A stretch of 64,000 bases of DNA from an uncultured Gammaproteobacteria bacterium (GTDB lineage Bacteria > Patescibacteriota > Patescibacteriia > Buchananbacterales > UBA6539). Numbering within the stretch: the first letter of the stretch is position 1; the number at the start of each line of letters is the position of its first letter. The DNA lies in assembly GCA_964497245.1 (NCBI GenBank), contig CAZCCC010000001.1, positions 10,297-74,296 on the forward strand. The letters are read 5' to 3'. The notes under the pieces are model-generated. The model saw only the letters and a program-made list of their open reading frames with translations, ran no database searches and was not told where the DNA came from. This document shows, one piece after another, positions 1 through 64,000 of the stretch. A program made the translations under genes and the position numbers.

Positions 1-237
1 CAATTTCTAGATTTCCCCCCTACCTTGGTTGTTGCAGAGGCAAAATGGAGAGAAAGGCTAGGGCAGAGAGGAAGTTAAGTTAAAAGTAATTTTCCAGGCT
101 TTACATATCTCGCAGGGGAAAGAGATTGATTGAATTAAAATCTTTTAAATCAAACTCCGCAAAAAGCAATTTCTAGATTTCCCCTCTCCCCTTGTGGGAG
201 AGGGTTAGGGAGAGGGGGTGGAGTAGAGAATAAAACC
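1..237. repeat. Two copies of a roughly 70-bp palindromic repeat unit (cover 1-80 and 160-237), same family as 621-884; copy 1 is truncated at the window start
   Basis: caatttctagatttcccc occurs at 1-18 and 168-185. Copy 2 contains the hairpin cccctctcccc-ttgtg-ggagaggg (181-204) followed by gggagagggggtggagtagag. Confidence 0.7.
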
Positions 238-253
238 ACGGCAAAATAAAATT

Positions 254-601
254 ATGAAAAAAAGATTAGTAAAAATAGCAAGAGTTTTAAGAAAGAATTC
301 AACCGATCAAGAATCAAAATTATGGTATAATATTAAAAATAAAAATTTTGCCAATTTAAAATTTCGTCGTCAATATCCTATTGGTGATTATGTTGTAGAT
401 TTTTGTTGCCCTGCCAAGAAATTAGTTTTAGAGTTAGACGGCAGTGGTCATTTATTGGCTAATCAGAGAGTAAAAGATGAAATCAGGGATAAATTTTTAG
501 TAGAGCAGGGATTTCAAGTTATTAGAATAAATAATAGTGATATTAATGGAAATTTAGACGGAGTTTTAGAAAGCATTTTTAATTTATTAGACAGAGATTA
601 A
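254..601 (+). CDS. DUF559 domain protein (Vsr/restriction-endonuclease-like fold)
   Basis: 115 aa; motifs QESKLW, RRQYPIGDYVVDFCCP and LVLELDGSGH are typical of the DUF559 family. Flanked on both sides by palindromic repeat units. Confidence 0.7.
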   Translation: MKKRLVKIARVLRKNSTDQESKLWYNIKNKNFANLKFRRQYPIGDYVVDFCCPAKKLVLELDGSGHLLANQRVKDEIRDKFLVEQGFQVIRINNSDINGNLDGVLESIFNLLDRD

Positions 602-620
602 TTTTGTAGGTTTGCTTTTA

Positions 621-884
621 CCCCTCACCCGCTAAAAAAATCAAAGTGCCCTATCACGCAAGGGGAGAGGGGTTAGAAGTAAAGTTTTTTGCAAAGCTAA
701 ATAAAAAAAATATTTTCAAATTTTCTCTCTCCCTTGGTGGGAGAGGGTAGGGGTAAGAAGGATGAAAGTAATATATGATTTTCTTTTACCTTGGCAATAA
801 ATTATAATCAAAGTTAAAATCTAATTTCCGCACAAAGCTTTATTTAAGCTTTCCCTCTCCCTTGGTGGGAGAGGGGGAGTAGAG
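621..884. repeat. Three further palindromic repeat units (621-680, 700-762, 826-884) between the DUF559 gene and the dehydrogenase gene
   Basis: Hairpins: cccctcaccc...ggggagagggg (621-672), tctctctccc-ttggtg-ggagaggg (724-746) and tccctctccc-ttggtg-ggagaggggg (852-877). Each is preceded by a gcaaagc/ccgcacaaagc motif and followed by tagggg/gagtagag. Confidence 0.75.
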
Positions 885-940
885 TAAAATAAAAAGATTC
901 ATTCCATTGATTTTTAAAGCAATAATTATATAAATAAATT

Positions 941-2191
941 ATGGAAACAAAAATTTGTGTCGTCGGTCTAGGCTATGTTGGATTGCCTCTGGCTTGCCTG
1001 CTTTCAAAAAAATACAAAGTTTATGGGTTTGATATAAGCGAAAAAAAAATAAATAATCTTAAAAACGGCTATGATGAAACAGGAGAAGTTGAAAATTTTT
1101 CTGATTTTAATTTGGAAATATCCAGCGATCCGGCAATTATAAAAAATGCAAATTTTATAATTGTTGCCGTTCCCACACCGGTAAAAGAAGATTTTACGCC
1201 TGATATCAGCTTGGTTTTAAGCGCTTCCGGCCTTGTCGGTCAAAATTTGCAATCCGGCTCAATTGTTGTTTACGAAAGCACCGTTTATCCAGGATGCACC
1301 GAAGAAGACTGCCTGTCGGTTTTGGAAAAAGAATCCCGGCTTCAATTAAATAAAGATTTTGGTTTGGGCTACTCGCCTGAGCGGGTTAATCCGGGCGACA
1401 AAACCCATACAATTGATAAAATTTTTAAAATTGTTTCAGGAAGTGACGAAAAAACCTTGGAAAATATAGCTGAAGTTTACGGTTCAATTACTCAAATTCA
1501 TAAAACAACTTCGATTAAAGTTGCTGAAGCAGCGAAAGTTATTGAAAATGTTCAGCGAGATTTGAATATCGCTTTAATGAATGAATTAGCTCTTATTTTT
1601 GAAAAAATTGGTATTGACACAAAAGAGGTGATAAAAGCCGCTTCAACTAAGTGGAATTTTGGCAAATATTATCCGGGGCTTGTTGGCGGACATTGTATCG
1701 GAGTTGATCCTTATTATCTAACTTATAAGTCAAGAAAGCTGGGGTATGAACCAAAAATAATTTTAGCCGGCCGAGAGATTAATGAGTATATGGCTGAGCA
1801 CGTCGCAAAAAAAATGATAAGCAAAAACCGGGTAATGATACTAGGATTGACTTTCAAGGAAAATATCCCTGATATTAGAAATAGCAAAGCCAATGATATT
1901 TGTAGAATACTGACTGATTGGGGTAAAGAAGTTTTCGGCTTTGATCCTTTGGTTGAAGATAAAAATTATTTAAAGAAAAATTTTTGCCAAACCATTTTGG
2001 AGAGCTGGCCGCCGAAAGAAAAATTTGGTGGTATTATTGTTTTTTCTCCACATAATGAATTCAAAGATGAAAAATATTCATTGGAAAATCTTAGAAATAT
2101 TTGTGATGAAAATCCGATCATTTTTGATATTAAAGGTTTTTACGATAAATCGGAAGCTGAAAGTCTTGGTTTCAAATATTTAACATTATAG
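941..2191 (+). CDS. Nucleotide-sugar dehydrogenase, UDP-N-acetyl-D-hexosamine (GlcNAc/ManNAc) 6-dehydrogenase type (WbpA/WecC/TviB-like)
   Basis: 416 aa; N-terminal Rossmann motif VVGLGYVGLPLA and catalytic-Cys motif GGHCIGVDP, the GGHC variant typical of UDP-HexNAc dehydrogenases rather than the GGSC of UDP-Glc dehydrogenases. Confidence 0.75.
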   Translation: METKICVVGLGYVGLPLACLLSKKYKVYGFDISEKKINNLKNGYDETGEVENFSDFNLEISSDPAIIKNANFIIVAVPTPVKEDFTPDISLVLSASGLVGQNLQSGSIVVYESTVYPGCTEEDCLSVLEKESRLQLNKDFGLGYSPERVNPGDKTHTIDKIFKIVSGSDEKTLENIAEVYGSITQIHKTTSIKVAEAAKVIENVQRDLNIALMNELALIFEKIGIDTKEVIKAASTKWNFGKYYPGLVGGHCIGVDPYYLTYKSRKLGYEPKIILAGREINEYMAEHVAKKMISKNRVMILGLTFKENIPDIRNSKANDICRILTDWGKEVFGFDPLVEDKNYLKKNFCQTILESWPPKEKFGGIIVFSPHNEFKDEKYSLENLRNICDENPIIFDIKGFYDKSEAESLGFKYLTL

Positions 2192-2226
2192 AAAAACTTT
2201 TAACTTTAAAATTTTAACTATAAACC

Positions 2227-3345
2227 ATGCGCATTCTAATAATATCTCTGGCTTACCCGCCGTTTATAGGTGGAGCTGAACTGGCAGTAAAAGAAATTAC
2301 CGATCGAATTTTTGATGTCAGTTTTGATATGATTACGGCAAATTTGGATGGAAAACAAAAAGAATCTGAAAAAATCGGAAACATACAAGTTTATCGAGTT
2401 GGCAGTGGAAAAATGTCTAAATATTTTTTCCCATTTTCCGCTTTTAAAAAAGCTGAAGAGCTTCACAAAAAAAATAAATATGACGTTGTTTGGGCAATTA
2501 TGGCTAATCAGGCAGGATTGGCCGCTTTGCGATTTAAAAAAACTTTTCCAGAAGTGAAATATCTGCTAACCTTGCAGGAAGGCGATTCATTAAAGAGAAT
2601 CTGGTCGCGAACTTGGTTTATGAGGCCCAGGTATAAAGAAATTTACATGAAAGCGGATTTAATTCAGCCAATTAGTAATTTTTTAGCCAACCGAGCAAAA
2701 AAATACGGTTATAAAGGAAGAATGGAAATAGTGCCCAACGGAGTTGATCTGACTAATTTCAGCAAAGAGTATAATGAAAATGATTTGGCTGAATTTAAAA
2801 AAAGTCTTGGTCTAGAACAAAATGATAAAATTATCACAACCATTTCTCGTTTAGTGCATAAAAACGGAATTGATACATTAATAAAATCAACAAAAAATCT
2901 TCCGGTAAAAGTTTTGGTAATTGGCAGTGGTAGACTTGAAAATAAACTCAAGTCATTGGCTCAAGAAATAGGCGTTAGAGATAAAGTTTTATTTTTAGGT
3001 TATATTCCCTCAAAAAATTTACCAAAGTATCTTAAAATAACAGATGTATTTGTACGCACTTCTCGTTCTGAAGGTCTTGGTTCGGCTTTCTTGGAAGCCA
3101 TGGCTGCCGAAGTTCCGGTCATTGGAACGTGTGTAGGTGGAATTCCTGATTTTTTGAAAGTCGATGAAACCGGCTTATTTTGTGAAGTGGGCAATCCGGC
3201 GGATTTAGCAGAAAAGATTAAAATTTTACTTGCCGATTCGGAATTGAAAAAAAAATTAATAGCCAATAGCAAGAAGTTGGTTATGGAAAACTATGACTGG
3301 TTGCCAATTTCTGAAAAAATGGAAAATATTTTTAAAGAGTTATGA
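2227..3345 (+). CDS. Glycosyltransferase family 4 (GT-B)
   Basis: 372 aa; C-terminal motif EGLGSAFLEAMAAEVPVIGTCVGGIPDF (the GT4 E-x7-E region). Confidence 0.75.
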   Translation: MRILIISLAYPPFIGGAELAVKEITDRIFDVSFDMITANLDGKQKESEKIGNIQVYRVGSGKMSKYFFPFSAFKKAEELHKKNKYDVVWAIMANQAGLAALRFKKTFPEVKYLLTLQEGDSLKRIWSRTWFMRPRYKEIYMKADLIQPISNFLANRAKKYGYKGRMEIVPNGVDLTNFSKEYNENDLAEFKKSLGLEQNDKIITTISRLVHKNGIDTLIKSTKNLPVKVLVIGSGRLENKLKSLAQEIGVRDKVLFLGYIPSKNLPKYLKITDVFVRTSRSEGLGSAFLEAMAAEVPVIGTCVGGIPDFLKVDETGLFCEVGNPADLAEKIKILLADSELKKKLIANSKKLVMENYDWLPISEKMENIFKEL

Positions 3346-4592
3346 AATTAATAATTGCAGCTGAAATTTTTCCACCGGATATTGGTGGGCCGGCAACATA
3401 TAGTAAAAAATTTGCAAAAGAGTTAATTCATTTGGGTTGGGAGGTTGAACTAATTTGTTATAGTCAAAATAAGCAGAAAAATGATTTCAGTTTTAAGGTT
3501 TTTAGAATTATTAAAAGCAGGATTAAAGGTTGGCATTATTTTAAATATTTTTTTAAGCTATTACGTTTAGCTTTTAAGTGTGATGTAATTTATGCCCAAG
3601 GCCCAATAAGCTCCGGCTTGCCTGCTGTTGTAGTTGCTTTTTTATTGCGTAAAAAAGTTGTAGTAAAGGTTGTAGGTGATTATGCATGGGAACAATACAT
3701 GAATAAACAAGTTAAATTATCAATTAGTAAAACTATTAGTATTGATGAATTTCAAAAGCGACAAGAAAAAAAATTTGATAAAAAAATTGAACTATTAAAA
3801 TGGATTGAAAAGAAAGTTTGCAATAAAGCAGATAAAGTAATTGTTCCCAGTAGGTATTTGAAAAATATTGTACAAGGTTGGGGGGTAAAAGAACATAAAG
3901 TAAATGTAATTTATAATTCTATTAATTTAATGGATAAATTTGGTGCTATTGATAAAGTGAATGCAAGAAAAAAATTAGGATTTAATAGTAATGATTTTAT
4001 TGTTATTTCAGTTGGTCGACCTGTCTCATGGAAAGGTTTTGGCATGCTTGCGATTGTATCATCTGAATTAATAGAGGAAGAAAATATTCCGCTTAAATTA
4101 AGATTATTAGGTGTTGATAATGTGTCACAGTTAAATAGGCTTATTAAACTGTATGAAGATCAGGTAGTATATGAAAACCAGCCTTTAAGTAATTCAGATA
4201 AAGTAGTAAGAGTTTTAAAAGTAGAGGATATTAAAGACTTTCCTGCAGGGATACAGCCAAAGTTAAAAGTTTATGAATACTTACTAGCAGCAGATTTGTT
4301 TGTTTTAAATACTGCTTACGAGGGCTTACCCCACACTATTTTAGAAGCTATGGATGCTGGTGTTCCTGTGGTTACTACAAATATGTGTGGCAATCCGGAA
4401 GTTGTTACGGATGGATATAATGGTTTACTAATTGAATATAATAATAAAGAACAACTCAAAGAAGTAATTTTAAAACTTTATAATAATAGAGAATTGTGTC
4501 ATAAATTAGTAGCTAATTCTAAAAAAGTTTTAGAAAAATTCACATTTAATAAGATGATTAGTGATACTATTAAAACTTTAAAATCAATATGA
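3342..4592 (+). CDS. Glycosyltransferase family 4
   Basis: 416 aa; motif EGLPHTILEAMDAGVPVVTTNMCGNPEVV; 4-nt ATGA overlap with the upstream gene. Confidence 0.7.
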   Translation: MKLIIAAEIFPPDIGGPATYSKKFAKELIHLGWEVELICYSQNKQKNDFSFKVFRIIKSRIKGWHYFKYFFKLLRLAFKCDVIYAQGPISSGLPAVVVAFLLRKKVVVKVVGDYAWEQYMNKQVKLSISKTISIDEFQKRQEKKFDKKIELLKWIEKKVCNKADKVIVPSRYLKNIVQGWGVKEHKVNVIYNSINLMDKFGAIDKVNARKKLGFNSNDFIVISVGRPVSWKGFGMLAIVSSELIEEENIPLKLRLLGVDNVSQLNRLIKLYEDQVVYENQPLSNSDKVVRVLKVEDIKDFPAGIQPKLKVYEYLLAADLFVLNTAYEGLPHTILEAMDAGVPVVTTNMCGNPEVVTDGYNGLLIEYNNKEQLKEVILKLYNNRELCHKLVANSKKVLEKFTFNKMISDTIKTLKSI

Positions 4593-5680
4593 AAGTGCTT
4601 ATGCTTTCAATTGACAGAGGCTTACTTGGCGCGCGACAGTTAGGAGATGTAGTTGAACGTCACAAAAAATACGGCGAATTTGTTGATCAATTGGATATCG
4701 TTGTTTTTTGCAAGACAGGTTTTAATAAAAATATAATTTCAGAAAAAGTAGCTGTCTATCCGACAAATTCTAAAAGCAAATTAAAATATTTTTTTGACGC
4801 AAAGCACGTAGGCAAAAAGCTGTCTAAAAAAATAAAGTATGATTTAATTGTGACGCAAGAGCCTTTTTTGACTGGTTTAGTAGGCGTGTGTCTAAAAAAT
4901 GAATTTGGCAATAAATTATTAGTACATTTACATGGGGATTTTATTGGGCTATATATGTTATTTGCCAAAATATTTGTTTTGCCAAAAGCCGATGGTATTA
5001 GAGTAATGAGCCAAGGGCAGAGAGATAAATTGATTAAAGCGGGAATAGATGAAAATAAGATTAGAGTAATTTCTACACCTGTTGATTTGGATAAATATTT
5101 AAATCAAGAATCAATGATTAAGAATAAAGAATTAAGAATTAAGAATAAAGAATTGAGAATAATTCTTCATGTTGGGCGCGATGATAAAGTTAAAGATTAT
5201 CCAACTTTGATCAAGGCTTTTAAAATAGTTAGCCAAAAATTGCCGAACACTAAATTTGTTCAGGCCGGAGCTGACCTTGAAATTAAAAAAGCGATTCAAA
5301 ATTTCGGCCCGCTTGAAGTAGATATCTTGGGAAAAGTCAGCGCTGAAAATCTGATAAATATTTATCACAGATCCGATGTTGTGGTTTTAAGTTCAACTTC
5401 TGAAAGTTTTGGTAAGGTCTTGGTTGAGGCCAACGCTTGCGGTAAGCCGGTAGTGTCAACAGCAACAACCGGTGCCAAAGAAATTATTCAACATGGTTAT
5501 AATGGATATTTAGTGCCGGTTGGCAATGCCAATGCTTTAGCGGAAAATATTTTATACCTTTTGAATAATCCTGAATTGGCAAAAACGATGGGAGAAAATG
5601 GCCGTAAATCAGTTCAGGAAAAATATGGTGACAATACCGAAAAAATAATTAATTTTTGGAGAGAAATAATTAAGTTATGA
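4589..5680 (+). CDS. Glycosyltransferase family 4; contains an in-frame 21-bp tandem duplication
   Basis: 363 aa; motif ESFGKVLVEANACGKPVVST; start overlaps the upstream stop by 4 nt. Confidence 0.7.
   Translation: MKVLMLSIDRGLLGARQLGDVVERHKKYGEFVDQLDIVVFCKTGFNKNIISEKVAVYPTNSKSKLKYFFDAKHVGKKLSKKIKYDLIVTQEPFLTGLVGVCLKNEFGNKLLVHLHGDFIGLYMLFAKIFVLPKADGIRVMSQGQRDKLIKAGIDENKIRVISTPVDLDKYLNQESMIKNKELRIKNKELRIILHVGRDDKVKDYPTLIKAFKIVSQKLPNTKFVQAGADLEIKKAIQNFGPLEVDILGKVSAENLINIYHRSDVVVLSSTSESFGKVLVEANACGKPVVSTATTGAKEIIQHGYNGYLVPVGNANALAENILYLLNNPELAKTMGENGRKSVQEKYGDNTEKIINFWREIIKL
5117..5158 (+). repeat. 21-bp direct tandem duplication inside the GT4 gene (encodes IKNKELR twice)
   Basis: attaagaataaagaattaaga / attaagaataaagaattgaga, with one mismatch. 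Confidence 0.8.
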
Positions 5681-6177
5681 AAAAAATAATTTGTCATAAT
5701 CTCTTTAGAGAGGAATTTGAAGTTGATTCCAGTAAATTATATTTCAGGCCTTCAATTTATGGAATTTTAATAGAAGATAAAAAAGTGCTATTGTCCAGAC
5801 AACATGGTGGTTATGATTTTCCCGGTGGCGGAATCAATATTGACGAGACTTTGGACGAAGCCTTAAAGCGTGAATTTTGGGAAGAAACCGGAATAATTAT
5901 AGAGCCTGTTATACCCATTCATTGTGAAACTTCGTTTTTTTGCCCAGCACATTCACCAAAACACAAAAATGAATATTGGAATTGCGTTTTGATTTATTAC
6001 CTGGTTAGAAAAATTGGCGGAAAAATTTCAAAGGATAATTTTGACGAAGAAGAAAAAAACTATGCTGATTTGCCGGAATGGATTGATATTGAGAAAATTA
6101 CAAAATTGAAATATTATAATTCCGTTGACAATCAAAAGATTATACTGAAAGCGGCTGAATTAATAAAATCAGTTTAA
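5677..6177 (+). CDS. NUDIX hydrolase (likely nucleotide-sugar pyrophosphatase)
   Basis: 166 aa; Nudix box GGINIDETLDEALKREFWEETGI (G-x5-E-x7-REUxEExGU). Confidence 0.7.
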   Translation: MKKIICHNLFREEFEVDSSKLYFRPSIYGILIEDKKVLLSRQHGGYDFPGGGINIDETLDEALKREFWEETGIIIEPVIPIHCETSFFCPAHSPKHKNEYWNCVLIYYLVRKIGGKISKDNFDEEEKNYADLPEWIDIEKITKLKYYNSVDNQKIILKAAELIKSV

Positions 6178-6204
6178 TTTAATAGTTTATAAGTTTTAAT
6201 AGTT

Positions 6205-7251
6205 ATGAAGTTATTAATGATTACAAGAAAAGTTGATAGAAACGATCATTTGGCAGGGTTTACTTATAATTGGGTAAAAAAAATTGGAGAGCAGGTTGAA
6301 GAACTTAGAGTAATTAGTTGGCAGGAAGGGGACAGCTTTGGCTTGCCGGAAAATATTAAAGTTTATCATTTGCCGACCAATGGTAATAAGTTTTTGAAGA
6401 TTATAAAATTCAAATTATTAGTTTGGAAAAATTTAAACGGAGTTGATGGAATTTTTTGTCATCAAATGCCAATTTATACTATTATTGCCGGATTTTTGGC
6501 TCGTTTAAAGGGAAAGAAGGTAGTTAGCTGGTATATGCACAAGCAAGTTGATTGGCGAGTTAAACTGATGGAAAAGATTGCTAACGTTATTTTATCAGCT
6601 TCAAAAGAAAGTTTTCGCCTGCCCTCTAAAAAATTAGTGATTACCGGTCATGGAATTGATATTAAAATGTTTAAACTGGGTCAAAAAAATCAAAATAATG
6701 ATATTTTTAAAATAATAAGCATTGGCCGAATTTCCCCAACAAAAGACTATGAATCAATGATTAAAGCAGTTGATATTTTGGTAAAAAAGGGAATTAGTAA
6801 TATAAAATTAACCATTATTGGTGATGCTGGTCTTGCCTCACAAAAGGTTTATTTTGAAAATTTAAAACAAATGTATTTAAAAATGGGTTTACAGGGAAAA
6901 GTTGAATTTTTAGGGTCAAAACCCAATAATGAGATTTCTGCTTATTTACAGCAGTCGGATTTGTTTATTAATATGAGTAGTACCGGAAGTATAGACAAAG
7001 CGGTTTTAGAAGCAATGAGTTGTGGCTGTTTAGTTTTGACCGCTAACGAAGCTTTTTTAGGCATCTTACCTGAAGAATTAAGAACTGAAAGGGATAATCC
7101 ACAAATACTTGCGGGAAAAATAAAAGCAATTATTAATATCCCATCAGAAAAATCTAGCAAATTAAGAGAAGATCTAAGGCAAGAAGTTGTAGAAAACCAT
7201 AATTTGGATAATTTAGTTAAAAAAATAGTGCAATGTTTTTCAAAAGATTAA
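6205..7251 (+). CDS. Glycosyltransferase, GT4-like (Glycos_transf_1 C-terminal domain)
   Basis: 348 aa; RISPTKDYESMIKAV ... EAMSCGCLVLTANEAF. Confidence 0.55.
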   Translation: MKLLMITRKVDRNDHLAGFTYNWVKKIGEQVEELRVISWQEGDSFGLPENIKVYHLPTNGNKFLKIIKFKLLVWKNLNGVDGIFCHQMPIYTIIAGFLARLKGKKVVSWYMHKQVDWRVKLMEKIANVILSASKESFRLPSKKLVITGHGIDIKMFKLGQKNQNNDIFKIISIGRISPTKDYESMIKAVDILVKKGISNIKLTIIGDAGLASQKVYFENLKQMYLKMGLQGKVEFLGSKPNNEISAYLQQSDLFINMSSTGSIDKAVLEAMSCGCLVLTANEAFLGILPEELRTERDNPQILAGKIKAIINIPSEKSSKLREDLRQEVVENHNLDNLVKKIVQCFSKD

Positions 7252-8138
7252 AATTAGAGTTTTTCTATTTACGTAAAGCGTTTTTTGAGTATCGCGCTGG
7301 CTTTAAATATATTTATAATAAATTTATTTTAGCTCCGAAAATTTTAAAAACAAATAAGATTTTAGAAAAACCCATAAATAATAATGATTTATCTATTCAT
7401 ATTTTGACTTGCCACAAAGATTTAGTAATGACAGTCTGGTCGTTAGCTAGTTTCTACAGAAATATTGAGGTGGTTGGACAACTTTTCATTCATAGCGACG
7501 GAAGCCTTAATTCAACAGATGAAGATATTCTAAAGAAATTTTTTCCGAATGCAAAAATAATTGTTCCAGGTTACTTATTTGAGAAATATAATTTAGAATT
7601 AAATAGCTATTTAATTGTAAGAAAATTTAGAATAGAATTTACCAATTATTTTTTGCTTAAAAAATTGATTGATCCTTATTTTGTTTCCGATAAAAAATTT
7701 CGTTTAATTATTGATTCTGATTTATTATGGCTTTCATCGGCCAAGGAAATTAGCAGCGCTGTCATTGAAAATAAAAGTCAGGCATTAATGATGAAGAATA
7801 ATAATAGCTGTTATATTTATTTTAAAAGTGGCAAATCAAGCGATAATTTAGCGTCTTTTAATTCCGGAATTGTTTTGTATAACAAAATCGATTTTAACCT
7901 GGATAAATTGTCAGACTATTTAAGCAAGATTGATATTGAGAATAAAGAGAATTCTCATTTTATTGAACAAGCTGGTTATGCCTATTGTTTAAATAATCTG
8001 GTTTCGTTGCCTGAAAACTTATACTCTATAAAAGATAAAATTGATGGTAAAACGGTCGTTAAGCATTATACCAGTCCACGGCGGCCATTATTTTTTATTG
8101 AGGGTCTAGAAATTTTAAAGGATAGAATATTAAATTAA
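7233..8138 (+). CDS. Hypothetical protein, possibly a GT-A-fold (GT8-like) nucleotide-diphospho-sugar transferase
   Basis: 301 aa; DxD-like IDSDLLW, FNSGIVLYNK (cf. the GT8 NSGVML motif) and KHYTSPRRP (cf. GT8 H-x-x-G-x-x-KPW). Weak. Confidence 0.35.
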   Translation: MFFKRLKLEFFYLRKAFFEYRAGFKYIYNKFILAPKILKTNKILEKPINNNDLSIHILTCHKDLVMTVWSLASFYRNIEVVGQLFIHSDGSLNSTDEDILKKFFPNAKIIVPGYLFEKYNLELNSYLIVRKFRIEFTNYFLLKKLIDPYFVSDKKFRLIIDSDLLWLSSAKEISSAVIENKSQALMMKNNNSCYIYFKSGKSSDNLASFNSGIVLYNKIDFNLDKLSDYLSKIDIENKENSHFIEQAGYAYCLNNLVSLPENLYSIKDKIDGKTVVKHYTSPRRPLFFIEGLEILKDRILN

Positions 8139-9986
8139 ATGTGTGGAATAAATGGTTTTAATTGGAAAAGTCAAGAATCAATTCAATTAATGAATAAATT
8201 GATTTCTCATCGTGGACCAAATGGTGGTGGAATTTTTTGCAATGATAATTTTTCTTTAGGCCACAGGCGTTTGGCAATTTTGGATCTTTCGGAAAGTGGA
8301 AAACAGCCAATGGAGTTTGAAGGTTTGAAGATTGTATATAATGGTGAAGTCTATAATTTCCAAGAAATCAGAAGAGAACTGGAAAAATTAGGATATACTT
8401 TTTACTCAAACACTGACACGGAAGTTGTTTTGAAAGCCTATCACTGCTGGAAGGAAAAATCCCTGCAAAAATTTAATGGTATATTTGCATATGCGATTTT
8501 AGATGAAAAAGGTAGGACTCTTTTTATGGCAAGAGACAGATTGGGTGTCAAGCCTTTATATTATTACCAAAAAGAAAATAGATTGATTTTTTCTTCGGAA
8601 ATTAAAGCCATATTAAGTCATTCAAATATAGATAAGACAATAGTTCCAGAAAGAATCAGTTTTATTTATCAAATGAACTGTCTTCCGGGAGAGTTGACAA
8701 TGTATAAAAATATTCATATGCTTCCTGCGGCAAATTGGGCTTTATACAAAGATGGTAGAATTGCAAAAAAAAGATACTGGGAGATTAATGATTTTGAAGA
8801 TATTAAAAGTAAGGAAGGAATAATTTTTAAAATAAAAGAAATTTTAAACGATTCAGTGAAGATAAATATGATTAGTGATGTGTCACTTGGAGTTTTTTTA
8901 TCCGGGGGATTTGATTCAAGCATTATCACGCTTTTAGCCGGTAAATACTCAAGATTGCCAGTTAAGACTTATTCTGTTGGTTTTGAAGTGGATAAAAATC
9001 AGGATGAAAAATTTAACGCGGATTTTTATTTGGCAAGAAAAACCTCTAAATTTTTTGGAACTGATCATCACGAATTATTTTTAAAAAAAGGCAAGGCTTT
9101 GGAATATGTATCAGAAAAAATGGCTGATAATTTGGAGTTGCCAAACGCTATGACAACAGCTATCCCAAGCTATTGGCTCTCGGAAATTGCAAAAAAAGAA
9201 GTTTCAGTCGTCTTGGGGGGGGACGGTGGAGATGAATTATTTGGTGGATATCCAAGATACAATTTATCTTTTATGTTTTCTCAGTGGCTTAAAATTCCTG
9301 CCTCAATAAGAAGGTTGGTGCCGACTAAGCTAATAGGAAATATGTTAGGAAAAAAAGATCTGCATGAACGGTTGAATTTATCAAGTGACGTTGAAAGATA
9401 TTGTACGTTAAAACTTCATCAAGGAAAAGATGTCAAAAAAGTCTTTAAAAACTGTTATAATTCAAATTTGACAATTGATTATCTTAATGAAAATTATTTT
9501 TCTAAAAAATTAACCGGCGATTTTGAAAAGCATTTTATGATAACCGATTCAATGACTTGGCTTACTGATCATTCATTATTAAGAACTGATAAAAGCACTA
9601 TGGCCTTTGGGATTGAACAGAGAGTTCCTATTTTAGACTACAGGCTTGTTGAACTTTCTGCCAAGATACCCACTAAATACAAATTGAATTTTAAAGATAA
9701 TAAAATTATATTTAAGGAAGCATTTGCCAAAGAGTTGCCTAGTCATTTATTTAATCAGCCAAAACGCGGCTGGCTTTCTCCGGCAGCGAAATGGCTTCGT
9801 GATGAACTAAAAGATTTTTCTTATGATGTTATAAATAAGAATTATACGCAGGGTTCTGAAGAGTTTATTGATTTTAAGGCTGCTAGGAAATTGCTTGATG
9901 ACCACATTGAAGGAAAGAAATATAATTTGCATTTAATTTGGATTTTAATTACTTGGCAGCTTTGGTATAAAAAATGCTGTTTATAA
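8139..9986 (+). CDS. asnB: Asparagine synthetase (glutamine-hydrolysing) family amidotransferase; in this context probably a uronic-acid amidotransferase (WbpS-like)
   Basis: 615 aa; N-terminal nucleophile MCGI, GHRRLAILDL, and PP-loop SGGFDSS. Confidence 0.8.
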   Translation: MCGINGFNWKSQESIQLMNKLISHRGPNGGGIFCNDNFSLGHRRLAILDLSESGKQPMEFEGLKIVYNGEVYNFQEIRRELEKLGYTFYSNTDTEVVLKAYHCWKEKSLQKFNGIFAYAILDEKGRTLFMARDRLGVKPLYYYQKENRLIFSSEIKAILSHSNIDKTIVPERISFIYQMNCLPGELTMYKNIHMLPAANWALYKDGRIAKKRYWEINDFEDIKSKEGIIFKIKEILNDSVKINMISDVSLGVFLSGGFDSSIITLLAGKYSRLPVKTYSVGFEVDKNQDEKFNADFYLARKTSKFFGTDHHELFLKKGKALEYVSEKMADNLELPNAMTTAIPSYWLSEIAKKEVSVVLGGDGGDELFGGYPRYNLSFMFSQWLKIPASIRRLVPTKLIGNMLGKKDLHERLNLSSDVERYCTLKLHQGKDVKKVFKNCYNSNLTIDYLNENYFSKKLTGDFEKHFMITDSMTWLTDHSLLRTDKSTMAFGIEQRVPILDYRLVELSAKIPTKYKLNFKDNKIIFKEAFAKELPSHLFNQPKRGWLSPAAKWLRDELKDFSYDVINKNYTQGSEEFIDFKAARKLLDDHIEGKKYNLHLIWILITWQLWYKKCCL

Positions 9987-10002
9987 ATTTTATTTACACC
10001 TT

Positions 10003-10629
10003 ATGAATAGTGATTCTAATATTCTAAAACCGGAAGAATACTTGGGGGAGTCATATCTTAATAAAGAAAGATGGGCAAGTTATTCAATACAGGCAGATTT
10101 AGTTCATAATTTTTTTCCCTTAGGGGAAATTTTAGAGATTGGTATTGGAAATGGAATAATAACCGAAATTTTGAGGAAAAAATATAATTTAACCACAGTT
10201 GATATTAATCCTTGTCTAAATCCGGATGTAGTCTCTTCAGTAGATGATTTAAGTGGTTTACCCGAATATAAGTTTGATGCTTCTTTATGTTTTGAAGTTT
10301 TAGAACATCTGTCTTTTAAGGATTTTAGTAAATGTCTTTCTGAACTTCACCGAGTGACTAGGCACTATATTTTTTTATCTTTGCCATATTGGGGTTATAC
10401 TTTTGGCCTTAAACTAAAATTACCATTCCTTAGTGTTAAACAATTAAAATTTAAAATTTCTGGTTTAAAAAAACATAAATTTAATGGCCAGCATTATTGG
10501 GAAATCGGCAAAAAGGGATATTCTTTAAAAATGATAAAAAAAGAAATAAATAATAGTAGTTTAAAAATAATTAAGTCTTTTTGGGATATTGATGATCCAT
10601 ATCATTATTATTTTGTTTTGAAAAAATAA
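10003..10629 (+). CDS. Class I SAM-dependent methyltransferase-like protein
   Basis: 208 aa; glycine-rich motif I, LEIGIGNGIITE, then an acidic residue after beta-2 (TTVDIN). Confidence 0.5.
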   Translation: MNSDSNILKPEEYLGESYLNKERWASYSIQADLVHNFFPLGEILEIGIGNGIITEILRKKYNLTTVDINPCLNPDVVSSVDDLSGLPEYKFDASLCFEVLEHLSFKDFSKCLSELHRVTRHYIFLSLPYWGYTFGLKLKLPFLSVKQLKFKISGLKKHKFNGQHYWEIGKKGYSLKMIKKEINNSSLKIIKSFWDIDDPYHYYFVLKK

Positions 10630-10636
10630 GTTTCGT

Positions 10637-11794
10637 ATGAAGATTTTATATATTGCCAATATAAGAATACCAACAGAAAAAGCCCATGGCTTGCAGATTA
10701 TGAAAATGTGTGAATCTTTTGTATTTGCCGGTGTGGAGGTTAAATTGATTTTGCCCACAAGAAAAAATTCAATTCAAACCGATCCGTTTGAGTATTATGG
10801 TATAAAAGATGATTTTGAATTAAAAAAATTAAAATCATTTGATCCTGATTTTTTGATTCCAATGCCGGCTGGTTATTATATTAAAGCGCAATTTTTGATA
10901 TTTATTAAAAGCCTATTTTTTTATCTTATTTTCAAGAAAAACAAAAAAAATTATATTTTTTATACCCGTGATGAAATGCTTTTGCCGGTTTTGCAGCTGT
11001 TTTCTAAAAAGGTTGTTTGGGAATCTCATGCTCTGCCTAATAATAAAAAAAGATATTTTAAATATTGGAAAAAATGCTATAAAATTTTTTGTTTGACTAA
11101 TCAAGTCAAAAATGACCTGATAAAATTAGGAATATGCGAAGATAAAATTGTAGTTTCGCCTGATGCGGTTGACTTGAAAATATTTGACATACCTGAAAGT
11201 AAAGAGGATGCCAGAAAAAAATTGAATTTGCCTCAAGATAAAATAATTTTAGGTTACACCGGCAGTTTTAAGACAAAGGGAATGGATAAGGGGATAGCTG
11301 ATATTATAAAAGCATTATCTATTATTGATAAAAAAAGGCAAGATGTAATTTTTTATTCAGTTGGGGGGAGCCAAGAAGATATTGAATTTTATAAAAAAAT
11401 TGCCAGAGATTATAATATTTTGGAAAAATTATTTTTTATTGAAAAGGTAAGTCAAAAAGAAGTGGCTTTGTATCAAAAAGCCTTTGATATTTTATTGATG
11501 CCCTTTCCTTTTAATCAGCATTATGCATATTATATGTCGCCTTTGAAAATGTTTGAGTATATGGCAGCCCATCGGCCGATCATTGCTTCAGATTTGCCCA
11601 GTATTCATGAAATTTTAAATGAAAAAAATTGTTTGTTTTGTCGGTCTGACGACCCAAAAGATTTAGCCGAAAAAATTGATTACGCGATAGTGGAAAAGGT
11701 AGAGTTAAACAAGCTAGCTTCAGTGGCATTTAACAGCGTTAAGGAATATACTTGGTTGAAACGAGCTTCTAATATTATAAGTTGGCTTAACTAG
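10637..11794 (+). CDS. Glycosyltransferase family 4
   Basis: 385 aa; LKMFEYMAAHRPIIASDLPSIHEIL within a GT-B C-terminal domain. Confidence 0.65.
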   Translation: MKILYIANIRIPTEKAHGLQIMKMCESFVFAGVEVKLILPTRKNSIQTDPFEYYGIKDDFELKKLKSFDPDFLIPMPAGYYIKAQFLIFIKSLFFYLIFKKNKKNYIFYTRDEMLLPVLQLFSKKVVWESHALPNNKKRYFKYWKKCYKIFCLTNQVKNDLIKLGICEDKIVVSPDAVDLKIFDIPESKEDARKKLNLPQDKIILGYTGSFKTKGMDKGIADIIKALSIIDKKRQDVIFYSVGGSQEDIEFYKKIARDYNILEKLFFIEKVSQKEVALYQKAFDILLMPFPFNQHYAYYMSPLKMFEYMAAHRPIIASDLPSIHEILNEKNCLFCRSDDPKDLAEKIDYAIVEKVELNKLASVAFNSVKEYTWLKRASNIISWLN

Positions 11795-11805
11795 CAATAA
11801 AAAAT

Positions 11806-12966
11806 ATGCTTTTATTTATTAAAAAAATTTTTGCAAGCAGCTTTTTGAAAACATTGATTTTAATTTTTTTACTTAAAGGCGTAGTGGTTTTTGCTGTATT
11901 TTTTGGGTTTCCCGATTTAGGCATTGATGGATTAAAAATTCCGCATGGCGGTGATAGCCGTGGTTATTATTCTTTCAGCCGTTATTTAATTAACGGAAAT
12001 TTAGGCGGTGGTTCTCTGCCAATTGGTTATCCTTTGGTTATTATCCCAGTTATAAAAATTTTTCCAAATGTCGATGCGGTGCAGCTTGATTTTTATTTTT
12101 CTTTATTTCATTCCTTGGTAGCCTTTACTATTGCTGCCGGCTTACTTTATAAATTCATCGAGATAATTTTTAAGAAAGAATTTTACGCAAAGACGGCCGC
12201 CTGGCTTTTTGTTTTTTTTCCTTATTTTTTTTATTTTTTGTCTGGGTTTTTTTTAAAGTCCATACCATATGCTATTGACTTTCAGCAATCGCGTACATTA
12301 CAGTTACTTTGGCTTCAGTCAGGCTCAGATTATCTTTCAACAGCTATTATCTTTGGTATTTTTTTGGCAATTTTATTTTGGAATAGATTTGGAAATAATC
12401 ATTTATTTTGGTTTGGGCTTGGTGTTGGTTTAATAGTAGTGATGCGACCGCAAAATTCGGTTTTACTAATATTAGGTTTAATTTTAATTTTATTAGCTAG
12501 AAAATGGCATTGGTTTTTTTGGTTTTTAATGGGAATTATTCCTTTTGTGGGCATACAATTGCTGATTAATTTTTTAACAGAGAGCCAGTTTTTTAGTTTT
12601 GGTTATGATGCATCAACTAATGATAATATAGCTAGTCTAGAAGAACATGGCGCTGTAATATTTTCGCCATGGAATACATTTAAAATAATTAGTTATTTGG
12701 ATCGATATGAGGTATTATGGCTTGGTGTTTTCATTTTATTATTTTTATCCCTATTATTTTTAATTGGTTTATATTGGATATATAATAAAAATAGGATTGT
12801 TTTTGTTTTATGTGGTTTAATTTTACCGGTTTATATTTACTCATTGACTTGGTTTGAGCCGGTTTACCGAAATCCGCGCTATTTTTTTCCGATAATTCCG
12901 TTGGTTTTCGTTATAATTTTTTCTTGCTATAATTATTTTTTAGAATTTTATGCTAAACAAAAATGA
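11806..12966 (+). CDS. Polytopic integral membrane protein (at least 10 predicted TM segments), possibly a glycan polymerase or GT-C-like
   Basis: 386 aa, very hydrophobic with repeated F/L/I-rich segments; located inside the glycan cluster. Confidence 0.45.
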   Translation: MLLFIKKIFASSFLKTLILIFLLKGVVVFAVFFGFPDLGIDGLKIPHGGDSRGYYSFSRYLINGNLGGGSLPIGYPLVIIPVIKIFPNVDAVQLDFYFSLFHSLVAFTIAAGLLYKFIEIIFKKEFYAKTAAWLFVFFPYFFYFLSGFFLKSIPYAIDFQQSRTLQLLWLQSGSDYLSTAIIFGIFLAILFWNRFGNNHLFWFGLGVGLIVVMRPQNSVLLILGLILILLARKWHWFFWFLMGIIPFVGIQLLINFLTESQFFSFGYDASTNDNIASLEEHGAVIFSPWNTFKIISYLDRYEVLWLGVFILLFLSLLFLIGLYWIYNKNRIVFVLCGLILPVYIYSLTWFEPVYRNPRYFFPIIPLVFVIIFSCYNYFLEFYAKQK

Positions 12967-13813
12967 AAAATTAAGCGTCATTGTTCCTGTTTACAATGAA
13001 GCTGGTGGAGTTATTAATACAATTGATTCATTAAAAACGGTTCTTGATAAATTTGGTTGCAGCTACGAAATAATTGTTGTTAATGATGCTTCAACCGATA
13101 AAACTGTCGATTTACTAAAACAAATTGAACGTATTAAAACTCTTAATAACCCATATAATCTCGGCTATGGAGCTTCTTTAAAAAAGGGAATAAAAGAAAG
13201 TAATGCTGACTGGATTTTGATTATTGATGCTGACGGAACTTATCCAATTGATTATATTCCCAAGTTGCTTGAACCGGCAGGGGATTACGACATGGTTGTA
13301 GGCAACCGTCAGCATGAAAAAGATCATTTTGGCCGAAAACCTGCCAAGTGGATTTTAAAAAAACTGGCTAGTTTTTTGGCTGGCTATCACATACCAGATT
13401 TAAATTCAGGAATGAGGATTTTTCGCAGAAGTATTGCTTTGGAATTTTTTCATCTTTTTCCTTCCGGGTTTTCCTTTACCAGTACAATTACCATTGCCTG
13501 TTTTTCCAATGATTATACGGTTAAGTATATAGACATTCCTTATTATAAAAGGATTGGACAATCAAGTATCAGGCCATTTCACTTTTTTAAATTTGCTGCT
13601 TTAATATTGAAATTATTTTTTTATTTTAAGCCCCTTAAAATGATTACTCCGTTAGCTTTAGCATTTGTTTTTTTCGGACTTGCAAAAATGATTCGTGATA
13701 TTTTGGTAGTGCATTACATTGGAACACTGGCTTCACTATTAATTACCTTTGGTGTTTTATTATTTTTTATATCTCTGATTTCCGAAATAATCGTCAAGCG
13801 CATATCTCGTTAA
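12950..13813 (+). CDS. GT2 polyprenyl-phosphate glycosyltransferase (GtrB/DPM1-like) with C-terminal TM helices
   Basis: 287 aa; LSVIVPVYNEAGGV, VVNDASTDKT, IIDADGTYP (DxD); two C-terminal hydrophobic helices. Confidence 0.7.
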   Translation: MLNKNEKLSVIVPVYNEAGGVINTIDSLKTVLDKFGCSYEIIVVNDASTDKTVDLLKQIERIKTLNNPYNLGYGASLKKGIKESNADWILIIDADGTYPIDYIPKLLEPAGDYDMVVGNRQHEKDHFGRKPAKWILKKLASFLAGYHIPDLNSGMRIFRRSIALEFFHLFPSGFSFTSTITIACFSNDYTVKYIDIPYYKRIGQSSIRPFHFFKFAALILKLFFYFKPLKMITPLALAFVFFGLAKMIRDILVVHYIGTLASLLITFGVLLFFISLISEIIVKRISR

Positions 13814-13818
13814 ATAAT

Positions 13819-14187
13819 ATGAAAAAACAATTAATTCGTTACACTTTGGGCGGTTTTCTAAGTTATGGAATAAAAATAGTTTTGACTTATATTGCCGCCG
13901 AGTTTTTTAATGTTTGGTATTTTGCCGCCTATTTAACGTCTTTGGCAACGGTTATAATAGTTAATTTTATAATTAACGCCCGTTGGATTTTCCCTGGAGG
14001 AAAACCATCAGTTAACTGTTTTTTTAAATATCTTTTTAGTGTCTTAATAATTTCTTTAATAGATTCCATTTTTGTTAAAACAGCAACTGAATTTTTAGGA
14101 CTGCATTATATTTTGTCAATTATTGGGGTAACCACTACTTTATTTGTTTTGAAATTTTTTATTTATAAACGTTTTGTTTTTGTTTAA
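13819..14187 (+). CDS. GtrA-family small membrane protein (4 TM)
   Basis: 122 aa; LIRYTLGGFLSYGIKIVLTYI...; lies immediately downstream of the GtrB-like GT2, the canonical GtrA position. Confidence 0.65.
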   Translation: MKKQLIRYTLGGFLSYGIKIVLTYIAAEFFNVWYFAAYLTSLATVIIVNFIINARWIFPGGKPSVNCFFKYLFSVLIISLIDSIFVKTATEFLGLHYILSIIGVTTTLFVLKFFIYKRFVFV

Positions 14188-14204
14188 TCATTATTTTATA
14201 ATTA

Positions 14205-14227
14205 AAAAGGTCTTATTTAAGCCTTTT
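14205..14227 (+). terminator. Weak A/T-rich hairpin after gtrA-like gene
   Basis: aaaagg-tcttatttaag-cctttt followed by ata; low-energy stem. Confidence 0.25.
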
Positions 14228-14249
14228 ATATTAAATTAATTGATACCTA

Positions 14250-14279
14250 TTGACATCTTTTGACACCTTTTGGTATAAT
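14250..14279 (+). promoter_or_regulatory. Near-consensus sigma70-type promoter with duplicated -35-like box
   Basis: TTGACA (14250-14255), second TTGACA (14260-14265), TATAAT (14274-14279). The first box sits 18 bp upstream of the -10. Direct repeat ttgacaYcttt x2. The HTH gene starts 37 nt downstream. Confidence 0.5.
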
Positions 14280-14315
14280 TGTTAATGTTTAATTCTCAAA
14301 ATATAAATTAACAAT

Positions 14316-14561
14316 ATGCCTGAAATAAATCCAAATGAAGTATATACTTCAAATGAAACCCAAGTGCTGCTAAAGGTTAGCTCAAGCACAATGAAGCGTC
14401 TTTTAAAAAAGGGATTAATTAGAGCCAATAAAGTTGGTGGGCAATATCGTATTTTAGGTAAAGAAATTTTACGTTTAATTTCGCCGGAATTGGAGCAAAA
14501 AGCAGTTGATGTTTATCAGGCAATAAAGAAAAACGCAGTTGATAAGATTAATAAGTGGTAA
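14316..14561 (+). CDS. Excisionase/MerR-like helix-turn-helix DNA-binding protein (HTH_17 type)
   Basis: 81 aa; VYTSNETQVLLKVSSSTMKRLLKKGLIRANKVGGQYRI matches the excisionase-family HTH pattern (ellgvs..tvyrlikkGelpa.kiGr.wri). Confidence 0.55.
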   Translation: MPEINPNEVYTSNETQVLLKVSSSTMKRLLKKGLIRANKVGGQYRILGKEILRLISPELEQKAVDVYQAIKKNAVDKINKW

Positions 14562-15331
14562 CTATGAAGGTAATATTTTATTGCCTTATTTTAATATTGG
14601 AGCGCCTTTTTCCAACAAGGGATATTGCGGTAATTTTATACCATCGGATTGACGACGACGGCAATTATTCAGTAAAACCCGAATTATTTGAAAAACAATT
14701 GAAACATCTTAAAAAACTTGACTATGTATCAATTTCTCCCGAAGATCTAAAAGGTTTTTTAGATGGCAAAATTAATTTGTCGAGAAGAAGCATTTTAATT
14801 ACTTTTGATGATGGTTTTAAGGATAATTACTCTATTGCTTACCCTTTGTTAAAAAAATATAATTTTACAGCAACCTTTTTTATTTCAGCCCGCCATATCG
14901 GAAAATTAAGCGATTATTCTGAAAAAATAAAAAATAAGGAAATGATGAGCTTCGCTGAATTGTCAGAATTAATTGAAAATGGTTTTACGGTTGCCAACCA
15001 TTTTTATTCCCACAGGAATTTAACCGAAATTTCTGATCAGGAAATTGAGTCTGAATTTAACCATGCATGTGAAATTTTAAGTAATATTGTAAATTCTGAA
15101 AATGATTTGAAATATGTAGCTTATCCGAGAAACCGAACCACGAGCAACGTTTTTGCCACTTTGAAAAAAGTTGGAGTAAAATTAGGTTTTGGTGGAAATC
15201 CTGCTTTAGTTAGTGGAATCGTCGATTATTTGAATATTCCGAGAATAGAAATATTCGGTAATAATTCAGTATTGAAATTCAGGGTTAAAATTTCTGGGCA
15301 TTATTACAGATTAATTAATTTATTTCGATAA
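14555..15331 (+). CDS. Polysaccharide deacetylase (NodB homology domain, CE4)
   Basis: 258 aa; ILITFDDGFKDNYSIAYPLLKKYNFTATFFI (TFDDG motif) and HFYSH. Confidence 0.7.
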   Translation: MVTMKVIFYCLILILERLFPTRDIAVILYHRIDDDGNYSVKPELFEKQLKHLKKLDYVSISPEDLKGFLDGKINLSRRSILITFDDGFKDNYSIAYPLLKKYNFTATFFISARHIGKLSDYSEKIKNKEMMSFAELSELIENGFTVANHFYSHRNLTEISDQEIESEFNHACEILSNIVNSENDLKYVAYPRNRTTSNVFATLKKVGVKLGFGGNPALVSGIVDYLNIPRIEIFGNNSVLKFRVKISGHYYRLINLFR

Positions 15332-15334
15332 GAT

Positions 15335-16099
15335 ATGGTGATTAAAAGGAATTTATTTCTTTTTAAAACTATCCGTTTTGTTTTGGAACCGTTGCCGGAA
15401 GAAATAGAAAAGCTTAAGAAAATATATTTAATGATAAACTGCTTATCCTATCAAGAATTATCTTTAGCCGGTTTTGAAAAAAGGCAAAAAAAAACCCCTT
15501 TGATTGATTTGACAAAAACACTACCTGAAATCTTTTTTGCCTTTCACGATACAACAAGAAATGAAATAAGAAGATCCGAAAAAAATTTTGATTTAAAGTT
15601 TGTTAATGATGATGGTAATTTTAAAGAAGCATATAAGCTTTATTGCCGGCATGAAACATCACAAAAGAGGATACCGGAAAGTAAAAACGAGTTTTCTGGT
15701 TGTAAGGTATTTTCGGCATATTTCAAGGATAAAATGATTTCCACCATTATATGTTTTACAGGTTCTAAATATTTGAGAGCAAAATCTATAAGTTCCTTGC
15801 GCATGGAGTCATTTGACAAAGAAATGCTGAGATTGATAAGTTTTTCCACCAGAAGATTGGTTTGGGAGATATGCAAATATGGTAAAGAAAATGATTATTT
15901 TGGTTTTGATTTGGGATCAATTAATTTAGTCGATTCAAATAAAGCAAGTATTGCTCAGTTTAAAAACTCTTTTGGTGGAAAAATTGTTGATGAATATTTA
16001 TACATTTATAAGTCAAAAATCTTTAAATTTTTTGAAAGAGTAGTTAAACTTAAAGTCTTAGCTTTAAAATTTTTATTAAAGAAAACTGATAATGAATAA
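15335..16099 (+). CDS. Hypothetical protein, possibly FemAB/Acetyltransf_6-like (GNAT fold) acyl/aminoacyl transferase
   Basis: 254 aa; C-terminal FKNSFGGKIV resembles the FemAB-family FK.kFGg motif. Weak. Confidence 0.3.
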   Translation: MVIKRNLFLFKTIRFVLEPLPEEIEKLKKIYLMINCLSYQELSLAGFEKRQKKTPLIDLTKTLPEIFFAFHDTTRNEIRRSEKNFDLKFVNDDGNFKEAYKLYCRHETSQKRIPESKNEFSGCKVFSAYFKDKMISTIICFTGSKYLRAKSISSLRMESFDKEMLRLISFSTRRLVWEICKYGKENDYFGFDLGSINLVDSNKASIAQFKNSFGGKIVDEYLYIYKSKIFKFFERVVKLKVLALKFLLKKTDNE

Positions 16100-17492
16100 T
16101 AATCTTAGAACAATTATTATTGTAGTTGAAGAAGGTTTTACTGCTCGTAGTCTTTTACGTTCAAATTTTTTGACAAAGATAAAGGAAAATTTTGAAAGAA
16201 TTGTTATTGTTGCTCCAAAAGCGAAACTCGATTATTATAATGAAAAATATTGTGACGATAGGATAATATTTGAACCGATGGATGAGGATAAAAATTCATT
16301 ATTTCAAAGAGCAATATTCAAAATTATAAAATACAGTATTCATTCTAATATAAATAAAATAAAACTTTTACGAACTTTATATAATAAAGATGGTAAAGTT
16401 AAATTTAACAAGGATTTTTTCTTTTTCCCTATTTTATTTTTATGTTGGTTCATGGGTCAATACCGTTGGTGGCGATTTTTTTTACGAATGATTTATTCAA
16501 CTACCCGTCTTGATGGAAGGTGTATTAAATTAATTGATAGGTATAAGCCAATGGTCGTGTTTGCTAATTATAGTGATATTAGTGTTAATAATTTTAATTT
16601 AAAATTGATTAGAGCATCTAAAAAAAGAAAAATAAAAACAGTTGGTAATATTTTTAGCTGGGATAATCTATTTAGTAAAGTTTTCATAACAGATTTTTCT
16701 GATTGTATTACTGTGCCGAACGGAATAGTTCGAGATGTAGCAGTTTTAATGGACGATGTCGATGCTAAAAAGATAATGGTAGTTGGTTTACCTCATTTCG
16801 ATGTTTATTTTAATAAGAATATAATAAAATCAAAGGAATATTTTTTTAGGGAAATTAATGCTGATATTAATAAGAAGTTAATTGTTTTTGCTATTGGTAT
16901 TAAAGATGCAATTAACGAAAATCATTTCTTGGATTTATTTAATAATCTAGCGAAAAGTTCTTTTTCTAATATACAATTCTATATTAGGCCATATCCCAAG
17001 GTTGGGCTTAAACAGAATATAGTTGATAAATTTAAAGGTAATGTTAATATTCTAATTGAAAATAGGCCAGCTAAAAATTGTGGAGTTTATTTTGAATTTT
17101 TTGATAATGATCCAGAGTTTTTAGCTAACTTATTATTACATTCAGATGTTTTAATTACTTATTATTCTACTATTATTATTGAATCATGCATTACTGACAC
17201 TCCAATAATAAATCTTAATTACTCCGGAGGATTGTCAAATAGCTACTATCATCAGATACAAAGATATTATTATTATGATCATATTAAACAAATTTTAGAT
17301 ACTGGTTGTGCTAAGTGGGTAAATAATGATAAAGAATTAGTTAATGTCTTGAAACAATATTTAGATAATCCATTGACAGACCGCAATGCTAGGAAAAAGA
17401 CAGTGATAGAACAGTTATCATATATTGATGGAAAATCAGCAGAAAGGTTATTTTTAGCTATTAGAAATACCATTAATAGTAAAAATGATTAG
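16092..17492 (+). CDS. Uncharacterized protein, paralog A of a tandem pair; possibly a distant TagF-like (CDP-glycerol glycerophosphotransferase, GT-B) relative
   Basis: 466 aa; shares with the next gene EGFTARSLLRSNFL, KTVGNIFSWDNLFSKVFIT, VVGLPHFDVYFN, YIRPYPK and LITYYSTIIIESCITDTPIINL (cf. TagF DYSS...D.PIIfy). Confidence 0.45.
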   Translation: MNNNLRTIIIVVEEGFTARSLLRSNFLTKIKENFERIVIVAPKAKLDYYNEKYCDDRIIFEPMDEDKNSLFQRAIFKIIKYSIHSNINKIKLLRTLYNKDGKVKFNKDFFFFPILFLCWFMGQYRWWRFFLRMIYSTTRLDGRCIKLIDRYKPMVVFANYSDISVNNFNLKLIRASKKRKIKTVGNIFSWDNLFSKVFITDFSDCITVPNGIVRDVAVLMDDVDAKKIMVVGLPHFDVYFNKNIIKSKEYFFREINADINKKLIVFAIGIKDAINENHFLDLFNNLAKSSFSNIQFYIRPYPKVGLKQNIVDKFKGNVNILIENRPAKNCGVYFEFFDNDPEFLANLLLHSDVLITYYSTIIIESCITDTPIINLNYSGGLSNSYYHQIQRYYYYDHIKQILDTGCAKWVNNDKELVNVLKQYLDNPLTDRNARKKTVIEQLSYIDGKSAERLFLAIRNTINSKND

Positions 17493-17494
17493 CT

Positions 17495-18889
17495 ATGATT
17501 GACAAAAATATTTTAATTATTATTGAAACTGGCTATGTTGCCCGCAGTCTTCTGCGTTCAAATTTTTTATTTAATATAAAAAGTGATTTTTCAAAAGTAA
17601 TTTTGGTTGTTCCAAGAGAAAAGGTTAATAGTTATAAAAAATTATATGGTTTTAATAATGTCATAATAGAATCAATAATTGATAGTTATCCTAGTATTTT
17701 TCAAAAAAAATTTAATATAATTTTAAAATATAGCATTCATGCAAAAGTGGCAAAATTAAAAATAATGAGGAAAATTTTCAAAGAGAGCGGGTTCAGGTTC
17801 AATATATGGATTCTTTATTTTCCACTAATATTTTTTTCTTATTTTTTAAGTCGATTTAAGCTTTGGCGTAAAATTTTAAGATTTATATATTCATTTTTTC
17901 CTGTCAATATTGATTGTATTAATCTTCTGAAAAAATATAATATTGACATTATTTATGCTAACTATACTAGCATAGGGGTAAGGGATTTTAATTTGAATAT
18001 ATTAAAAGCTGCAAAAAGTTTGGGGATCAAAACCGTAGGAAATATATTTAGTTGGGATAATTTATTTAGTAAAGTCTTTATAACAACACATACTGATTTT
18101 ATTACTGTCCCAAATCAACAGGTAGCCGAGGACGCTGTTAATATTGGTGATTTCAAAAGAGATTCGGTAAAAATTGTTGGCTTGCCTCATTTTGATTTTT
18201 ATTTTAATCACAAATTAATTCTCCCAAAGGATGATTTTTTTGATAAAATTGGTGCAAATCCAAAAAAAGATTTTTTCATTTTTGCTTTTGGGGCCGGTAA
18301 CCAAAGAGTTGATTATGAATATTTTTTAGACCTGCTTAATAAAATTTCAGAAAAATGTGGAGGAATTCAGTTTTATCTAAGGCCTTATCCAAAAAATTAT
18401 TACAATAAGAGTATTTTAAATAAATATTTTGGTAACAAAAATTTAATTTTTGAAAAAAGACCATTAGATAATTTAGAAAACCTTGGTAATAATTTTGAAT
18501 TTCCAGAAGAAGATAATCAGCTTCTTTTTAATTTACTTTATCATTCAAGGGGACTTATTTGTTTGACTTCTACACTTATGATCGAGGCTTGTTTGATGAA
18601 TACGCCGATAATTAATCTGCTGTATCTCGGGGATAAAAAGATAAATTATTATTATCGGCCGGAGAGACATTATGAATTAGACCATATAGTCAGAATTTTT
18701 AAAAGAAATTTTTCCATTAAAGTTAGGAATGATAACGAGCTAGTAAATGCCATTAATTCTTACCTTATGAATAAAGAGCTGCACCAAAAGGAAAGGAAAG
18801 AAACTGCGCTAGAACAAATGCATATTGTTAATGGTACCTCGGCAAGAGAATTAGCTGCTGTTCTTTCTAGTGTCGGGAGGGAAATATAA
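17495..18889 (+). CDS. Uncharacterized protein, paralog B of the tandem pair
   Basis: 464 aa; TGYVARSLLRSNFL, KTVGNIFSWDNLFSKVFIT (identical 19-mer), KIVGLPHFDFYFN, YLRPYPK. Confidence 0.45.
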   Translation: MIDKNILIIIETGYVARSLLRSNFLFNIKSDFSKVILVVPREKVNSYKKLYGFNNVIIESIIDSYPSIFQKKFNIILKYSIHAKVAKLKIMRKIFKESGFRFNIWILYFPLIFFSYFLSRFKLWRKILRFIYSFFPVNIDCINLLKKYNIDIIYANYTSIGVRDFNLNILKAAKSLGIKTVGNIFSWDNLFSKVFITTHTDFITVPNQQVAEDAVNIGDFKRDSVKIVGLPHFDFYFNHKLILPKDDFFDKIGANPKKDFFIFAFGAGNQRVDYEYFLDLLNKISEKCGGIQFYLRPYPKNYYNKSILNKYFGNKNLIFEKRPLDNLENLGNNFEFPEEDNQLLFNLLYHSRGLICLTSTLMIEACLMNTPIINLLYLGDKKINYYYRPERHYELDHIVRIFKRNFSIKVRNDNELVNAINSYLMNKELHQKERKETALEQMHIVNGTSARELAAVLSSVGREI

Positions 18890-18890
18890 T

Positions 18891-19847
18891 ATGAGACTTT
18901 TAATTGTCATGTATCATCATATAGATTCAGAAAAAAAATATAAATCAGGGATTTATCCGATTTCGATAGAAAGATTTACCAAGCAGCTTGATATTATTAG
19001 GAAAAAATATACTTTTATAAATGAAGATAAATTGGTTAAAATAATAGGGGGATCAGACAAATTGCCAGATATAAATTTTTGTTTTTTAACTTTTGATGAC
19101 AGTCTCCGCTGTCAATATGATAATGCCATACCTGTGCTGAAAGAAAGAAGAATTCCCGCAACTTTTTATATAAATAGTAAACCTTATCTTGAGAATAGTG
19201 CTTGCAGTGTCCATTTGATACATTGGCTTTTGACATTTCTCGATCCAAAGAAATTTTTGGAAGAAATTTATACCAATTATAATAAAATAACTGGTAATAT
19301 ATTAATCTTATCTGAAGCGGAAGAGAAAGAAGCATCAAAATTTAAGAGGTATGATAATAAAGACATCTCAAAATTAAAGTTTATTTTGAATAACTATTTA
19401 GATGTAGGAATATCGGAAATAATTATTGGTGGTATTTTCAAGAAATATTCAAAGATTGGAATGCTAGATTTTTGTAAAAAATTATATATGTCGGTGGGCA
19501 ATTTAAAAAATTTATTATCTGATAGTTTATTTAGTCTTGGAATGCATACAAATAGCCACATAAATATCAGTAAATTAAGCCAAGAATCTTTGAATAATGA
19601 ATATCAATTGAATTACAATTTTTTATGTAAAATTGGAGCAAATGTTCAAGGGATAGCATATCCTTACGGAACCTTTGGAGATAAAAAAGATTTTGATTCT
19701 ATCTTATCGGTTAATAAAAATATTGGGATTTTGTATGGGTTAACGACACTACGAAATATTAACATAAATTTAGATAGTCCATTTTATTTAAGTAGGTGTG
19801 ATACTAATGACATTAAGGGAGGAAAAAACCCAATAATAAGCATTTAA
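18891..19847 (+). CDS. Polysaccharide deacetylase-like protein (NodB/CE4 family)
   Basis: 318 aa from the ATG at 18891 (GGGAGG Shine-Dalgarno at 18875-18880; the ORF-track start at 18870 overlaps the upstream gene). CFLTFDDSLRCQYDNAIPVLKERRIPATFYI and LGMHTNSH. Confidence 0.6.
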   Translation: MRLLIVMYHHIDSEKKYKSGIYPISIERFTKQLDIIRKKYTFINEDKLVKIIGGSDKLPDINFCFLTFDDSLRCQYDNAIPVLKERRIPATFYINSKPYLENSACSVHLIHWLLTFLDPKKFLEEIYTNYNKITGNILILSEAEEKEASKFKRYDNKDISKLKFILNNYLDVGISEIIIGGIFKKYSKIGMLDFCKKLYMSVGNLKNLLSDSLFSLGMHTNSHINISKLSQESLNNEYQLNYNFLCKIGANVQGIAYPYGTFGDKKDFDSILSVNKNIGILYGLTTLRNININLDSPFYLSRCDTNDIKGGKNPIISI

Positions 19848-19852
19848 AGTAT

Positions 19853-20938
19853 ATGATTAAAAGTACAGAAGACATGTTAAATATATTAAAAAAAGGGATT
19901 TTTTTTATCGCTGAAATTGGTAAAAATTTTATTCAAACATCAGATGAAAAAACAATCAATGAATATTTAGAGAACGCTAAGAAATTAATCAAGGCGGCTA
20001 AAGAAAGCGGAGCTGATGCGGTAAAATTTCAAACTCATAATTTAGATGATGAATTTTTGAAAATTAATGTTATTTCGCCGCATTTTTCATCAGTTGATCG
20101 TTATAATTGGATAAAGAGGAATCAGCAGGCTACTCCTTTGGAGTTTTGGCGCGAACTTAAGGATTATTCTGAACAGCTAGACATTTTATTTTTTTCAACG
20201 CCGATGAGCCGCGGAGCAGCAGAAATTTTAAGTAAAATAGATGTTCCTGTTTGGAAAATTGGCTCCGGAGATATATTAGATTTTGTTATGTTGGATTACG
20301 TGGCGCAAACAGGTAAGCCGGTCATAATTTCTACCGGTATGAGCAGCTTGGAAGAGATTGATAAAGCAGTTAATTTTTTAAGGGAAAGAACGGATAAAAT
20401 AATCATTATGCACTGTGTTTCCAAATATCCTTGTCCGCCGGAAGAATTGAATTTAAAAACGATTAGATTTTTAGAACAAAGATATAATTTACCGGTTGGT
20501 TTCTCCAGTCATTCAATTAATGACAAAGATGCAGTCGCCGCCGCCATTGATTTAGGTGCTAAAGTAATTGAAAAACATTTTTCATTAAGCCGTGACCTAT
20601 GGGGCCCAGACCATAAGGTTTCTTTAACGCCCGATGAATTTAAATCAATGGTTAATATGGCTTATAGCGGCAAAAAATCGAATTTTACTGACTTAGGTTC
20701 AGAATATAAAATATTAAATAATGATGAAATGGTGTTCCGGCCGATATTTCGTAAATCTTTGGTTGCCGGTAAAAATATTAAAGCCGGAGAAACGATTTCT
20801 AAAGAAAAGATTTATTCGATGAGGCCGCATGGCTATATTAATGGTCTACCGTCCGAAGAGTATGAAAATGTTATAGGGAAAAAGGCGTTGAAGAATTTAA
20901 ATAAATATGATCCAATAACTATTAGTATAATAGAATAA
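19853..20938 (+). CDS. neuB: N-acetylneuraminate (nonulosonic acid) synthase, NeuB family with C-terminal SAF domain
   Basis: 361 aa; FIAEIGKNF...AAKESGADAVKFQTH (NeuB TIM-barrel domain), C-terminal SAF/antifreeze-like segment VAGKNIKAGETISKEKIYSMRP. Confidence 0.8.
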   Translation: MIKSTEDMLNILKKGIFFIAEIGKNFIQTSDEKTINEYLENAKKLIKAAKESGADAVKFQTHNLDDEFLKINVISPHFSSVDRYNWIKRNQQATPLEFWRELKDYSEQLDILFFSTPMSRGAAEILSKIDVPVWKIGSGDILDFVMLDYVAQTGKPVIISTGMSSLEEIDKAVNFLRERTDKIIIMHCVSKYPCPPEELNLKTIRFLEQRYNLPVGFSSHSINDKDAVAAAIDLGAKVIEKHFSLSRDLWGPDHKVSLTPDEFKSMVNMAYSGKKSNFTDLGSEYKILNNDEMVFRPIFRKSLVAGKNIKAGETISKEKIYSMRPHGYINGLPSEEYENVIGKKALKNLNKYDPITISIIE

Positions 20939-20943
20939 AAAAT

Positions 20944-22107
20944 ATGGAAAAACGTAAAATTTGTTTTGTGATTACAAGTCAAATTCATTATGCTAGAAAC
21001 AAGTTGATTATTCAGGAATTAAAAAAACGTGATGATGTAGAATTGCAGTTGGTAATTGCCGGTTCCGCGATATTAAAACAGTATGGCAACGTTGAAAAAC
21101 TCTTAAAAGATGACGGAATTGAATTTCAGAGCAAGGCAACCATAATCGTTGAAGGCGGTAATCCTGTAGCCATGGCTAAAACAGCCGGGTTAGGCTTGAT
21201 TGAATTTGCTTCAATCTTTGAAAATTTAAATCCCGATATCGTATTGCTTAGAGGTGATCGCTATGAAGTTCTTTCGGCTGCGATTGCCGCCGCTTATATG
21301 AATATAACTTTGGCTCATATAGAGGGTGGTGATATCAGCGGTAGCATTGATGAGAGTGTAAGACATGCAATTACTAAATTGTCCAATATACATTTTACAA
21401 CCAATGCCGAATCTAAAGGCCGCGTTATACAAATGGGGGAAGATGAAAAATATGTCTTTGATTTTGGCAGCCCTGATGTTGAATTTGCCGCTATTAATAA
21501 TTTTTCAGTCACGAATGAAGAAATCAATCAAATTGGAGTAGGCATGAAAGAGTTTAATATTAATAATAAATTCTTGATTGTAATACAACATCCGGTTACT
21601 AGCGAAATAAATGAAAATGGAAAAAATATTGAAGAGACGCTAAAAGCGATTTCTGATTTTAAAATGCCGACTCTTTGGTTTTGGCCCAATATTGATGCCG
21701 GCAATGATGAAGTCTCCAATGCCATTAGAAAATTCAGGGAGAATACAGATATTGACAGCTATACCCATTTTATAAAGTATCTTGCCCCGGATAAATTTTT
21801 ATCATTACTTAGAAAAACCTCATGTTTGATCGGCAATTCATCGGCTGGAATTAAAGAATCTTCTTATTTTGGCACTCCTGTTGTAAATATTGGCAGCCGG
21901 CAGAACGGAAGGCTAAAGGGCAATAACTTGTTAGATGTCCAATATGATTCTGAACAGATAAAGAAAGCAATCAAGAAGCAATTAGATAATGGTTATTATC
22001 CTCAAGATAATATATATTTTAAAGGTAATTGCAGCAAACAAATTTCAGATACTTTGGCAAAAATCAAACTGTATACCCAGAAAAAATTTAATGATAAAAT
22101 TAAGTAG
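20944..22107 (+). CDS. neuC: UDP-N-acetylglucosamine 2-epimerase (hydrolysing), NeuC type
   Basis: 387 aa; LLRGDRYEVLSAAIAAAYMNITLAHIEGGDISGSIDESVRHAITKLSNIHFTT is the Epimerase_2 family core; position between neuB and neuA. Confidence 0.75.
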   Translation: MEKRKICFVITSQIHYARNKLIIQELKKRDDVELQLVIAGSAILKQYGNVEKLLKDDGIEFQSKATIIVEGGNPVAMAKTAGLGLIEFASIFENLNPDIVLLRGDRYEVLSAAIAAAYMNITLAHIEGGDISGSIDESVRHAITKLSNIHFTTNAESKGRVIQMGEDEKYVFDFGSPDVEFAAINNFSVTNEEINQIGVGMKEFNINNKFLIVIQHPVTSEINENGKNIEETLKAISDFKMPTLWFWPNIDAGNDEVSNAIRKFRENTDIDSYTHFIKYLAPDKFLSLLRKTSCLIGNSSAGIKESSYFGTPVVNIGSRQNGRLKGNNLLDVQYDSEQIKKAIKKQLDNGYYPQDNIYFKGNCSKQISDTLAKIKLYTQKKFNDKIK

Positions 22108-22113
22108 CGTTTT

Positions 22114-22839
22114 ATGAAAAAAAGATTAAATATTTTAGGCATAATTCCGGCCCGCGGTGGATCCAAGGGGATACCTAAGAAAAATATAAAAATTTTAGGT
22201 GATAAGCCGTTGATTTATTATACGATTAAAAGCGCAAAAAGAAGCGTTTATATAACTGACCTGATTGTGTCTACTGACGACTTGGAGATCGCAAAAATAG
22301 CTGAATCCTGCGGCGCTAATGTTCCTTTTATTCGGCCGAAGGAATTGGCTTTGAATGAAACTCCAATGCTTCCTGTTTTAAGGCATGCGGTTGATTTTAT
22401 GGAAAAAAACAAAAATATTATTTTTGATTATATAGTAATCCTGCAACCGACATCACCTTTTAGACTGCCGGAAGATATAGATAAAACAATAGAAGTAATT
22501 ATTGAAAAAGGCGCCGATAGTGCTGTCAGTCTGGTGGAAGTGGAAAGCCAGTTTCATCCAATGAAAATGAAAAAGTTCGAGGAGCAGAGGGTATTGTCTT
22601 ATACTATTGATGAGCCGGAAGGAATAAATCGTCAGGATTTGCCAAAGGTATATAGGCGAAGCAGTGCAGTTTATGTTCAAAAACGAGATTTGATCGTTAA
22701 AAAGAATCAGTTATATGGTGATTATATTGTCGGACATATTGTGCCGGCAGAAAGATATATTGATATTGATAATGAATTTGATTGGTTAAAGGCAGAATAT
22801 ATGTTAAAAAAATTAAAAGATAGAGGATATAATTATTAA
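22114..22839 (+). CDS. neuA: N-acylneuraminate cytidylyltransferase (CMP-sialic acid synthetase)
   Basis: 241 aa; LGIIPARGGSKGIPKKNIKILGDKPLIYYTI (cf. AIIPARSGSKGLPRKN), CTP_transf_3 family. Confidence 0.8.
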   Translation: MKKRLNILGIIPARGGSKGIPKKNIKILGDKPLIYYTIKSAKRSVYITDLIVSTDDLEIAKIAESCGANVPFIRPKELALNETPMLPVLRHAVDFMEKNKNIIFDYIVILQPTSPFRLPEDIDKTIEVIIEKGADSAVSLVEVESQFHPMKMKKFEEQRVLSYTIDEPEGINRQDLPKVYRRSSAVYVQKRDLIVKKNQLYGDYIVGHIVPAERYIDIDNEFDWLKAEYMLKKLKDRGYNY

Positions 22840-22853
22840 GTAATAAAATTAAT

Positions 22854-23708
22854 ATGGAAGAAAAAAAATTGTCAGATTTTAATTTTGATTTTGAAGCTTT
22901 AGTGAGTTGCCCTTTTTGCAGTAGCCAAGTTATGATACCTAATGGCAGGGTAAAATGGTATAGTTTTGACTTCTGGTATGTTTTTTGTCCATCTTGCGGA
23001 TTAAAATATATGAATCCAAGACCGACAATCCAATCGTATAAAGATTTCTATAAAAAATTTTTTTGGGAACAGAAAATAACCAATACCGGTTTTCATCAAG
23101 AGGGTCAGATGTGGGGGCTTGATAAATATAAATTTGATAATGAAAAAATTTGGGATGCAAAAGATGGAAAAAAAAATCGGATTGAAAAGCAAAAAGCGCA
23201 AAGAATAAAAACTATAATCCCGGTGATTGAAAAAAGTATTAGTATCAACAGCAATTCAGATATTCTTGAAATTGGTTGCGGTTTTGGAGTCACTTTGAAC
23301 GAATTAAGTTTGAAATATAATTGTAAATCTTACGGAATTGAGCCGTCGGAAGAAGCCAGAAAAACTATTTTAGAATATGGCAAGATTAATTTGATTGGCT
23401 ATTATGCTGAGGAAATTGAAGAAATATCAACAAAAGATATAAAGTTTGATGTTATTATATTTTCTCATTCTTTGGAAAATACTGTTGACCCGATAAACAT
23501 AATAAAATACGCAAAATTGTGTTTAAAGAATTCAGGGATCATTTATATTCAAACTCCAAATTTATTGACTTTTGATCAAATGAACCCTTATCATCCTTTC
23601 ATTTTCTCGCAGAATTCTGTTTTGCATTTGGCTGAAAAAAACAATTTAAATTGCAGTATTGAATCTGAGACTATAGATAAAATGTTAGTAACAGTTTTTA
23701 AGAATTAA
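22854..23708 (+). CDS. SAM-dependent methyltransferase with N-terminal Cys4 zinc ribbon
   Basis: 284 aa; CPFCSS...CPSCG zinc ribbon; motif I ILEIGCGFGVTLNELS. Confidence 0.55.
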   Translation: MEEKKLSDFNFDFEALVSCPFCSSQVMIPNGRVKWYSFDFWYVFCPSCGLKYMNPRPTIQSYKDFYKKFFWEQKITNTGFHQEGQMWGLDKYKFDNEKIWDAKDGKKNRIEKQKAQRIKTIIPVIEKSISINSNSDILEIGCGFGVTLNELSLKYNCKSYGIEPSEEARKTILEYGKINLIGYYAEEIEEISTKDIKFDVIIFSHSLENTVDPINIIKYAKLCLKNSGIIYIQTPNLLTFDQMNPYHPFIFSQNSVLHLAEKNNLNCSIESETIDKMLVTVFKN

Positions 23709-23737
23709 TTTTTGGTTTTTAGTATTTTAAAAGAAAT

Positions 23738-24421
23738 ATGAGGACAATAAAAATAGGTAAAATAGATGAACAAATCAAAAGTTTATATGATTTTTTTAAA
23801 TTAAAAGAAGGTTCTGAACACATATCTTGCCTCGGTGCTCTACAGGGATTAAATAAAATACTTCAGGATTTAAAACCAAAAAATATTCTTGAGTTTGGTG
23901 GTGGAATAGGGGCATTAAGTTACTTTTGTATGAATAATACAAATGCAAATCTTACTATATATGAAGATAATAGTTTTTGTCTAAATCAGCTTGAAAAAAA
24001 TTTAAGCGCTTTTAAAGAAAGGTATTCAATAATTTCAGATTATAATAATTTTAAGCCACTTCCTTATAAAAATTACGAATTAATTTTGGCGGATGGAGGA
24101 CCATATAATTTAATTAGTGAAATAGTAAAAAATATTAGAGGAATTAGAATAATATTTTTTGAGGGTAGAAGAATACCAATGCAAGTACTTTTTAGAAAAG
24201 CATTGAAGAAAAAATATATATTCAAAACTATAAAATATGAGTATGAAAATAATAACAAAAATACTAAGTGTGCTTATGTTATTTATTGTCAGCCGTGTAA
24301 AAATGTTTTTTTAAGAAAAATAAATTATTATTATCAAGAAATTATTTCATTGATTGATTTTATCAGGATAAGGGGATTTATGAATTATATTAAGTATGAT
24401 TTTTTATCCAAAATTTTATAA
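23738..24421 (+). CDS. Hypothetical protein, possible class I methyltransferase fold
   Basis: 227 aa; NILEFGGGIGALSYF glycine-rich loop, later LILADGGP. Weak. Confidence 0.35.
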   Translation: MRTIKIGKIDEQIKSLYDFFKLKEGSEHISCLGALQGLNKILQDLKPKNILEFGGGIGALSYFCMNNTNANLTIYEDNSFCLNQLEKNLSAFKERYSIISDYNNFKPLPYKNYELILADGGPYNLISEIVKNIRGIRIIFFEGRRIPMQVLFRKALKKKYIFKTIKYEYENNNKNTKCAYVIYCQPCKNVFLRKINYYYQEIISLIDFIRIRGFMNYIKYDFLSKIL

Positions 24422-24445
24422 TTTTAACTAAATTGTGGTTTTTTT

Positions 24446-25708
24446 ATGGTAAAAATCTTATATAATAAAATATTAAGTATAATAAGTCGTGTTGAGAAAA
24501 TTGTAAAAGTTGATTTAATATATTATTTAAAAGGTAGTTTTTGGATGAATATGGAACAAGGAGTCTCAACTCTTACCGCTATTATTTTGTCGATTGTATT
24601 TGCTAATTTGCTTTCTAAGGAAACTTATGGGTCATATTCATATATTTTAACAATTGCCAATCTTTTGGCATTTACTACACTGACCAGTATGAATGAAGCA
24701 GTAACAAGATCAGTGGCAAAAGGAAATAATGATTCAGTAATTTCAGCTTTATATACCAAAATTAGATTTGGTTTTTTTGGCAGTATAATAAGTTTAGCGA
24801 TAGCGCTTTATTATTTTATAAACAATTCTTTAGTTTTGGCGATTTGTTTTTTATTTGTTTCATTATTTATTCCTTTTTGGCCTTCGCTCAGTATTTACTC
24901 TGCTTTTTTTAATGGGAAAAGAAATTTTGGACTCTCATCAATTATTGGTGCTGCTAGAAATATTATTACTTCCTTTTTTTTAGTTATGGTAATATTTTTT
25001 ACAAGAAATATTTTTTTGATTATTTTAACATATTTTTTATCATTTTTATTATTTGATTTTTTTTATTTAAAAAAAGTTATTAATAAATTTAAGTTGACAA
25101 ATATTCGTAATCCAGAAACAATTTCTTATGGAAAATATTTAAGTTTCGTAAGGATAATTGGTCTTATTAATAGTAATATTGATAAAATATTAATTTGGAA
25201 TCTGCTTGGTCCGGTTCAAGTGGCAGTTTATTCAATTGCACTGGCGCCAGTTGATAAAATTAAGGGTACAATTGGTAATATCAAATCATTAGCTTTCCCA
25301 AAATTCAGCTTAGCTCCACAGAATCAAATGCAGAAAACGTTAATGGGAAAAATGTTAAAGCTTTTTTTTATTTTAATTCCTGTTGTAGCGACTTATATTA
25401 TATTCATACCTTTTCTTTTTAAAATTTTTTACCCTAAATATTTAGATTCAATTATTTATTCCCAAATACTTTCACTAACTATTTTAGCTACGCCTGAACA
25501 GCTTTTTACCGTTTATTTCAAGGCGCATAAGATGAAAAAAGAAATAGTAATTATGAGCTCGGTTGTACCCTTGATAAATATACTAATAATGGTATTTGCC
25601 GGCGTATTTTTTGGTTTAATTGGTTTGGTAATTGGCAGAGTGCTAGGATTTATTTCTTATTTTCCAGTTGCTTTTTATTTGTTTAAATTTCAGAAATATA
25701 AAGATTAA
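24446..25708 (+). CDS. Oligosaccharide flippase (Wzx-like / polysaccharide biosynthesis protein, MOP superfamily)
   Basis: 420 aa, about 12 hydrophobic segments throughout, no soluble domain; the true start may be an internal Met (e.g. MNMEQG). Confidence 0.55.
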   Translation: MVKILYNKILSIISRVEKIVKVDLIYYLKGSFWMNMEQGVSTLTAIILSIVFANLLSKETYGSYSYILTIANLLAFTTLTSMNEAVTRSVAKGNNDSVISALYTKIRFGFFGSIISLAIALYYFINNSLVLAICFLFVSLFIPFWPSLSIYSAFFNGKRNFGLSSIIGAARNIITSFFLVMVIFFTRNIFLIILTYFLSFLLFDFFYLKKVINKFKLTNIRNPETISYGKYLSFVRIIGLINSNIDKILIWNLLGPVQVAVYSIALAPVDKIKGTIGNIKSLAFPKFSLAPQNQMQKTLMGKMLKLFFILIPVVATYIIFIPFLFKIFYPKYLDSIIYSQILSLTILATPEQLFTVYFKAHKMKKEIVIMSSVVPLINILIMVFAGVFFGLIGLVIGRVLGFISYFPVAFYLFKFQKYKD

Positions 25709-25718
25709 TTATTATAAA

Positions 25719-26639
25719 ATGTTTAAAAAAATAGGACCAGATTTTTTAATAACCGGGCTTGAAAGAAGTGGCACTCACTGGGTTGCCGGTTTACTGAATG
25801 CGCATCCGGAGATTTCTTGTTTTCCGGCCGATTATTTTGATAAAGGTTTTGGTGAATATAATAGAGAAATTATTGGGGAAGTCCATTTATTTAATACTTT
25901 GGCAAGTCTTGAATTGAATACCGAAGATAAGCATACCCGGCCCATATCTGGATATTTAACCAAGCATAATTTGATTTTTGCCGATTTGGCAGCGTTAGAG
26001 GGCAAGGTGCCTAAGGAAGAATTATATAATATGTTTATAAAAAGGTATAATGAGATTTGTGAAGAGAACCGCTATGGCAAAAAAATGGTTGGTGAATCAA
26101 CTCCAGCCTATGTTTTTCACTTAGATTTTATTGATTCATTTTATCCAAATATAAAAAAGCTTTGTATAATCAGAGATCCGAAGGATAAAATAGTATCTTG
26201 GCATTTTAGCAAACTAAGAAAAGGTCAGAAGACCGAGGTTGTTATTACCGATGAATTTATCAAAGAATATTGCGAGAAAACGATTAAAAAAGAATATGAA
26301 AGCCTGCTTGATTATAAAGGCAATATTTACTGTTTTACTTATGAGAGTTTGGCTGAAAATCAAAACGGGGTTTTATGTGATATCCTTTCTTATTTAGATG
26401 TTGCCATTAATGCTGATATTATTAGTCATATGATTAAAGAAGGTTCATTTAAGGAAATGACAGCTAAGGGGAATATTACTGGTGGAAGAGATAATGGACA
26501 AGAAGAGCTACAGAGTCCTTATCGTAAGGGTGTAGTTGGTGACTGGGTAAATCATATGACTAAAAAACAGGCTGAATTGGTGGATGCTATTGTTGGTGAG
26601 GTGAGAAAAATGACTTTTAATAAATATAAAATTTACTAA
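25719..26639 (+). CDS. PAPS-dependent sulfotransferase
   Basis: 306 aa from the ATG at 25719 (the ORF-track start at 25668 overlaps the flippase gene). 5'-PSB loop ITGLERSGTHW (cf. PKSGTTW); 3'-PB motif IIRDPKDKIVSWHFS (cf. RNPKDxxVS). Confidence 0.65.
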   Translation: MFKKIGPDFLITGLERSGTHWVAGLLNAHPEISCFPADYFDKGFGEYNREIIGEVHLFNTLASLELNTEDKHTRPISGYLTKHNLIFADLAALEGKVPKEELYNMFIKRYNEICEENRYGKKMVGESTPAYVFHLDFIDSFYPNIKKLCIIRDPKDKIVSWHFSKLRKGQKTEVVITDEFIKEYCEKTIKKEYESLLDYKGNIYCFTYESLAENQNGVLCDILSYLDVAINADIISHMIKEGSFKEMTAKGNITGGRDNGQEELQSPYRKGVVGDWVNHMTKKQAELVDAIVGEVRKMTFNKYKIY

Positions 26640-26647
26640 GACTACTT

Positions 26648-29437
26648 ATGTTCAAGAAAAATATTAAGATTATTGTTACCTTGGGTCCGTCAACTAAAAC
26701 CATATCAGATTTAAGAAAAATTAAAGATAGGGGCGTAAGTTTTGTTCGTATTAATATGTCGCATTCCAGTATTGATGATCTTAAATATTTTATTAATTTG
26801 GCAAAAACTGTTGATATCCCATTTATTATTGACACTGAAGGTTCTCAAATCAGGACAGGTGATCTAATTGAAAGCAGTATTAATCTGAATGAGAATGACG
26901 AGATAAAGATATATAAAGAGCAAATAGTTGGTGATATCCACAAAATATCAATTAAGCCAAGTTATGTAATAGACCAACTTAAAATTGGTGATATATTGTA
27001 TGTAGATTTTAATGCTTTAATTTTAGAAATTTCAGATATTTCAACTATTTCTGTAGGCTATATTACGGCCAAGGCTATCAATAAAGGCAGTCTGGGACGA
27101 AATAAAGGCGTAGCAATAGATTCATCTGATAATACTAAGTTTGATTTGCCAGTTCTGTCGGAAAAAGATTATCAATCAATCAAGGTAGGTTTAGAAGAGG
27201 GTATTAGTCATATTGCGGCATCATTTATGAGATCTGAGCAGTTTGTTAAAGATGTTAAGATGGCTACGAAAGGCAAGATGAAAATTATTTCAAAAATTGA
27301 GTGCCTTGATGCACTAAATAATTTAGATGAGATTATTAAAGAGTCTGATTTTTTGTTAATTGACAGAGGAGATTTAAGTAAAGAAATTCCAATAGAAAAA
27401 ATTCCATTTTTACAAAAAATAATTCTAAGCAAATCTCGTAATTATAATAAGGAAACTTTTATTGCAACTAATTTATTAGAGACCATGGTTGAAAAGAGTA
27501 ATCCAACCAGAGCGGAAGTTAATGATGTAATTAATGCTATTTTAGATGGTGCTTCTGGTTTAACCCTTTCATCTGAAACAGCAATAGGTAAATATCCAAT
27601 AGCCTGTATTAATATGCTAAATAAATTGATCAAGCAAACAACCTTATTTAATGATATAACTTATCAAAAATCCGGTGATCGGTTAGCTAAAAAGTTATTT
27701 AAGTCAAATTATTTTTTAAGTACAGATTCATCATCTTCTCTAATTTCTCCTCACGGCGGCACCTTAATAAATAGGATTTCTGATGGATCGTTTAGTAAGC
27801 AATATTTAGATTCTTTAAAAAAAATTGTAGTAAGTCAAAATATTTCAATGGATATTGAGCAGATAGCAGTTGGTACTTTTAGCCCCCTGGAAGGTTTTAT
27901 GATAAAACGTGATTTTAATAGTGTTCTCAATAAAATGAGACTTGTAAACGGAGCAGTATGGACAATTCCCATAGTTTTGGATGTCTCAAAAGAACATGCT
28001 GACAATATATCTTTAGGTGAAGATATTATGCTAATTGGTGATGGCGGCTTGATAGCATTAATCAATGTAGAGGATAAATACTCATTTAATAAAAAAGAAG
28101 TTTCTTTAAAACTTTATGGTACTACTAGTAATAAACATCCCGGTGTTTTGTGGGTGAATAGCCTAGATCAAATATTACTGGGAGGGAAAATTACTCTTCT
28201 CAAAAGAAGAGAATCAGAGTTTCAGGAATATATTCTGACTCCCAGACAAACAAGAAGGTTGTTTGAAGAAAAAAATTGGTCTAGGGTTGTGGGATTTCAT
28301 ACTAGAAATGTTATTCACCGCAGTCATGAATTTATTCAAATGAAAGCTTTGGAGGTTGAAAATTGTGATGGGCTTTTTGTTCATCCAGTAATTGGCAAAA
28401 AGAAGCCTGGTGATTTTTATGCCAAATACATTATTGAAAGTTATAAGCTTATGGTTAAAAATTTTTACCCAGCCGATAAGGTATTCTTTGCCACTTTGCC
28501 GACTTATTCTAGATATGCCGGTCCCAGAGAAGCAGTTTTTACCGCTTTGTGCCGCAAGAACTTCGGTTGCAGCCATTTTATTGTTGGTCGTGACCACACT
28601 GGAGTTGGTAATTTTTACAATCCTACGGCGTCTCATGATATTTTTGATAAATTTCCTGATTTAGGCATGAAAATAATTAAATTTAATAAGATATTTTACT
28701 CAAAAAAATATGACGGTTATATTCATGAGACTGAGGATTCTGATCATTTGGAAGAAGATAAGCTTCATATAAGCGGCACAGAAGCTAGAAAAATGTTTGA
28801 GGAAGGGGATATTCCGCCATGCTGGTTTATGCGTCCGGAAATATCACAATTTATTTCAAATGCAATTTGCAACAAAGAAGAAGTTTTTATTAAAAAAGAG
28901 TCAGTTGAAAAAGGAATAGTTCTTTGGTTTACTGGTTTAAGTGGCTCAGGAAAAACCACGATTGCCGGTGAATTAGAAAATCGATTAAAAACTCTTAGAA
29001 AGAAAGTTGTGATAATTGATGGCGATACCGTAAGGTCTACAATTAATAAAAATCTTGGTTTTTCCCGAGAAGACATAAAAGAAAATAATTTAATAATTGC
29101 AAAATTAGCTGAGGAAGCAGCTTTTAAAAATGATTTTGTGGTTGTACCAATTATTTCTCCTTACCAAGAAGATAGAAACATGGCTCGCTCATTAATTGGC
29201 TCTCGATTTTTTGAAATTTTTATAAATTGTTCTATTGATAAATGTATTAAAAGAGATCCCAAGGGTTTTTATAAGAAAGCTTTAGAAGGAAAAATCAATA
29301 ATTTTATAGGGCTTAGTAAAAGTAATCCGTATGAGATTCCAATAAATCCGGATTTAGAAATAAAAACTGATATTCATAGTCTTGATGAAAATATTCTTTT
29401 AATTTTAGATTTTTTAAAATCTAAGGCCTTATTGTAA
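26648..29437 (+). CDS. Tri-domain protein: pyruvate-kinase-like catalytic (A+B) domains, ATP sulfurylase, and APS kinase (PAPS synthase with an N-terminal PK module)
   Basis: 929 aa. Residues 1-340 align along their whole length with pyruvate kinase: KIIVTLGP, VRINMSHSS, IIDTEGSQIRTG, IISKIECLDAL...LLIDRGDLSKEIP, ATNLLETMVEKSNPTRAEVNDVINAILDGASGLTLSSETAIGKYP. Residues about 360-750 are ATP sulfurylase: LISPHGGTLINRI, GFHTRNVIHRSHEF, VGRDHTGVG. Residues about 760-929 are APS kinase: LWFTGLSGSGKTTIA, CIKRDPKGFYKKALEGKINNFIGLSKSNPYE. Confidence 0.8.
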   Translation: MFKKNIKIIVTLGPSTKTISDLRKIKDRGVSFVRINMSHSSIDDLKYFINLAKTVDIPFIIDTEGSQIRTGDLIESSINLNENDEIKIYKEQIVGDIHKISIKPSYVIDQLKIGDILYVDFNALILEISDISTISVGYITAKAINKGSLGRNKGVAIDSSDNTKFDLPVLSEKDYQSIKVGLEEGISHIAASFMRSEQFVKDVKMATKGKMKIISKIECLDALNNLDEIIKESDFLLIDRGDLSKEIPIEKIPFLQKIILSKSRNYNKETFIATNLLETMVEKSNPTRAEVNDVINAILDGASGLTLSSETAIGKYPIACINMLNKLIKQTTLFNDITYQKSGDRLAKKLFKSNYFLSTDSSSSLISPHGGTLINRISDGSFSKQYLDSLKKIVVSQNISMDIEQIAVGTFSPLEGFMIKRDFNSVLNKMRLVNGAVWTIPIVLDVSKEHADNISLGEDIMLIGDGGLIALINVEDKYSFNKKEVSLKLYGTTSNKHPGVLWVNSLDQILLGGKITLLKRRESEFQEYILTPRQTRRLFEEKNWSRVVGFHTRNVIHRSHEFIQMKALEVENCDGLFVHPVIGKKKPGDFYAKYIIESYKLMVKNFYPADKVFFATLPTYSRYAGPREAVFTALCRKNFGCSHFIVGRDHTGVGNFYNPTASHDIFDKFPDLGMKIIKFNKIFYSKKYDGYIHETEDSDHLEEDKLHISGTEARKMFEEGDIPPCWFMRPEISQFISNAICNKEEVFIKKESVEKGIVLWFTGLSGSGKTTIAGELENRLKTLRKKVVIIDGDTVRSTINKNLGFSREDIKENNLIIAKLAEEAAFKNDFVVVPIISPYQEDRNMARSLIGSRFFEIFINCSIDKCIKRDPKGFYKKALEGKINNFIGLSKSNPYEIPINPDLEIKTDIHSLDENILLILDFLKSKALL

Positions 29438-29448
29438 ATGATTTAATT

Positions 29449-30252
29449 ATGCCAAAATTTTCTCCAGAAATTTTAATAGCAATAAAAGCGGCTATAAAGG
29501 CTTCAGTAGAAATAAAAAAAATATATAGTAAAGATTTTTTATTGCAGTTTCGGGATGGCAATCCAGTTTCCGAGGCTGATACAGTAAGCAATAAAATAAT
29601 AAAGAAATTTTTAAGTAAAACGGAAATCGACATTTTTTCAGAAGAAGATTTAGACAATTTTAGCCGTTTATCAAAAAGGAAAATTTGGATTATTGATCCG
29701 TTAGATGGTACTTTAGATTTTATTAATAGGACTGGAGAATTTTCTATTATTATTGGACTTGTCGAAAATAAAATTTCTGTTGGCGGAGTAATATATAAGC
29801 CAATTGGTGATACATTATATGTGGCAGAAAAAAATAAAGGAGCTTATCGGTGTAAAGATAAGATTTGGGATAAGATATCTGTCAGTTCAATCTCTGAGTT
29901 AGTAGAAGCAAGGGTGGTAATGAGCAGACATCACTTGTCAACAGAGGATAAAGAATTTTTAAGTCACTTGAAAATTAATAATTATATACAATGCGGGAGC
30001 TGTGGGTTAAAAGCTGCATCAATAGCTGAAGGAAAGGCGGAATTATATTTTACAAGTACTAATAAGATAAAGCAGTGGGATACTTGTGCGGCAAGCTGTT
30101 TAATTGCAGAAGCTGGTGGAGAGATTACAGATATGTTTGGGCAATCATTAGTTTATAATATAAAAAAAAATAACCACGATAATGGCATCCTAGTGTCTAA
30201 TGGAATAATTTATCAAGAAGTAATTAACAAATTAAAAATTTTACAAAAGTAA
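29449..30252 (+). CDS. cysQ: Inositol-monophosphatase-family 3'(2'),5'-bisphosphate nucleotidase (CysQ-like PAP phosphatase)
   Basis: 267 aa; IWIIDPLDGTLDFI (W-x-x-DPLDGT) and WDTCAASCLIAEAGG (WD..A motif). Confidence 0.7.
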   Translation: MPKFSPEILIAIKAAIKASVEIKKIYSKDFLLQFRDGNPVSEADTVSNKIIKKFLSKTEIDIFSEEDLDNFSRLSKRKIWIIDPLDGTLDFINRTGEFSIIIGLVENKISVGGVIYKPIGDTLYVAEKNKGAYRCKDKIWDKISVSSISELVEARVVMSRHHLSTEDKEFLSHLKINNYIQCGSCGLKAASIAEGKAELYFTSTNKIKQWDTCAASCLIAEAGGEITDMFGQSLVYNIKKNNHDNGILVSNGIIYQEVINKLKILQK

Positions 30253-30267
30253 ATTAAAATTAAATTT

Positions 30268-31656
30268 TTATTGCCCCTTCCTCGTTAAAATAGTTTTAAT
30301 AGTTTTTAGCATTATGCTCAAATCAAGCGCCAATGATCGATTTTTAATATAATATAAATCATACTGTAATTTTTCTAGTGTTTCTTCTTTAGATCCACCG
30401 TAAGCCGGCCCGGCAACTTGCGCCCAGCCGGTTAGGCCGGGTTTAACCAATAATCTTTCCTTGTAAAAGGGAATTTCTTTTTCCAGTTCTTGGACAAATT
30501 CCGGTCTTTCGGGTCTTGGTCCAATTAAGCTCATTTCATTTTTTAAAATATTAATCAGCTGGGGAATTTCGTCAATTCTGGTTTTTCTGAAAAATTTTCC
30601 AACTTTAGTTATCCTTGAATCGTTTTTTGCCGCCCATTGCGGACCGTTGACTTCGGCATTATTTATCATTGTTCGGAATTTTATTGCCAAAAAATTTTTT
30701 CCATCCTTGCCGGTTCTGATTTGTTTGAAAAATACTGGACCCTTGCTTTCAAGTTTTATTACCAAGGCAATTAATGGCCAAAATATCATAGTAACCAATA
30801 GCATAAATACTGAAAATGTAATATCAAAAAATCTTTTTAATGTATCATAATTTTTTTTGCTTTTTTCAGTCAGATTTTCTAGAAACCAAACTCGTTCAAT
30901 TGTAGCGACAGGAATTTTGCCGGTTATTTTTTCGTAAAAATTTGTAATGTCAAAAAAACCGATTTTGAGAGGCAGACATTCAAACAAGCTTTTTGCAAGA
31001 TTGTCGTTTTCACGCGGATGTATTGTTGATATGACAGTATTTATGTCGTTGTCTTGGCAAATTAACTTTAAATTTTTAAAATCATCATTTACCACCAAAC
31101 TTTCAAAATCTTTTAAAACTTCAATCCCTGGTTCAAGTATTATTTTTTTTATCCTTAATCCGAGTTGAGGCTTTCTGTTTACTTCTTTTATTATTTGTTC
31201 AACCAGATCATTGAATCCTATTATTGCAACCGCGTTAAAAGCCATAGAAGAAGTGGCTAAATCATATGTTAGTCGCCATAGGTAAATTAAAGTTCCGCTT
31301 ACTAAGATATATATGAATAAGACTCTTTGGGGCTTGATGCTAAAAATATTATTTTGTCCGATGTAAAAAAATACAATAGTTATAAGACTGCTGATTAAAA
31401 TACTTCTCATAATCCGCACTAAAAGGCTTATTTTGCTTTGACTTCTGTCTATTTCGTAAAGGTCGTCTATGTAAAAAATTATCAGCCAGACTGCAAATAC
31501 CACTGAAAAAGGCCAGAGATGTTTTTCCCAGATTTGTCCATTGAATTCATTTTGATACCTAAGTGCCAAAGTTAAAAATAAAGAAAAATAAAGGATTATT
31601 ATATCCCCAAGCAATAATAAATATTTTTTCTTTTTTACCAATGAATCATTTGCCAT
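30268..31656 (-). CDS. Polyprenyl-phosphate hexose-1-phosphate transferase (bacterial sugar transferase; WbaP/PglC-like initiating enzyme)
   Basis: 462 aa; N-terminal TM helices, C-terminal KRFFDITFSVFMLL...KQIRTGKDGKNFLAIKFRTM...DEIPQLINILKNEMSLIGPRPERPEF. Confidence 0.8.
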   Translation of the reverse strand: MANDSLVKKKKYLLLLGDIIILYFSLFLTLALRYQNEFNGQIWEKHLWPFSVVFAVWLIIFYIDDLYEIDRSQSKISLLVRIMRSILISSLITIVFFYIGQNNIFSIKPQRVLFIYILVSGTLIYLWRLTYDLATSSMAFNAVAIIGFNDLVEQIIKEVNRKPQLGLRIKKIILEPGIEVLKDFESLVVNDDFKNLKLICQDNDINTVISTIHPRENDNLAKSLFECLPLKIGFFDITNFYEKITGKIPVATIERVWFLENLTEKSKKNYDTLKRFFDITFSVFMLLVTMIFWPLIALVIKLESKGPVFFKQIRTGKDGKNFLAIKFRTMINNAEVNGPQWAAKNDSRITKVGKFFRKTRIDEIPQLINILKNEMSLIGPRPERPEFVQELEKEIPFYKERLLVKPGLTGWAQVAGPAYGGSKEETLEKLQYDLYYIKNRSLALDLSIMLKTIKTILTRKGQ

Positions 31657-31750
31657 TATGGCTGAATTATAGGATAATTATTTTTTTTAGTCAATTAAAT
31701 AGGCTTGAAGTTAAGGTTGTTTTCTGGTAGAATTAAATTGTTTTTACTTT

Positions 31751-34447
31751 ATGATTTTAGAAGAAAAAAGCCATCAAATTGGAAATTTTTTGACGCATTT
31801 TATCAAATTTGGCGTTTTTTTTATTTTGTTTTTGCCAATGGTGATGAACAGTGGATTTTTTTTCCCTTTTGTTGTCCCAAAAAATATACTTTTTAGGATT
31901 AGTGTTGAAATTATTTTTGCTTCATATCTGCTTTTGCTTTATTTTAAACCCGAATACCGTCCGAAATTGAATAATTTGATTTGGGCAGTTTTGGCATTTT
32001 TTGGATTAATTTTTATTTCAACTTTCAGCGGAATTGGCGTTTATCTAAGTTTTTGGGGAAATTATGAGAGAATGGGTGGGCTTTTTCATCATTTGCATCT
32101 TTTGGCTTATTTTTTAGTCTTAATAAGTGTTATAAAAAGAAAAGACGACTGGGATCAATTTTTTTCTTTTTCAATTTTTGTAAGCACATTGATGTCTTTT
32201 TTGGCTTATGCTCAATGGCTTGAGTTGCCTTTTTTGCTTCCTTCTTCGGGCGGAGCCAGGCTTACGGGCATGGTTGGCAATGCAACTTATCTTGCGGCTT
32301 ATCTGATATTTAATGTTTTTTTTGTCCTTTATTTTTTAATGAAGCCTGAAAAATTCAAGATAAAACTTTTTTTATACAGTTTTTTAGTTTTTGATTTATT
32401 TTTAATCCTTAGCGGAGTTTTGGCTAGAATTTATCGTTTTTCAGATTGGGGCAGCTTTAATTTTTTAAAAGCTTCAATAATCAAAGATAGTTTATATTAT
32501 CCTTGGTTTCTTTACCTTTTTTTGGCTTTTCAAATTTTAATATTTTTAACTTGGTATTTCCGTTTTAAAAAATACGCAATTTCTTGTTTGCTTTGGGTTA
32601 TTTTTATTTTTCAGGCATGGGTGATTTTAAATACCCAAACCAGGGGAGCGGTTTTAGGGCTTTTGGCTGGTTTTGCCGTTTTTTTAATTATTTTATTTTT
32701 CAGCTGCAGTAATAAGAAAAGAAAAATTTTTTATCTTTCTACTTCCGGATTAATTTTATTTTTTCAGCTTTTGGCTTTTGGCTGGGGCAGATCAATAGCT
32801 GATTTTTTGAAAGAAAGTGAGCTTAAATTTTTTAGCGATCTGGGAATAGTTTTAGCTAGGGTTTCAGGCTCTATTTCCTTAGTAGGCTTTTATTTAAGCC
32901 TGCTTGGAATTTCTATTGTTTGTATTTATTTTTTTAGAGAAAAAAGAAAAAAGATAATAGTTACTTTTTTTGTTTTTACTTTACTCTTGCTGCCAATTTT
33001 TGGAATTTTTAGTAGAAGTATCTTTTCAAAAACAGACAACCATGTTTTTGGTCGATTTCTTAATTTTTCCAATATTAAAGATAAAACCACTCAGTCGCGA
33101 TTACTTACATGGGAAGCAAGCTGGAAAGGCCTTACCGAAAGTCCCAAAACTTTTTTGATCGGTTATGGTTTGGAGAATTATTATTACATTTTTAATAAAT
33201 ATTTTCCGGTTGAAATTTATAAAAACGCTGGATCGCAAATTTGGTTTGATCGGCCTCATAACATTATTTTTGATGTTGCTTCAACTGCCGGAGTCTTGGG
33301 CCTTTGTTGCTATCTAGTTATTTTAGGTCTGGCAATTTTTAGCTTGATTAAAAATTATAAGTTAAATAAGTCAGTCCGCCGAACCTGGCTTTTTGTTTGT
33401 TTGCTTTTTGCCTATTTAATTCAGAATTTTTTTGTTTTTGATACTTTGAATACGGAAATTTTGTTTTTTTTGGTTTTAGCAATGGTTTGTTTTGAAAAAA
33501 ATCTATATATTACACGCAAGGATGACAAACAAAATTCAATCACGAAAATTTTTAGCTATATTTATCCGGTAATTTCGGTAATAATTGTAGTTGCTGGACT
33601 GATTGTTAATATTAATATAGCCAAAGCCAATATTCTTCTGGTTGAGGCGATTCATCCAATTAAGATATCAAAACACTGTTCGGAAAAAATTGATTGTTTC
33701 CGTATAGCTATTGATAAGTCAATAGTCGGCCGATTTGAAGCTCGCCAACAGCTGGGAAGTTATGTTTTATCCAGCTTGGGAAGTAACAGAATTTTAGAAA
33801 GCAAAAAAAGTGACGCGGTAAACTTTACTGCTAACGAACTCAGAAAAAGCGTTGAGGAAGAGCCGCTTAATGTTAGGCATTATCTTTTTTTGGCCGGATT
33901 TTATAATAGTACAGCCAATTTTAACAGGCAGAATCCGGCAAAAACTCTTGGTTTATTGGAAAAAGCCAAGGTTCTCAGTCCGACCAGACCTCATATATAT
34001 TATGAGATGGGCAAGGCATATTATCTTTTAGGCGATTTTGATAATTCAATAAATAGTTTTAAAGAGGCAATTGAATTGGCGCCTAATGTGATTGATGCTC
34101 ATTTAAACCTTCTTAGATCATATATAATTTTCGGACAAAGTGATTTATTTGAAGAATATTTTGAAAAAATGAAACAGGAGTTTAATTGGGAACCGAAAGC
34201 AGAAGAATACGCAATAATGGCAAGCTTATTTCAGATAAGCAAGAATTATGATAAAATGATTGAACTGCAGCTTCAGGCCGTCAAATTGGAACCCAGCTTT
34301 GAAAATTATAAGAATTTGGTGGTTTTTTATGCCTTGGCACAAAAATCAGACAAGGCTGAAGATGTTATTTCTGAAATAAAAAAAATTAGTTCGGCTGCCG
34401 CCTTGGAGCTGGAAAAAATTTTACAAGAATTAAATAATTTGAAATAA
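31751..34447 (+). CDS. O-antigen ligase/polymerase-like membrane protein (Wzy_C) with C-terminal TPR repeats
   Basis: 898 aa; about 12 TM segments in the N-terminal 600 aa; C-terminal roughly 250 aa has TPR-like periodicity (MGKAYYLLGDFDNSINSFKEAIELAPN...). Confidence 0.55.
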   Translation: MILEEKSHQIGNFLTHFIKFGVFFILFLPMVMNSGFFFPFVVPKNILFRISVEIIFASYLLLLYFKPEYRPKLNNLIWAVLAFFGLIFISTFSGIGVYLSFWGNYERMGGLFHHLHLLAYFLVLISVIKRKDDWDQFFSFSIFVSTLMSFLAYAQWLELPFLLPSSGGARLTGMVGNATYLAAYLIFNVFFVLYFLMKPEKFKIKLFLYSFLVFDLFLILSGVLARIYRFSDWGSFNFLKASIIKDSLYYPWFLYLFLAFQILIFLTWYFRFKKYAISCLLWVIFIFQAWVILNTQTRGAVLGLLAGFAVFLIILFFSCSNKKRKIFYLSTSGLILFFQLLAFGWGRSIADFLKESELKFFSDLGIVLARVSGSISLVGFYLSLLGISIVCIYFFREKRKKIIVTFFVFTLLLLPIFGIFSRSIFSKTDNHVFGRFLNFSNIKDKTTQSRLLTWEASWKGLTESPKTFLIGYGLENYYYIFNKYFPVEIYKNAGSQIWFDRPHNIIFDVASTAGVLGLCCYLVILGLAIFSLIKNYKLNKSVRRTWLFVCLLFAYLIQNFFVFDTLNTEILFFLVLAMVCFEKNLYITRKDDKQNSITKIFSYIYPVISVIIVVAGLIVNINIAKANILLVEAIHPIKISKHCSEKIDCFRIAIDKSIVGRFEARQQLGSYVLSSLGSNRILESKKSDAVNFTANELRKSVEEEPLNVRHYLFLAGFYNSTANFNRQNPAKTLGLLEKAKVLSPTRPHIYYEMGKAYYLLGDFDNSINSFKEAIELAPNVIDAHLNLLRSYIIFGQSDLFEEYFEKMKQEFNWEPKAEEYAIMASLFQISKNYDKMIELQLQAVKLEPSFENYKNLVVFYALAQKSDKAEDVISEIKKISSAAALELEKILQELNNLK

Positions 34448-34448
34448 A

Positions 34449-36689
34449 ATGAAATTAAAAAGAACATTGTTTTTACTATTTTTTATTTTTGCTGTTTTTT
34501 TTATTAATTGTAAAGAGCCTTCTGCCTCTGCGACTGAAAATAAAAATTTTCGCTTAGGTGAAGCCCTGCTTAAATTTAAAGGAAATCCCGAAATTTATAA
34601 AATTAGTTTTTCTGAGGATGCAAACATTGAAACCGTAATAAGCGAATATGCTATTATTGGAGAAATAGAATACATTGAACCCAATTATATTGTAAAAACT
34701 GTTGCTTTTCCTAATGATCCAGACTACAATTTGCAGTGGTATTTTACTCCGATTAATGCCAGAGATTTTTGGATTAAAGAATCTCTTTTAAGAGAGCAGG
34801 AAAATAATCATATTAGGCCAGTTATTGCCATTTTGGATACAGGTGTTGATTTAAATCATCCTGATTTAAAAAATAATATTTGGATAAATAAAAAAGAGAT
34901 AGATGGAAATGGTATTGATGATGATAAAAACGGCTATATTGATGATATAAATGGTTGGAATTTTGTTGAGAATAATTCAGACCCTAATCCGGTAGTATCT
35001 CCTTATTATGATCAAAGTGCAGTAAAACATGGTACAATTGTTGCAGGAATTTCGGCCGCAGTCACCAATAACGGACAGGGAATTGCCGGGATGAGCCGAT
35101 TTGCCCAGATAATGGCCTTAAGGGTTTTGGACAGCGACGGTACCGGCGATGTTTATTCGGTGATAAGGGCTATAGATTATTCAATTAGAAATAAAGCTGA
35201 TCTAATAAACATGAGTTTTGTTGGTGATACCTATAGCCAGGGGCTTTATGACGCAATAAAGAGGGCATATGACAGTGGAATTTTAGTAGTGGCAGCCGCT
35301 GGCAACACCGATCCTAATGCCAATGGCGTTGATTTAGATAAAGTGAGACATTATCCGGTTTGTTATGACGGTCCAAACGGTGAAAATATGGTAATCGGGG
35401 TTGCTTCTTTGGACCGGAGTTTAAAGAAATCCAAGTTTTCTAATTACGGGAGCTGTATTGATTTAGTTGCTCCTGGAGAAGAATTTTATTCTACACAAGT
35501 CTACGATTCAAATGTTTTTGGTTTTAATAGATATTATGGCGGTTATTGGTCGGGAACTTCGGTTTCCGCTCCGCTAGTAAGCGGAACTTTGGCGACAATT
35601 AAAGCTCTGCGTCCGAATTTAAGACCTGACCAGATAAGAGATTTGGTTTTAAATAACACTATTGATATATATCCATACAATAAAGAATATCAAGGTAAGC
35701 TTGGAAGCGGAATGCTTGATTCAACAAAAGCGCTGGAAGGAGTATTGGATAAAAAGTCGGAAGTAGTCGGTGACTTAAAAAACAGCAGCTATATTGTAGC
35801 CGGACTGGGGCTTGGTTCTCATCCGCAGCTTAAAATTTTAAGACCGGACGGATCAGTTTTTAAGGCTTTTTATGCTTATAATCCTAATTTTAGCGGCCTT
35901 ATTAGTGTCGCAGTCGGCGATGTAACCGGCGACGGCAAACAAGAAATTATCACTGCTCCGGGTCCAGGAGGCGGACCTCATATTAGAATATTTAATATTG
36001 AAGGTCAACCAATTTCGCAATTTTTTGCTTGGCAAGAGAGTTTTCGTGGCGGAGTTAATGTCGCAGTCGGCGATGTAACCGGCGACGGCAAGAGGGAAAT
36101 AATTGTCGGCTTAGGTAGCGGCGCTCAGCCGGAAGTCAAAGTCTTTGATTATAAAGGTAGGTTAATAAGCAGTTTTTTGGCTTATGATGAAAAGTTTAGA
36201 GGTGGAGTTAAAGTGGCAGTTGGTGATGTTAATAAAAATAAAATAGCTGAAATAGTGACCGGTGCCGGATCAGGCGGCGGTCCTCATGTTAGAATTTTTA
36301 ATTATCAAGGGTCGCTAATTTCTCAATTTTTTGTTTTTAATCATTATGTCACTAAGGGAATAAATATAGCTTGCGGTGATCTTTCTGGCAATGGTCAAGC
36401 AGAGATAGTTGTTGCCTTGGAAAAAGAATCATTGCCAATAGTTAGAATTTTTAATTATAAAGGAGATAAATTAAATGATTTTTTTGCTTACCAATCTTCT
36501 TATCATGGTTTGAATCTGGCAATAGGTGATATTGACGGCGACAAAATTTCGGAAATTATTACCGGGATAGGAGTTGGTGGCAAGCCGGAAATTAAAATTT
36601 TTGATTTCTTCGGAAAAAGTAAAATTGATTTTCTGGCTCATACTGAAAATTATTCCGGAGGTGCAAGGGTTGGAATTATTAATTACTAA
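34449..36689 (+). CDS. Secreted subtilisin-like serine protease (S8) fused to FG-GAP/VCBS-type beta-propeller repeats
   Basis: 746 aa; signal/TM region, catalytic triad motifs AILDTGVD, HGTIVAGI, GTSVSAPLVSGT; at least 6 repeats of VAVGDVTGDGK.EII...G.GGGPHIRIFN. Confidence 0.8.
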   Translation: MKLKRTLFLLFFIFAVFFINCKEPSASATENKNFRLGEALLKFKGNPEIYKISFSEDANIETVISEYAIIGEIEYIEPNYIVKTVAFPNDPDYNLQWYFTPINARDFWIKESLLREQENNHIRPVIAILDTGVDLNHPDLKNNIWINKKEIDGNGIDDDKNGYIDDINGWNFVENNSDPNPVVSPYYDQSAVKHGTIVAGISAAVTNNGQGIAGMSRFAQIMALRVLDSDGTGDVYSVIRAIDYSIRNKADLINMSFVGDTYSQGLYDAIKRAYDSGILVVAAAGNTDPNANGVDLDKVRHYPVCYDGPNGENMVIGVASLDRSLKKSKFSNYGSCIDLVAPGEEFYSTQVYDSNVFGFNRYYGGYWSGTSVSAPLVSGTLATIKALRPNLRPDQIRDLVLNNTIDIYPYNKEYQGKLGSGMLDSTKALEGVLDKKSEVVGDLKNSSYIVAGLGLGSHPQLKILRPDGSVFKAFYAYNPNFSGLISVAVGDVTGDGKQEIITAPGPGGGPHIRIFNIEGQPISQFFAWQESFRGGVNVAVGDVTGDGKREIIVGLGSGAQPEVKVFDYKGRLISSFLAYDEKFRGGVKVAVGDVNKNKIAEIVTGAGSGGGPHVRIFNYQGSLISQFFVFNHYVTKGINIACGDLSGNGQAEIVVALEKESLPIVRIFNYKGDKLNDFFAYQSSYHGLNLAIGDIDGDKISEIITGIGVGGKPEIKIFDFFGKSKIDFLAHTENYSGGARVGIINY
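35907..36091 (+). repeat. Exact 32-bp intragenic repeat (two copies, 35907-35938 and 36060-36091) corresponding to FG-GAP repeat modules
   Basis: gtcgcagtcggcgatgtaaccggcgacggcaa occurs twice. Confidence 0.8.
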
Positions 36690-36693
36690 TCTG

Positions 36694-37128
36694 ATGAATA
36701 TTGGTAAGTTTATATTTGTTACAGCCAAAGAATTAAGGCAGTTTATAAAATTTTGTATTGTTGGAGTAATTGCCGCTTTAATTCATTTTTTAGTGATGTA
36801 TCTGATGACTGAAAAATTTGCTTTTTGGTATGTTTATTCAGCGCTAAGCGGAGGAATAATTTCAGCGATATGGAATTTTTTAGCCAATAAGTTTTGGACA
36901 TTTAAAAATTTGGCTTTCGGTTATCAGGCAGTAAGTCAGGCAGTTAAATTTTTTGTAGTAATTTGTCTTGGGGTTGGGCTTAATACGGTTATTATTTTTA
37001 TGTTTACCGATTTTTTAAATTTTGATTACAGGCTGTCATGGGTTTTTGCTACCGGCATTGTTTTGTTTTGGAATTTTGGTTTTAATAAATTTTGGACGTT
37101 TAGGCTTAATTCCGAAATTAGCCTTTAA
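36694..37128 (+). CDS. GtrA-family membrane protein (second copy in window)
   Basis: 145 aa from the ATG at 36694 (in frame with the ORF-track start at 36574, which overlaps the protease gene). QFIKFCIVGVIAALIHFLVMYLM...AIWNFLANKFWTFKN. Confidence 0.6.
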   Translation: MNIGKFIFVTAKELRQFIKFCIVGVIAALIHFLVMYLMTEKFAFWYVYSALSGGIISAIWNFLANKFWTFKNLAFGYQAVSQAVKFFVVICLGVGLNTVIIFMFTDFLNFDYRLSWVFATGIVLFWNFGFNKFWTFRLNSEISL

Positions 37129-37236
37129 TTTGTTTTTTTTCGTATTTTAAGATATAATTTAGTAAAATAAAGGAACAGCTGATTTAAAAAAATACCCAAT
37201 AGCAAGCTTATTAATGTCAATAATAAATATATTTTT

Positions 37237-38286
37237 ATGCCAAAAAGAGTAATTTTTGAGAAGAAAAACGTTTTAGTAACAGGGGGAGCTGGATTTATTG
37301 GCTCTCATCTTTGTGATGAATTAATAAGTGAAAATAAGGTTATATGCATTGATAATTTTATTTCCGGGGATGAGGCTAATATTGACCATTTATTACAGAA
37401 TCCTAATTTTCAATTTATTAAACATGATATCAATATTCCTTTTGATCTGGATTCTTTTCCCGAACTTGATAAATTTAAGATCAAGTTTCAAGGTGTTCAA
37501 GAAATTTATCATTTAGCCTGTCCGACATCCCCCAAGGATTTTGAAAAAACCGTAATAGATACCGTACTTGCCAATTCAATCGGGGTAAAAAATGTTTTAG
37601 ATTTAGCTGTAAAATATAAAGCAAAATTTCTTTTTGTTTCTTCTCCCGTTATTTATGGTCCAAGAGATAAAAAAAATCCTTATTTTAATGAAGAATATAA
37701 AGGAGTAGTAGATCATTTAAGTCCTAGGGCATGTTATGATGAAGGAAAAAGATTTGCCGAAACCCTGGTTAAAACTTACGGAGTTAATTATGACCTTGAT
37801 GCAAAAATTGCTCGAGTATTCAGAACCTACGGCCCGAGAATGATGCTTAGAACAGGTCAAATGATTCCTGATTTTGTTTATAATGCTCTTGAGAACAAAG
37901 ATTTGGTTATTTTTGGCGGGGAAGATTTTTCTTCTTCTTTTTGCCATGTTTCTGATATAGTTCAAGGATTGGTGAAATTTATGAAAAGCGTTGAACAGGG
38001 TCCTTTTAATTTTGGTAGTGACTTAGAATATAAAATTGTTGATGTTGCTAAAAAAATAATTAAGCTTACTGACTCAAAATCAAGTGTTGTTTTTAAAAAT
38101 CCATTGCTTTTTATGAGCCCTTTGGGTTTTCCCGATCTTACTTTGGTAAAAGAAAAATTAAGCTGGTTTCCAATTATTTTGCTTGAAGATGGTATAAAAG
38201 GGGCGATTGATTATTTTAGGGCATATAAATACAATTTAAAGCCAACAAGTAAACTTAAGCAGCTTTTAGAAGAAGAGCTTGGGTAA
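37237..38286 (+). CDS. NAD-dependent epimerase/dehydratase, UDP-glucuronate decarboxylase (UXS)-like
   Basis: 349 aa; VLVTGGAGFIGSHLCDEL, PRACYDEGKRFAETLV (cf. UXS YDEGKRVAETL). Confidence 0.65.
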   Translation: MPKRVIFEKKNVLVTGGAGFIGSHLCDELISENKVICIDNFISGDEANIDHLLQNPNFQFIKHDINIPFDLDSFPELDKFKIKFQGVQEIYHLACPTSPKDFEKTVIDTVLANSIGVKNVLDLAVKYKAKFLFVSSPVIYGPRDKKNPYFNEEYKGVVDHLSPRACYDEGKRFAETLVKTYGVNYDLDAKIARVFRTYGPRMMLRTGQMIPDFVYNALENKDLVIFGGEDFSSSFCHVSDIVQGLVKFMKSVEQGPFNFGSDLEYKIVDVAKKIIKLTDSKSSVVFKNPLLFMSPLGFPDLTLVKEKLSWFPIILLEDGIKGAIDYFRAYKYNLKPTSKLKQLLEEELG

Positions 38287-38292
38287 TTTGCT

Positions 38293-38964
38293 ATGAAAAT
38301 ATTTGCGGTCATCCCAGCTTATAATGAAGCAGAAGTCATAAAACAGGTGGTCAATTCAATTTCCAATATGGTTGACGAAGTAATAGTTGTAGATGATGGT
38401 TCAAGTGACCAGACTTTTTGTCTAGCTATAGAGTCAGGCGCAAAGACTTTGCGTCATTTTTTAAATCGGGGGCAGGGAGCAGCCTTGCAGACGGGAATTG
38501 ATTTTGCTTTGAGAATGGGTGCTGATATTATAGTCACTTATGACGCTGACGGTCAGTTTATTCCAGAAGAAATCGAGAAAATTATTAAACCCTTGCTTCT
38601 GGGGGAATGCGATATTTGTCTGGGCTCGCGATTTTTAGATGACAAAAGTAAAATTCCTAAAATAAAAAAAACAGTTTTAAAGTTTGCAGTTCTGGTGACC
38701 AGAATTTATACCGGTTTGTCGGTTACGGATACTCATAATGGCTTTCGGGCTTTATCTGAAAAAGCCGCCAGGCTGATAATAATAAAACAAGACAAAATGG
38801 CCCATGCTTCAGAGATACTTGAGCAGGTGAAAAAACATAATCTAAAATTTAAAGAAATTCCCGTTACTGTAAAATATACAGATTATTCTTTGCAAAAAGG
38901 GCAAAAAATTTCCAACTCATTTAAAATAATTCGTGATTTAATTATTAGCAGGGTTACAAGATGA
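38293..38964 (+). CDS. GT2 glycosyltransferase (short DPM/GtrB-like catalytic domain)
   Basis: 223 aa; FAVIPAYNEAEVI, VVVDDGSSDQT, TYDADGQ. Confidence 0.7.
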   Translation: MKIFAVIPAYNEAEVIKQVVNSISNMVDEVIVVDDGSSDQTFCLAIESGAKTLRHFLNRGQGAALQTGIDFALRMGADIIVTYDADGQFIPEEIEKIIKPLLLGECDICLGSRFLDDKSKIPKIKKTVLKFAVLVTRIYTGLSVTDTHNGFRALSEKAARLIIIKQDKMAHASEILEQVKKHNLKFKEIPVTVKYTDYSLQKGQKISNSFKIIRDLIISRVTR

Positions 38965-39299
38965 TAATTAAGGCAATAATAATTTTATTCATTCTATTCG
39001 TTTTATGGCGGACTTTTTTGCGTTTTCAGAAAGGGGATATAACCAGTCGGGAATTTTTCATTTGGCTTGTGTTTTGGTTTATGGTTGCAGCCGCTACAAT
39101 GGCTCCGAAAAGAACAGATATAATTGCTCAGTTGCTTGGCGTGGAGCGGGGTGCTGATTTGTTGGTTTACATTTCAATTATAGTTTTATTTTTTACCGTT
39201 TTTAAAATTATAGTAAAACTGGAAAAAATTGATAGAGATATTACAAAAATTGTAAGAAAAAATGCATTAGACAAGGCAGACAAGGAAATAAAAAATTAA
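38961..39299 (+). CDS. Small 2-3 TM membrane protein (DUF2304-like GT2 partner)
   Basis: 112 aa; hydrophobic N-terminal half, charged C-terminal tail; ATGA overlap with the upstream GT2. Confidence 0.45.
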   Translation: MIIKAIIILFILFVLWRTFLRFQKGDITSREFFIWLVFWFMVAAATMAPKRTDIIAQLLGVERGADLLVYISIIVLFFTVFKIIVKLEKIDRDITKIVRKNALDKADKEIKN

Positions 39300-39309
39300 G
39301 AAATTAAAA

Positions 39310-40353
39310 ATGAATAGTAAAATATTAATTGTCATTTTAAATTACAATGGCACAGATTATATCGGCGATTGTTTTTCCAGTTTGGAAAAAATAAATTATC
39401 CCAAAGATTATTTTCAAATCTTAGTGATTGACAACGCTTCGGCCGATAATTCATTGGAATTAATTAAAAATAAATGGCCGCGAATCAAAATAATTGAAAA
39501 TAAAGAGAATATCGGTTTTGCCGCCGGCAATAATATCGGTTTTGATTATGCTGTTCAAAATAATTTTGATTATGTTTATCTGCTTAATCAAGACACAGCG
39601 GTTGAACCCGATTTTTTATTTGAAGCAATTGAGTTGGCAGAAACAGATGAAAAAATCGGTGCAGTCCAGTCCAAGCTTTTACTTTTTCAAAACAAAAAAA
39701 TTAACAGTATTGGAAATGAAATTCATTTTTTAGGTTTCGGCTATGCTGGCGGCTACCAGATGTCTGATTCTGAAATAGCAGTCAAGGAAATTACTTATCC
39801 TTCCGGAGCGGCAGTTCTTATTAAAATAAAAGCTTTAAAAGAAGTCGGTTTTTTCAATGAAGAATTTTTTGCTTATCATGAAGATACTGATTTAGGCTGG
39901 CGGATGTGGCTTTGTAATTTTAAGGTTATGCTTGCACCAAAATCAGTTGTTTATCATAAGTATGAGTTTTCTCGCTCAATAAAGAAATATTATTACATGG
40001 AGCGCAATCGTTATTTAATAATGCTTCAAAATTACAAAATGGGGACTTTATTTTTAATATTGCCGGCGGCAACCTTAATGGATATTGCAATGTTTTTTTA
40101 CGCTTTTTTTGGCGGTTTTTGGAAAGAAGAATTTAGGGTTTATACATATTTCTTTCGGAAAAAATCTTGGGATAATATTTTAAAATCACGGCAGGATATT
40201 CAGGCAAAAAGGAAAGTGAAAGACAAAGAAGTGGTAAAAAGATTTACCGGTAAAATTGAATTTCAAGATTTGAATAATCCATTGCTTAAGTATATTGCCA
40301 ATCCGTTTTTTAATGCCTATTGGCAGATTGCCAAAAGGATTATTTGGTGGTAA
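39310..40353 (+). CDS. GT2 glycosyltransferase (rhamnosyltransferase-like)
   Basis: 347 aa; ILIVILNYNGTDYI, VIDNASADNS, DTDLGWRM. Confidence 0.7.
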   Translation: MNSKILIVILNYNGTDYIGDCFSSLEKINYPKDYFQILVIDNASADNSLELIKNKWPRIKIIENKENIGFAAGNNIGFDYAVQNNFDYVYLLNQDTAVEPDFLFEAIELAETDEKIGAVQSKLLLFQNKKINSIGNEIHFLGFGYAGGYQMSDSEIAVKEITYPSGAAVLIKIKALKEVGFFNEEFFAYHEDTDLGWRMWLCNFKVMLAPKSVVYHKYEFSRSIKKYYYMERNRYLIMLQNYKMGTLFLILPAATLMDIAMFFYAFFGGFWKEEFRVYTYFFRKKSWDNILKSRQDIQAKRKVKDKEVVKRFTGKIEFQDLNNPLLKYIANPFFNAYWQIAKRIIWW

Positions 40354-40443
40354 TTTTTAGGGTTATAATAGACAGAAATGATATTAAAAAAATTTATTTT
40401 TTGGAACCCTTTGCTCAATAATTAAAATTAAAAGTTATTTTTT

Positions 40444-40480
40444 AAAAAACATCCTAGATATAAAGTCTGGATGTTTTTTA
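40444..40480. terminator. Bidirectional intrinsic terminator between convergent genes
   Basis: Perfect 10-bp stem aaaaacatcc (40445-40454) / ggatgttttt (40469-40478), 14-nt loop, A-tract upstream and T-tract downstream. Confidence 0.6.
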
Positions 40481-40574
40481 ACGAGATAGTTATGGCTTTT
40501 TTGGCTTCCTTCAAACTAGGGAAGGTTGTATAGACAATAATCATGAAAGAAATTAAAACAATTAGTTTTAATTT

Positions 40575-40949
40575 CTAGGCTTTCCAAAGGCCATGCAGAT
40601 TGCAGTATTCTCTGGCGGTAATATTTTCCGCTTTAATGAAAAATTCAGCAACCGGATCATCTCCTGGCTTGAGAAATTTTTTGTATGATTTATCATCAGC
40701 GATTATTTCTATCCATTCAATATAATGAGTTTTTTCCATTGGATGAAACACTGAACCAATGCTTACTTTAATTTTGTTTTCCATTTTTTCAATTACCGGG
40801 ACATGTTTTTCCAGTGAAGCATCAACTGTATTTTCTTGTTGTAATTTCATCGGTTGTCCGCAACAGACCAACTCACCGGCTCCGGCATGGACCATTTCAA
40901 CGATATTGCCGCAGACTTCACATTTATATACTTGGTTTATTTCAGTCAT
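40575..40949 (-). CDS. dfx: Desulfoferrodoxin (2Fe superoxide reductase)
   Basis: 124 aa; N-terminal desulforedoxin domain [27 protein letters not shown]; C-terminal centre II histidines ([13 protein letters not shown]). Confidence 0.8.
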
Positions 40950-40959
40950 ATTTTATAAA

Positions 40960-41544
40960 TTAATATTCTTCACATTTAATTTGATAATAGGCGCTGGAAT
41001 GATCGCAAGACGGGCACATTTCTGGCGGTTCAGCGCCGAAGTGAGCATATCCGCATTCTCGGCAAATCCACCAGACTTTTTCTTCTTTTTTAAATACCGT
41101 ACCGGCTTCAACTTGGACAAGTAATTTTTTGTAGCGTTCTTCGTGATGCTTTTCTGCGTTGGCAATTGACCTTAACCTTCTGGCAATTTCATCAAGACCT
41201 TCTTCTTCGGCAGTTTTCGCAAACTCGGGATACATTTCATTATATTCATAATATTCTCCGGCTGCCGCTTCTTTCAGATTTTTTGCAGTATTGCCATAAG
41301 TATTAGGCGATGCCGCTTCAACTATAATTTCATTGGTTTTATCGCCCATTTTTTCCTTAAGTTCCTGAATGTGCTCAAAAAGCCGTTTAGCATGAGTTTT
41401 CTCTTGTTCGGCCGTAATTAAAAAAATTTCCGCGATTTGTTCAAAGCCTTCTTTTTTGGCGATTTTTGCATAAAATGTGTATCTGTTTCGCGCTTGTGAT
41501 TCGCCAATAAAGGCTTTAGTTAAATTTTTTATTGTTTTTTCCAT
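40960..41544 (-). CDS. rbr: Rubrerythrin (di-iron ferritin-like domain + C-terminal rubredoxin-like domain)
   Basis: 194 aa; [27 protein letters not shown]...[10 protein letters not shown]; C-terminus [10 protein letters not shown]...CPSCDH. Confidence 0.8.
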
Positions 41545-41580
41545 AAATTTAAACTTATTGATTAATTGTTAATTTCAGAT

Positions 41581-41730
41581 TTTATTGGCGACGTAGAGCG
41601 AGTGAAACAATCCGCCAAAGGCGGATTGTTTCCGAGCCGAGGAGCCAAAAAGGGTTAATACCACGTCATGACTTTACGTCGGGACTGCGGAAGAAGTGGG
41701 CGGAGCTTGCTTCGGGGTTAATACCCTTTA
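41581..41730 (+). repeat. Structured repeat element copy E1 (150 bp; candidate ncRNA or MITE-like element)
   Basis: 5' ttattggcgacgtagagcgagtg; perfect hairpin aaacaatccgcc-aaag-ggcggattgttt (41605-41632); internal aaaaagggttaatacc; 3' ggggttaatacccttta. Confidence 0.6.
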
Positions 41731-41802
41731 TTGTATCATAAATATTTTTTTTAGTAAATATTTTTATTTGATAAATAAGATAAAATAAGCTAAAATTATA
41801 TT

Positions 41803-42951
41803 ATGAAAATAGCAATTATTACCTCAACTTTTCCACCTTATGCCGGAGGAATTGGCAATGTTGCCGCTTTTAATGCCAAAGAGCTTTTAAAATTAGGGCA
41901 TAAAGTGGTTGTTTTTACTCCTTTTTATGAAAAAGTAAAAGAAGAGTTTACTGATTTTGAAATTAAGCGCCTTCCACCTTTATTTAACTATGGAAATGCC
42001 GCAATTGTTTTGTCTCTCAGGTGGGCACTTCAAGATTTTGATATTATTCATATCCATTATCCTTTTTTTGGCGGAGCTGAAGTGATCTGGCTTTACAGCA
42101 GGAGATTTAAAAAACAGGGGGCAAAAATTATCCTTCATTATCATATGGACGTCTGTGGACAAGGAGCTATGAAATTTTTTTTCAAACTTCATAAATCATT
42201 AATTCTTCCCAGGATAGTAAAAATTTCCGATAAGGTAATATTTACTTCAATGGATTACGGTCAGAATTCTTACCTAGCGGAGTTTTTTAAAAAAGATCCC
42301 AAAAAGTTTATTGAAGTTCCAAATGGCGTTGACAGTAATAACTTTTATTCGGCTCCAAAAGACAATATTCTGCTGGAAAAATATGAAATTACTGAAGATG
42401 AAAAAATTGTTTTATTTGTGGGCGGATTAGACAAAGCCCACTATTTTAAAGGCATTGAATATTTAATAGAGGCAATGAGCCGTTTAAGAAATTCCCAATA
42501 CCTTTGGCGGCTTTTAATAGTTGGAGAAGGAGACTTAAAAAAATATTATGTTTCATTAGTGGATCAATTTAGGCTTAAATCAAAAGTGATTTTTGCTGGT
42601 TATGTATCAAATGAAGATTTGCCGAAATATTATAATTTGGCGGATGTGGCAGTTTTACCCTCAGTTGATAAGTCTGAAGCTTTTGGCCTCACCTTGGTTG
42701 AAGCAATGAGCTGTGGCAAGCCGGTAGTAGCCTCAAATTTGCCCGGCGTCAGAAGCGTTGTCACTGAAAAAATGAACGGCTTGCTGGTTGAGCCGGGAAA
42801 TTCAGATGATTTGGCAGCAAAAATAAATTATTTTTTAAGTGATTCTCAGCAGTCTTATGATTTCGGCAAAGCTGGGAGAAATAAAGTAAAGCTCAAATAT
42901 GATTGGTCAATAATCGGTCGTAAGCTTGATGAACTTTACAAGGGGTTATGA
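41803..42951 (+). CDS. Glycosyltransferase family 4
   Basis: 382 aa; EAFGLTLVEAMSCGKPVVASNLPGVRSVV. Confidence 0.75.
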   Translation: MKIAIITSTFPPYAGGIGNVAAFNAKELLKLGHKVVVFTPFYEKVKEEFTDFEIKRLPPLFNYGNAAIVLSLRWALQDFDIIHIHYPFFGGAEVIWLYSRRFKKQGAKIILHYHMDVCGQGAMKFFFKLHKSLILPRIVKISDKVIFTSMDYGQNSYLAEFFKKDPKKFIEVPNGVDSNNFYSAPKDNILLEKYEITEDEKIVLFVGGLDKAHYFKGIEYLIEAMSRLRNSQYLWRLLIVGEGDLKKYYVSLVDQFRLKSKVIFAGYVSNEDLPKYYNLADVAVLPSVDKSEAFGLTLVEAMSCGKPVVASNLPGVRSVVTEKMNGLLVEPGNSDDLAAKINYFLSDSQQSYDFGKAGRNKVKLKYDWSIIGRKLDELYKGL

Positions 42952-43325
42952 GCAGAGTTGGTCGTATTATTTTTTGGTGGGTGGCGGTTTTTTTCTGGTT
43001 TATGGTAATTTATTATTTTTCCAGCCAGCCGAGCCTTAAATCAGACTTTCAACCTTTTTGGGATTTGATTTTAAGAAAAATTGCCCACATGGCCGAGTTT
43101 TTTGTTTTGGCTTATTTATTTTTTAATGCCTATCGGAGCCTTGGCTTGAAAGTAGGACGATCGCTTTTACTAGCTTTTATTTTTTCTTTGGTTTATGCAT
43201 TTTTTGACGAATGGCATCAGGATCAAGTTCTGGGTAGAACCAAAAGCATTATTGATGTGGTAATAGATGGATTGGGAATTTCCGTTTTTATTTTTTTGAA
43301 GTTAATTCAGAAATCAAAAAATTAG
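42948..43325 (+). CDS. VanZ-like family membrane protein
   Basis: 125 aa; 4 TM; FFDEWHQDQVLGR (VanZ DE.hQ motif). Confidence 0.6.
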   Translation: MSRVGRIIFWWVAVFFWFMVIYYFSSQPSLKSDFQPFWDLILRKIAHMAEFFVLAYLFFNAYRSLGLKVGRSLLLAFIFSLVYAFFDEWHQDQVLGRTKSIIDVVIDGLGISVFIFLKLIQKSKN

Positions 43326-43395
43326 GTCGTCAGTTCGGCTAAAAACTAATAGTGTAATTGGGTGTTTTAAAATAATTAAATTTTATTAATATATT

Positions 43396-44562
43396 ATGAA
43401 AATATGTCTGATTCATAGCTTATATAAACCATATACTCGAGGCGGGGCTGAGGTTGTTGTTGAAAATATTATTGATGGTTTTTTAAAGTTTGGACATGAA
43501 GTAATTTTGGTCACAATCGGCAGAAAAAATGAAGTTCAGCAAGAAGGAAGGTTAAAAATTTACCGGATTAATCCTTTTAATGTTTTTTCTTTTTTAAAGA
43601 TAGATAAAATGCCTGTTTGGCTCAGATTGTTTTGGCATCCGTTGGATGTTTTTAATTTTTCAAGTTATTTTAAAATAAAAAAAATTCTAAAGTTAGAAAG
43701 GCCTAAAGTGGTAATGACTCATAACCTGAAAGGAATTGGCTATTTGGTGCCGGCAGCAATAAGGCGGAGAAAAATTAGGCATTTCCATACTGTTCACGAT
43801 GTTCAGCTTTCACGGCCATCCGGCTTGATAATTTTTGGCCAAGAAAAACCGTTTTTAATCTTAGATAAGCTTTATGAAAAAATTGTCAAAAGGCTTTTTG
43901 GGAATCCCGACTTGCTGATTTCGCCTTCGCGTTGGCTTTTGGGGTATTATCAAGCGCGCGGGTTTTTTTATGAGTCAAAAAAAGTGGTGATGGCAAACCC
44001 GATAATTTTTAAGAAAACTGATAAAAGAGAGGAAGTATTAGTAGAAGAAAAAATCATTTTTTTATTTGTTGGGCAGCTGGAGTGGTTTAAGGGAATTCTT
44101 TTTTTAATTGATACTTTAAAAGAGGTTAAGTCGCAGAATTGGCAGCTTTTGATAATCGGTTCTGGTGGTGTTCAAAAAGCCGTTCAGAAAGAAGTTTTGG
44201 GAGATAGCCGTTTTAAATTTATTGGAAGAGTTGATCATGAAAAGTTGGCGGAATTTTATCGCCAAGCTGATTTTACCGTTGTCCCATCCCTTTGTTATGA
44301 AAACTCGCCGAAAGTGATTGATGAGAGTCTGGTGGCTAATGTTCCGGTAATTGCCGCAGATATCGGCGGGGTTTCTGAAATAGTCAAAGATTATTACAAT
44401 GGATTTACTTTTGCCCCTGGCAATAAGAAGAATTTAATAGAAGTCTTAGAATATTTTTTGAATAATCGGGAAAAAATAGCTGATCTTAAAAAAAATTGTT
44501 TTATTTCAGTGAGGAATTCTTCAATCAGAAATTATATTAATCAGCTTTTGAAATTAATTTAG
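43396..44562 (+). CDS. Glycosyltransferase family 4
   Basis: 388 aa; LCYENSPKVIDESLVANVPVIAADIGGVSEIV. Confidence 0.65.
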   Translation: MKICLIHSLYKPYTRGGAEVVVENIIDGFLKFGHEVILVTIGRKNEVQQEGRLKIYRINPFNVFSFLKIDKMPVWLRLFWHPLDVFNFSSYFKIKKILKLERPKVVMTHNLKGIGYLVPAAIRRRKIRHFHTVHDVQLSRPSGLIIFGQEKPFLILDKLYEKIVKRLFGNPDLLISPSRWLLGYYQARGFFYESKKVVMANPIIFKKTDKREEVLVEEKIIFLFVGQLEWFKGILFLIDTLKEVKSQNWQLLIIGSGGVQKAVQKEVLGDSRFKFIGRVDHEKLAEFYRQADFTVVPSLCYENSPKVIDESLVANVPVIAADIGGVSEIVKDYYNGFTFAPGNKKNLIEVLEYFLNNREKIADLKKNCFISVRNSSIRNYINQLLKLI

Positions 44563-44563
44563 G

Positions 44564-44610
44564 TTTATTGGCGACATCAAGCGAGTGTGCAGCACCGTTA
44601 ATACCCTTTA
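44564..44610 (+). repeat. Repeat element copy E2 (47-bp short form: 5' and 3' termini of the E family only)
   Basis: tttattggcgacatcaagcgagtg-tgcagcacc-gttaatacccttta, starting 2 nt after the stop codon of the GT4 gene. Confidence 0.6.
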
Positions 44611-44688
44611 TTATTTTGCCAATTTTTATAATCTAGAGTTTTAGACGGTTAAAAAAAACTGCTTTGATTTTTCAAAACAGCTTTAGTC

Positions 44689-44952
44689 TTAATGCAAGAA
44701 TCCAGAAATGGATGACGAAAGAGCAAGGTAGTCTATTTCATTTCCTTTTCCAAATTTTGTCATTAGAAAGTACCAAAGATCATTACCAATAATATGTGTC
44801 TGCCCATGTGCATTTACTAGGGAGGTAAATGCGCGACAAATTGTCTCTTCAGGCAGATCACAAAAAACGGCCTTTAGGCTGAAAAGAAGTTTTAAAAGAT
44901 TGCCGTGTCCATTGGCCAGTTCTTCAAAAGTGCAAAAGGTGCGAGTAGACAT
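44689..44952 (-). CDS. Hypothetical small protein (orphan; locally higher GC)
   Basis: 87 aa ORF, no recognisable motif; the only minus-strand ORF in this neighbourhood. Confidence 0.3.
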   Translation of the reverse strand: MSTRTFCTFEELANGHGNLLKLLFSLKAVFCDLPEETICRAFTSLVNAHGQTHIIGNDLWYFLMTKFGKGNEIDYLALSSSISGFLH

Positions 44953-45067
44953 TTAGATTTCCCTTTTTGTTTTGGTTGTCAGAAATTTGAATATTAATAT
45001 TACCCCATTTTTTATATATTGTCAATTAATCGTGGAGTTTTGCAAAGGGGAAATAGAAATGTCCTAC

Positions 45068-45104
45068 TTTTAAAATAAAATTAGCCGATTATTCAACCGG
45101 CTAG
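45068..45104 (-). terminator. Putative intrinsic terminator for the minus-strand membrane-protein gene
   Basis: Minus-strand reading: tagccg-gttgaataat-cggcta followed by attttattttaaaag. Confidence 0.35.
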
Positions 45105-45176
45105 AATCCAAAGCCCTAAAGGCAATTTGGGGTTAAATTATGAAATTTTTATTATAGGTTTAAGACTCTGAATATA

Positions 45177-47276
45177 TTAGTGTTTATATTTAAAGATAAG
45201 AATTTCTCCATCGTCTACCGTGTAAATTTTGTCTGCCGAGTTAGCCGCCTGATTTGCGATTTTTTCAAAATTTTGCCAATATTTGTTCAAGATAAAATAG
45301 CTTTCATTTACTCCAGCTTCATTCATCACTTTTTGCATTGTTTCTTTTTTCGCCCCTTCGTAAATCATTTCCAAATAGCCTTGATAAAAGGTTTTAGGCT
45401 CTCCCATTGGCATTGAGTAATAGAATTGGTTATTGTAATATTTTTTGAATCCCAATTCTTTAATTGCCGCTGCGCCAACCATCTGATTGGCAAGCACTAT
45501 GTGTTCTGGCGCAGCGATTTGCTCAATCAGGGTTATGGCTTTGATGTCTGATTCCGAAAGGCTGAAAAATTTAGCCGGCTCATATTGGTTTAAGCGAGGG
45601 TAAGATAGATATAAGGAAATCAATAACAGCCCGCTTAAAATAGAAACCAGGAAAGATTTTGCCAAATAATTTTCTTTTTGCCATAAATTTTTAATAAAAA
45701 CATATAATCCAATAAGAAAAAAAGGAAGAAGGATATAAAAAGTAAGCACTAAAAGTCTATTGGTAAATGAATTTTTATCATAATCTATCAAGGCGGGGAA
45801 AGTGATAAAATATTTTACAATTAAAAAATTGATGAAAATAACGGCTGATGCCATTAGATAACCAGAATTATTTTTTAGAAGTTTGTGCTTGGTGATATAG
45901 GCAAGTCCGATTAAAATTACTAAAAATGCCAGAATTATTTTATTTAAATTTATTAGGTACACGATGTTTAAAGGAAGGTCATATTTGTCAATCCAACTAA
46001 ATAAAACAAGATTTTCAAAGTTTATATCAGGTTTGTTTAAATTCAATGAGGATCCGTTTATTATAAAGGATAAAGGCAGAAAGATTATAAAAACCGTTCC
46101 CGTCAGAAAATAAAGCCAGATATGCCTTTTGTAGTTTTTATAGAACAATTTAAAAATATTCAAAAGCATTATTGTTATTAAAAGCGGAATTCCTGCCAAC
46201 GGATGAATGGCCAGTGCCGCTAAAGCCAAAAAATAGAGGGTAATGGCGGAAATATCATCTTTAAAATAAAGCAGAGAAAAAAGTATCGTTATAATAAAAA
46301 TTAGATTTGCCAGATTTTGAGGAGTAGTCATAATAAATCCGGAATAGGGAATCGCAATAATCATTAAGGCCATTATTAGCGAATACTTTTTTTGTAGCCA
46401 GTTGCTGAATACATAAAATACCGTTGTGGGAGCAAAAATTGAAAAAAAGACAGGTACCAGCATTTTATCAATCAAGGAGATGCTAATCCCACTGAATTTA
46501 TGCAGGAAAGTGACAATCGCATATTGCCCGAGATAATAAAGGGGCTTAGGGGTGATTGTTCCTGTTTGGCTGATTATTTTTTCCGTTGCTTGATGGATGA
46601 AAGGATCAAAGCCATAGCCTATTTTGTAGACTATTAAAGCAATACCAGCGCTTAGAAAAGTATGAACTATTGTTAATAATAAAGGCAATTTGGTTCTTGT
46701 TGATCTTAATAGATAAGTAACTAAACAGACGGTTAATCCAAAGTAAACAGGAAAAAATTTTGAATCCACAGTTTGCCAAGGTTCCTGTATTGACAGAGAT
46801 GTTTGTCCGTTTAAAAGCAGGAAAAAACAAAAAAAGGTACCGATGATATAAATAATAACAAGAAAAAAATTAGTTTTAGGCTCTTTTCTTTCATTAAATT
46901 TTGAAAAGTATTCTTTTACAATTTTTCTAAGTGATAGTTTTTTTTCGGGTTTTATCCAATAATACAAGAAAGCAAGAACAACAGGAATAAAGAAAAACAA
47001 ACCAAGTAGAATATTGTTGCTTAGACGATAAATATAGATTAGCCCAGCACCAACTATTGAAATGAAACAAAGTAAAAAAAGCGGGCCAAAAATAGTCTGC
47101 CAGCCTCGCTTATCAATAAATAAAGATCCGGTAATAAAGCCGAAGAATATTATATATGACAAGGTAAAAAAGGAACCTATGACAATATTATTCCAATACA
47201 AAAAATTAAATGCCAAAGAAAGGCAAATAATTAGAGCCGTCGTAAAGTATTTGAATTTAGTGATTTTTTCTTCCAT
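45177..47276 (-). CDS. Large polytopic membrane protein (about 14 TM + C-terminal soluble domain), possible GT-C-type glycosyltransferase
   Basis: 699 aa; hydrophobic through about residue 560, then a soluble tail; transcribed divergently from the next gene. Confidence 0.4.
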   Translation of the reverse strand: MEEKITKFKYFTTALIICLSLAFNFLYWNNIVIGSFFTLSYIIFFGFITGSLFIDKRGWQTIFGPLFLLCFISIVGAGLIYIYRLSNNILLGLFFFIPVVLAFLYYWIKPEKKLSLRKIVKEYFSKFNERKEPKTNFFLVIIYIIGTFFCFFLLLNGQTSLSIQEPWQTVDSKFFPVYFGLTVCLVTYLLRSTRTKLPLLLTIVHTFLSAGIALIVYKIGYGFDPFIHQATEKIISQTGTITPKPLYYLGQYAIVTFLHKFSGISISLIDKMLVPVFFSIFAPTTVFYVFSNWLQKKYSLIMALMIIAIPYSGFIMTTPQNLANLIFIITILFSLLYFKDDISAITLYFLALAALAIHPLAGIPLLITIMLLNIFKLFYKNYKRHIWLYFLTGTVFIIFLPLSFIINGSSLNLNKPDINFENLVLFSWIDKYDLPLNIVYLINLNKIILAFLVILIGLAYITKHKLLKNNSGYLMASAVIFINFLIVKYFITFPALIDYDKNSFTNRLLVLTFYILLPFFLIGLYVFIKNLWQKENYLAKSFLVSILSGLLLISLYLSYPRLNQYEPAKFFSLSESDIKAITLIEQIAAPEHIVLANQMVGAAAIKELGFKKYYNNQFYYSMPMGEPKTFYQGYLEMIYEGAKKETMQKVMNEAGVNESYFILNKYWQNFEKIANQAANSADKIYTVDDGEILIFKYKH

Positions 47277-47367
47277 ATTTTCTAGTATCTATATTTTAGC
47301 ACAAAAACGACTTTTTTTGCTATAATACTAAATATGATAAGGCTAAAAAATTAATAATTATTCTATA

Positions 47368-48945
47368 ATGTTTAAGAAGCGCAATTTTTTTCTGGCAGCT
47401 ATCGGAGTAGTGTCTTTAGTTGTTTATTTTTGGCTGGTTTCGCCTATTAATACCGGTCTTGAAATAAGCCATCGTTTTGATTGGCCTGATGAAGTTTCCA
47501 ATTATTTTTGGATTACTAATTACGCGGAAACCAGTCAGCTTTATGTTGCTGAACCTTTAAATTTAATCGCTGAAAATCAAATTCATCCAAGGAGTTTTAA
47601 TGTCCGGGAAGACGGCTCGCTTGTTCCGGGCAGTTTTTTTGGCTTAATACTGGTTTATGGATTGATTGCTAAATTATTTAGTTCCACTTTGGCTATTTAT
47701 TTTACTCCAATATTGGCGATAATAGCGTCTTTTTGCTTTTATGGAATAATTAGACACATATTTGACTTAAGAATTGCTCTATTGTCTTTAGTTTTAATGC
47801 TTTTTCATCCAGCCTGGCTTTATTATTCAGTCACTCCGATGCTTCCCAATGCTTGTTTTGTTTCACTTATTATCATTAGCGTTTGGCTTTTGATTTTCAG
47901 GAAAAATAGGATAAGTTCAATTCAAGTCCTGTTTTCGGCGCTTGCTTTAGGTTTTGCGGTATCAGTTCGGCCGGTTGAGATTTTTTGGATTTTTGCTTTG
48001 TATTTTTTAATTTTTATTTATTTATTTAAAAGGCTTGATTGGCAAAAAATTATTTTGTTTTTGGTAATCTTATTTTTAGCAGTAATTCCTTCAATTTATC
48101 AGCAGCAGATATTGTTTGGGAGTATTTTTACTTCAGGGTATGATCAGTTTCATATAGAAAAATCAATATTAGAGCAGTCGGCCGGTTTTATAAAATCTTT
48201 TATCGCTCCTTTTGGCATTCATCCTCGCTTAGCAACAGAAAATCTTTGGCTTTATTTTTTTAAGCAGCTTTGGTGGCTCTCATTTTTGGCCGTTTTGGGC
48301 TTGTTTGTCTCTTTATTTAATTTTAGGAAAAGAAACGAACTATTTTTTGGTTATGTTATTTTCAGCTTATTTTTGTTTTTTTGGCTTGGAAATTTTTATG
48401 GCAGCTGGCAATTTGAAGACAAACTCACGGTAAAACTCAATGTTTTAGGAATTTCTTATTTACGTTACTGGTTGCCTATATATTTAGTATCAGTTCCTTT
48501 TATTGCCTCTGGGCTTGCTTGGATTTCTAGCCTTTTAAAAACACGGGTTTTAAAAAAGTCAGCCTTGGCAATTTTCATTATTTTTCTTTTGTATAATTCT
48601 TTGCTACTATCCCTATTTAAAAATGAGGACAGCATTTTGCCGGTCCGCCGAAGAATTGCTGAATATAAAAAAACGGCAGCCAGAGTTATTTCATTAACCG
48701 AACAAGATTCAATAATCATTACTGTCAGAAAAGATAAAGTTTTTTTTCCCGAAAGAAAAGTAATTCATACTTTTGAGAAGCTTTCTGATAATCAAAAAAT
48801 ACAAAATTTTTTGCCTAATTTAATCAATGAAGCACCGGTTTATTATTATTCCCTTGAATTTGAAAAAAATCTTGAAATGGAAAACGGAATGTCTTTAGAA
48901 TTGGTGCAAAATATCGGTAATGAAGTTTTATATAAAATAAAATGA
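47368..48945 (+). CDS. Polytopic membrane protein, possible GT-C/PMT-like glycosyltransferase
   Basis: 525 aa; many TM segments; C-terminal soluble domain. Confidence 0.4.
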   Translation: MFKKRNFFLAAIGVVSLVVYFWLVSPINTGLEISHRFDWPDEVSNYFWITNYAETSQLYVAEPLNLIAENQIHPRSFNVREDGSLVPGSFFGLILVYGLIAKLFSSTLAIYFTPILAIIASFCFYGIIRHIFDLRIALLSLVLMLFHPAWLYYSVTPMLPNACFVSLIIISVWLLIFRKNRISSIQVLFSALALGFAVSVRPVEIFWIFALYFLIFIYLFKRLDWQKIILFLVILFLAVIPSIYQQQILFGSIFTSGYDQFHIEKSILEQSAGFIKSFIAPFGIHPRLATENLWLYFFKQLWWLSFLAVLGLFVSLFNFRKRNELFFGYVIFSLFLFFWLGNFYGSWQFEDKLTVKLNVLGISYLRYWLPIYLVSVPFIASGLAWISSLLKTRVLKKSALAIFIIFLLYNSLLLSLFKNEDSILPVRRRIAEYKKTAARVISLTEQDSIIITVRKDKVFFPERKVIHTFEKLSDNQKIQNFLPNLINEAPVYYYSLEFEKNLEMENGMSLELVQNIGNEVLYKIK

Positions 48946-49460
48946 AAAATAACTATTTAAAATTAATTAAATTACTACTGATAGTTTTTTCAATTTTTTT
49001 ATTTTTGTTTTTAATTAATAAAAATTTCCCCAGGTCAGGACAGATAACTGTTGAAATGAAATTGGGCAAAGATTTGCCGGCAATTACCAAGCTTGGACCT
49101 GAGCCGAGAGTAATTTTGCAAAATGGATTCCAATCGGTTCTGGAAGGCCCGGTTTATTTTGATTTAAGGTCAATGCCATGGTTTAAAGAAGCTATTGTCA
49201 TTATAGTTTTTTTGGAAGAAGAAATGGAACTCGAGGGAATTGCCGGTCAGTCAGGGCCCGGCTGGCAGTATGATATAAAAGAACCTTTTCTGGTTAATGA
49301 TTTGGAGCAAGGCCTAAAAATTGCATTATTCAACTTTGACTTAGACGAATTATATCAGCAAAAAAATATCAGGCGATTTTTGATTTCCCTTAAGCCTTCG
49401 GGGCAACGGGAGCGTCCGGAACTTAAAATTTATTCACTTAAAATAATTCTAAACCAATAA
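48942..49460 (+). CDS. Hypothetical protein with N-terminal signal anchor
   Basis: 172 aa; single N-terminal TM. Confidence 0.4.
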   Translation: MKNNYLKLIKLLLIVFSIFLFLFLINKNFPRSGQITVEMKLGKDLPAITKLGPEPRVILQNGFQSVLEGPVYFDLRSMPWFKEAIVIIVFLEEEMELEGIAGQSGPGWQYDIKEPFLVNDLEQGLKIALFNFDLDELYQQKNIRRFLISLKPSGQRERPELKIYSLKIILNQ

Positions 49461-49462
49461 TA

Positions 49463-49657
49463 ATGAAAATATTTTCTAAAAATAAAGATATTTTTTTGAA
49501 GACGGTTGAAGCTGTTTTTCAAGTTTCTTTTGTTTCTTTTTTGGCTTTATTTGCAATTGACTATATTTTTCCCGGTTTTGTTTCTAATTGGTTTAATTCA
49601 GTTTGGCTATTGATTTTAAGTTTTTTTTGTATTATAATTATCATCGCAAAAGATTAA
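49463..49657 (+). CDS. Small hydrophobic protein (2 TM)
   Basis: 64 aa; may be spurious. Confidence 0.3.
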   Translation: MKIFSKNKDIFLKTVEAVFQVSFVSFLALFAIDYIFPGFVSNWFNSVWLLILSFFCIIIIIAKD

Positions 49658-49658
49658 T

Positions 49659-50114
49659 ATGATTAAAGGGATAAAAATAATAAAACTTGAAAAATTTAAT
49701 GATCAGCGCGGCTGGTTGTCTGAGTTTTTTAGAAATGATGAAATTATAGATTATGCACCGGCAATGGGATATGTTTCCCAGACTTTACCGGGAGTTTCCA
49801 GAGGACCACATGAACATTCAAGCCAATCCGATTTTTTCGTTTTTATTGTGGGTAAATTCAGGCTTTATCTTTGGGACAACAGACAGGGAGCAAAAAAATA
49901 CCGAATACTTGAAACTTTTGAAGTGGGAGGAGAAAATCCCTGTTCAGTGTTGGTTCCGCCAGGTGTCGTCCATGCTTATAGATGTATTTCAAAAGAACCA
50001 GGTTTGGTAATCAATTTGCCGGATTCTCTGTATAAAGGAAAAGGCAAACTGGAAGAAATAGATGAAATCAGATGGGAGGACGGTAGAAATTCGCCTTTTA
50101 AAATTAATGATTGA
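49659..50114 (+). CDS. dTDP-4-dehydrorhamnose 3,5-epimerase-like cupin (RmlC-like)
   Basis: 151 aa; RGWLSEFFRND...SRGPHEHSSQSDFFVFIVGKFRLYLWDNR resembles the RmlC core; shorter than canonical RmlC. Confidence 0.5.
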   Translation: MIKGIKIIKLEKFNDQRGWLSEFFRNDEIIDYAPAMGYVSQTLPGVSRGPHEHSSQSDFFVFIVGKFRLYLWDNRQGAKKYRILETFEVGGENPCSVLVPPGVVHAYRCISKEPGLVINLPDSLYKGKGKLEEIDEIRWEDGRNSPFKIND

Positions 50115-50530
50115 AAAATATGCCAGACTGCATTTTTTGTAAAATTATTAAAGGCAAAATTTCATGTTCTAAAATTTACGAAGATGAAAAGATTTTGGCT
50201 TTTTTGGATATAAGTCCGATTAACCCCGGCCATACTTTGGTTATTCCAAAAAATCACTCGCAAAATTTAGTCCAGACAAGCGATGAAGATTTATCAGCTG
50301 CCATTATGGTGATGAAAAAAATTGTGCCGGCGATTTTAAAAGCCGTTGGTGCTGAAGCATTTAATGTCATAACCAATAATGGTGAAATTTCCGGACAGAC
50401 TGTTGGCCATACTCATTTTCATATTATGCCTCGTTTTAAAGGAGATGGCTATAAACTTTGGGTTGGCAAGACTTATCAGGAAGGGGAGATGGAAAGAATC
50501 GCATCAAGAATTCAAAAAGAATTGCAATAA
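50111..50530 (+). CDS. HIT (histidine triad) family nucleotide hydrolase/transferase
   Basis: 139 aa; CIFCKII and GHTHFHIMPR (HxHxHxx). Confidence 0.8.
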   Translation: MKNMPDCIFCKIIKGKISCSKIYEDEKILAFLDISPINPGHTLVIPKNHSQNLVQTSDEDLSAAIMVMKKIVPAILKAVGAEAFNVITNNGEISGQTVGHTHFHIMPRFKGDGYKLWVGKTYQEGEMERIASRIQKELQ

Positions 50531-50578
50531 TATGTTAAAATCATAAATTAAGTTTTTTAGTTATAATTATTAAATTAA

Positions 50579-51589
50579 ATGAGTAAATTATTAGTGACAG
50601 GCGGAGCGGGATTTATCGGATCCAACTTCATTCATTACTGGCTTAAAAACCATCCAAAAGACAAGATTGTTAATTTAGATAAGCTAACATACGCCGGAAA
50701 CTTAGAGAATTTAGAGGCTACAAAAAAGAATCCAAAGTATCAGTTTGTTTTGGCCGATATTTGTGATTCAAAAATTGTTTCTGATTTAGTCAAAGATTGT
50801 GATCTGATTGTTCATTTTGCCGCCGAAAGCCATGTTGACCGTTCAATAATTAATGCTGGCGAATTTGTTAAAACCAATGTTTTGGGCACCCAGATCCTGC
50901 TTCAGGCGGCAAAAGATTATAATAAGCGTTTTCACCATATTTCAACTGATGAAGTCTTTGGCACATTAAATTTGGGGTCAAAGGAGAAATTTAATGAAAA
51001 TACGCCTTATGATCCGCACAGTCCATATTCGGCCAGTAAAGCAGCTTCCGATCATTTAGTCAGAGCGTATTTTCATACCCACAATTTAGCAGTTACAATT
51101 TCTAATTGTTCAAATAATTTTGGTCCATATCAGTTTCCGGAAAAATTTTTGCCTTTGGCAATTACTAATCTGCTTGAAGGAAAAAAAGTTCCGGTTTATG
51201 GTGACGGCCTTTATGTGCGCGATTGGCTTTATGTTCAAGATCACTGCCGGGCGATTGATTTAATTTTGGAAAAAGGTAAAATCGGGGAAACTTATTGTAT
51301 CGGGGGAATTATTGACGACGTAAGTAATTTAGATATTATTAGAAGAATTTTAAATATTTTAGGTAAGGATGAATCAATGATTGAATATGTTAAAGATCGG
51401 CCCGGCCATGACCGGCGATATGCCGTTGATTGGTCAAAAGCCAATCAAGAAATTGGTTTTACTCCCGAGCATGATTTTGATGCCTACCTTAAAGAAACCA
51501 TTGATTGGTATAGTAAAAATGCCAAGTGGTGGCAAAAGATAAAATCAGGGGAGTATCGGAACTATTATGAAAGGCAGTACCGGCCATGA
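50579..51589 (+). CDS. rmlB: dTDP-glucose 4,6-dehydratase
   Basis: 336 aa; LLVTGGAGFIGSNFIHY, YSASKAASDHLVRAY (catalytic YxxxK). Confidence 0.85.
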   Translation: MSKLLVTGGAGFIGSNFIHYWLKNHPKDKIVNLDKLTYAGNLENLEATKKNPKYQFVLADICDSKIVSDLVKDCDLIVHFAAESHVDRSIINAGEFVKTNVLGTQILLQAAKDYNKRFHHISTDEVFGTLNLGSKEKFNENTPYDPHSPYSASKAASDHLVRAYFHTHNLAVTISNCSNNFGPYQFPEKFLPLAITNLLEGKKVPVYGDGLYVRDWLYVQDHCRAIDLILEKGKIGETYCIGGIIDDVSNLDIIRRILNILGKDESMIEYVKDRPGHDRRYAVDWSKANQEIGFTPEHDFDAYLKETIDWYSKNAKWWQKIKSGEYRNYYERQYRP

Positions 51590-52275
51590 CAGAAAATGAA
51601 ATTTTAAAAAGAATTTATCCATCGGTTGTCACTTTTATCGGCAATTGGCGGAAAATGACCAAGGAAGTTTTTAATCTCGGGTTGACTGACATTTCTTTAT
51701 TTTTAACTTGTGCCGGCTATATGGAAAGACAAGAAATTTATAGAGAATTAGAAAAGACAAAAGTTAAAAATATTCCCCATGTCCATATTCGTCACGACAT
51801 GAGAGAAAGCGAATTGGATTATTTGTCATCGCGTTTTTGTGCCAAATCTTTTACCGTTCATTATCAGTATTTTTTTAAATTTTTTAAAAAATCAAGGTAT
51901 AGCAAGAAAATGTTTATTGAGAATAATAATGGACAGTCAAGAATTAAAGAATTGAGACTCGTTAAAGAAAGCGGAGGAATCTGTATTGACTTGTCGCACC
52001 TGAAACATTTTGAGAATTTTTATCCTGATTACTTTCTTTTAACTAAAAAAGCCGCTGACAACTACCGTATCGGTTGTAATCATTTAAGTGCAATTTTAGC
52101 AAATGGAAAAAGCTGGCACAAAGTGAAAAAGTTTTCTGATTTGGATTATTTAAAAACTATACCCAAGAAGTATTTTTCAGAATATATCTGTCTGGAAATG
52201 GCAAATCCAGTCAAGGAACAGCTGAAGTTTAAAAAGTATATTGCAAAAATTCTAGCTGAAAGCTGGAAAGGTTAA
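51586..52275 (+). CDS. Hypothetical protein embedded in the rml operon
   Basis: 229 aa; His-rich patch HVHIRHDM, CIDLSHLKH; no confident family. Confidence 0.4.
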   Translation: MTENEILKRIYPSVVTFIGNWRKMTKEVFNLGLTDISLFLTCAGYMERQEIYRELEKTKVKNIPHVHIRHDMRESELDYLSSRFCAKSFTVHYQYFFKFFKKSRYSKKMFIENNNGQSRIKELRLVKESGGICIDLSHLKHFENFYPDYFLLTKKAADNYRIGCNHLSAILANGKSWHKVKKFSDLDYLKTIPKKYFSEYICLEMANPVKEQLKFKKYIAKILAESWKG

Positions 52276-52287
52276 TTTAATTTTTTT

Positions 52288-53127
52288 ATGAGGCAAAAAA
52301 TTTTAATTTTAGGAGCAAAAGGAATGCTTGGTCATGAATTGGCTGAAGTTTTTTCTGAACAAAACCCGATTCTTTGGGATAGGGAAGATTTAGATATAGT
52401 TGGAAAAAAAGATGTTGAAAATAAATTATTAGAAGTCAAACCGACATTGATTATTAACGCAGCAGCTTATACCAACGTTGATGGCGCTGAAACCAATGGT
52501 GACTTGGCAGTAAAAATAAACGGCTATGCTGTTGGTCATCTGGCTGAAGTGGCAAAAAATCTTGGCGCAATTTTAGTGCATTATAGTACTGATTATGTTT
52601 TTGATGGTAAAAAGAAAGATGGCTACATGGAATCAGATCAGCCAAATCCAATTAATGTTTATGGCCAGTCAAAATTTTTGGGTGAAAAGTTGCTTTTAGA
52701 AAAAGGGGATATGTATTATCTGATTAGATCTTCTTGGATTTATGGCAAAAACGGCAAAAATTTTGTTGACACGATTTTAAACAAAGCTTTAACTGAAGAA
52801 TTTTTGTCTGTTGTCAATGATCAATTTGGTAAACCGACTTATGCCAAGGACTTGGCATATGCAACCAAGCAGTTAATTGACCAAATGAAGCCATGTGGCA
52901 TTTATCATCTTGTAAATGAAACAGATACCGGCGGAGTAAGCTGGCTTGATTTTGCCGATCTTGCCATATCAATTAAAGGTTTAGATGCAGAAGTTAGACC
53001 ATGTGCGACAAAAGATTTTCCAAGTCCGACTAAAAGGCCTAAATATGGGGTATTAATTAATACTAAATTTCAGAGATTAAGGAATTGGCAGGAGTCTTTG
53101 ACTGACTATTTAGAAAATAAAAATTAA
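52288..53127 (+). CDS. rmlD: dTDP-4-dehydrorhamnose reductase
   Basis: 279 aa; KILILGAKGMLGHEL, YGQSKFLGE. Confidence 0.8.
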   Translation: MRQKILILGAKGMLGHELAEVFSEQNPILWDREDLDIVGKKDVENKLLEVKPTLIINAAAYTNVDGAETNGDLAVKINGYAVGHLAEVAKNLGAILVHYSTDYVFDGKKKDGYMESDQPNPINVYGQSKFLGEKLLLEKGDMYYLIRSSWIYGKNGKNFVDTILNKALTEEFLSVVNDQFGKPTYAKDLAYATKQLIDQMKPCGIYHLVNETDTGGVSWLDFADLAISIKGLDAEVRPCATKDFPSPTKRPKYGVLINTKFQRLRNWQESLTDYLENKN

Positions 53128-53160
53128 AATTATAGAATATTTTAAATAATAACAATTGTT

Positions 53161-54234
53161 ATGCAAAAAATTTTAGAAAATATTGTTTGGCTAAATAGTA
53201 AAAGTTTGGCTGGTAATACCTTACAGGATTATCTTAATTCATTTTTTATTTTTTTACTGTTGGTTTTTATTCTAAAAATTTTTCAGCATGTTATTTTAGT
53301 CAAGTTAAAAGAAATAGCGGCTGGAACTAAAACTGATTTTGATGAAACCTTGATCAGAATTTTTTCAGAGATAAAACCGCCTTTTTATTTTTTTATAGCT
53401 TTTTATTTTGGTTTGAGCTTTTTGAATTTGTCTGAAATATTGTCCAAAACGATTAGGATCATTTTTTTAGCGTTAATTGTTTTTGAGATTATTAGGGCCA
53501 TGGATAAGTTGATTGATTTTTTCGCTTTTAAGTATTTAAAAAAAATTGATGAGGAAAATACTCAGCAGGAGAAAGAATATATAACCAGGCCGATAAAGAT
53601 AATTTTAAAAATTATCTTATGGCTTTTGGGTATTACTTTAGTTTTGGCTAATTTAGGAATTAATGTGACTTCTATAGTTGCGAGTTTGGGAATTGGCGGT
53701 GTGGCCATAGCCTTGGCGGTACAAAATATTTTGGGAGATATTTTTTCTTCTTTCTCTATTTATATAGACAAGCCTTTTAAAGTTGGTGACTTTATTCAAA
53801 TTGGTCAAGATGCCGGAATTGTTGAAAAAATAGGGCTTAAAACCACCAGAATAAGAACATTGCATGGAGAGGAGCTTGTGATATCTAATCATGAATTAAC
53901 CTCTGCTCGAGTACAAAATTTTAAGAAAATGGAAAACCGCAGAGTTTCCTTTACTATTGATTTGGTTTATGGTACAGACTTGAAACAATTAGATAAAGTT
54001 CCGGAAATAATCAAACAAATAATTGATACGGAAGAAATGGCCGAATTTAGCAGATGCCATTTTAAAGAATACGGCAAATCAGCGTTGATTTTTGAAGTGG
54101 TATATTTTGTTAATTCTCCTGATTATTTAGTTTATATGGACACAAGGCAGAGAATAAATTTGGCAATATATCGCGATTTCCAAATGGAAAAAATTAATTT
54201 CGCTTATCCAAAGACAATATTTGTCAAAAAATAA
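53161..54234 (+). CDS. Small-conductance mechanosensitive channel (MscS family)
   Basis: 357 aa; IVASLGIGGVAIALAVQNILGDIFSSFSIYIDKPFKVGDFIQIG. Confidence 0.8.
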   Translation: MQKILENIVWLNSKSLAGNTLQDYLNSFFIFLLLVFILKIFQHVILVKLKEIAAGTKTDFDETLIRIFSEIKPPFYFFIAFYFGLSFLNLSEILSKTIRIIFLALIVFEIIRAMDKLIDFFAFKYLKKIDEENTQQEKEYITRPIKIILKIILWLLGITLVLANLGINVTSIVASLGIGGVAIALAVQNILGDIFSSFSIYIDKPFKVGDFIQIGQDAGIVEKIGLKTTRIRTLHGEELVISNHELTSARVQNFKKMENRRVSFTIDLVYGTDLKQLDKVPEIIKQIIDTEEMAEFSRCHFKEYGKSALIFEVVYFVNSPDYLVYMDTRQRINLAIYRDFQMEKINFAYPKTIFVKK

Positions 54235-54260
54235 TTTTTTGCGTTTATTAAAAAGATATA

Positions 54261-55958
54261 ATGAAAAAATATAATCCGAAAAAAATAAGAATAGTATTTT
54301 TTATTTTTATTATTATTTTAGCGGTTTTTTTACGTTTTTGGGGGATACCCGGAAGCGATTTACAGCATGATACGGCAATTAATTCAGTCAGGGCTTATGG
54401 CTGGTTTGATTATCTTACAGGACAAGGGCAAACTTCCCCTGTTGTTTGGTTTTCAGAAATTCCTTGGTGGGCTAATTTATCTTTTCATGATCATCCACCA
54501 TTAACTTTTTTCATTCAAAATATTTTTTTCAAAGTAGTCGGAGCCTCTACGTTTTCAGCGCTGCTACCTTTTATTTTGGCGGGCATTGGTGTAGTTTTTC
54601 TGATCTATTTTTTTCTGAAGAATATAGAATTAAAAAAGGAGGCATTGTTAGCTTCTTTTTTATTTGCAATTTCTGCTCATTCAGTTTGGGTTTCCCGATC
54701 TGGTTATTTAGAAGGAATAGAGATATTTTTTATATTTTTAGGCTTTATTTGCTTTATTTATTTTTTATATTTTGATAAAAAAAGATATTTATTTTTTTGG
54801 GCAGCCAGTTTTTCACTGGCTATTTTAAGTAAGTATACGGCTGTTTTTATGTTTCCGGCGGCGATTTTGTATCTTTTGATTTGGCGGCGTGATGTTTTTA
54901 AAATGAAGGAATTTTGGTTGTCTTTAGTTTTTATTTTTTTGATTTTATCTCCTTTGATTTTTTATAACTTAATGGTTTTTCAAACTCGTGGTCATTTTGA
55001 TGCCGCTTTATCTTCAATGCTTGCTATGCATCCTGCAGATTTTGAGGTTATTTCTCAGCGCGGAACAAATACAGATTTTTTATCAAACATATCTTCAACC
55101 TTTAAATCAATCGGAGGAGTAAGCTCAACGCCGTTTTTTATTTTAAATATTTTATCTTTATTTTATTTACTTGCTAAAGTTATTCGAAAAAAAGGAAATC
55201 TTTTAATAAATTTTTTATTCATTAATATTTTAATGATAGTATTAATGTTTTGTTTTGGCAGCGGAGCGGTTCGTTTTTTGTCAATAATTTTTCCATTTTT
55301 AAGTATTAGCTTAAGTTTGATGATTTGTGAATTATGGCAGCAAATTAAAATTTACGGTCGTTTTTATCTCAAAATATTATCAGTATTTTTAATTTTTTTA
55401 TTCTGCTTTGAAGTATTTTATTCAGTTAATACTAATATATTAAAAAAGCCTATTGGGAAAAAAGGTTTTTTTTATTCTTCTGGTCGTTTTTACCAGTCTG
55501 GTTTTAATGAGCTTGAACAATATTTAAAAGATAATGTTTTTAAAAATATTACTGAAAAGAGAAAAATTAAAAATTTTTCTCAAATAAGCAGTTATTATAT
55601 AAAAGGAAAAGAAGTCGTTTTATTTGACGAAAGGATTGATTGGTTTTCTCGGATGTGGCATATTGACAGATATATCATTTATTATAATGCCCCTGTTTTT
55701 TATTTTACTGATCTTGATATTATTTTTTCAAGTAGTAATATTGAGAAAAATTTTATTGATTATCTAAGACAAGATCTTGAAGTAGCTGGATTTTGGTTTG
55801 TTGTTGGAGCTAATGAAGGAGTAAACAGGAAGAATCAATATTATAATGAATTGGTTGAATCTTTAGAAGATCAACTTATTTTAGCTGGCATTAATCCTGA
55901 ATCTGAAATAAAAAATTATTTAGGAAATGTGGTTTTTAGGGTTTACCGTTTTCAATAG
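54261..55958 (+). CDS. GT39/ArnT/PMT-like membrane glycosyltransferase (GT-C)
   Basis: 565 aa; N-terminal polytopic region with FHDHPPL (PMT/ArnT DEPPL-like loop). Confidence 0.55.
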   Translation: MKKYNPKKIRIVFFIFIIILAVFLRFWGIPGSDLQHDTAINSVRAYGWFDYLTGQGQTSPVVWFSEIPWWANLSFHDHPPLTFFIQNIFFKVVGASTFSALLPFILAGIGVVFLIYFFLKNIELKKEALLASFLFAISAHSVWVSRSGYLEGIEIFFIFLGFICFIYFLYFDKKRYLFFWAASFSLAILSKYTAVFMFPAAILYLLIWRRDVFKMKEFWLSLVFIFLILSPLIFYNLMVFQTRGHFDAALSSMLAMHPADFEVISQRGTNTDFLSNISSTFKSIGGVSSTPFFILNILSLFYLLAKVIRKKGNLLINFLFINILMIVLMFCFGSGAVRFLSIIFPFLSISLSLMICELWQQIKIYGRFYLKILSVFLIFLFCFEVFYSVNTNILKKPIGKKGFFYSSGRFYQSGFNELEQYLKDNVFKNITEKRKIKNFSQISSYYIKGKEVVLFDERIDWFSRMWHIDRYIIYYNAPVFYFTDLDIIFSSSNIEKNFIDYLRQDLEVAGFWFVVGANEGVNRKNQYYNELVESLEDQLILAGINPESEIKNYLGNVVFRVYRFQ

Positions 55959-56026
55959 TTTTGACAAAACATTTTAAAAAAAGTATCCTGAAGTATGTCA
56001 GAATTATGCTTTAGGAACTAAATATT

Positions 56027-56767
56027 ATGTTTATTTTTATGAAAGGAATAATTTTAGCAGGCGGAACCGGTTCGCGTCTTAGTCCGCTTACAAAAATAAC
56101 AAATAAGCATCTGCTACCGGTATATGATAAACCGATGATTTATTACCCGATTCAAACATTAGTTTCGGCGGGTATTAAAGATATTATGATAGTTTCAGGA
56201 AAAGGTCATGCCGGCCAATTTTTGGAATTACTTAAATCAGGCAAAGAATTTGGCGCTAATTTTTCATATGCTATTCAGGAAGAAGCCGGTGGGATAGCTC
56301 AAGCATTAAGTTTGTGTGAAGATTTTTCCGACCATGAAAAAATAGCTGTCATGCTTGGGGATAATATTTTAGAAGATAATATAGTAAATGCAGCCATTGA
56401 TTTTCATAATCAAAAAATGGGAGCAAAGATATTTTTAAAAGAAGTTAAGAATCCCTGCTCTTTTGGTGTAGCTGAAGTGGAAGGAAAAAAAATTATCAGC
56501 ATTGAAGAAAAGCCGAAAAGTCCGAAAAGCAATTTGGCAGTAATTGGGGTTTATATGTATGACAGTCAAGTTTGGAATGTGATTAAAACTCTGAAGCCTT
56601 CGGGCAGGGGAGAATTAGAAATAACCGATGTTAATAATTTTTATGCTGGGAAAGGGGAAATGACTTTTGAAATTTTAGCTGGCTGGTGGGGAGACGGAGG
56701 AGAGTCTTTTGACAGTTTATTGGAAGCGGCTAATTTAGTGGCAAAAAAACTAAGCAAGCAAAAGTAG
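56027..56767 (+). CDS. Sugar-1-phosphate nucleotidyltransferase (RmlA-like, short form)
   Basis: 246 aa; MKGIILAGGTGSRLSPLTKITNKHLLPVYDKPMIYYPI. Confidence 0.75.
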   Translation: MFIFMKGIILAGGTGSRLSPLTKITNKHLLPVYDKPMIYYPIQTLVSAGIKDIMIVSGKGHAGQFLELLKSGKEFGANFSYAIQEEAGGIAQALSLCEDFSDHEKIAVMLGDNILEDNIVNAAIDFHNQKMGAKIFLKEVKNPCSFGVAEVEGKKIISIEEKPKSPKSNLAVIGVYMYDSQVWNVIKTLKPSGRGELEITDVNNFYAGKGEMTFEILAGWWGDGGESFDSLLEAANLVAKKLSKQK

Positions 56768-56842
56768 TAATTTATCAGCGCTGTAAAAAAGCTCTCAATA
56801 TGTCATAAATTCATTTAAGACTATATATATTATTTTGACAAA

Positions 56843-56880
56843 AATTACCTCCTTGTTATGGGAGGTAATTAATTTTTTAT
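56843..56880. terminator. Bidirectional intrinsic terminator between convergent genes
   Basis: Perfect 10-bp stem aattacctcc (56843-56852) / ggaggtaatt (56861-56870), 8-nt loop, followed by aattttttat. Confidence 0.6.
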
Positions 56881-56894
56881 AAAATGGCGATAAT

Positions 56895-58265
56895 CTATTG
56901 GATTTCTAGCCTGTATATTCCTTGCTGGGTTCCGGCCTGCCCCTTGAAGTAAATGTTTTTACCTTGGTTATCGATGATAATTCCTAAAACGCTTTGCAGT
57001 TCAGCAATCTGAATGTCGTTTTTATACTCTTGTCCATCAGCTTCAATTGCTTTTATTTTGTTTTCTGTTTGGTATATTAGGTAATTATTTTCCGGATGCC
57101 ATGCAGCTTGAATGATTGTCCCGCTGTATCGGGTTACTAAATCTTTATGTGCGGTTTCAAAATTAAAAATTGATATTTCAAAATCAGTGTTGTATAAGAT
57201 TTTTTTTGCATCATCAGACCAAACAAATTTTTTTGCTCTGTCTTGGAGAATTATGCTCCTTTCTATATTTTCTTCACTAAAAGAATTGTCTTTTAAAATA
57301 AAGAAGTCATTGTTGTTTTGATCAATTAAAATAAGGTAATCACGGCTTTCCGGATAAAGTCCGAATTCTGTTGATGGAAGTTTTATTTTCTGAATTTTTT
57401 CCGGATTTTTTTCATTTATTGCAACCCTGCTGACAAATGATTCCTCATTTATTATTTCCATAAGAAGCAGAATATTATTATTTACCTGAAAATCTTGAAT
57501 CCGTCCGGATATTATTGGTTTTACTGAATTGGAAATCATATCTATCTGGTATAAAACAGCTTCTCTAAGTCCATAAAGATAATTTTCATCTCTGTTGTCC
57601 CACTTCAATTCGTTGAAATTTAGCCTGGTTATGTCAAATAATTCTCTGGTTTTTAGAGTTTCAACGTCAACGATTATAAATTTATTAAATTCACTTATTT
57701 TTTGATTTATTATTGCCTTATTTTGTTTTGGAGACCATTGAATGAAATCAATTTGACTGTAGGAATTAGGGCTGAATTTTTCTATAAGTAAATCTAATTG
57801 ATTTTTTAGGTTAAAAATTCTAAGTTCTTCACCGCTTTCGGAAATGATGGAATAAATCATTTTTGTTTTGTCCGGAGAAACTGTAAAAATATTTATTTCT
57901 CCGCTGATTATATTCATTGGCAGTGATTTTTTAAATAAGATAGTATCTTTGCTGAAAGTTGTTAAATTGCTTTTTATTTCAAGATCTTTCTCCCATGTAT
58001 GATAGCCCTCTTTTTCCACTTTTATCCTGTAAGTGTCCGGTAACATATATCTGAATCTGGCAGGGGTTTTATCTCTGTATTTGCCGTCAATATATATTAA
58101 AGATTGACGAGGCCTTGAATCAACATAAAGAATACCGGTTTTTTCAATTTTATTTTTTTTAAAATTATAGCGGTAGCCGGATGCATACATAATCAAGATC
58201 GGAGCAATAATAAAAAAAGCGGCAATGAATATTGAGTATGTAATTCGGCGAAAATACATTTTCAT
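56895..58265 (-). CDS. Membrane-anchored PEGA-domain protein with C-terminal beta-propeller-like region
   Basis: 456 aa; N-terminal TM; PEGA-like segment GILYVDSRPRQSLIYIDGKYRDKTPARFRYMLPDTYRIKVEKEGYHTWEKDLEI. Confidence 0.5.
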   Translation of the reverse strand: MKMYFRRITYSIFIAAFFIIAPILIMYASGYRYNFKKNKIEKTGILYVDSRPRQSLIYIDGKYRDKTPARFRYMLPDTYRIKVEKEGYHTWEKDLEIKSNLTTFSKDTILFKKSLPMNIISGEINIFTVSPDKTKMIYSIISESGEELRIFNLKNQLDLLIEKFSPNSYSQIDFIQWSPKQNKAIINQKISEFNKFIIVDVETLKTRELFDITRLNFNELKWDNRDENYLYGLREAVLYQIDMISNSVKPIISGRIQDFQVNNNILLLMEIINEESFVSRVAINEKNPEKIQKIKLPSTEFGLYPESRDYLILIDQNNNDFFILKDNSFSEENIERSIILQDRAKKFVWSDDAKKILYNTDFEISIFNFETAHKDLVTRYSGTIIQAAWHPENNYLIYQTENKIKAIEADGQEYKNDIQIAELQSVLGIIIDNQGKNIYFKGQAGTQQGIYRLEIQ

Positions 58266-58353
58266 AATGCTTGTGGAAATTTTTTTAAAATGTTAAACTT
58301 ACATAAAAGAACTAGTTTAATTTTACCAAAAATTTAATTTTTTTGCTAATTTT

Positions 58354-59658
58354 ATGAGTAATTATTTAATAGAAGGAAATAAGGATTTAAGGGGTGAAAT
58401 AACCACCAATACTTCAAAAAATGCAGCTGTTGCTTTGTTAAATGCTGCGCTTTTAAATAGAGGAAAGACGATTCTTAAAAATGTTCCAAAAATTGAGGAA
58501 GTCAGCCGGATTATGGAAGTATTGCAGAGTATTGGTGTATATGTCAAATGGATAAACAAAAAAGATATTGAGATAACTCGACCAAAAAAAATTAATTTAT
58601 CAGGAATTAATTATGATTCAGCCATAAAGACCCGTAGCATCCTGTTTTTGCTTGGAATTATGATTCATTACCAGAAATCTTTTTTAGTTCCCCAGCCGGG
58701 TGGTTGCCGTCTTGGAAAAAGAACAGTGAAACCACATCTTTTTGCTTTGGAGAATTTTGGTGTAAGGATTAATACTTTGAAGAAACATTATCAGGTAAAA
58801 TACAGCAAACTTTACCCTGCTAAAAATTTAGTTTTGTATGAATCAGGCGATACGGTAACTGAAAATGCGATTTTAGCCGCCGCCTTGATACCAGGCAAAA
58901 CTATAATCAAATTCGCTTCAGCAAATTATCAAGTTCAAGACCTTTGTTACTTTCTTGAAAAGCTGGGAATAAGAATTAAGGGAATAGGCACGACAACAAT
59001 TGAAATAGAAGGCAAAAAGAATATTAAAAAAGACATTGTCTATAATTTAACTGAAGATCCGATAGAGTCTATGCTTTTTTTATCAATTGCCGCCACTACC
59101 AACTCAAGCCTTACAATTAAACGCTGCCCAATTGATTTTTTAGAGATTGAGCTTCTAAAATTAGAGAAAATGGGCTTTAAATACAAAATAATTAGACGTT
59201 ACAAAGCAAAGAATGGCAAGGGAAATTTGGTTGACATTAAAACTTTTAGAAGCCGACTTTGCGCCGTTGAAGAAAAAATTGAATCTCGTCCCTTTCCCGG
59301 TTTAAATATAGATAACTTGCCGTTTTTTGCTCCTGTTGCCACTCAGGCGAAAGGAACCACTTTTATTTTTGATTGGGTTTTTGAAGAACGGGCGATTTAT
59401 TTTACCGAATTAAACAGACTCGGGGCAAAAGTAACGCTGGCTGATCCTCATCGGGTTTTTATAACCGGTCCTACACCTTTAAGAGGAAATGAAATAATTT
59501 GTCCGCCGGCCCTCAGACCTTCAACTATAATTTTAGTTGCCATGCTTGCCGCCCGTGGTAATTCAATATTAAGAAATGTTTATTCAATAGAGCGCGGCTA
59601 TGAAGATTTATGTGGTCGGTTGGAAAAAATAGGAGCAAAAATTAAAAAGATTGATTAG
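58354..59658 (+). CDS. murA: UDP-N-acetylglucosamine 1-carboxyvinyltransferase
   Basis: 434 aa; NTSKNAAVALLNAALLNRGKTILKNVP and catalytic loop PQPGGCRLGKRTV. Confidence 0.85.
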   Translation: MSNYLIEGNKDLRGEITTNTSKNAAVALLNAALLNRGKTILKNVPKIEEVSRIMEVLQSIGVYVKWINKKDIEITRPKKINLSGINYDSAIKTRSILFLLGIMIHYQKSFLVPQPGGCRLGKRTVKPHLFALENFGVRINTLKKHYQVKYSKLYPAKNLVLYESGDTVTENAILAAALIPGKTIIKFASANYQVQDLCYFLEKLGIRIKGIGTTTIEIEGKKNIKKDIVYNLTEDPIESMLFLSIAATTNSSLTIKRCPIDFLEIELLKLEKMGFKYKIIRRYKAKNGKGNLVDIKTFRSRLCAVEEKIESRPFPGLNIDNLPFFAPVATQAKGTTFIFDWVFEERAIYFTELNRLGAKVTLADPHRVFITGPTPLRGNEIICPPALRPSTIILVAMLAARGNSILRNVYSIERGYEDLCGRLEKIGAKIKKID

Positions 59659-59726
59659 ATTTGTGAATTAAATTTTTGTTGTATCTCAATTAAAGTATTA
59701 ATTTAATAATAAAATATAAATAAAAA

Positions 59727-61037
59727 ATGGAAATGAAAAAAAATCAAAATATTTTCAAGATAAAACCGTCTTCAAAAATGACGATTGTTTTTTTTAGTTT
59801 TATCTTTGCTACTTTAATTTTTATTGCTGGTTTTTTTACAGCTGAACTCTCCTTAATTTATGGATCGGCGGGCCGATCGGCCGGAAAAGGGGAGGTTGTA
59901 AATATCTCAAAAGAAACCCCTGATTTTTTAAGTAGAGATGTTGATTTTAATCAGTTTTGGCAAGTTTGGAAGCATGTTAAAGAAAATTACGTTGATTCAG
60001 ATATACCGGATACTAAATTATTTTATGGTGCTTTAGCCGGAATAGTTGCTTCTTTAGGCGATCCGTATTCAGTATTTTTAGATCCGGAAGTCGCCAAAAA
60101 GTTTCAGGAGGAAATTTCGGGAAGTTTTGAAGGAATCGGGGCGGAAATTGGCATTAAGGATGGGAGGCTTACAATTGTTTCTCCTTTGCCTCAGACACCG
60201 GCAGAAAAAGCCGGTCTGATGCCCGGGGACAGGATTTTGGCAATTGATGATTATGATACGACCGGAATTGCCATTGATTTGGCAGTAAGTAAAATTAGAG
60301 GACCGAAAGGAACCGAAGTGATTTTAACTATACTCAGTGAAGGCCAGTCTGAACCAAAGGAGATTTCAATAACAAGGGATAAAATTCAAATTGATAGTGT
60401 TATTTTTGAAAAAAAAGATTATAACGGAAAGTCAGAAGATGAAGAAGGGTTTGTAGTAAAAGAAGGCAACATTGCTTATATCCAACTTCGCTATTTCAAC
60501 GAAAATACACTGGTTGAATGGAATAAAATTGTTCAAAATATTATTAAGGCAGGCCCTAAAGGCATAATTTTGGATTTAAGGAATAATCCCGGCGGATTTT
60601 TGGCCACTGCCATTGAAATTGCCGGCGAATGGGCTAATGGCAGGCCGGTTGTGTTGGAAAAGCTTCGCAATGGGGAGTCAGTTTCGCATAAAGCCACCCG
60701 ACAAGCAAGATTTGAAGAAATTCCAACCGTTGTTTTAGTTAATGGCGGCAGTGCGTCAGGTGCTGAAATAGTTGCCGGCGCTTTGCAGGATTACGGTCTT
60801 GCGACTTTAGTCGGCCAAAAAACTTTCGGCAAAGGCTCAGTTCAAGATTTGAAGAAGCTTAAAGACGGTTCTTCGGTTAAATTGACAATTGCCGAATGGT
60901 TCACTCCGCTTGGCAGGAATATAAATAAAGAAGGAATTGAGCCGGATGTTGAAGTTGAAAGAACTAGAGAAGATTTTGATAAAGATATTGATCCGCAACT
61001 TGACAAGGCGATTGAGATACTAAAAAATCAACAGTAA
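59727..61037 (+). CDS. ctp: Carboxyl-terminal processing protease (S41) with PDZ domain
   Basis: 436 aa; N-terminal TM, PDZ (GLMPGDRILAIDD), ILDLRNNPGG, GGSASGAEIVAGALQD. Confidence 0.85.
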   Translation: MEMKKNQNIFKIKPSSKMTIVFFSFIFATLIFIAGFFTAELSLIYGSAGRSAGKGEVVNISKETPDFLSRDVDFNQFWQVWKHVKENYVDSDIPDTKLFYGALAGIVASLGDPYSVFLDPEVAKKFQEEISGSFEGIGAEIGIKDGRLTIVSPLPQTPAEKAGLMPGDRILAIDDYDTTGIAIDLAVSKIRGPKGTEVILTILSEGQSEPKEISITRDKIQIDSVIFEKKDYNGKSEDEEGFVVKEGNIAYIQLRYFNENTLVEWNKIVQNIIKAGPKGIILDLRNNPGGFLATAIEIAGEWANGRPVVLEKLRNGESVSHKATRQARFEEIPTVVLVNGGSASGAEIVAGALQDYGLATLVGQKTFGKGSVQDLKKLKDGSSVKLTIAEWFTPLGRNINKEGIEPDVEVERTREDFDKDIDPQLDKAIEILKNQQ

Positions 61038-61050
61038 AATGGCAAGCAAA

Positions 61051-61200
61051 TAAAGGGTATTGACCGCAAAGCGATTTTTTCGCAGCAAACTTCGGGTATT
61101 AACCTTTTTTGGTTCCCTGTCTGCCACGCCAAAGTCGTTTATCTCCGCCATAGGCGGACAAGCGACAACTGCGGGGACACTAGCTTGACGTTACCAATAA
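61051..61200 (-). repeat. Repeat element copy E3 (150 bp, reverse orientation)
   Basis: The reverse complement reads ttattggtaacgtcaagctagtg...gtccgcc-tatg-ggcggag...aaaaaaggttaataccc...ggtcaatacccttta, i.e. the same termini and architecture as E1 with compensatory stem changes. Confidence 0.6.
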
Positions 61201-61218
61201 ATTAAGCTGAAAGGATTA

Positions 61219-62757
61219 ATGCTTATCAGCTTCAATTTAGTTTATATGATAAAAAAAGATTTTAAAGTTTTGGTTGAAGATTATAATGTACCGCTTTTTC
61301 CGTGGTCAATTTTAGTTAATCAGACTTTTCAGAAAGATATGCCAAAGGAAACTAAAGGTAGGGTAAAAGTTGATAGTATTCTATTTTTTGAAAAAGATTA
61401 TACTTATTGGGCGCCGAATCTTAGGCATTTTATTTCCGCGGAAAAATACTACAACGAGAGACTTTGGTCGGATCAGAGTTTTGGTAGGCAGATTTGCAAG
61501 GATCATAATTTATATCTGCGAAAAATAAAAAAATTTGCAGGGGTTCTTTTAAAAGATGATTTGAAAAAGAAAACTAATAAGCAACTTTATGATATTTATT
61601 TGGAGGGAGTAAAAAATTATGCCGATATTTGGCTTTCCAGCATGGCTATTCAATATTCTGAAATGGGGGATAATATATTTTCTGAAAGAGTTAAACGATC
61701 CTTATTACCAAAGCTAAAAAAAATTGGCAGTCCGGATGTTGTTTTCAGTAAGCTGATTTCACCTCTTAAAGAAAATTTAATTTCCAAAGAAAATAAAGAA
61801 GTTCTTAATTTGTTAAGATTAATACAATCAAATAAAAAATTATTAGCTGAATTTAAAAAAAGTTCAGCTTTTAATTTATTATCTTTGTTTTTGCAAAAAA
61901 AGATAAAAAATTTAGAAAGAAAATTTGGCTGGCTGCAGTTTTATTATTTTGGACCGCCTGCAACAGTTGATTATTATTATTCTTTTATCAAGGGTCGAAT
62001 GAATATAGACGCAAAAAAACAGTTGGCTGAAATAAATTTAGGAAGAAAAGAATTAATTGAATATAAAGATAAATGTCGTAAACGATTTAATTGTAAAGAA
62101 TGGCAATTAATTAATGTTTTGTCTAATTTTTTATATTTGAAAGAAGCGCGAAAAGAAATACAAATATATTTATTGAATTTTGCTATGCATAGATGGTTTT
62201 GTGAATTCTCAAAGAGGTTCGATTTTTCACCCTTGCAGGCTAGATATATTTTGCCAAATGAATATAAAGATATTTTAGTTTTTAATAGAGAACCTTTAAG
62301 TGTTGATATATTAAATAAAAGATATCAGAAAAGCGCTTACTGTATTATTTCCAACAAGGAAAAAATTGTCTTTGGAAAGGATTTTGATTTGTTAAAACGG
62401 ATGTATTTAATTGAGCAGAAAATTGATAAAAATATTAAAGAAATTAAAGGTATAGTTGCTTTTTCTGGAGTTACTTCAGGAAAAGTTAAGATCGTTAATT
62501 CTACAAATGATCTGAATAAATTTATGAAGGGAGAGATTTTAGTTAGTATTTCAACAAATCCTTCTTTAATTGCGGCAATAAATAAAGCGAGTGCTATTAT
62601 TACCGATACAGGTGGAGTAACTTGTCATGCGGCAATTGTTGCCAGAGAGTTGAAAATTCCATGTATAATAGGCACTAAAATCGCCACCAAAGTTTTAAAA
62701 GATGGCGATTTGGTTGAAGTTGATGCCAATAAAGGAATAATTAAAAAATTGAAATAA
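61219..62757 (+). CDS. Protein with novel helical N-terminal region and C-terminal PEP-utilizing enzyme mobile (phosphohistidine swivel) domain
   Basis: 512 aa; C-terminus KGIVAFSGVTSGKVKIVN...AIITDTGGVTCHAAIVARELKIPCIIGT (the GG.TSHAAI.ARE.GIP phosphohistidine motif). Confidence 0.5.
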   Translation: MLISFNLVYMIKKDFKVLVEDYNVPLFPWSILVNQTFQKDMPKETKGRVKVDSILFFEKDYTYWAPNLRHFISAEKYYNERLWSDQSFGRQICKDHNLYLRKIKKFAGVLLKDDLKKKTNKQLYDIYLEGVKNYADIWLSSMAIQYSEMGDNIFSERVKRSLLPKLKKIGSPDVVFSKLISPLKENLISKENKEVLNLLRLIQSNKKLLAEFKKSSAFNLLSLFLQKKIKNLERKFGWLQFYYFGPPATVDYYYSFIKGRMNIDAKKQLAEINLGRKELIEYKDKCRKRFNCKEWQLINVLSNFLYLKEARKEIQIYLLNFAMHRWFCEFSKRFDFSPLQARYILPNEYKDILVFNREPLSVDILNKRYQKSAYCIISNKEKIVFGKDFDLLKRMYLIEQKIDKNIKEIKGIVAFSGVTSGKVKIVNSTNDLNKFMKGEILVSISTNPSLIAAINKASAIITDTGGVTCHAAIVARELKIPCIIGTKIATKVLKDGDLVEVDANKGIIKKLK

Positions 62758-62759
62758 TT

Positions 62760-64000
62760 ATGTCTAAGAATGAATGGCTGCCAGTCTGGGAAAGTCGGTC
62801 TTATCCTCCATTTTTAATGACAATAGTTGTTGATGCAACGGTTTTTGGTTTTAAAAAAATTTTTTTAAAAAGCAAAATAAATAGAGGAGTTTGTTATTGG
62901 CAGAATGAAAACGGCAATTATCTCTACTTAGATGATGAAATAAGTCAAACAGTTAAAGCGCTTTTTATAATGGCTGTCAAAAAGCCGAAAGAATTTTTTA
63001 AAATATTTGAGACCGCTTACTTTAAAGCGGTTTTATTCAATAAAGCCTCAAAAAGATACACTAACCGAAGTTGTCGCAATTTGTCTGATGAAGAATTAAT
63101 CAAGTCAATTTTTATTTATTATCAACTATTTTTTGATTTTTATTCCTATGCCACTGTTGCTTCTTGGTTCGGATATAACCAAAATAATCCTCTATATCTC
63201 CAAGCTGAAAAAATTTTAAAGGAAAAAACAGAATTTTGTCCTGACAAAAAAGTTGATTATTTTATAGCTTTAACCAATCCGCCCAAAGCGCTGAAAACGC
63301 TTTTAATGGAAAGAGATATTTTGATTTTTGCCGGACTGACTAAAAGGGCAAAAATAAAAACAGTATCAGGCATTAAAAAAAATTTTAAAAATGATTTAGA
63401 AAATCTTTATAATAAGTATAAATTTTTGTCTTATGATTTTACCGACAGTCTTGGCTGGGATTTAAATTATTTTGCTAAGTTAGTAATTGAAAGCCAAAAA
63501 AGCAATATTACCCAGGAGATAAAAAATATAGATAATTATCAAATAAAATCAGCCAGTGATTTTAAAGCCACGACTAAAAAGTTAGGTTTAAGCCAGGCTC
63601 AAATCAAAATTTTTAATTTAATCAGAAAACTTGGCTATTATAAATGGCTACGTGAATATGAATTTCAGGAAGGGCTTTATAATTTTCAAAATATATCAAT
63701 TGAGCTGGGCAGAAGAACCGGTTTAAAATCACTTGAATCAAAATATGTTATTCAGACTGAATGGCAAAAATTATTAAGAAATAACAAGAAAGCAAAAGAG
63801 ACGGTTAAAACAAGGATGAAAAATTGTCTTTATGATTGCCGTTTCGGTAAAAAGTCAATTTTATTGGACGGGTTAAAAGCCAAGGAAGCATACAAAAGTA
63901 TTAAGCTAGTTGATTTTTCGGATAAAATATTAGACAATAAAATCAAGGGTATGCCGGCTTTTGCTGGTAAGGTAATTGGCAAAGTTCGCTTGGTTAATAA
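62760..64000 (+). CDS. Partial CDS (runs off the window end); a paralog whose sequence at the window end begins a PEP-utilizer mobile domain
   Basis: Open frame from the ATG at 62760 through 64000 without a stop; the last residues KIKGMPAFAGKVIGKVRLVN resemble the start of a swivel domain (cf. GIAASPGIAIGKA). Confidence 0.45.
   Translation, partial: MSKNEWLPVWESRSYPPFLMTIVVDATVFGFKKIFLKSKINRGVCYWQNENGNYLYLDDEISQTVKALFIMAVKKPKEFFKIFETAYFKAVLFNKASKRYTNRSCRNLSDEELIKSIFIYYQLFFDFYSYATVASWFGYNQNNPLYLQAEKILKEKTEFCPDKKVDYFIALTNPPKALKTLLMERDILIFAGLTKRAKIKTVSGIKKNFKNDLENLYNKYKFLSYDFTDSLGWDLNYFAKLVIESQKSNITQEIKNIDNYQIKSASDFKATTKKLGLSQAQIKIFNLIRKLGYYKWLREYEFQEGLYNFQNISIELGRRTGLKSLESKYVIQTEWQKLLRNNKKAKETVKTRMKNCLYDCRFGKKSILLDGLKAKEAYKSIKLVDFSDKILDNKIKGMPAFAGKVIGKVRLVN

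Follow-up and report, generated by a model that had tools for sequence, protein, structure and literature searches.

A PAPS synthase fused to pyruvate kinase in a probable glycan sulfation cassette of a CPR bacterium

The three genes described here are located on the plus strand of the window, the stretch of 64,000 nucleotides (64 kb) that was analysed and that is placed in the Patescibacteria/CPR by its MurA homologues. They are consecutive and co-directional, are separated by intergenic gaps of 8 and 11 bp and code for a sulfotransferase, a fusion protein with the domains of a PAPS synthase and a CysQ-like PAP phosphatase, as a first-pass annotation of this DNA had read them. The cassette forms the end of a co-directional run of approximately 16 kb, which lies inside a Wzx/Wzy glycan region of approximately 55 kb. 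The cassette and its neighbors are as follows:

19853-20938, plus strand: NeuB (Pfam NeuB; score of the NCBIfam NeuB model below its cut-off)
20944-22107, plus strand: NeuC, hydrolysing UDP-GlcNAc 2-epimerase (Epimerase_2; NeuC_NnaA 372.6 against a cut-off of 235.9)
22114-22839, plus strand: NeuA-like CMP-sugar cytidylyltransferase (CTP_transf_3; PseF score below cut-off)
22854-23708 and 23738-24421, plus strand: two SAM-methyltransferase genes (Methyltransf_23/11, 1.7e-14; MTS, 8e-4, a weak match)
24446-25708, plus strand: Wzx-type (MOP family) flippase, directly 5' of the sulfotransferase (PF01943 Polysacc_synt, 1.9e-13)
25719-26639, plus strand: sulfotransferase, 306 amino acids (Sulfotransfer_1, 9e-23; Sulfotransfer_3, 4e-16)
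26648-29437, plus strand: fusion of pyruvate kinase (PK), ATP sulfurylase (SAT) and APS kinase (APSK), 929 amino acids (Pfam, NCBIfam)
29449-30252, plus strand: CysQ-like 3'(2'),5'-bisphosphate nucleotidase, 267 amino acids (PF00459 Inositol_P, 9e-48)
30268-31656, minus strand: Bac_transf initiating sugar-phosphate transferase, convergent with the module (PF02397, 8e-68)
31751-34447, plus strand: Wzy_C (O-antigen polymerase/ligase-like) and TPR membrane protein (PF04932, 1.9e-13, plus TPR)

The genes between 19853 and 22839 are predicted from their sequences to be nonulosonic (sialic-acid-like) sugar genes. The position of the cassette behind a Wzx-like flippase and neuBCA had been recognized before and holds; the two methyltransferase genes that separate neuA from wzx had gone unmentioned. 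The window combines sulfotransferase, PAPS synthesis and cysQ genes with glycosyltransferases, a flippase, a polymerase and an initiating transferase, which is the gene set of a sulfated-polysaccharide cluster. Neither a sulfate transporter (Pfam scans) nor a pyrophosphatase was found in the 64-kb window, which also contains no tRNA genes.

The ATG at position 25719 was chosen as the start of the sulfotransferase instead of the TTG at position 25668, with which the mechanically called open reading frame begins, because homologues have a length of 300 to 310 amino acids and an identical database protein consists of 306. The motifs RSGTHW and RDPKDKIVS, on which the initial assignment was based, are both present, together with a third PAPS motif; the key PAPS-binding residues were checked by alignment to SULT2A1/2B1, in which all three motifs are kept:

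25761-25781, plus strand: ERSGTHW, 5'-PSB motif (amino acids 15-21), aligning to SULT2A1/2B1
26088-26105, plus strand: VGESTP, with the candidate catalytic base E126
26172-26198, plus strand: RDPKDKIVS, 3'-PB motif (amino acids 152-160), aligning to SULT2A1/2B1
26523-26546, plus strand: RKGVVGDW, third PAPS motif (amino acids 269-276), aligning to SULT2A1/2B1

Residues G18, W21, H29, G125, R152, D156, S160, R269, K270, G271 and D275 are invariant in 43 homologues, and S17 of the P-loop is conserved in at least 90% of them. The position of the catalytic His of the SULTs aligns to S127; the adjacent E126, which is likewise at least 90% conserved and follows the invariant G125, is a candidate for the catalytic base. 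The AF2 model of the protein (pLDDT 90.5, pTM 0.89) matches TPST and SULT structures in Foldseek with a probability of 1.0. Against the PDB, 116 matches were obtained at E<=1e-3, the best 50 of which are all sulfotransferases, and the top matches listed are TPST1/2 and cytosolic SULTs, with TPST in first place (TM 0.56-0.58). The fold and the three PAPS-binding motifs are common to cytosolic SULTs and TPSTs (PF00685/PF13469), and an Arg in the P-loop is found in TPST as well; however, the identity to these enzymes is just 16-20%, and the protein possesses neither the SULT His (Ser127 here) nor the catalytic Glu of the TPSTs, whose CGEE motif is replaced by CFPAD. No membrane segment or signal peptide is visible in the model, and sequence and model together predict a cytoplasmic, PAPS-dependent sulfotransferase. 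None of its 114 matches (more than 110 clusters) is a named or characterised homologue, and its only NCBIfam match, NoeE, scores 28.8 bits where the cut-off is 500.

These relationships bear on the nature of the acceptor, since a genuine sulfation module could also act on something other than a glycan, namely on protein tyrosine (e.g., of a pilin or an S-layer), a membrane lipid or a small molecule. The leading position of the TPSTs in the Foldseek list, whose best entries act on protein tyrosine and small molecules and not on carbohydrates, would fit such an acceptor, as would the sequence-level matches, which are steroid and bile-salt SULTs, and the N-terminal GLERSGTHWVAGLLNAHPEISC, which resembles a TPST segment with Arg replacing the P-loop Lys (E 0.3, not significant alone). 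The loss of the TPST catalytic Glu speaks against it, and so does the position of the sulfotransferase gene between wzx and the synthase gene in one operon.

The third gene had been read as a CysQ/IMPase-family nucleotidase with DPLDGT and WD..A motifs, and this reading is borne out by the PF00459 match and by both metal-binding motifs of the IMPase fold:

29695-29712, plus strand: DPLDGT (amino acids 83-88)
30076-30090, plus strand: WDTCA (amino acids 210-214)

The best-matching IMPase subfamily is CysQ (TIGR01331) with 171.2 bits, which is below the cut-off of 228.8; the runner-up model of a different subfamily, HisN, reaches 106.6 bits.

The central gene was previously described as a tri-domain PAPS synthase. 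This is correct, and the third domain, which had been left unnamed, is a pyruvate kinase according to Pfam. Neither this domain nor the altered sulfurylase site described below had been recognized. The fusion protein is organized as follows:

26657-27607, plus strand: PK A/B domain, barrel and lid, amino acids 4-320 (PF00224, 1.9e-71)
27743-28858, plus strand: PUA_2 and ATP sulfurylase catalytic domain, amino acids 366-737 (PF14306, 2.7e-43, amino acids 366-520; PF01747, 2.3e-76, amino acids 527-737)
28295-28330, plus strand: FHTRNVIHRSHE, clade-specific sulfurylase site
28586-28603, plus strand: GRDHTG, sulfurylase site
28910-29365, plus strand: APS kinase domain, amino acids 755-906 (PF01583, 3.1e-49)

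This architecture is common to more than 120 clusters. The AF2 model of the fusion has a pLDDT of 91.1 and a pTM of 0.79; no PDB chain covers both PK and SAT, and the score against the bifunctional Sat/CysC equivalog NF004040 amounts to 429 bits with a cut-off of 669. The PK-sulfurylase fusion is an arrangement for which a literature search covering few subscription journals found no description, although CPR bacteria and DPANN archaea carry it widely.

The PK domain carries the motifs RINMSH, DTEGSQIR, SKIE, DRGDLS, ATNLLETM and LSSETA, and its TIGR01064 score of 291.5 falls just short of the cut-off, 306.4. It was considered whether the match reflects no more than a generic TIM barrel or a PEP-utilising domain; this was rejected, as the match extends over the full length (2-327 of 328) and every catalytic residue is aligned. 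The A/B domain superposes on PykF with 2.8-3.3 A, and the catalytic residues align to those of the G. stearothermophilus and E. coli enzymes. A comparison of 71 homologues (51-77% identical) revealed that R34, N36, S38, H39, R69, K153, K216, E218, D242, T274 and E310 are invariant, and D62 and T63 are conserved in at least 90%. Among these, we take K216 to be the catalytic Lys, E218 and D242 the Mg ligands and T274 the PEP-site Thr. Thus, the domain shares the A/B domains and the complete catalytic set with PykF, G. stearothermophilus PK and short PKs (NF005234, 352 amino acids); in contrast to PykF and the G. stearothermophilus enzyme, it lacks the C-terminal effector/tetramerisation domain (PK_C, PF02887, has no match in the fusion, and the PK match stops at approximately amino acid 340), has Gln in place of Glu at the position of K+ dependence and is fused to sulfate-activating domains.

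Whether the PK domain serves as an ATP-recycling partner of the synthase can be debated, as it could be an ordinary glycolytic PK that was fused by chance, or a structural or regulatory module that senses PEP or the energy charge. Database sources indeed label members of the family 'pyruvate kinase'. The missing C-terminal allosteric domain, the exchange at the K+ site, the Ser of the LSGETA motif, which is often Ala in the family, and the fact that PK is fused to SAT alone more often than to SAT-APSK could be taken in the same sense. However, the catalytic Lys, the Mg ligands, the PEP-site Thr and the nucleotide-site Arg, His and Lys are invariant over wide divergence, which argues for catalysis rather than scaffolding. 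Furthermore, the family is present in bacteria with large genomes (Ardenticatenaceae, 10.4 Mb contig; Acidobacteriota, 5.8 Mb contig; Flavobacterium), which are expected to have a standard PK besides the fusion, and in the related loci the fusion is accompanied by genes for sulfation and not by those for glycolysis. A PK domain without a recycling role is unlikely on this evidence.

The sulfurylase domain exceeds the cut-offs of TIGR00339 (359.5 against 322.95) and NF003166 (434.9 against 387) and keeps HxxH and RDH; however, FHTRNVIHRSH and GRDHTG stand where QxRNxxHxxH and GRDHAG are canonical. The underlying Gln-to-His and Ala-to-Thr changes, i.e., FHTRN/GRDHTG instead of FQTRN/GRDHAG, are shared by 83 of the 84 members with a fused PK. 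They fall at sulfate-contacting positions and are not accounted for by the scheme proposed below. The His variant also occurs in 18 stand-alone Sats. The closest solved relative is the ATP sulfurylase of Methanothermococcus thermolithotrophicus (8a8d; E 9e-98, TM 0.93, rmsd 2.2 A), which, unlike the PK-fused SAT, stands alone and has FQTRN/GRDHAG, the canonical site, and which has reportedly been described within an assimilatory pathway. Chloroflexi loci contain a second SAT-like gene next to PK-SAT, and it was considered that the sulfurylase of PK-SAT might be non-catalytic; this was rejected, as it is the SAT-APSK partner that is without both active-site motifs. The APS kinase domain scores 174 bits against a cut-off of 138.7 with TIGR00455 and contains the P-loop GLSGSGKTT as well as DGDTVR and KGFYKKA. 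As in Aquifex aeolicus Sat/APSK (2gks; NF004040), SAT precedes APSK on a single chain, with HxxH, GRDHxG, the P-loop and DGD in common; the N-terminal PK and the Gln-to-His and Ala-to-Thr changes of the sulfate site distinguish the protein from the PAPS synthases of Aquifex and animals.

Members of the PK-sulfurylase family were found in CPR, DPANN, Flavobacterium, Chloroflexi and Acidobacteriota. In the closest relative, L001, the synthase of which is 77% identical, the order NeuB-NeuC-NeuA-methyltransferase-sulfotransferase-fusion-CysQ ... Bac_transf-Wzy is kept, including the adjacency of methyltransferase and sulfotransferase. Since the same gene order recurs in this relative and in dozens of species-level genomes, the arrangement of the cassette is not due to chance. 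Linkage was counted in 48 related loci, each with at least 5 kb of flank on both sides: at least 35 of them have a sulfotransferase within 5 kb, which in 20 is the adjacent gene, 13 have CysQ within 5 kb and 19 have NeuB within 10 kb. For these counts, the CysQ HMM was built from domain envelopes only, as a self-iterated version (133 matches) had drifted onto the fusion proteins and was discarded. CysQ orthologues adjoin the fusion gene in 14 loci, and Rosetta-stone fusions occur as APSK+CysQ and CysQ+APSK (L007, L043, L080), as PK+SAT+APSK+CysQ (L021) and as APSK+sulfotransferase.

The same loci also speak to the alternative that the fusion and CysQ feed PAPS into the production of sulfite and sulfide for cysteine, with the sulfotransferase being incidental. 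The visible sequence comprises 64 kb of the genome, and cysH or cysI may lie elsewhere; CysH-like genes are indeed present in L003 and L083, and the one in L003 (219 amino acids) scores 180 bits with NF002537 against a cut-off of 154 and stands beside CysD and CysN. Metagenomic surveys also list sat of CPR/DPANN among the sulfur-cycle genes (PMC12153355). However, a CysH-like gene occurs in 2 of the 48 loci and never within 5 kb, as opposed to the at least 35 with a sulfotransferase, the relatives fuse APS kinase to sulfotransferase and to CysQ, and the cassette lies within a glycan operon, not among cys genes. The earlier statement that no reductase is nearby holds for the whole window: Pfam scans of its ORFs of at least 100 amino acids revealed no PAPS/APS reductase or sulfite reductase, and a CysH/CysD HMM search of all six-frame ORFs returned no reductase. 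In general, CPR genomes are not known to encode the synthesis of cysteine from sulfate, which also counts against an assimilatory role. Such a role is very improbable, and the dedicated sulfation that had been proposed for these genes instead gains support from the motifs and fold of the sulfotransferase, its linkage and the fusions; the locus very probably encodes a dedicated PAPS sulfation cassette.

Conservation of the neighborhood also narrows down the acceptor. In many lineages, orthologous sulfotransferases (40-81% identical) are again found beside genes for NeuB/NeuA, epimerases and glycosyltransferases, and some loci that were scored by HMM as lacking a sulfotransferase have Gal-3-O-sulfotransferase-like neighbors instead; both findings stand against a protein, lipid or small-molecule acceptor. 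In Flavobacterium sp. Leaf82, the synthase follows an NRPS, not glycan genes, as would be expected if a small molecule were sulfated. Taken with the TPST-like features discussed above, a non-glycan acceptor is distinctly unlikely, and the position of the cassette points to a glycan as the probable acceptor. That the sialic-acid-like residue is the sulfated sugar is pure conjecture.

From the domains, motifs, fold, operon structure and linkage, we infer what the enzymes do, what the acceptor is, and in which direction and to what end the PK reaction runs, as follows. The sulfurylase domain would adenylylate sulfate with ATP, yielding APS and PPi, and the APS kinase domain would form PAPS and ADP from APS and a second ATP. 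The fused PK would use PEP to convert ADP to ATP, thereby keeping ADP low, and one PEP would pay for one of the two ATPs. Low ADP would be helpful because APS kinase is otherwise locked in a dead-end complex with ADP and APS; for PAPSS1, it was shown in vitro that almost no PAPS is formed unless PK/PEP removes ADP, owing to a dead-end E-ADP-APS complex (PMC9885120). The soluble sulfotransferase would then transfer the sulfate of PAPS to a hydroxyl of a glycan repeat unit or an activated sugar at the cytoplasmic face. The glycan is most likely lipid-linked, and its sulfation would precede flipping by Wzx and polymerisation by Wzy. The CysQ-like phosphatase would convert the inhibitory by-product PAP to AMP. 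The scheme as a whole, from the PAPS cassette and glycan sulfation before flipping to PK recycling and PAP removal, is reasonably likely, and the chances that the PK domain recycles ADP are about even.

ADP recycling leaves part of the fusion to be accounted for. In 47 of 82 loci (about half), PK-SAT is found without a fused APS kinase, and in 19 of 82 (about a quarter) no APS kinase lies within 10 kb; PK therefore has the sulfurylase as its primary partner. The sulfurylase makes no ADP, and ADP recycling alone thus does not explain the fusion, which would yield no thermodynamic gain without channelling or allosteric coupling. Sulfate activation, a very unfavourable step, is otherwise driven by the removal of PPi and APS (ordinary Sat) or by GTP hydrolysis (CysDN). 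It is a tentative and rather doubtful suggestion that the PK-fused His-variant sulfurylase represents a mechanistically distinct third way, in which the altered sulfate site either receives PEP-derived ATP by channelling or is linked allosterically to the turnover of PK. If this were true, much of what metabolic reconstructions of CPR and DPANN list as 'pyruvate kinase' or 'sat' would be one and the same sulfation enzyme.

Sulfated bacterial glycans whose loci contain cassettes of sulfotransferase, PAPS genes and cysQ are already known. Kindred systems are the rhizobial NodPQ/NodH and LpsS/KpsS and the mycobacterial CysNC/Stf/CysQ. The CPS cluster of Cobetia marina KMM 1449 also has such a cassette (PMC11766843), which is likewise placed among glycosyltransferase, nucleotide-sugar and export genes and follows the same chemical logic, in which PAPS is made and used and PAP is removed. 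However, sulfated capsule and O-antigen clusters of Gram-negative bacteria use the GTP-coupled CysD/CysN(C) and a sulfate permease, whereas the present cassette combines a Sat of the homo-oligomeric type, fused to PK and APS kinase, with no transporter in the window, in a CPR host, and its sulfated product is a prediction. The first-pass annotation had regarded sulfated glycans as undescribed for CPR-like organisms, and in agreement with this, our literature search, which covered few subscription journals, returned no publication that connects sulfation or sulfotransferases with CPR or DPANN. The engineered PAPS cascades with ATP regeneration by PK/PEP (PMC9885120) share their activities and the rationale of ADP removal with the fusion, but they are man-made mixes of separate enzymes, whereas a single natural polypeptide would fulfill the predicted function here.

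If the proposed scheme is correct, the ultra-small, host-dependent cells of CPR and DPANN spend PEP and ATP on sulfate esters for their surface glycans. Sulfate esters carry a strong negative charge and are specifically recognized elsewhere, which would provide a testable idea on the interaction of CPR and DPANN with their hosts. Nature would also have arrived at the combination of PK, sulfurylase and APS kinase that biocatalysis groups assemble for PAPS, and the single-chain PK-SAT-APSK could serve enzymatic sulfation. Annotation pipelines call the fusion 'pyruvate kinase' or 'sulfate adenylyltransferase', and both glycolytic PK and sulfur-cycle capacity may be over-counted in metabolic reconstructions of these lineages. 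Among the carriers, Flavobacterium sp. Leaf82 and [Flexibacter] sp. ATCC 35103 are cultured, which makes the enzyme experimentally accessible.

The first-pass annotation had described a complete sulfation module of three genes, and this observation is confirmed by coordinates, Pfam and NCBIfam domains and motifs, every one of the motifs quoted there being found in the three genes. The genes are separated by 8 bp (genes 1 and 2) and 11 bp (genes 2 and 3):

25719-26639, co-directional with genes 2 and 3: gene 1, sulfotransferase (Pfam Sulfotransfer_1, 9e-23)
26648-29437, co-directional with genes 1 and 3: gene 2, synthase with pyruvate kinase (PK), ATP sulfurylase (SAT) and APS kinase (APSK) domains (Pfam)
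gene 2, aa 4-320: PK barrel (Pfam, 1.9e-71)
gene 2, aa 366-520: PUA_2 (Pfam)
gene 2, aa 527-737: ATP-sulfurylase (Pfam, 2.3e-76)
gene 2, aa 755-906: APS_kinase (Pfam, 3.1e-49)
29449-30252, co-directional with genes 1 and 2: gene 3, CysQ-like (Pfam Inositol_P, 9e-48)

The module is the tail end of a co-directional run beginning at around 14.5 kb, and the gene that comes next, encoding a Bac_transf initiating transferase (30268-31656), converges on it. The mechanical ORF of gene 1 begins at a TTG at 25668; however, the ATG at 25719 is the true start, since homologues have 300 to 310 aa and an identical database protein has 306 aa. The sulfurylase and APS kinase domains of gene 2 exceed the curated NCBIfam cut-offs, and the top IMPase subfamily of gene 3 in NCBIfam is CysQ, with a score under the cut-off.

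In a sequence comparison with solved structures, the P-loop, RDPKDKIVS and the C-terminal RKGVVGDW of the sulfotransferase align to the PAPS-binding motifs of SULT2A1/2B1, and the motif residues are invariant in 43 homologues, which are 28-81% identical. The AlphaFold prediction is of high confidence (pLDDT 90.5, pTM 0.89) and has 116 PDB matches at E<=1e-3, the best 50 of which are all sulfotransferases; tyrosylprotein sulfotransferases (TPSTs; TM ~0.58) rank at the top, followed by cytosolic SULTs. Since the three motifs are aligned and invariant and the model has a sulfotransferase fold, a lack of PAPS-binding residues, which would have spoken against the module, can be dismissed. The catalytic His of the SULTs aligns with Ser127, the neighbouring Glu126 is nearly invariant, and the Glu of the TPSTs is missing. 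All members of this family, which comprises about 114 clusters, lack a functional name, and the acceptor specificity is not deducible from homology.

The N-terminal third of the synthase is a genuine PK A/B domain: the alignment with the PKs of G. stearothermophilus and E. coli covers its entire length, and it keeps RxNxSH, DTxG, the lid-domain Lys, the catalytic Lys-x-Glu, the Asp of RGDL, the Thr of ATxxLExM and the Glu of ETA, which presumably have the roles assigned to them in the PK structural literature. These motifs are invariant or nearly so (>=90%) across 71 homologues at 51-77% identity; the PK_C domain is absent. Within DTEGSQIR (26831-26854), the K+-dependence position, which we take to separate K+-dependent (Glu) from K+-independent (Lys) PKs, holds Gln in nearly the whole family, and the residue preceding the Gly is Glu or Gln, not Lys. 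The cation dependence of the family PK may be unusual.

The SAT domain is closest to the enzyme of Methanothermococcus thermolithotrophicus (E 9e-98, TM 0.93). Its site reads FHTRN..H..H and GRDHTG, whereas characterised enzymes have FQTRN and GRDHAG; from the yeast enzyme structure, we take the altered positions to be contacts of the sulfate group. The model of the full-length synthase has a pLDDT of 91.1 and a pTM of 0.79, and no PDB chain spanning PK and SAT was found. An exhaustive HMMER search with the SAT domain alone against 1.84 billion representatives yielded 678 matches at E<=1e-30. Among the best 150 of these, the PK-fused domains carry the His variant in 59 cases and the canonical Gln in one, while the non-fused domains carry His in 18 and Gln in 55 cases, and because of these counts the His/Thr site is the signature of the PK-associated clade. 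PK fusion and His/Thr site have stayed together in evolution; as this is one evolutionary lineage, their association is no independent evidence of coupling.

The PK-sulfurylase architecture is common to more than 120 clusters, which are named 'sulfate adenylyltransferase' or 'pyruvate kinase' in their sources, and a scan with one genome per GTDB species gave 80 fusion loci. Carriers include many CPR lineages, DPANN archaea (Woesearchaeota, Nanoarchaeia, Pacearchaeota), Chloroflexi, Acidobacteriota, Planctomycetota, Omnitrophota, Actinobacteria and two Bacteroidota available in culture, Flavobacterium sp. Leaf82 and [Flexibacter] sp. ATCC 35103. PK-SAT is found in 47 of 82 non-redundant loci, PK-SAT-APSK in 34 and PK-SAT-APSK-CysQ in one. 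Some database proteins of the family are longer and have extra domains (P0010, 1341 aa; P0080, 1019 aa, with nucleotidyl-transferase domains), and in P0254 (725 aa) the domain order is reversed to SAT-PK. In three Chloroflexi loci, PK-SAT is adjoined by a SAT-like+APS-kinase protein in which neither of the two active-site motifs of the sulfurylase is present (L047:2828-4519, L054:14093-15787, L055:9842-11605); the SAT domain of these proteins seems to have degenerated, leaving an APS kinase.

ORFs were called in all loci and searched with HMMs built for this analysis, and neighbours were counted over the 48 loci with >=5 kb on both sides. A sulfotransferase lies within 5 kb of the fusion in 35/48 loci, which is a lower bound, and directly adjacent in 20/48; two loci scored as negative have Gal-3-O-sulfotransferase-like neighbours instead. 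CysQ is found within 5 kb in 13/48 and a NeuB-family gene within 10 kb in 19/48 loci. The most frequent other neighbours are SDR epimerases, NeuA-like cytidylyltransferases, DegT aminotransferases, NeuC, Capsule_synth proteins, flippases, methyltransferases and HisF/HisH-like amidotransferases, which together are the genes that go with decorated nonulosonic-acid glycans. In relatives, APS kinase is fused to CysQ, to a sulfotransferase, or all four activities are present in one chain, and the gene order of the nearest relative (77% identical) matches that of the window. Neighbour counts, fusions and conserved order thus support the view that these genes supply PAPS specifically to sulfotransferases, most often within glycan loci, which strengthens by genomic inference the first-pass reading of dedicated sulfation in a glycan locus. 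The same evidence speaks against an assimilatory role and, with 64 kb of sequence covered, makes it unlikely for the window's genome; CysH-like genes are present in 2/48 loci, none within 5 kb.

The proposed mechanism would begin with the formation of APS from sulfate and ATP by the SAT domain, followed by phosphorylation of APS to PAPS by the APSK domain; the ADP released would be converted back to ATP by the PK domain at the expense of PEP, yielding pyruvate. The sulfotransferase would then transfer the sulfate group to an acceptor hydroxyl, and CysQ would cleave the resulting PAP to AMP and Pi. Since the sulfotransferase is soluble, sulfation would occur on the cytoplasmic face, ahead of Wzx. 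Human PAPSS1 produces almost no PAPS in vitro unless ADP is removed by PK/PEP, as the APS kinase is otherwise trapped with ADP and APS in a dead-end complex (PMC9885120). This experimental finding is an indirect rationale for the fused PK domain. However, ADP recycling may explain the fusion only in part, because the partner joined most constantly to PK is the sulfurylase, not the kinase, and this sulfurylase has an altered site.

Polysaccharide clusters that include a sulfotransferase, PAPS genes and cysQ as a cassette are already established. In Cobetia marina KMM 1449, whose sulfated capsule is chemically proven, the cluster combines a sulfotransferase and a sulfate permease with cysNC, cysD and cysQ (PMC11766843). 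The window resembles it in gene content, but the enzyme predicted to activate sulfate is a PK-fused His-variant Sat-CysC in place of CysDN, and the host lineage (CPR) differs from those of known clusters. Within the library searched, no paper dealt with a fusion of PK and sulfurylase or described sulfation in CPR or DPANN; one survey merely includes sat of both groups among sulfur-cycle genes (PMC12153355). The cassette is ordinary chemistry in an unusual host, and what deserves further work is the natural PK-PAPS-synthase fusion, which has an altered sulfate site and ranges widely over CPR and DPANN. Strains Leaf82 and ATCC 35103 offer a practical experimental route to the enzyme. In their loci (L056:1804-12772 and L059, respectively), PK-SAT-APSK is the last gene, preceded by a 2442-aa NRPS (C-A-T-C-A-T-TE) and by an ORF of 301 aa to which Pfam assigns no domain, which suggests that a non-ribosomal peptide is sulfated.

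Two further observations concern related loci. On a 1.03-Mb contig (L003:1048-11656), many sulfur genes are packed in one nonulosonic-acid cluster: a CysH-like PAPS reductase (219 aa, above the NF002537 cut-off), CysD, CysN, a 383-aa SDR, NeuB, a 408-aa sulfotransferase, an extra APS kinase, a PK-SAT-APSK fusion and CysQ. This locus combines two sulfate-activating systems with one reductase, and the SDR might be a candidate sulfoquinovose-type synthase using sulfite. In six loci (e.g., L043:17601-20492), a protein of ~960 aa with cytidylyltransferase-like, PPDK_N and PEP-utilizers domains lies near the fusion, a putative further PEP-using enzyme of these glycan regions.

The window is almost entirely devoted to envelope-glycan biosynthesis between 0.9 and 56 kb, with a UDP-sugar dehydrogenase, many GT4 and GT2 glycosyltransferases, an AsnB-like amidotransferase, polysaccharide deacetylases, a glycerophosphotransferase-like protein, GtrA, epimerases, dTDP-rhamnose genes and PMT_2 glycosyltransferases. 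Nonulosonic-type genes are NeuB, a NeuC-type epimerase (above the equivalog cut-off) and a NeuA-like cytidylyltransferase, the last followed by two methyltransferases, Wzx, the sulfation genes, Bac_transf, a Wzy_C-TPR protein and an S8 peptidase. The 64-kb window contains neither an APS/PAPS or sulfite reductase nor a sulfate transporter. Rubrerythrin and desulfoferrodoxin suggest an anaerobic organism. All named close homologues of MurA (58354-59658; 70-79% identity) are from Patescibacteria (Buchananbacteria, Parcubacteria, Falkowbacteria, Paceibacterota), which justifies the earlier label 'CPR-like'.

The Wzy_C+TPR membrane protein (898 aa) and the S8 subtilase with FG-GAP repeats (746 aa; both within 31751-36689) also lie 3' of the sulfation genes in the nearest relative, L001, and may be a conserved surface-processing pair. 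Seven sizeable ORFs of the glycan region have no Pfam match, and the five of them scanned with NCBIfam had no match there either:

7233-8138
11806-12966
15335-16099
17495-18889
45177-47276, minus strand (699-aa protein)
48942-49460
51586-52275

A HinT-like protein of the HIT family (139 aa, 50111-50530) lies among the dTDP-sugar genes; some HIT enzymes use adenylyl-sulfate or nucleotide-sugar phosphoramidates as substrates. The gene at 61219-62757 encodes a protein of 512 aa that has a PEP-utilizers mobile domain.

What the first reader, a model, noticed from the sequence alone, without database searches (positions are those of the whole stretch)
26648..29437. Pyruvate kinase catalytic core fused to a bifunctional PAPS synthase (PK-Sat-CysC tri-domain protein)
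The first 340 residues align along their whole length with the pyruvate kinase A and B domains. The catalytic and ligand residues are present: R-x-N in VRINMSHS, K-I-E in ISKIEC, D in DRGDL, T in NPTRAE, and the GKYP motif. The C-terminal allosteric domain is absent. Downstream follow an ATP sulfurylase domain (LISPHGG, HTRNVIHRSHE, GRDHTG) and an APS kinase domain (P-loop GLSGSGKTT, RDPKGFYKKA). APS kinase releases ADP, and pyruvate kinase converts ADP plus PEP into ATP. The fusion therefore looks like a built-in ATP-regenerating, ADP-recycling module. That module would pull the thermodynamically unfavourable sulfate activation forward using PEP. I am not aware of this architecture being described.
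Basis: partly seen in the sequence, partly recalled or inferred. Interest (0 to 1): 0.85.

Follow-up and report, generated by a model that had tools for sequence, protein, structure and literature searches.

The report
Pyruvate-kinase-fused PAPS synthase in glycan cluster
One 929-residue protein joins a pyruvate kinase core that lacks its regulatory domain to the two enzymes that make the sulfate donor PAPS; the fusion is real, widespread in uncultured and a few cultured microbes, apparently undescribed, and most likely uses PEP to regenerate ATP for sulfation.

Summary
ORF 26648-29437 (+) is intact and encodes PK barrel (A+B domains, no C domain), PUA_2, ATP sulfurylase and APS kinase. All PK, Sat and CysC catalytic residues are present.

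It is not a one-off. Family-specific motifs occur in at least 580 species-representative genomes. These span Patescibacteria, DPANN archaea, Chloroflexota, Acidobacteriota, Planctomycetota and Bacteroidota, plus cultured rhizobia and the monobactam producer Flexibacter sp. ATCC 35103.

The core unit is PK-Sat. CysC may be fused, adjacent or absent from the locus. PK-CysC, Sat-PK, PK-Sat-CysC-CysQ and standalone PK next to cysC also occur, mostly in glycan clusters that often encode sulfotransferases and once beside an NRPS.

The PK and Sat halves form their own clades with fixed signatures. PK reads DRGDLS/ATNLLES/DTEGxQ where canonical PKs read ARGDLG/ATQMLES/DTKGPE. Sat reads HTRN where canonical Sats read QTRN.

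The best reading is a PEP-driven ATP-regenerating, ADP-removing module for PAPS synthesis. Here it would feed the adjacent sulfotransferase of a nonulosonic-acid surface glycan, with CysQ clearing PAP.

I found no paper describing it. I rate it a new variant of a known kind; activity and coupling are untested.

The parts
26648..29437 (+). Whole gene: PK(A+B)-linker-PUA_2-Sat-CysC, 929 aa
   Evidence: AF2 model has mean pLDDT 91.0 and pTM 0.79.
26648..27652 (+). Pyruvate kinase core, residues 1-335. TIM-barrel A domain with the B-domain lid inserted at about residues 71-166. No C-terminal allosteric domain.
   Evidence: PF00224 E 1.9e-71. PDB 2e28 E 3e-54 and PykF. Foldseek superposition on PykF 2.4-2.9 A over 345 columns. 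Catalytic residues invariant.
27653..27742 (+). Linker, residues 336-365. Poorly conserved, with a predicted helix at 336-352.
   Evidence: Conservation profile; DSSP of the model.
27743..28207 (+). PUA-like N-terminal domain of ATP sulfurylase, residues 366-520.
   Evidence: PF14306 E 2.7e-43.
28226..28858 (+). ATP sulfurylase catalytic domain, residues 527-737. Motifs: F-H551-T-R-N (canonical QTRN), H557xxH560, GRDHTG 647-652.
   Evidence: PF01747 E 2.3e-76. TIGR00339 359.5 bits, above its cut-off of 322.95. PDB 2gks E 2e-105 and 8a8d E 1e-97. H551 is H in 120/120 relatives.
28910..29434 (+). APS kinase domain, residues 755-929. P-loop GLSGSGKTT 763-771, DGD 791-793, ISP 836-838, KGFYKKA 872-878.
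   Evidence: PF01583 E 3.1e-49. TIGR00455 174 bits, above its cut-off of 138.7. Residue counts.
25668..26639 (+). Sulfotransferase, the likely consumer of the PAPS. The listed TTG start overlaps the flippase gene by 41 nt; the true start is probably the internal ATG about 17 codons downstream.
   Evidence: PF00685 E 1.1e-22 and PF13469. Sulfotransferases recur next to the fusion in other loci.
29449..30252 (+). CysQ-like 3'(2'),5'-bisphosphate nucleotidase. It would remove PAP, the inhibitory product of sulfotransfer.
   Evidence: PF00459 E 9e-48. Best NCBIfam hit is TIGR01331 CysQ, 171 bits, below its cut-off of 228.8. Found in 17 of 80 loci and fused to the module in L017, L006, L036 and L072.
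941..25708 (+). Upstream part of the same co-directional surface-glycan cluster: UDP-sugar dehydrogenase, GT4 and GT2 transferases, Asn-synthase-like protein, deacetylases, NeuB/2-epimerase/CMP-transferase (nonulosonic acid pathway), methyltransferases, flippase.
30268..34447 (.). Priming sugar transferase (Bac_transf, minus strand, 30268-31656) and a Wzy_C/O-antigen-ligase-like protein with TPR repeats (31751-34447, plus strand). These are the assembly end of the glycan pathway.
   Evidence: The same pair flanks the PK-CysC gene in L083.

Best explanation
**What it is.** The gene encodes a self-contained PAPS generator with its own PEP-driven ATP regeneration.

**Reaction scheme.**
- Sat makes APS and PPi from ATP and sulfate.
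- CysC phosphorylates APS with a second ATP, giving PAPS and ADP.
- The N-terminal PK core, which has no allosteric C domain and so would be unregulated by the usual effectors, converts that ADP plus PEP back to ATP.

**What this would achieve.**
- It keeps local ATP high and ADP low.
- It removes the ADP that locks APS kinase in the E-ADP-APS dead-end complex.
- It adds the free energy of PEP hydrolysis to an otherwise very unfavourable sulfate activation.

**Role in this window.** The PAPS is used by the sulfotransferase encoded immediately upstream to sulfate a nonulosonic-acid-containing surface glycan. The CysQ-like enzyme encoded immediately downstream hydrolyses the inhibitory by-product PAP to AMP.

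**Shown:** architecture, intact catalytic residues in all three enzymes, family-wide conservation, and recurrent genomic and fusion linkage of this PK clade with Sat, CysC, CysQ and sulfotransferases.

**Inferred:** that the PK domain is catalytically active with ADP and PEP, that it acts on ADP from CysC (or from adenylate kinase acting on the AMP that CysQ releases), and that proximity matters kinetically.
For: **Architecture and residues.**
- Domain architecture and E-values.
- Every PK catalytic or ligand residue is invariant across 120 relatives, and the B-domain lid with R69 and K153 is present.
- Sat and CysC motifs are conserved.

**Structure.**
- Confident model, pLDDT 91 and pTM 0.79.
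- The PK and Sat halves superimpose on solved enzymes at 2.2-2.9 A.

**Distribution.**
- Present in at least 580 species genomes.
- About 100 of the top 150 representatives at 50% identity are PK-Sat forms, with identity down to 33%. This indicates long-term selection for the fusion.

**Rosetta-stone variants.**
- PK-Sat-CysC in 25 of 80 loci; PK-Sat with cysC elsewhere in the locus in 29 of 80.
- A PK-Sat-CysC-CysQ tetra-fusion in L017.
- PK-CysC fusions without Sat, in sulfotransferase clusters.
- A standalone PK of the same clade directly upstream of cysC and a (faint-scoring) sulfotransferase-like gene.
- A reversed Sat-PK.

**Neighbourhood.** The commonest recognised neighbour families are sulfotransferases, APS kinase, CysQ-type phosphatases, methyltransferases and glycan-synthesis enzymes.

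**Published biochemistry.** Human PAPSS1 makes almost no PAPS in vitro unless PK and PEP regenerate ATP, because of the E-ADP-APS dead-end complex (PMC9885120).

**Dedicated copy.** The fusion occurs in large genomes (contigs of 5.8 and 10.4 Mb, a 3.8-Mb chromosome) and on rhizobial replicons of 2.6-2.8 Mb. I expect these organisms to have a housekeeping PK (inference), so the fused copy looks like a dedicated extra.
Against: - No enzymatic data exist for any member.
- The commonest form is PK-Sat, and Sat itself produces no ADP.
- In 26 of 80 loci no cysC lies in the DNA held, so cis coupling to CysC is not universal.
- The PK clade carries fixed departures from canonical PK next to the active site: D239 for A292, S244 for G297, N275 for Q328, E64 for K114, and Q67 for the K+-dependence residue E117.
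- It scores below the TIGR01064 equivalog cut-off (291.5 against 306.4).
- The Sat partner has H551 in place of the sulfate-binding Gln in nearly all PK-linked members (61 of 63), against 28 Q to 13 H in unlinked ones. This hints at co-adapted chemistry that the simple model does not explain.
- Inter-domain geometry could not be inspected, because the tool returns no coordinates or PAE.
Confidence: 0.6

Rival explanations
1. The PK-like domain is catalytically active but has diverged in specificity. It would carry out a related PEP-dependent (or ATP-dependent) phosphotransfer on a different acceptor, or with a different cation requirement, co-evolved with the H-type Sat. Examples: another nucleotide of the PAPS cycle, or direct hand-over of nascent ATP to Sat.
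For: - Family-fixed substitutions flank the catalytic residues: DRGD.S in 86 of 92 representatives with the motif; N275 in 120/120; E64/Q67 at the K+ site.
- Tight covariation with Sat H551 and T651.
- PK-Sat is the core unit even where no cysC is nearby.
- The score is below the PK equivalog cut-off.
Against: - All residues that bind PEP, Mg2+ and the nucleotide phosphates are unchanged.
- Residues other than E or K at position 117 are compatible with normal PK activity in archaeal enzymes (PMC4374775).
- PK-CysC fusions fit ordinary ADP recycling.
- No plausible alternative acceptor is known for this fold.
Confidence: 0.17
2. The PK core serves mainly as a structural or regulatory module. 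It could be an oligomerisation scaffold or a PEP/energy-status sensor that gates Sat, analogous to the catalytically dead APS-kinase-like domain of fungal ATP sulfurylase. ATP regeneration would not be its purpose.
For: - There is precedent for degenerate domains in this pathway: the P. chrysogenum regulatory APSK-like domain (PMC13213808).
- Degenerate Sat-like domains are fused to an active CysC next to PK-Sat in L040, L046, L047 and L054 (compare PDB 3cr8).
- Losing the PK C domain removes the usual tetramer interface.
- A pTM of 0.79 suggests fixed docking of the domains.
Against: - A purely structural domain would not keep every catalytic residue invariant down to 33% identity.
- The mobile B-domain lid is retained.
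Confidence: 0.12
3. The fused PK is simply the organism's housekeeping glycolytic pyruvate kinase. In reduced CPR/DPANN genomes it would have become joined to a neighbouring gene, with no functional coupling to sulfation.
For: - Many hosts are small-genome Patescibacteria or DPANN archaea.
- I could not check whether these genomes carry a second PK.
Against: - The same clade occurs in large genomes and in rhizobia.
- It is found in sulfation clusters in several independent arrangements.
- It forms a clade separate from canonical PKs: no C-domain-bearing PK appears among the best 150 of 1.84 billion representatives.
Confidence: 0.06

Closest known systems
Bifunctional Sat-CysC of Aquifex aeolicus (PDB 2gks) and related bacterial PAPS synthases
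   Same: Same Sat-then-CysC order. It aligns over residues 388-927 (E 2e-105) and is the best structural match for the C-terminal two thirds.
   Different: It has no PK domain and has the canonical QTRN and GRDHAG motifs. The window protein scores 429 bits against the 669-bit equivalog cut-off of NF004040. Its Sat domain belongs to a separate H-type clade.
Trifunctional APS kinase-ATP sulfurylase-pyrophosphatase of stramenopiles (Bradley et al. 2009, cited in PMC13213808)
   Same: The logic is the same: a PAPS-synthesis polypeptide carrying an extra enzyme that pulls the unfavourable sulfate activation by removing a product.
   Different: That accessory enzyme removes PPi, the product of Sat. 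This one would remove ADP, the product of CysC, and resupply ATP at the expense of PEP. The fold, domain order and lineage all differ.
Canonical pyruvate kinase (E. coli PykF, G. stearothermophilus PK, PKM)
   Same: A+B domains with all catalytic residues; about 32-35% identity; 2.4-2.9 A superposition.
   Different: It lacks the C-terminal allosteric and tetramerisation domain. It has the fixed DRGDLS/ATNLLES/DTEGxQ signature, scores below the TIGR01064 cut-off, and is fused to sulfate-activation enzymes.
In vitro PAPS-generating cascades with PK/PEP ATP regeneration (e.g. PMC9885120)
   Same: The same set of activities (Sat, APS kinase, PK with PEP), assembled by chemists for the reason proposed here: relief of ADP/APS dead-end inhibition and ATP resupply.
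   Different: These are man-made mixtures of separate enzymes and also need added pyrophosphatase. Here the set is a natural single polypeptide, and no pyrophosphatase is fused or seen next to it.
Two-domain APS kinase of Thiobacillus denitrificans (PDB 3cr8) and P. chrysogenum ATP sulfurylase (1i2d)
   Same: Both show that this pathway readily recruits extra or degenerate domains for assembly and regulation. Proteins of the 3cr8 type sit next to PK-Sat in four Chloroflexota loci.
   Different: In those proteins the extra domain is a dead paralogue from within the pathway. Here the extra domain is an apparently active enzyme from central metabolism.

Membership tests
Pyruvate kinase (EC 2.7.1.40; PF00224, TIGR01064) | (beta/alpha)8 A domain with an inserted B-domain lid | tested here: met
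   PF00224 profile 2-327/328, E 1.9e-71. Foldseek superposition on PykF 2.4-2.9 A over 345 columns.
Pyruvate kinase (EC 2.7.1.40; PF00224, TIGR01064) | Catalytic and ligand residues R72, N74, S76, D112, T113, R119, K206, K269, E271, D295, T327, E363 (rabbit numbering) | tested here: met
   R34, N36, S38, D62, T63, R69, K153, K216, E218, D242, T274 and E310 are present and conserved in 116-120 of 120 relatives.
Pyruvate kinase (EC 2.7.1.40; PF00224, TIGR01064) | C-terminal alpha/beta domain (PK_C) carrying the allosteric site and the tetramer interface | tested here: not met
   No PK_C hit. TIGR01064 is matched only over positions 2-341 of 476.
Pyruvate kinase (EC 2.7.1.40; PF00224, TIGR01064) | Score above the curated equivalog cut-off | tested here: not met
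   TIGR01064 291.5 bits against a cut-off of 306.4. All other PK models are far below their cut-offs.
Pyruvate kinase (EC 2.7.1.40; PF00224, TIGR01064) | K+-site signature: T113/K114/E117/T120 (K+-dependent) or L113/Q114/K117 (K+-independent) | tested here: not met
   The window protein has T63/E64/Q67/T70, and this is fixed in the family. The signatures are defined in PMC8835810.
Pyruvate kinase (EC 2.7.1.40; PF00224, TIGR01064) | Catalyses PEP + ADP -> pyruvate + ATP | not testable with these tools
   Needs an enzyme assay.
Homo-oligomeric ATP sulfurylase (Sat; PF14306 + PF01747, TIGR00339) | PUA-like domain plus catalytic domain, scoring above the curated cut-offs | tested here: met
   TIGR00339 359.5 bits (cut-off 322.95) and NF003166 434.9 bits (cut-off 387). 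Superposition on 8a8d: rmsd 2.2 A, TMt 0.93.
Homo-oligomeric ATP sulfurylase (Sat; PF14306 + PF01747, TIGR00339) | Active-site motifs QxRN, HxxH and GRD(H)AG | tested here: inconclusive
   R553, N554, H557, H560 and GRDH are present. The motif Gln is His (H551, 120/120) and the Ala is Thr (T651). Every solved Sat shown residue by residue has Q. The effect on catalysis is unknown.
APS kinase (CysC; PF01583, TIGR00455) | P-loop, DGD and ISP motifs, scoring above the curated cut-off | tested here: met
   TIGR00455 174 bits (cut-off 138.7). GLSGSGKTT, DGD and ISP are conserved among the 80 CysC-bearing members of the 120 relatives.
Bifunctional Sat/CysC (NF004040, Aquifex type) | Equivalog-level similarity over both domains | tested here: not met
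   429.1 bits against a cut-off of 669. The domain order is the same, but the Sat clade is distinct.
PK-linked sulfate-activation family (defined here) | C-domain-less PK with DRGDLS, ATNLLES and DTEGxQ, joined to or encoded beside an H-type Sat and/or CysC in a sulfation cluster | tested here: met
   The window protein has all the signatures. A sulfotransferase lies upstream and a CysQ-like gene downstream.

The most novel reading that the evidence does not exclude
The PK-like clade and the H-type Sat clade have co-evolved into a PEP-driven sulfate-activating machine. Its chemistry or nucleotide handling would differ from the simple sum PK + Sat + CysC. Examples: obligatory channelling of nascent ATP into Sat, so that sulfate activation effectively runs on ADP + PEP; or a changed acceptor or cation specificity of the PK site that the fixed D239/S244/N275/E64/Q67 and Sat H551/T651 substitutions encode.
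Probability: 0.12. Interest if true: 0.85.

Novelty: new variant of a known kind. Interest (0 to 1): 0.62.

Why it matters
**Biochemistry.** Sulfate activation is one of the most thermodynamically uphill steps in metabolism. The known natural remedies are PPi hydrolysis, GTP hydrolysis (CysN) and APS phosphorylation. A natural fusion that recruits a glycolytic ATP-regenerating enzyme would add a fourth strategy. It would also be a rare case of an ATP-regeneration enzyme hard-wired to an ATP-consuming biosynthetic enzyme.

**Annotation and ecology.** The family is large and is mis-annotated as plain 'sulfate adenylyltransferase' or 'pyruvate kinase'. Metabolic reconstructions of CPR and DPANN organisms may therefore count it wrongly, as glycolytic PK or as assimilatory or dissimilatory Sat. 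It also marks gene clusters for sulfated surface glycans in these poorly understood episymbionts.

**Natural products.** In Flexibacter sp. ATCC 35103 it sits beside an NRPS. That strain makes an N-sulfonated monobactam.

**Application.** A single polypeptide that makes PAPS from sulfate, catalytic ATP and PEP would be attractive for enzymatic sulfation of heparin, chondroitin or drugs.

**Testability.** Cultured hosts make the hypothesis directly testable: Flexibacter sp. ATCC 35103, Ensifer adhaerens and Sinorhizobium chiapasense.

Tried and rejected
- **Frameshift or assembly artefact:** rejected. The ORF is intact and the architecture recurs in hundreds of genomes.
- **A different TIM-barrel family:** rejected. 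PF00224 matches full length, PDB pyruvate kinases match at E 1e-54, and no competing family appears.
- **Source record of the window:** not found. The look-up of encoding contigs had no record for P0001 and the cluster look-up gave no name or accession. No rRNA or other Rfam family was found in the window. The organism is inferred only as probably Patescibacteria, from the relatives.
- **A second, canonical PK in the host genomes:** not testable. Only flanks of up to 10 kb are available, and no other PK lies in the window or in any locus.
- **Inter-domain geometry and active-site distances:** not obtainable. Structure prediction returns no coordinates or PAE, so only pTM 0.79 can be quoted. 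The afdb50 fold library was unavailable.
- **Annotation of the rhizobial loci:** absent from the PLSDB gene tables. I called ORFs myself instead.
- **Literature:** ten searches with various combinations of PK, Sat, APS kinase, fusion, CPR and monobactam terms found no description of the fusion.
- **PK domain serving NeuB (a PEP consumer) or pyruvylation in the glycan cluster:** considered and rejected. The PK clade travels with Sat and CysC even in an NRPS cluster with no neuB in the 13 kb held.
- **Phage collection:** only PK-only matches of about 33% identity on short unannotated contigs. Not relevant.


Full report
**1. The observation**

The window has a single uninterrupted ORF at 26648..29437 on the + strand. 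It is 929 aa long, starts with ATG, and begins 8 nt after the stop of the upstream gene.

Pfam assigns four domains:
- residues 4-320 to the pyruvate kinase barrel PF00224, covering profile positions 2-327 of 328 (E 1.9e-71)
- residues 366-520 to PUA_2
- residues 527-737 to ATP-sulfurylase
- residues 755-906 to APS_kinase

NCBIfam agrees. It shows that the PK match stops at position 341 of the 476-position TIGR01064 model, and no PK_C domain is found.

The PK part aligns end to end with solved pyruvate kinases (2e28, E 3e-54; E. coli PykF). The rest aligns with the Aquifex Sat-CysC enzyme 2gks (E 2e-105) and with the M. thermolithotrophicus and Thermus ATP sulfurylases.

All residues known to bind PEP, Mg2+, K+ and the nucleotide phosphates are present. 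In rabbit numbering these are R72, N74, S76, D112, T113, R119, K206, K269, E271, D295, T327 and E363.

The catalytic Thr is T274 in IATNLLE, not the Thr of NPTRAE.

**2. It is a family, not a singleton**

- A word-indexed search of 5.8 billion proteins returned at least 120 clusters at 90% identity, all carrying PK+PUA_2+Sat. Eighty also carry CysC (about 900-950 aa) and forty do not (about 750 aa).
- The hosts include many Patescibacteria and DPANN archaea. They also include Chloroflexota, Acidobacteriota, Planctomycetota, Gemmatimonadota, Omnitrophota, Latescibacterota, Myxococcota, Bacteroidota and Alphaproteobacteria.
- An exhaustive HMMER search of 1.84 billion representatives at 50% identity gave the following among the top 150:

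| Architecture | Count |
|---|---|
| PK-Sat | 94 |
| PK-Sat-CysC | 4 |
| PK-CysC | 2 |
| Sat-PK (reversed) | 1 |
| Standalone C-domain-less PK | 4 |

- Identities to the query go down to about 33%, so the fusion is old and has been maintained.
- Sources name these proteins 'sulfate adenylyltransferase' or 'pyruvate kinase'. The reason is visible: only the Sat and APS-kinase models pass their curated cut-offs, while PK narrowly fails (291.5 against 306.4 bits).

**3. Both halves are specialised clades**

Across 120 relatives the PK catalytic residues are invariant. Several departures from canonical PK motifs are invariant too:

| Window residue | Canonical PK residue (rabbit numbering) |
|---|---|
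| D239 | A292 |
| S244 | G297 |
| N275 | Q328 |
| E64 | K114 |
| Q67 | E117, which sets K+ dependence |

- Known PKs have T113/K114/E117/T120 or L113/Q114/K117 at the K+ site (PMC8835810). Archaeal PKs with other residues at 117 are still active (PMC4374775).
- DRGD.S is found in 86 of the 92 PK-bearing representatives in which the motif could be read.
- In Sat, the Gln of the QTRN motif is His (H551, 120/120), and GRDHAG reads GRDHTG.
- Among representatives, PK-linked Sats have H in 61 cases, Q in 1 and R in 1. Sats without PK have Q in 28 and H in 13.
- A neighbour-joining tree of Sat domains splits almost cleanly into a PK-linked H-type side and a canonical Q-type side containing Sat, Sat-CysC and CysC-Sat. 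Two H-type sequences sit near the boundary.
- No C-domain-bearing PK appears among the best 150 hits. Standalone barrels with the family signature score about 300-400 bits, whereas solved canonical PKs score 188 bits or less against the PK region alone.
- These fixed, co-varying substitutions are unexplained.

**4. Genomic context**

In the window the gene lies near the end of 26 co-directional genes (941-30252). These encode:
- a UDP-sugar dehydrogenase
- GT4 and GT2 glycosyltransferases
- an Asn-synthase-like enzyme
- polysaccharide deacetylases
- a NeuB / UDP-GlcNAc 2-epimerase / CMP-transferase trio (nonulosonic acid synthesis)
- methyltransferases
- a flippase
- a sulfotransferase (25668-26639) immediately upstream of the fusion gene
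- a CysQ-like PAP phosphatase (29449-30252) immediately downstream

A Bac_transf priming transferase and a Wzy_C-TPR protein follow. The module therefore sits where a PAPS supply for a sulfated surface glycan would be expected.

Across 80 related loci:
- CysC is fused in 25, is a separate gene in the locus in 29 (often 2-30 nt downstream), and is not seen in the DNA held in 26. Several of those 26 loci are cut short by a contig end.
- A CysQ-like gene is present in 17.
- Within two genes on either side, Pfam finds sulfotransferases in 15 of 110 upstream and 14 of 126 downstream neighbours. It also finds APS kinase in 25 and Inositol_P in 10 downstream neighbours, along with methyltransferases, capsule-synthesis enzymes and glycosyltransferases.

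Other fusions tie the same set of enzymes together:
- PK-Sat-CysC-CysQ in L017
- CysC and CysQ joined in L006, L036 and L072
- CysC-sulfotransferase in L018

The arrangements without Sat are the most informative:
- PK-CysC fusions P0274 (seen on 17 contigs) and P0286 lie in sulfotransferase-containing glycan clusters with no Sat within 8 kb. The P0274 locus L083 is syntenic with the window cluster.
- The standalone PK P0295 lies directly upstream of cysC and a faint-scoring sulfotransferase-like gene.

In four Chloroflexota loci, PK-Sat sits next to a 'Sat-CysC' gene. Its Sat-like domain has lost all catalytic motifs while its kinase P-loop is intact. This resembles the T. denitrificans APS kinase 3cr8.

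**5. Cultured hosts**

- tblastn against plasmids found the module on the 2.6-2.8-Mb replicons of Ensifer adhaerens CTYH.Ch1 and Sinorhizobium chiapasense S24.
- It is a PK-Sat of 726-736 aa with all the family signatures. In S. chiapasense a separate cysC follows directly. In E. adhaerens the protein match extends through the CysC region, but my ORF calling did not resolve that gene. A Wzy_C gene lies nearby in S. chiapasense.
- In [Flexibacter] sp. ATCC 35103 a 925-aa PK-Sat-CysC (49% identical) follows a 2,442-aa NRPS ending in a thioesterase, and then a 290-aa protein.
- That 290-aa protein gives a full-length but borderline Sulfotransfer_2 match, 21 bits against a cut-off of 22.
- This strain is the described producer of the monobactam SQ 28,332 (MIBiG BGC0001672; PMC9248904). 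Monobactams are N-sulfonated (PMC12042044 abstract).
- That L052 is this BGC is my inference, not something I verified.

**6. Structure**

- AlphaFold2 with a 103-sequence alignment gives mean pLDDT 91.0 and pTM 0.79. No segment is disordered, and the poorly conserved linker contains a helix at 336-352.
- A pTM this high for a three-module chain suggests a defined relative arrangement of the domains, but no PAE or coordinates are available.
- Foldseek against the PDB finds no entry spanning PK and Sat (best query-normalised TM 0.39).
- The Sat part superimposes on 8a8d at 2.2 A (TMt 0.93). The PK part superimposes on PykF at 2.4-2.9 A over 345 columns.

**7. Mechanism**

- The reactions, from established knowledge, are:
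  - Sat: ATP + sulfate -> APS + PPi, which is very unfavourable.
  - CysC: APS + ATP -> PAPS + ADP.
  - PK: ADP + PEP -> ATP + pyruvate, which is strongly favourable.
- The net reaction is sulfate + ATP + PEP -> PAPS + PPi + pyruvate.
- APS kinase is prone to an E-ADP-APS dead-end complex. In a published cascade, human PAPSS1 produced almost no PAPS unless PK and PEP removed the ADP (PMC9885120; see also PMC3734648).
- Losing the C domain would leave the PK without the usual allosteric control, which suits a dedicated helper.
- AMP released from PAP by CysQ can re-enter through adenylate kinase and PK (inference).
- PK is fused most often to Sat, sometimes to CysC, and sometimes to both. This suggests that what is selected is the presence of an ATP-regenerating, ADP-scavenging activity inside a sulfate-activation complex, rather than a strict cis hand-off from CysC. 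Sat and CysC are known to assemble in other systems (2gks, 1i2d, 3cr8).

What is shown: architecture, residue conservation, phyletic breadth, and the fusion and neighbourhood linkage. What is inferred: activity, substrates and kinetic coupling.

**8. Rivals**

- (a) *Altered specificity or chemistry.* The fixed substitutions in PK and the H-type Sat could encode it. This cannot be excluded, and it is the most novel reading that remains open.
- (b) *A structural or regulatory role.* This is hard to reconcile with invariant catalytic residues down to 33% identity.
- (c) *A housekeeping PK fused by chance in reduced genomes.* The family's presence in large genomes and rhizobia, its several independent arrangements, and its separation from canonical PKs all argue against it. 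I could not check directly for a second PK in the host genomes.

**9. Comparison with what is known, and novelty**

- The closest characterised relatives are the Aquifex-type Sat-CysC and canonical PKs.
- The closest in logic is the stramenopile APSK-ATPS-pyrophosphatase fusion, which pulls the same reaction by removing PPi.
- A 2026 paper's survey of sulfate-activation fusions lists Sat-APSK, the pyrophosphatase tri-fusion and the fungal regulatory domain, but no PK fusion (PMC13213808).
- Ten full-text searches found no description. Subscription literature is not covered.
- I therefore class it as a new variant of a known kind: a PAPS synthase with a previously unremarked ATP-regenerating domain. 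The window protein is an ordinary member of a large, uncharacterised and mis-annotated family.

**10. Verdict**

- The proposed function is plausible and now rests on much stronger comparative evidence. It remains untested, the claimed uniqueness is wrong, and CysC-centred cis coupling is too narrow a model.
- Interest is 0.62. A sulfur-metabolism or CPR specialist would find the family notable. It is directly testable in cultured strains and has biocatalytic appeal.

Noticed in passing
window 28298-28300 (H551) and 28598-28600 (T651); family-wide: In PK-linked ATP sulfurylases the Gln of the QTRN motif is replaced by His (120/120 close relatives; 61 of 63 PK-linked representatives). GRDHAG becomes GRDHTG. 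Ordinary Sat, Sat-CysC and CysC-Sat proteins keep Q and A. The functional meaning is unknown.
   Followed up: partly
L083 8001-9602, L086 7157-8725, L085 8001-9656: PK-CysC fusions (533 and 522 aa) without any Sat within 8 kb, and a standalone 357-aa PK barrel directly upstream of cysC. All lie in glycan clusters with sulfotransferase-like genes (clear Pfam hits in L083, faint ones in L085 and L086). L083 is syntenic with the window cluster (NeuB, 2-epimerase, CMP-transferase, sulfotransferases, Bac_transf, Wzy_C-TPR). Where APS comes from in these organisms is open.
   Followed up: partly
L017 99-3230; L006 5652-7025; L036 about 14069 onward; L072 12249-13580; L018 12254-13642: Further fusions within the PAPS cycle: PK-Sat-CysC-CysQ (more than 1043 aa; the contig starts 98 nt upstream and only the C-terminal half of the PK domain is matched), CysC-CysQ, CysQ-CysC and CysC-sulfotransferase.
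   Followed up: no
L052 818-12772 ([Flexibacter] sp. ATCC 35103, NZ_MTQF01000013.1): The PK-Sat-CysC homologue follows a PLP enzyme, a 2,442-aa NRPS (two condensation, two adenylation and two carrier domains, plus a thioesterase) and a probable divergent sulfotransferase. The strain produces the N-sulfonated monobactam SQ 28,332, so this may be the PAPS supply of that BGC (MIBiG BGC0001672). I did not verify that the locus is that BGC.
   Followed up: partly
L088 (Sinorhizobium chiapasense pA, 1401869-1404601) and L089 (Ensifer adhaerens pCTYH.Ch1_1, 774649-777380): Cultured rhizobia carry PK-Sat plus CysC on 2.6-2.8-Mb replicons. In L088 the neighbours are a Wzy_C-like gene, a Na+/H+-exchanger-family transporter, a PqqD-like gene and a nucleotidyltransferase. 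The PLSDB gene tables for these records are empty.
   Followed up: partly
L040 2828-4519, L046 14093-15787, L047 9842-11605, L054 4494-6251: In four Chloroflexota loci, PK-Sat is accompanied by a 563-587-aa protein. Its Sat-like domain has lost all catalytic motifs while its APS-kinase P-loop is intact, as in the T. denitrificans enzyme (PDB 3cr8).
   Followed up: partly
L001 952-3641: The same cluster that carries PK-Sat + CysC + CysQ also encodes a second sulfate-activation set, of the CysC + CysD (PAPS_reduct fold) + CysN (GTP_EFTU) type. One glycan cluster thus has two different sulfate-activation systems.
   Followed up: no
window 7233-8138, 11806-12966, 15335-16099, 17495-18889 (+) and 45177-47276 (-): Five sizeable ORFs (301, 386, 254, 464 and 699 aa) have no Pfam hit at E <= 1e-4. 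The first four lie inside the glycan cluster and may be novel glycan-modifying or polymerase proteins.
   Followed up: no
window 31751-36689: An 898-aa Wzy_C (O-antigen ligase/polymerase-like) protein with C-terminal TPR repeats is followed by a 746-aa subtilase with FG-GAP repeats. A similar Wzy_C-TPR protein occupies the same position in L083.
   Followed up: no
window 25668-25708: The listed TTG start of the sulfotransferase ORF overlaps the flippase gene by 41 nt. An internal Met (MFKKIGPDF..., about 17 codons in) is a more likely start.
   Followed up: no
window 1-64000: GC content is about 25-36% with persistently positive GC skew. Almost all genes are on the + strand. No tRNA, rRNA or other Rfam family reached its threshold anywhere in the 64 kb.
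   Followed up: no

Follow-up and report, generated by a model that had tools for sequence, protein, structure and literature searches.

Three repeats in the window (the whole 64-kb stretch of DNA analysed) are one intact and two decayed copies of a previously uncatalogued mobile element of ~150 bases: E1 (41581–41732, plus strand), E2 (44564–44612, plus strand) and E3 (61201–61049, minus strand). We give a probability of roughly 0.6 to the reading that they represent a small non-autonomous element, confined to the CPR/Patescibacteria and moved by single-strand peel-and-paste to a guide-selected TTTAY target. Both termini are common to all three copies: the 5′ motif TTTATTGGYRACRTMRAGCKAGTG occurs three times (≤3 mismatches) against 0.00 expected from 100 shuffles, and the 3′ motif GTYAATACCCTTTATT three times against 0.27 expected, no shuffle reaching three. 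The first-pass annotation had described a repeat family of three with conserved ends and its positions hold; the internal block AAAAARGGTTAATACC and the hairpin tip TCCGCC/GGCGGA that it assigned to E1 and E3 are present in both. In the window, a covariance model of the family core matches E1 only (cmsearch, 80 bits, E = 9e-24), with no match to E2 or E3, the latter not even at E ≤ 10.

E1 lies between divergent rubrerythrin and GT4 genes and is the sole canonical family member in the window. Its 146 nt (41586–41731, +) follow directly on a flanking TTTAT (41581–41585, +), the counterpart of the IS200/IS605 TAM (CL), at which conservation sets in sharply. By analogy with an insertion described below (locus L066), this TTTAT is probably pre-existing target DNA. 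The 5′ strand of helix P1 (UUGGC, 41585–41589, +) starts on the final base of the flanking motif and pairs with GCCAA at 41644–41648. It runs into the invariant 5′ core strand CGACGUAGAGCGAGUG (41589–41604, +), 91–100% conserved in 100 distinct copies, where the first 8 nt were unfixed by the search pattern and filtering allowed at most 2 mismatches in those 8. The P2 hairpin, G-AAACAAUCCGCC-AAA-GGCGGAUUGUUU-C (41604–41632, +), covaries across the family and is followed by the invariant 3′ core strand CCGAGCCGAGGAG (41632–41644, +), 94–98% conserved although the search pattern itself prescribed 12 of the 13 nt. Strand M, GCCAAAAAGGGU (41644–41655, +), comprises the P1 3′ strand, an A-rich linker that we propose as a DNA guide, and the P3 5′ strand. 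The variable 3′ domain (41656–41722, +) holds the rest of the GGUUAAUACC block (UAAUACC), two hairpins, one partly disrupted and one with a CUUG loop, and the start of a second GGUUAAUACC. Finally, the P3 3′ strand ACCCUU (41723–41731, +) overlaps the terminal TTTAT (41727–41731), the counterpart of the TEM (CR). The predicted fold of E1 has an energy of −61.4 kcal/mol (z = −5.3).

The other two copies are degenerate. E2 (44564–44611, +) consists of a flanking TTTAT (44564–44568) and a 43-nt internally deleted remnant reduced to its termini, in which an 8-nt filler joins the first 19 nt of the element to its last 16 nt, terminal TTTAT included. P2, the 3′ core strand, strand M and the whole interior are gone, and the remnant folds no better than shuffles. 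E3 (61050–61201, −) has a flanking TTTAT (61201–61197) and a 147-nt copy (61196–61050) whose core has diverged and whose P2 is extended. It retains the termini, strand M and the P2 tip, with ~12 core positions changed, its P1 closing pair turned from C-G to U-A, and a fold z-score of only −2.4. Of the compensatory outer stem that had been claimed for E3, a 4-bp GUCG/CGAC helix does exist, but it lies beyond an asymmetric internal loop, so that E1 versus E3 alone is weak evidence of covariation. An ORF after E2 (44689–44952), singled out earlier for its higher GC content, is not distinctive (~0.37 against 0.30–0.40 nearby).

Outside the window, the E1 family was found only in Patescibacteria (CPR) genomes and in metagenomes, with at least 100 copies recovered. 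The same architecture recurs in ten CPR genomes and at least 120 metagenome loci, and cmsearch retrieved 111 family copies. Elements measure ~100–230 nt, and some contigs carry several copies per 10–60 kb. Rfam 15 (4227 models, including ribozymes, introns and IS605/HEARO RNAs) gave 0 matches in the 64-kb window, only chance matches of ≤20 bits on the E1 region at E ≤ 10, and only tRNA and LSU rRNA on twelve family loci; the core sequence is in no searchable paper. Further copies had been anticipated elsewhere, with two grounds for doubt, a lack of additional copies or assignment to a known Rfam family. Neither applies, because many more copies exist in CPR genomes and metagenomes and no Rfam family matches.

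Covariation across the family bears out the selection on folding that had been proposed from E1 and E3, and the fold selected for is an intrastrand one. In family members, two strongly covarying helices, P1 and P2, flank the invariant purine-rich loops CGACGUAGAGCGAGUG and CCGAGCCGAGGAG, and a third, P3, closes the variable 3′ domain; P1-loops-P2 forms the left subterminal hairpin and P3 the right. Over 21 pairs, standard pairs fill 96.9% of cells in the seed and 97.2% in the full alignment (100 distinct members), with changes on both sides in 15/21 and 18/21 pairs, respectively. None of 500 shuffles reached this pairing, and when the register is slid, no more than 55% of cells pair. P1 covaries (for example UA 73/CG 18 and AU 41/GC 40), as does P2, with two-sided changes in 13 of 15 pairs and pairing in 97.6% of cells. 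Rare variants of CCGAGCCGAGGAG preserve the proposed pairs C14-G62, G20-C59 and G24-C54. By inspection, P3 occurs as AGGGU/ACCCU, AACCGG/CCGGUU or UAUAGUCC/GGACUAUA, and in a crude test the M strand of the same element gave 30 matches against a mean of 15 for foreign M strands. The domain that P3 closes holds from no hairpin (L015, L078) to three (L006, L014). Because G-U/U-G pairs exceed A-C/C-A cells by 67 to 18 in the family alignment, one strand is the folded strand.

A fold of this kind could also belong to structured small-RNA genes, for instance the RNA scaffold of a CPR-specific ribonucleoprotein with k-turn-like tandem G.A pairs, the family multiplying by duplication and TTTAY serving as processing sites or terminator tail. 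The build is elaborate enough (P1, three purine-rich loops, P2, a P3-closed junction with repeated AAUACC joiners and CUUG-loop hairpins), its loops are 91–100% invariant across phyla, the G-U excess singles out one strand, and a terminator-like score comes from a mini-hairpin with a U-rich tail behind it. The motif C-[GUA]-GA opposite GA-G is also sequence-compatible with a kink-turn by inspection; covariation is uninformative on this point because those positions are invariant. We nevertheless consider small-RNA genes unlikely, since family copies share no conserved promoter and nothing conserved upstream of (Y)UUUA, the element is missing at orthologous sites, truncated or decayed copies (E2, E3) and zero-spacer head-to-tail arrays occur, and the placement of copies, including one precise 153-nt insertion in a conserved gene beside a pre-existing TTTAC, is that of a mobile element.

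That insertion lies in a type III restriction gene at locus L066. The copy is in frame, spans 51 codons without a stop, sits exactly 3′ of the pre-existing TTTAC and itself ends in TTTAC. The encoded restriction subunit (P0121) has 1023 aa against 938–976 aa in its listed homologues, with one 51-aa insert. The filled site reads ...CCGTTTAC|TGGCGACG...GAGATTTAC|ACTCTATCC and the empty sites TCATTTAC|ACTCTATCCG (L152) and CCGTTTAC|TCTATATCCG (L154), a comparison at one site, for which a 5-bp TTTAY duplication would give the identical sequence. This is the one genic copy among ~90. Orientations relative to neighbouring genes are random (21, 14, 14 and 13 in the four classes; 14/62 copies antisense to both neighbours, as expected at random), with a weak co-orientation of copies and genes (~58%), and no protein family is enriched among the neighbours (158 families among 150 proteins). 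Arrays of head-to-tail units are present in L115, L147, L097, L067 and L017, and in all except L067 the second unit begins directly at the end of the terminal motif of the first. Orthologous copies can persist between strains whose flanks are 85–91% identical. The lack of an upstream promoter, the random orientation and the in-frame genic insertion thus argue for a mobile DNA element, whose fold perhaps acts as single-stranded DNA. An RNA role could coexist with mobility of the element.

The boundaries of the element are sharp, and UUUAY precedes every copy. Conservation starts abruptly at model positions 3–7 (U74 U87 U94 A99 Y), and the homology of E1 to copies in L081, L089 and L096 (89–94% identity) covers only 41577/41581–41732/41735 of the window, flanks excluded. 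The terminal motif, usually directly 3′ of the P3 3′ strand by inspection, matches the class of the flanking motif: when TTTAC or TTTAT was counted within 200 nt downstream of the core and sorted by ..TAC or ..TAT flank, it agreed in 15/16 TTTAC copies (1.8 expected from shuffles) and 48/61 TTTAT copies (21.5 expected). In E1, the flanking TTTAT and the element's own 3′ TTTAT each have their complement in strand M. The last target base covaries with position 69 of M (pair 7/69: UA 73/CG 18/AU 2), and pair 5/71 is U-A in 34/38. The element thus apparently finds TTTAT or TTTAC by base pairing with an internal guide, and we assign this role to the A-rich linker because it is complementary to the flanking and terminal TTTAY.

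The identical pentamer at both junctions could also be the 5-bp core through which a tyrosine, serine or IS110-type recombinase integrates a circular double-stranded element, and a tyrosine integrase is indeed encoded in the variable island of the relative L150. We regard integration of this kind as very improbable: double-strand recombinases do not need strand-asymmetric intrastrand pairing, guide-target covariation fits recognition by base pairing and not by protein, and no recombinase is enriched near copies. Integron attC sites were rejected as a candidate, the R″/R′ core sites (RYYYAAC/GTTRRRY) being absent by inspection and the ends reading TTTAY|YNNN... and ...TTTAY; neighbouring proteins include no integron integrase. 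A classical MITE mobilised by a DDE transposase was also rejected: the termini, TTATTGG... and ...ACCCTTTAT, form no inverted repeat, and the flanking repeat is fixed and class-specific, not variable.

What is the mechanism of movement? The sequences show mobility, the target and terminal motifs, a guide with complementarity and covariation, and a fold specific to one strand; we infer that single-stranded DNA is the substrate and that an HUH/Y1-type enzyme, acting in trans by peel-and-paste, is the most likely agent. The folded strand consists of a left irregular hairpin (P1, purine-rich loops, P2), the A-rich linker and the right hairpin P3, whose loop may hold extra hairpins. The element lies in a single orientation directly 3′ of TTTAY and ends in the same pentanucleotide. 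As in IS200/IS605, the linker apparently acts as a DNA guide by which the sites of cleavage and insertion are chosen. After enzymatic cuts behind the TTTAY of either end, a circle would form with an ...ACCC-TTTAT|TGGC... junction, and the circle would reinsert after another TTTAY. Reinsertion after its own terminal TTTAY would yield head-to-tail arrays. What speaks against this explanation is that the 3′ domain with its several helices and the purine-rich loops, almost unvarying across phyla, look more like a functional RNA than a typical transposon end.

Alternatively, the intermediate might be RNA: the unit could be ribozyme-like, cleaving or ligating itself, with a cut at UUUA|Y and strand M splinting the circle, or it could be a retro-element copied by a reverse transcriptase of the host. 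Strand M is complementary, splint-like, to the hypothetical 3′-5′ junction (ACCCUUUAU|UGGC), which the conserved internal loops adjoin, and the tandem arrays of L115 and L147 resemble rolling-circle products. An RNA route nevertheless seems quite improbable to us, given that the ribozyme and intron families of Rfam yield no match even at E ≤ 10, that reverse transcriptase is not enriched among neighbours, that insertion is precise, with no poly-A tail or variable duplication, and that the sole genic copy, a single case, is in frame and stop-free, as expected without splicing.

Peel-and-paste by an HUH/Y1-type enzyme has close parallels among the non-autonomous derivatives (PATEs) of the IS200/IS605 family, for which IS608 and the ISGst elements are the mechanistic reference. 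IS608 inserts 3′ of TTAC, its CL TTAC being read by GL AAAG and its CR TCAA by GR GAAT (PMC5934647). In ISGst, the adjacent motif is TTTAT or TTCAT and the terminal motif TTCAC, both covarying with DNA guides, and gene-less PATE derivatives exist (PMC10055086). Like this family, IS200/IS605 PATEs insert in one orientation directly 3′ of a fixed 4–5-nt motif (TTAC and TTTAT are known), have a related motif as their 3′ boundary, contain an internal DNA guide matched to both motifs by complementarity and covariation, rely on hairpins functional in one strand only, and carry no gene; excision and insertion would likewise be scarless. The architectures differ, however. In IS608 each hairpin has its own guide on the 5′ side; the compact order in our family is flanking motif, left hairpin, a single guide serving both, right hairpin and terminal motif. 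A further contrast is the length and irregularity of the left hairpin, whose purine-rich loops hardly vary across CPR phyla, and the right end can bear a three-hairpin junction.

Other small repeats resemble the family in part. REP/REPIN-RAYT systems are also multi-copy and intergenic, fold in one strand and carry a tetranucleotide (GTAG) 5′ of the hairpin. Genomes with the element also encode Y1 HUH proteins, and L143 has a solo REP hairpin with TTTAC and then the element 21 nt behind it. REPs, however, are simple palindromes of 20–40 nt, often in inverted pairs, whereas this family is asymmetric, 100–230 nt long and bounded by TTTAY; we rejected membership on these grounds, the RAYT-like genes being flanked by unrelated palindromes of their own and sitting in conserved synteny. 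Pneumococcal BOX elements (boxA-boxB(n)-boxC) share the modular build, with conserved ends, variable internal modules and E2-like ends-only forms, and are multi-copy and intergenic. BOX, however, is known from one genus only, has mutually complementary ends and is not known to be related in sequence, whereas this family extends across a superphylum and targets a defined motif. Rickettsia palindromic elements (RPE) can sit in frame within protein-coding genes and leave the reading frame intact, as the L066 copy does; 1 of ~90 copies is genic here, with neither palindromic symmetry nor any known sequence relation to RPE.

We found no TnpA, TnpB or IscB cognate in cis or linked to the element, and no Y1_Tnp homologue in the window. 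Y1_Tnp genes lie near 4 of ~85 family loci, flanked by unrelated palindromes of their own. In five independent genomes chosen by transposase, no element lies within 6 kb of a Y1_Tnp gene (116 kb in total), and these genes look domesticated because they sit in conserved synteny. The Y1_Tnp family is abundant in CPR. We tentatively entertain a new architectural class, in which one A-rich guide between two hairpins specifies both cleavage sites and the target, and the unusually conserved purine-rich core either is read by a CPR-wide partner or doubles as RNA. If so, that partner could belong to a new clade of HUH enzymes or be an enzyme of another kind; alternatively, the core could double as an omega-RNA-like or k-turn ribonucleoprotein scaffold, making the element both transposon end and RNA gene.

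Do the elements define a gene cassette? E1 and E2 are, as first described, direct repeats around the GT4-VanZ-GT4 ORFs (41803–44562), and it had been suggested that they delimit an inserted or exchanged block; they might also be cis-regulatory RNAs of that block. The cassette idea is refuted because relatives retain the block without elements: in L149, L150 and L151 (GT4a protein 80%, 70% and 69% identical) the block and its neighbours keep the gene order of the window, and no element scores anywhere in 57 kb. With E2 a 43-nt remnant lacking a fold, a promoter-like site for GT4a downstream of E1, and a family that shows no gene association, either role for E1 and E2 is scarcely credible.

CPR bacteria have tiny genomes whose mobile DNA and non-coding elements are little known, and this family is abundant and conserved across CPR phyla. 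Because target, boundary and guide are legible in the sequence, the element offers a compact guide-directed insertion testable with short oligonucleotides; by way of parallel, IS608 retargeting and the TnpB/IscB work grew from IS200/IS605. Searches of CPR genomes with a covariance model of the core would give an annotation to hundreds of "orphan" intergenic structures and flag insertion polymorphisms for strain tracking. Copies may also affect expression, because some lie in promoter regions, as E1 does between its divergent genes, and one lies inside the restriction enzyme gene.

Alignment and shuffle tests uphold the three repeat copies that the first-pass annotation had placed in the window, E1 and E2 on the forward strand and E3 on the reverse, with a 24-nt 5′ end and a 16–17-nt 3′ end common to all three. 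E1 and E3 additionally have the AAAAARGGTTAATACC block in common, together with the hairpin tip TCCGCC/GGCGGA, both of which it had also described. With 2–3 mismatches tolerated, the 64-kb window contains exactly three matches to each terminal motif (0.00 expected for the 5′ motif and 0.27 for the 3′ motif), and no shuffle gave three of either. Applying a target rule, TTTAY (TTTAT or TTTAC), which we derive below, gives an insert at 41586–41731 (+) behind a target at 41581–41585 for E1, an insert at 44569–44611 (+) behind 44564–44568 for E2, and an insert at 61196–61050 (−) behind 61201–61197 for E3.

The three copies differ in condition. The single-strand fold of E1 is strong (−61.4 kcal/mol, z = −5.3), that of E3 is weak (z = −2.4), and for E2 shuffled sequence does equally well. 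When the window was scanned with a covariance model of the family (R1, filters off), the sole match was E1 (41579–41654, 80 bits, E = 9e-24); E2 and E3 gave no score at E ≤ 10. E2 consists of the first 19 nt of the element, an 8-nt filler and the last 16 nt, and is a remnant left by internal deletion. E3 retains both termini, the linker and the tip of helix P2, but about 12 core positions are changed, P2 is extended and the closing pair of helix P1 has gone from C-G to U-A; we read it as a copy in decay. E2 and E3 carry UCAAGC where the family has UAGAGC, a variant with no further copy in 151 loci or viral contigs, and a subfamily with an E3-like core (ACRTCAAGCKAGTG) was rejected because no other copies were found in the same set. 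A non-autonomous element found across the CPR is thus represented in the window by one intact copy and two decayed ones.

The extent of the family was approached in two ways. A scan with a degenerate 5′ motif, one genome per species, returned 24 loci, 10 of them in Patescibacteria/CPR (Paceibacterota, Parcubacteria, Kaiserbacteria, Saccharibacteria and others); all 10 carry on with the element architecture, and the non-CPR matches were discarded as chance. A gapped pattern linking both core strands matched at least 120 metagenome loci, with about 90 distinct true elements among the matches listed, and a contig may hold multiple copies scattered along it (four in 14.6 kb in locus L060, for instance). 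The further copies that the first-pass annotation had proposed to seek by covariance model were thus found widely in the CPR. Rfam assigned no family to the window at gathering thresholds, and relaxed thresholds around E1 gave only chance matches of at most 20 bits, so that a known RNA family was dismissed as the identity of the repeats; the window also holds no tRNA or tmRNA. TIGR-Tas arrays, with repeats of 8–12 nt and spacers of 9 nt (PMC12045711), are unlike the element in architecture and were likewise set aside. Carriage by phages or plasmids was rejected because collections of 50,697 phage and 72,556 plasmid records gave no BLAST match; a single pattern match on a viral contig lacked the upstream core and was taken as chance. 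Within the literature searched, the core strings appear in no paper with relevant context and we found no account of the family, which, as far as absence of evidence in that literature goes, is uncatalogued.

Copies share a common plan. From 5′ to 3′, (Y)UUUA and a P1 strand of 4–5 nt precede the first core strand, CGACGUAGAGCGAGUG; P2 forms a hairpin between this and the second core strand, CCGAGCCGAGGAG; the P1 partner and an A-rich linker come next, and then a P3 strand, zero to three further hairpins, the P3 partner and UUUAY. The extra 3′ hairpins are often built of AAUACC joiners and GC hairpins with CUUG loops. In the seed of R1, made of 38 ungapped copies, standard pairs fill 96.9% of cells and 15 of 21 pairs show changes on both sides; in 100 distinct copies collected with the model, the corresponding values are 97.2% and 18 of 21, in an alignment that was fitted to the model and thus somewhat favours structure, whereas the seed alignment was not fitted. 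These pairing and both-side-change values were reached by none of 500 shuffles, and sliding the 3′ partners by 1–3 columns lowers pairing to 31–55%. The selection on structure that had been proposed from the stems of E1 and E3 therefore stands at the level of the family, by covariation over 38 and 100 copies. There are 67 G-U or U-G pairs against 18 A-C or C-A pairs, and therefore one strand is the folded strand.

Both purine-rich core strands are 91–100% invariant, a figure partly imposed by the search pattern; the first eight core nucleotides, which were only loosely constrained (up to two mismatches at filtering), are equally conserved. Rare core variants preserve the internal pairs C14-G62, G20-C59 and G24-C54. 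By inspection, the remaining loop positions, which are invariant, are compatible with three tandem G.A motifs, one of them in a k-turn-like setting. The middle hairpin of the 3′ domain, GGAC-GAGC-GAA-GCGAG-UUCC, likewise shows tandem G.A/A.G mismatches on inspection (L006, L014, L055, L063, L139, L008 and other loci), and in L139 and L008 Watson-Crick pairs (GGACGCGC-GUA-GCGCGUUCC) stand in their place. This hairpin would appear to be a second site where sheared G.A pairs alternate with a regular helix.

The surroundings of the copies show that they behave as mobile DNA rather than as genes or leaders. The nearest copies to E1, in L081 and L089 (92–94% identical to E1 and 99.4% to each other) and in L096 (89%), lie in unrelated flanks, and homology ends at window positions 41577/41581 and 41732/41735. 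In the 98 copies compared, the sequence ahead of model position 2 carries no information, and there is therefore no promoter at a fixed distance. Orientation relative to the two neighbouring genes is near random (21 same/same, 14 same/opposite, 14 opposite/opposite and 13 opposite/same), and the 150 proteins encoded nearest to the copies spread over 158 Pfam families with at most three members each; with random orientation and no associated gene, a cis-regulatory leader was rejected. Individual copies do precede nusG, rplJ or a tRNA, but this looks incidental. L115, L147, L097, L067 and L017 contain head-to-tail arrays, and in all except L067, whose first unit looks truncated, the next unit begins directly behind the terminal motif of the preceding one. 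The fetched loci contain filled orthologous pairs only and no empty sites.

A copy inside a gene defines the boundaries of insertion. In L066, the element (3660–3812) lies in frame and stop-free within a type III restriction Res ORF of 1023 aa, whereas the 119 homologues listed measure 938–976 aa. Alignment shows a single insert of 51 aa in the L066 protein, between ...LEP and FTLYPL.... Homologue DNA at this site reads TCA TTT AC|A CTC TAT CCG (L152) or CCG TTT AC|T CTA TAT CCG (L154), and the filled site reads GAGCCGTTTAC|TGGCGACG...GAGCGAGATTTAC|ACTCTATCC. The insert is 153 nt long, starts directly behind a pre-existing TTTAC and itself ends in TTTAC. NCBI annotates the ORF, with its 51 extra codons, as an intact DEAD/DEAH helicase (P0121).

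This boundary rule generalises to the family. Because automated detection of P3 and of the 3′ end was too noisy, a motif-enrichment test and inspection were used instead. TTTAC was found within 200 nt downstream of the core in 15 of the 16 copies flanked by ..TAC (1.8 expected), and TTTAT in 48 of the 61 flanked by ..TAT (21.5 expected); the opposite motif was enriched in neither group. Mobility and the TTTAY target rule are well supported, and we give them a probability of about 0.9. The element may also have a role at the RNA level, as its elaborate 3′ junction and invariant loops would allow, but a purely genic reading is at odds with the lack of a promoter at a fixed distance, with random orientation (14 copies being antisense to both neighbours) and with the insertion data. 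The data disfavour movement through an RNA of intron or ribozyme type: known families give no match, and the one copy inside a gene keeps the reading frame exactly and contains no stop codon, which points to insertions not being removed by splicing.

How does a mobile DNA element of this kind recognise TTTAY? Model position 7, which forms the first P1 pair, is the final base of the flanking pentamer; it pairs and covaries with position 69, inside the element (UA 73, CG 18, AU 2). The U5-A71 pair hardly varies, and A6, for the most part unpaired, is conserved at 99%. The linker, GAAA in TTTAC elements and AAAA, ACAC or AUAU in TTTAT elements, has a second complementary partner in the element's own terminal TTTAY, directly behind P3. 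Thus, the strand between the hairpins has two alternative partners for pairing, the target flank and the element's own 3′ end: the element inserts after TTTAY and bears a complementary internal guide. In IS608, insertion occurs 3′ of TTAC, and the cleavage sites CL (TTAC) and CR (TCAA) are read via pairing with the guides GL (AAAG) and GR (GAAT) beside the subterminal hairpins (PMC5934647). In Geobacillus ISGst, DNA guides covary both with the adjacent motif, which is TTTAT or TTCAT, and with the terminal motif, TTCAC, and gene-less PATE derivatives exist (PMC10055086). The pairing of guide, target and terminal motif in the element follows this IS200/IS605 transposition logic, but its layout is more compact than that of IS608, with one guide between the hairpins, in the GR position, and a left hairpin that abuts the target motif. 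The left guide of IS608 is roughly 20 nt from its cleavage site. The base of P2, G-AAA/UUU-C in about 90% of copies, stands at a similar distance of about 20 nt, and that it serves as a second guide is speculation.

An IS200/IS605-like single-strand mechanism is the probable one, a judgement kept only somewhat above even because no enzyme is linked to the element. If a double-strand site-specific recombinase moved the element instead, the strand-specific fold would not be needed. Excision by the single-strand mechanism would produce a circle with the junction ...ACCCTTTAT|TGGCGAC.... A 13-mer resembling this hypothetical junction, CCTTTATTGGCGA, lies in the window at 41513–41501 (−), 68 nt from E1, but it sits in a rubrerythrin-like ORF, where it codes for AFIGES near the protein N-terminus; this coding is the likelier explanation, and we take the match as coincidence.

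The search for an enzyme brought up one candidate. Clustering of neighbour proteins gave a single recurrent family, the IS200-like transposase Y1_Tnp, within 3 kb of the element in four independent loci (L075, 2178–2885; L107, 4776–5468; L143, 8888–9571; L071, 3775–4575). The gene encodes about 222–230 aa and is abundant in the CPR (7122 matches at E ≤ 1e-20). Each of the four has its own lineage-specific perfect palindromes, unrelated to the element, and in 4 of 5 genomes sampled from the transposase side (L155–L166) Y1_Tnp lies in conserved synteny with FtsK, a protein of about 1100 aa, one of about 207 aa, a large surface protein and, where the locus reaches, rplJ/rplL, in the order FtsK, ~1100-aa protein, Y1_Tnp, ~207-aa protein, surface protein, rplJ/rplL. 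This pattern is like that of domesticated RAYT/REP systems. No element lay within 6 kb of Y1_Tnp in five independent genomes (116 kb in total), and a RAYT/REP partnership is weakened by the transposases' own palindromes, by conserved synteny and by the absence of a nearby element in this unbiased sample. One hint comes from L143: GGATTTAC flanks its Y1 unit at either end, and 21 nt behind a solo REP hairpin come TTTAC and then the element. The window contains no Y1 homologue, and no autonomous copy with an internal gene was found among the loci. The genes downstream of the two copies in L108 are unrelated.

The first-pass annotation had also suggested that the GT4-VanZ-GT4 block between E1 and E2 could be a cassette inserted or exchanged between the repeats; this is refuted by relatives that hold the block without elements, an outcome that it had itself named as refuting. 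Homologues of the GT4 gene adjoining E1 (GT4a) come from Buchananbacteria-like CPR genomes, with identities of 80% in L149, 70% in L150 and 69% in L151, the last on a 922-kb contig. All three keep the order GT2, opposite-strand oxidative-stress genes, GT4 and VanZ; L149 and L151 keep the second GT4, and L149 also has the 699-aa gene and those that follow. No element was detected in 57 kb of these loci with filters off. GT4a is separated from its upstream neighbour by only 54 nt in L150 and L151, and in L149 the 699-aa gene lies 86 nt behind the second GT4. Thus, the block was inherited vertically, and E1, E2 and a segment of about 600 nt with ORF 44689–44952 arrived after it. The precise empty site for E1 and E2 could not be aligned in L149, where intergenic DNA is too diverged.

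The segment behind E2 (44612–45176), absent from the 80%-identity L149, holds ORF 44689–44952 (−), which encodes 87 aa with no Pfam match, a promoter-like TTGACA-17-TAATAT at 45025–44997 and hairpins on both sides. L149, the closest relative, has a different insert of about 115 nt (6697–6815), bounded by the inverted repeats CCGTTAGAGATAG...CTATCTCTAACG, directly upstream of the GT4a start codon; the window has no insert there. Behind VanZ, L150 (11590–18133) and L151 (11584–15009, between VanZ and the second GT4) carry an island of variable content, made up of small ORFs without annotation; no second GT4 was seen in L150, where a tyrosine integrase lies at the locus end (17264–18091). In these relatives, the spot behind VanZ is a hot spot of gene turnover, independent of the E elements.

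The window holds other repeats. A second family, TTTCYCYCTCCCYTKGTGGGAGAGGG(K)(T)AGGG, is hairpin-forming and unrelated to E1–E3, and occurs at 1–29, 161–210, 704–753 and 832–881 (also 620–672), on both sides of ORF 254–601, whose predicted product looks like a DUF559-type endonuclease-domain protein. The tandem genes 16092–17492 and 17495–18889 have an 89-nt stretch in common at 80% identity and may be paralogues, and ORF 34449–36689 contains an internal repeat with 153-nt spacing (35868–36103); both cases look like ordinary gene or protein repeats.
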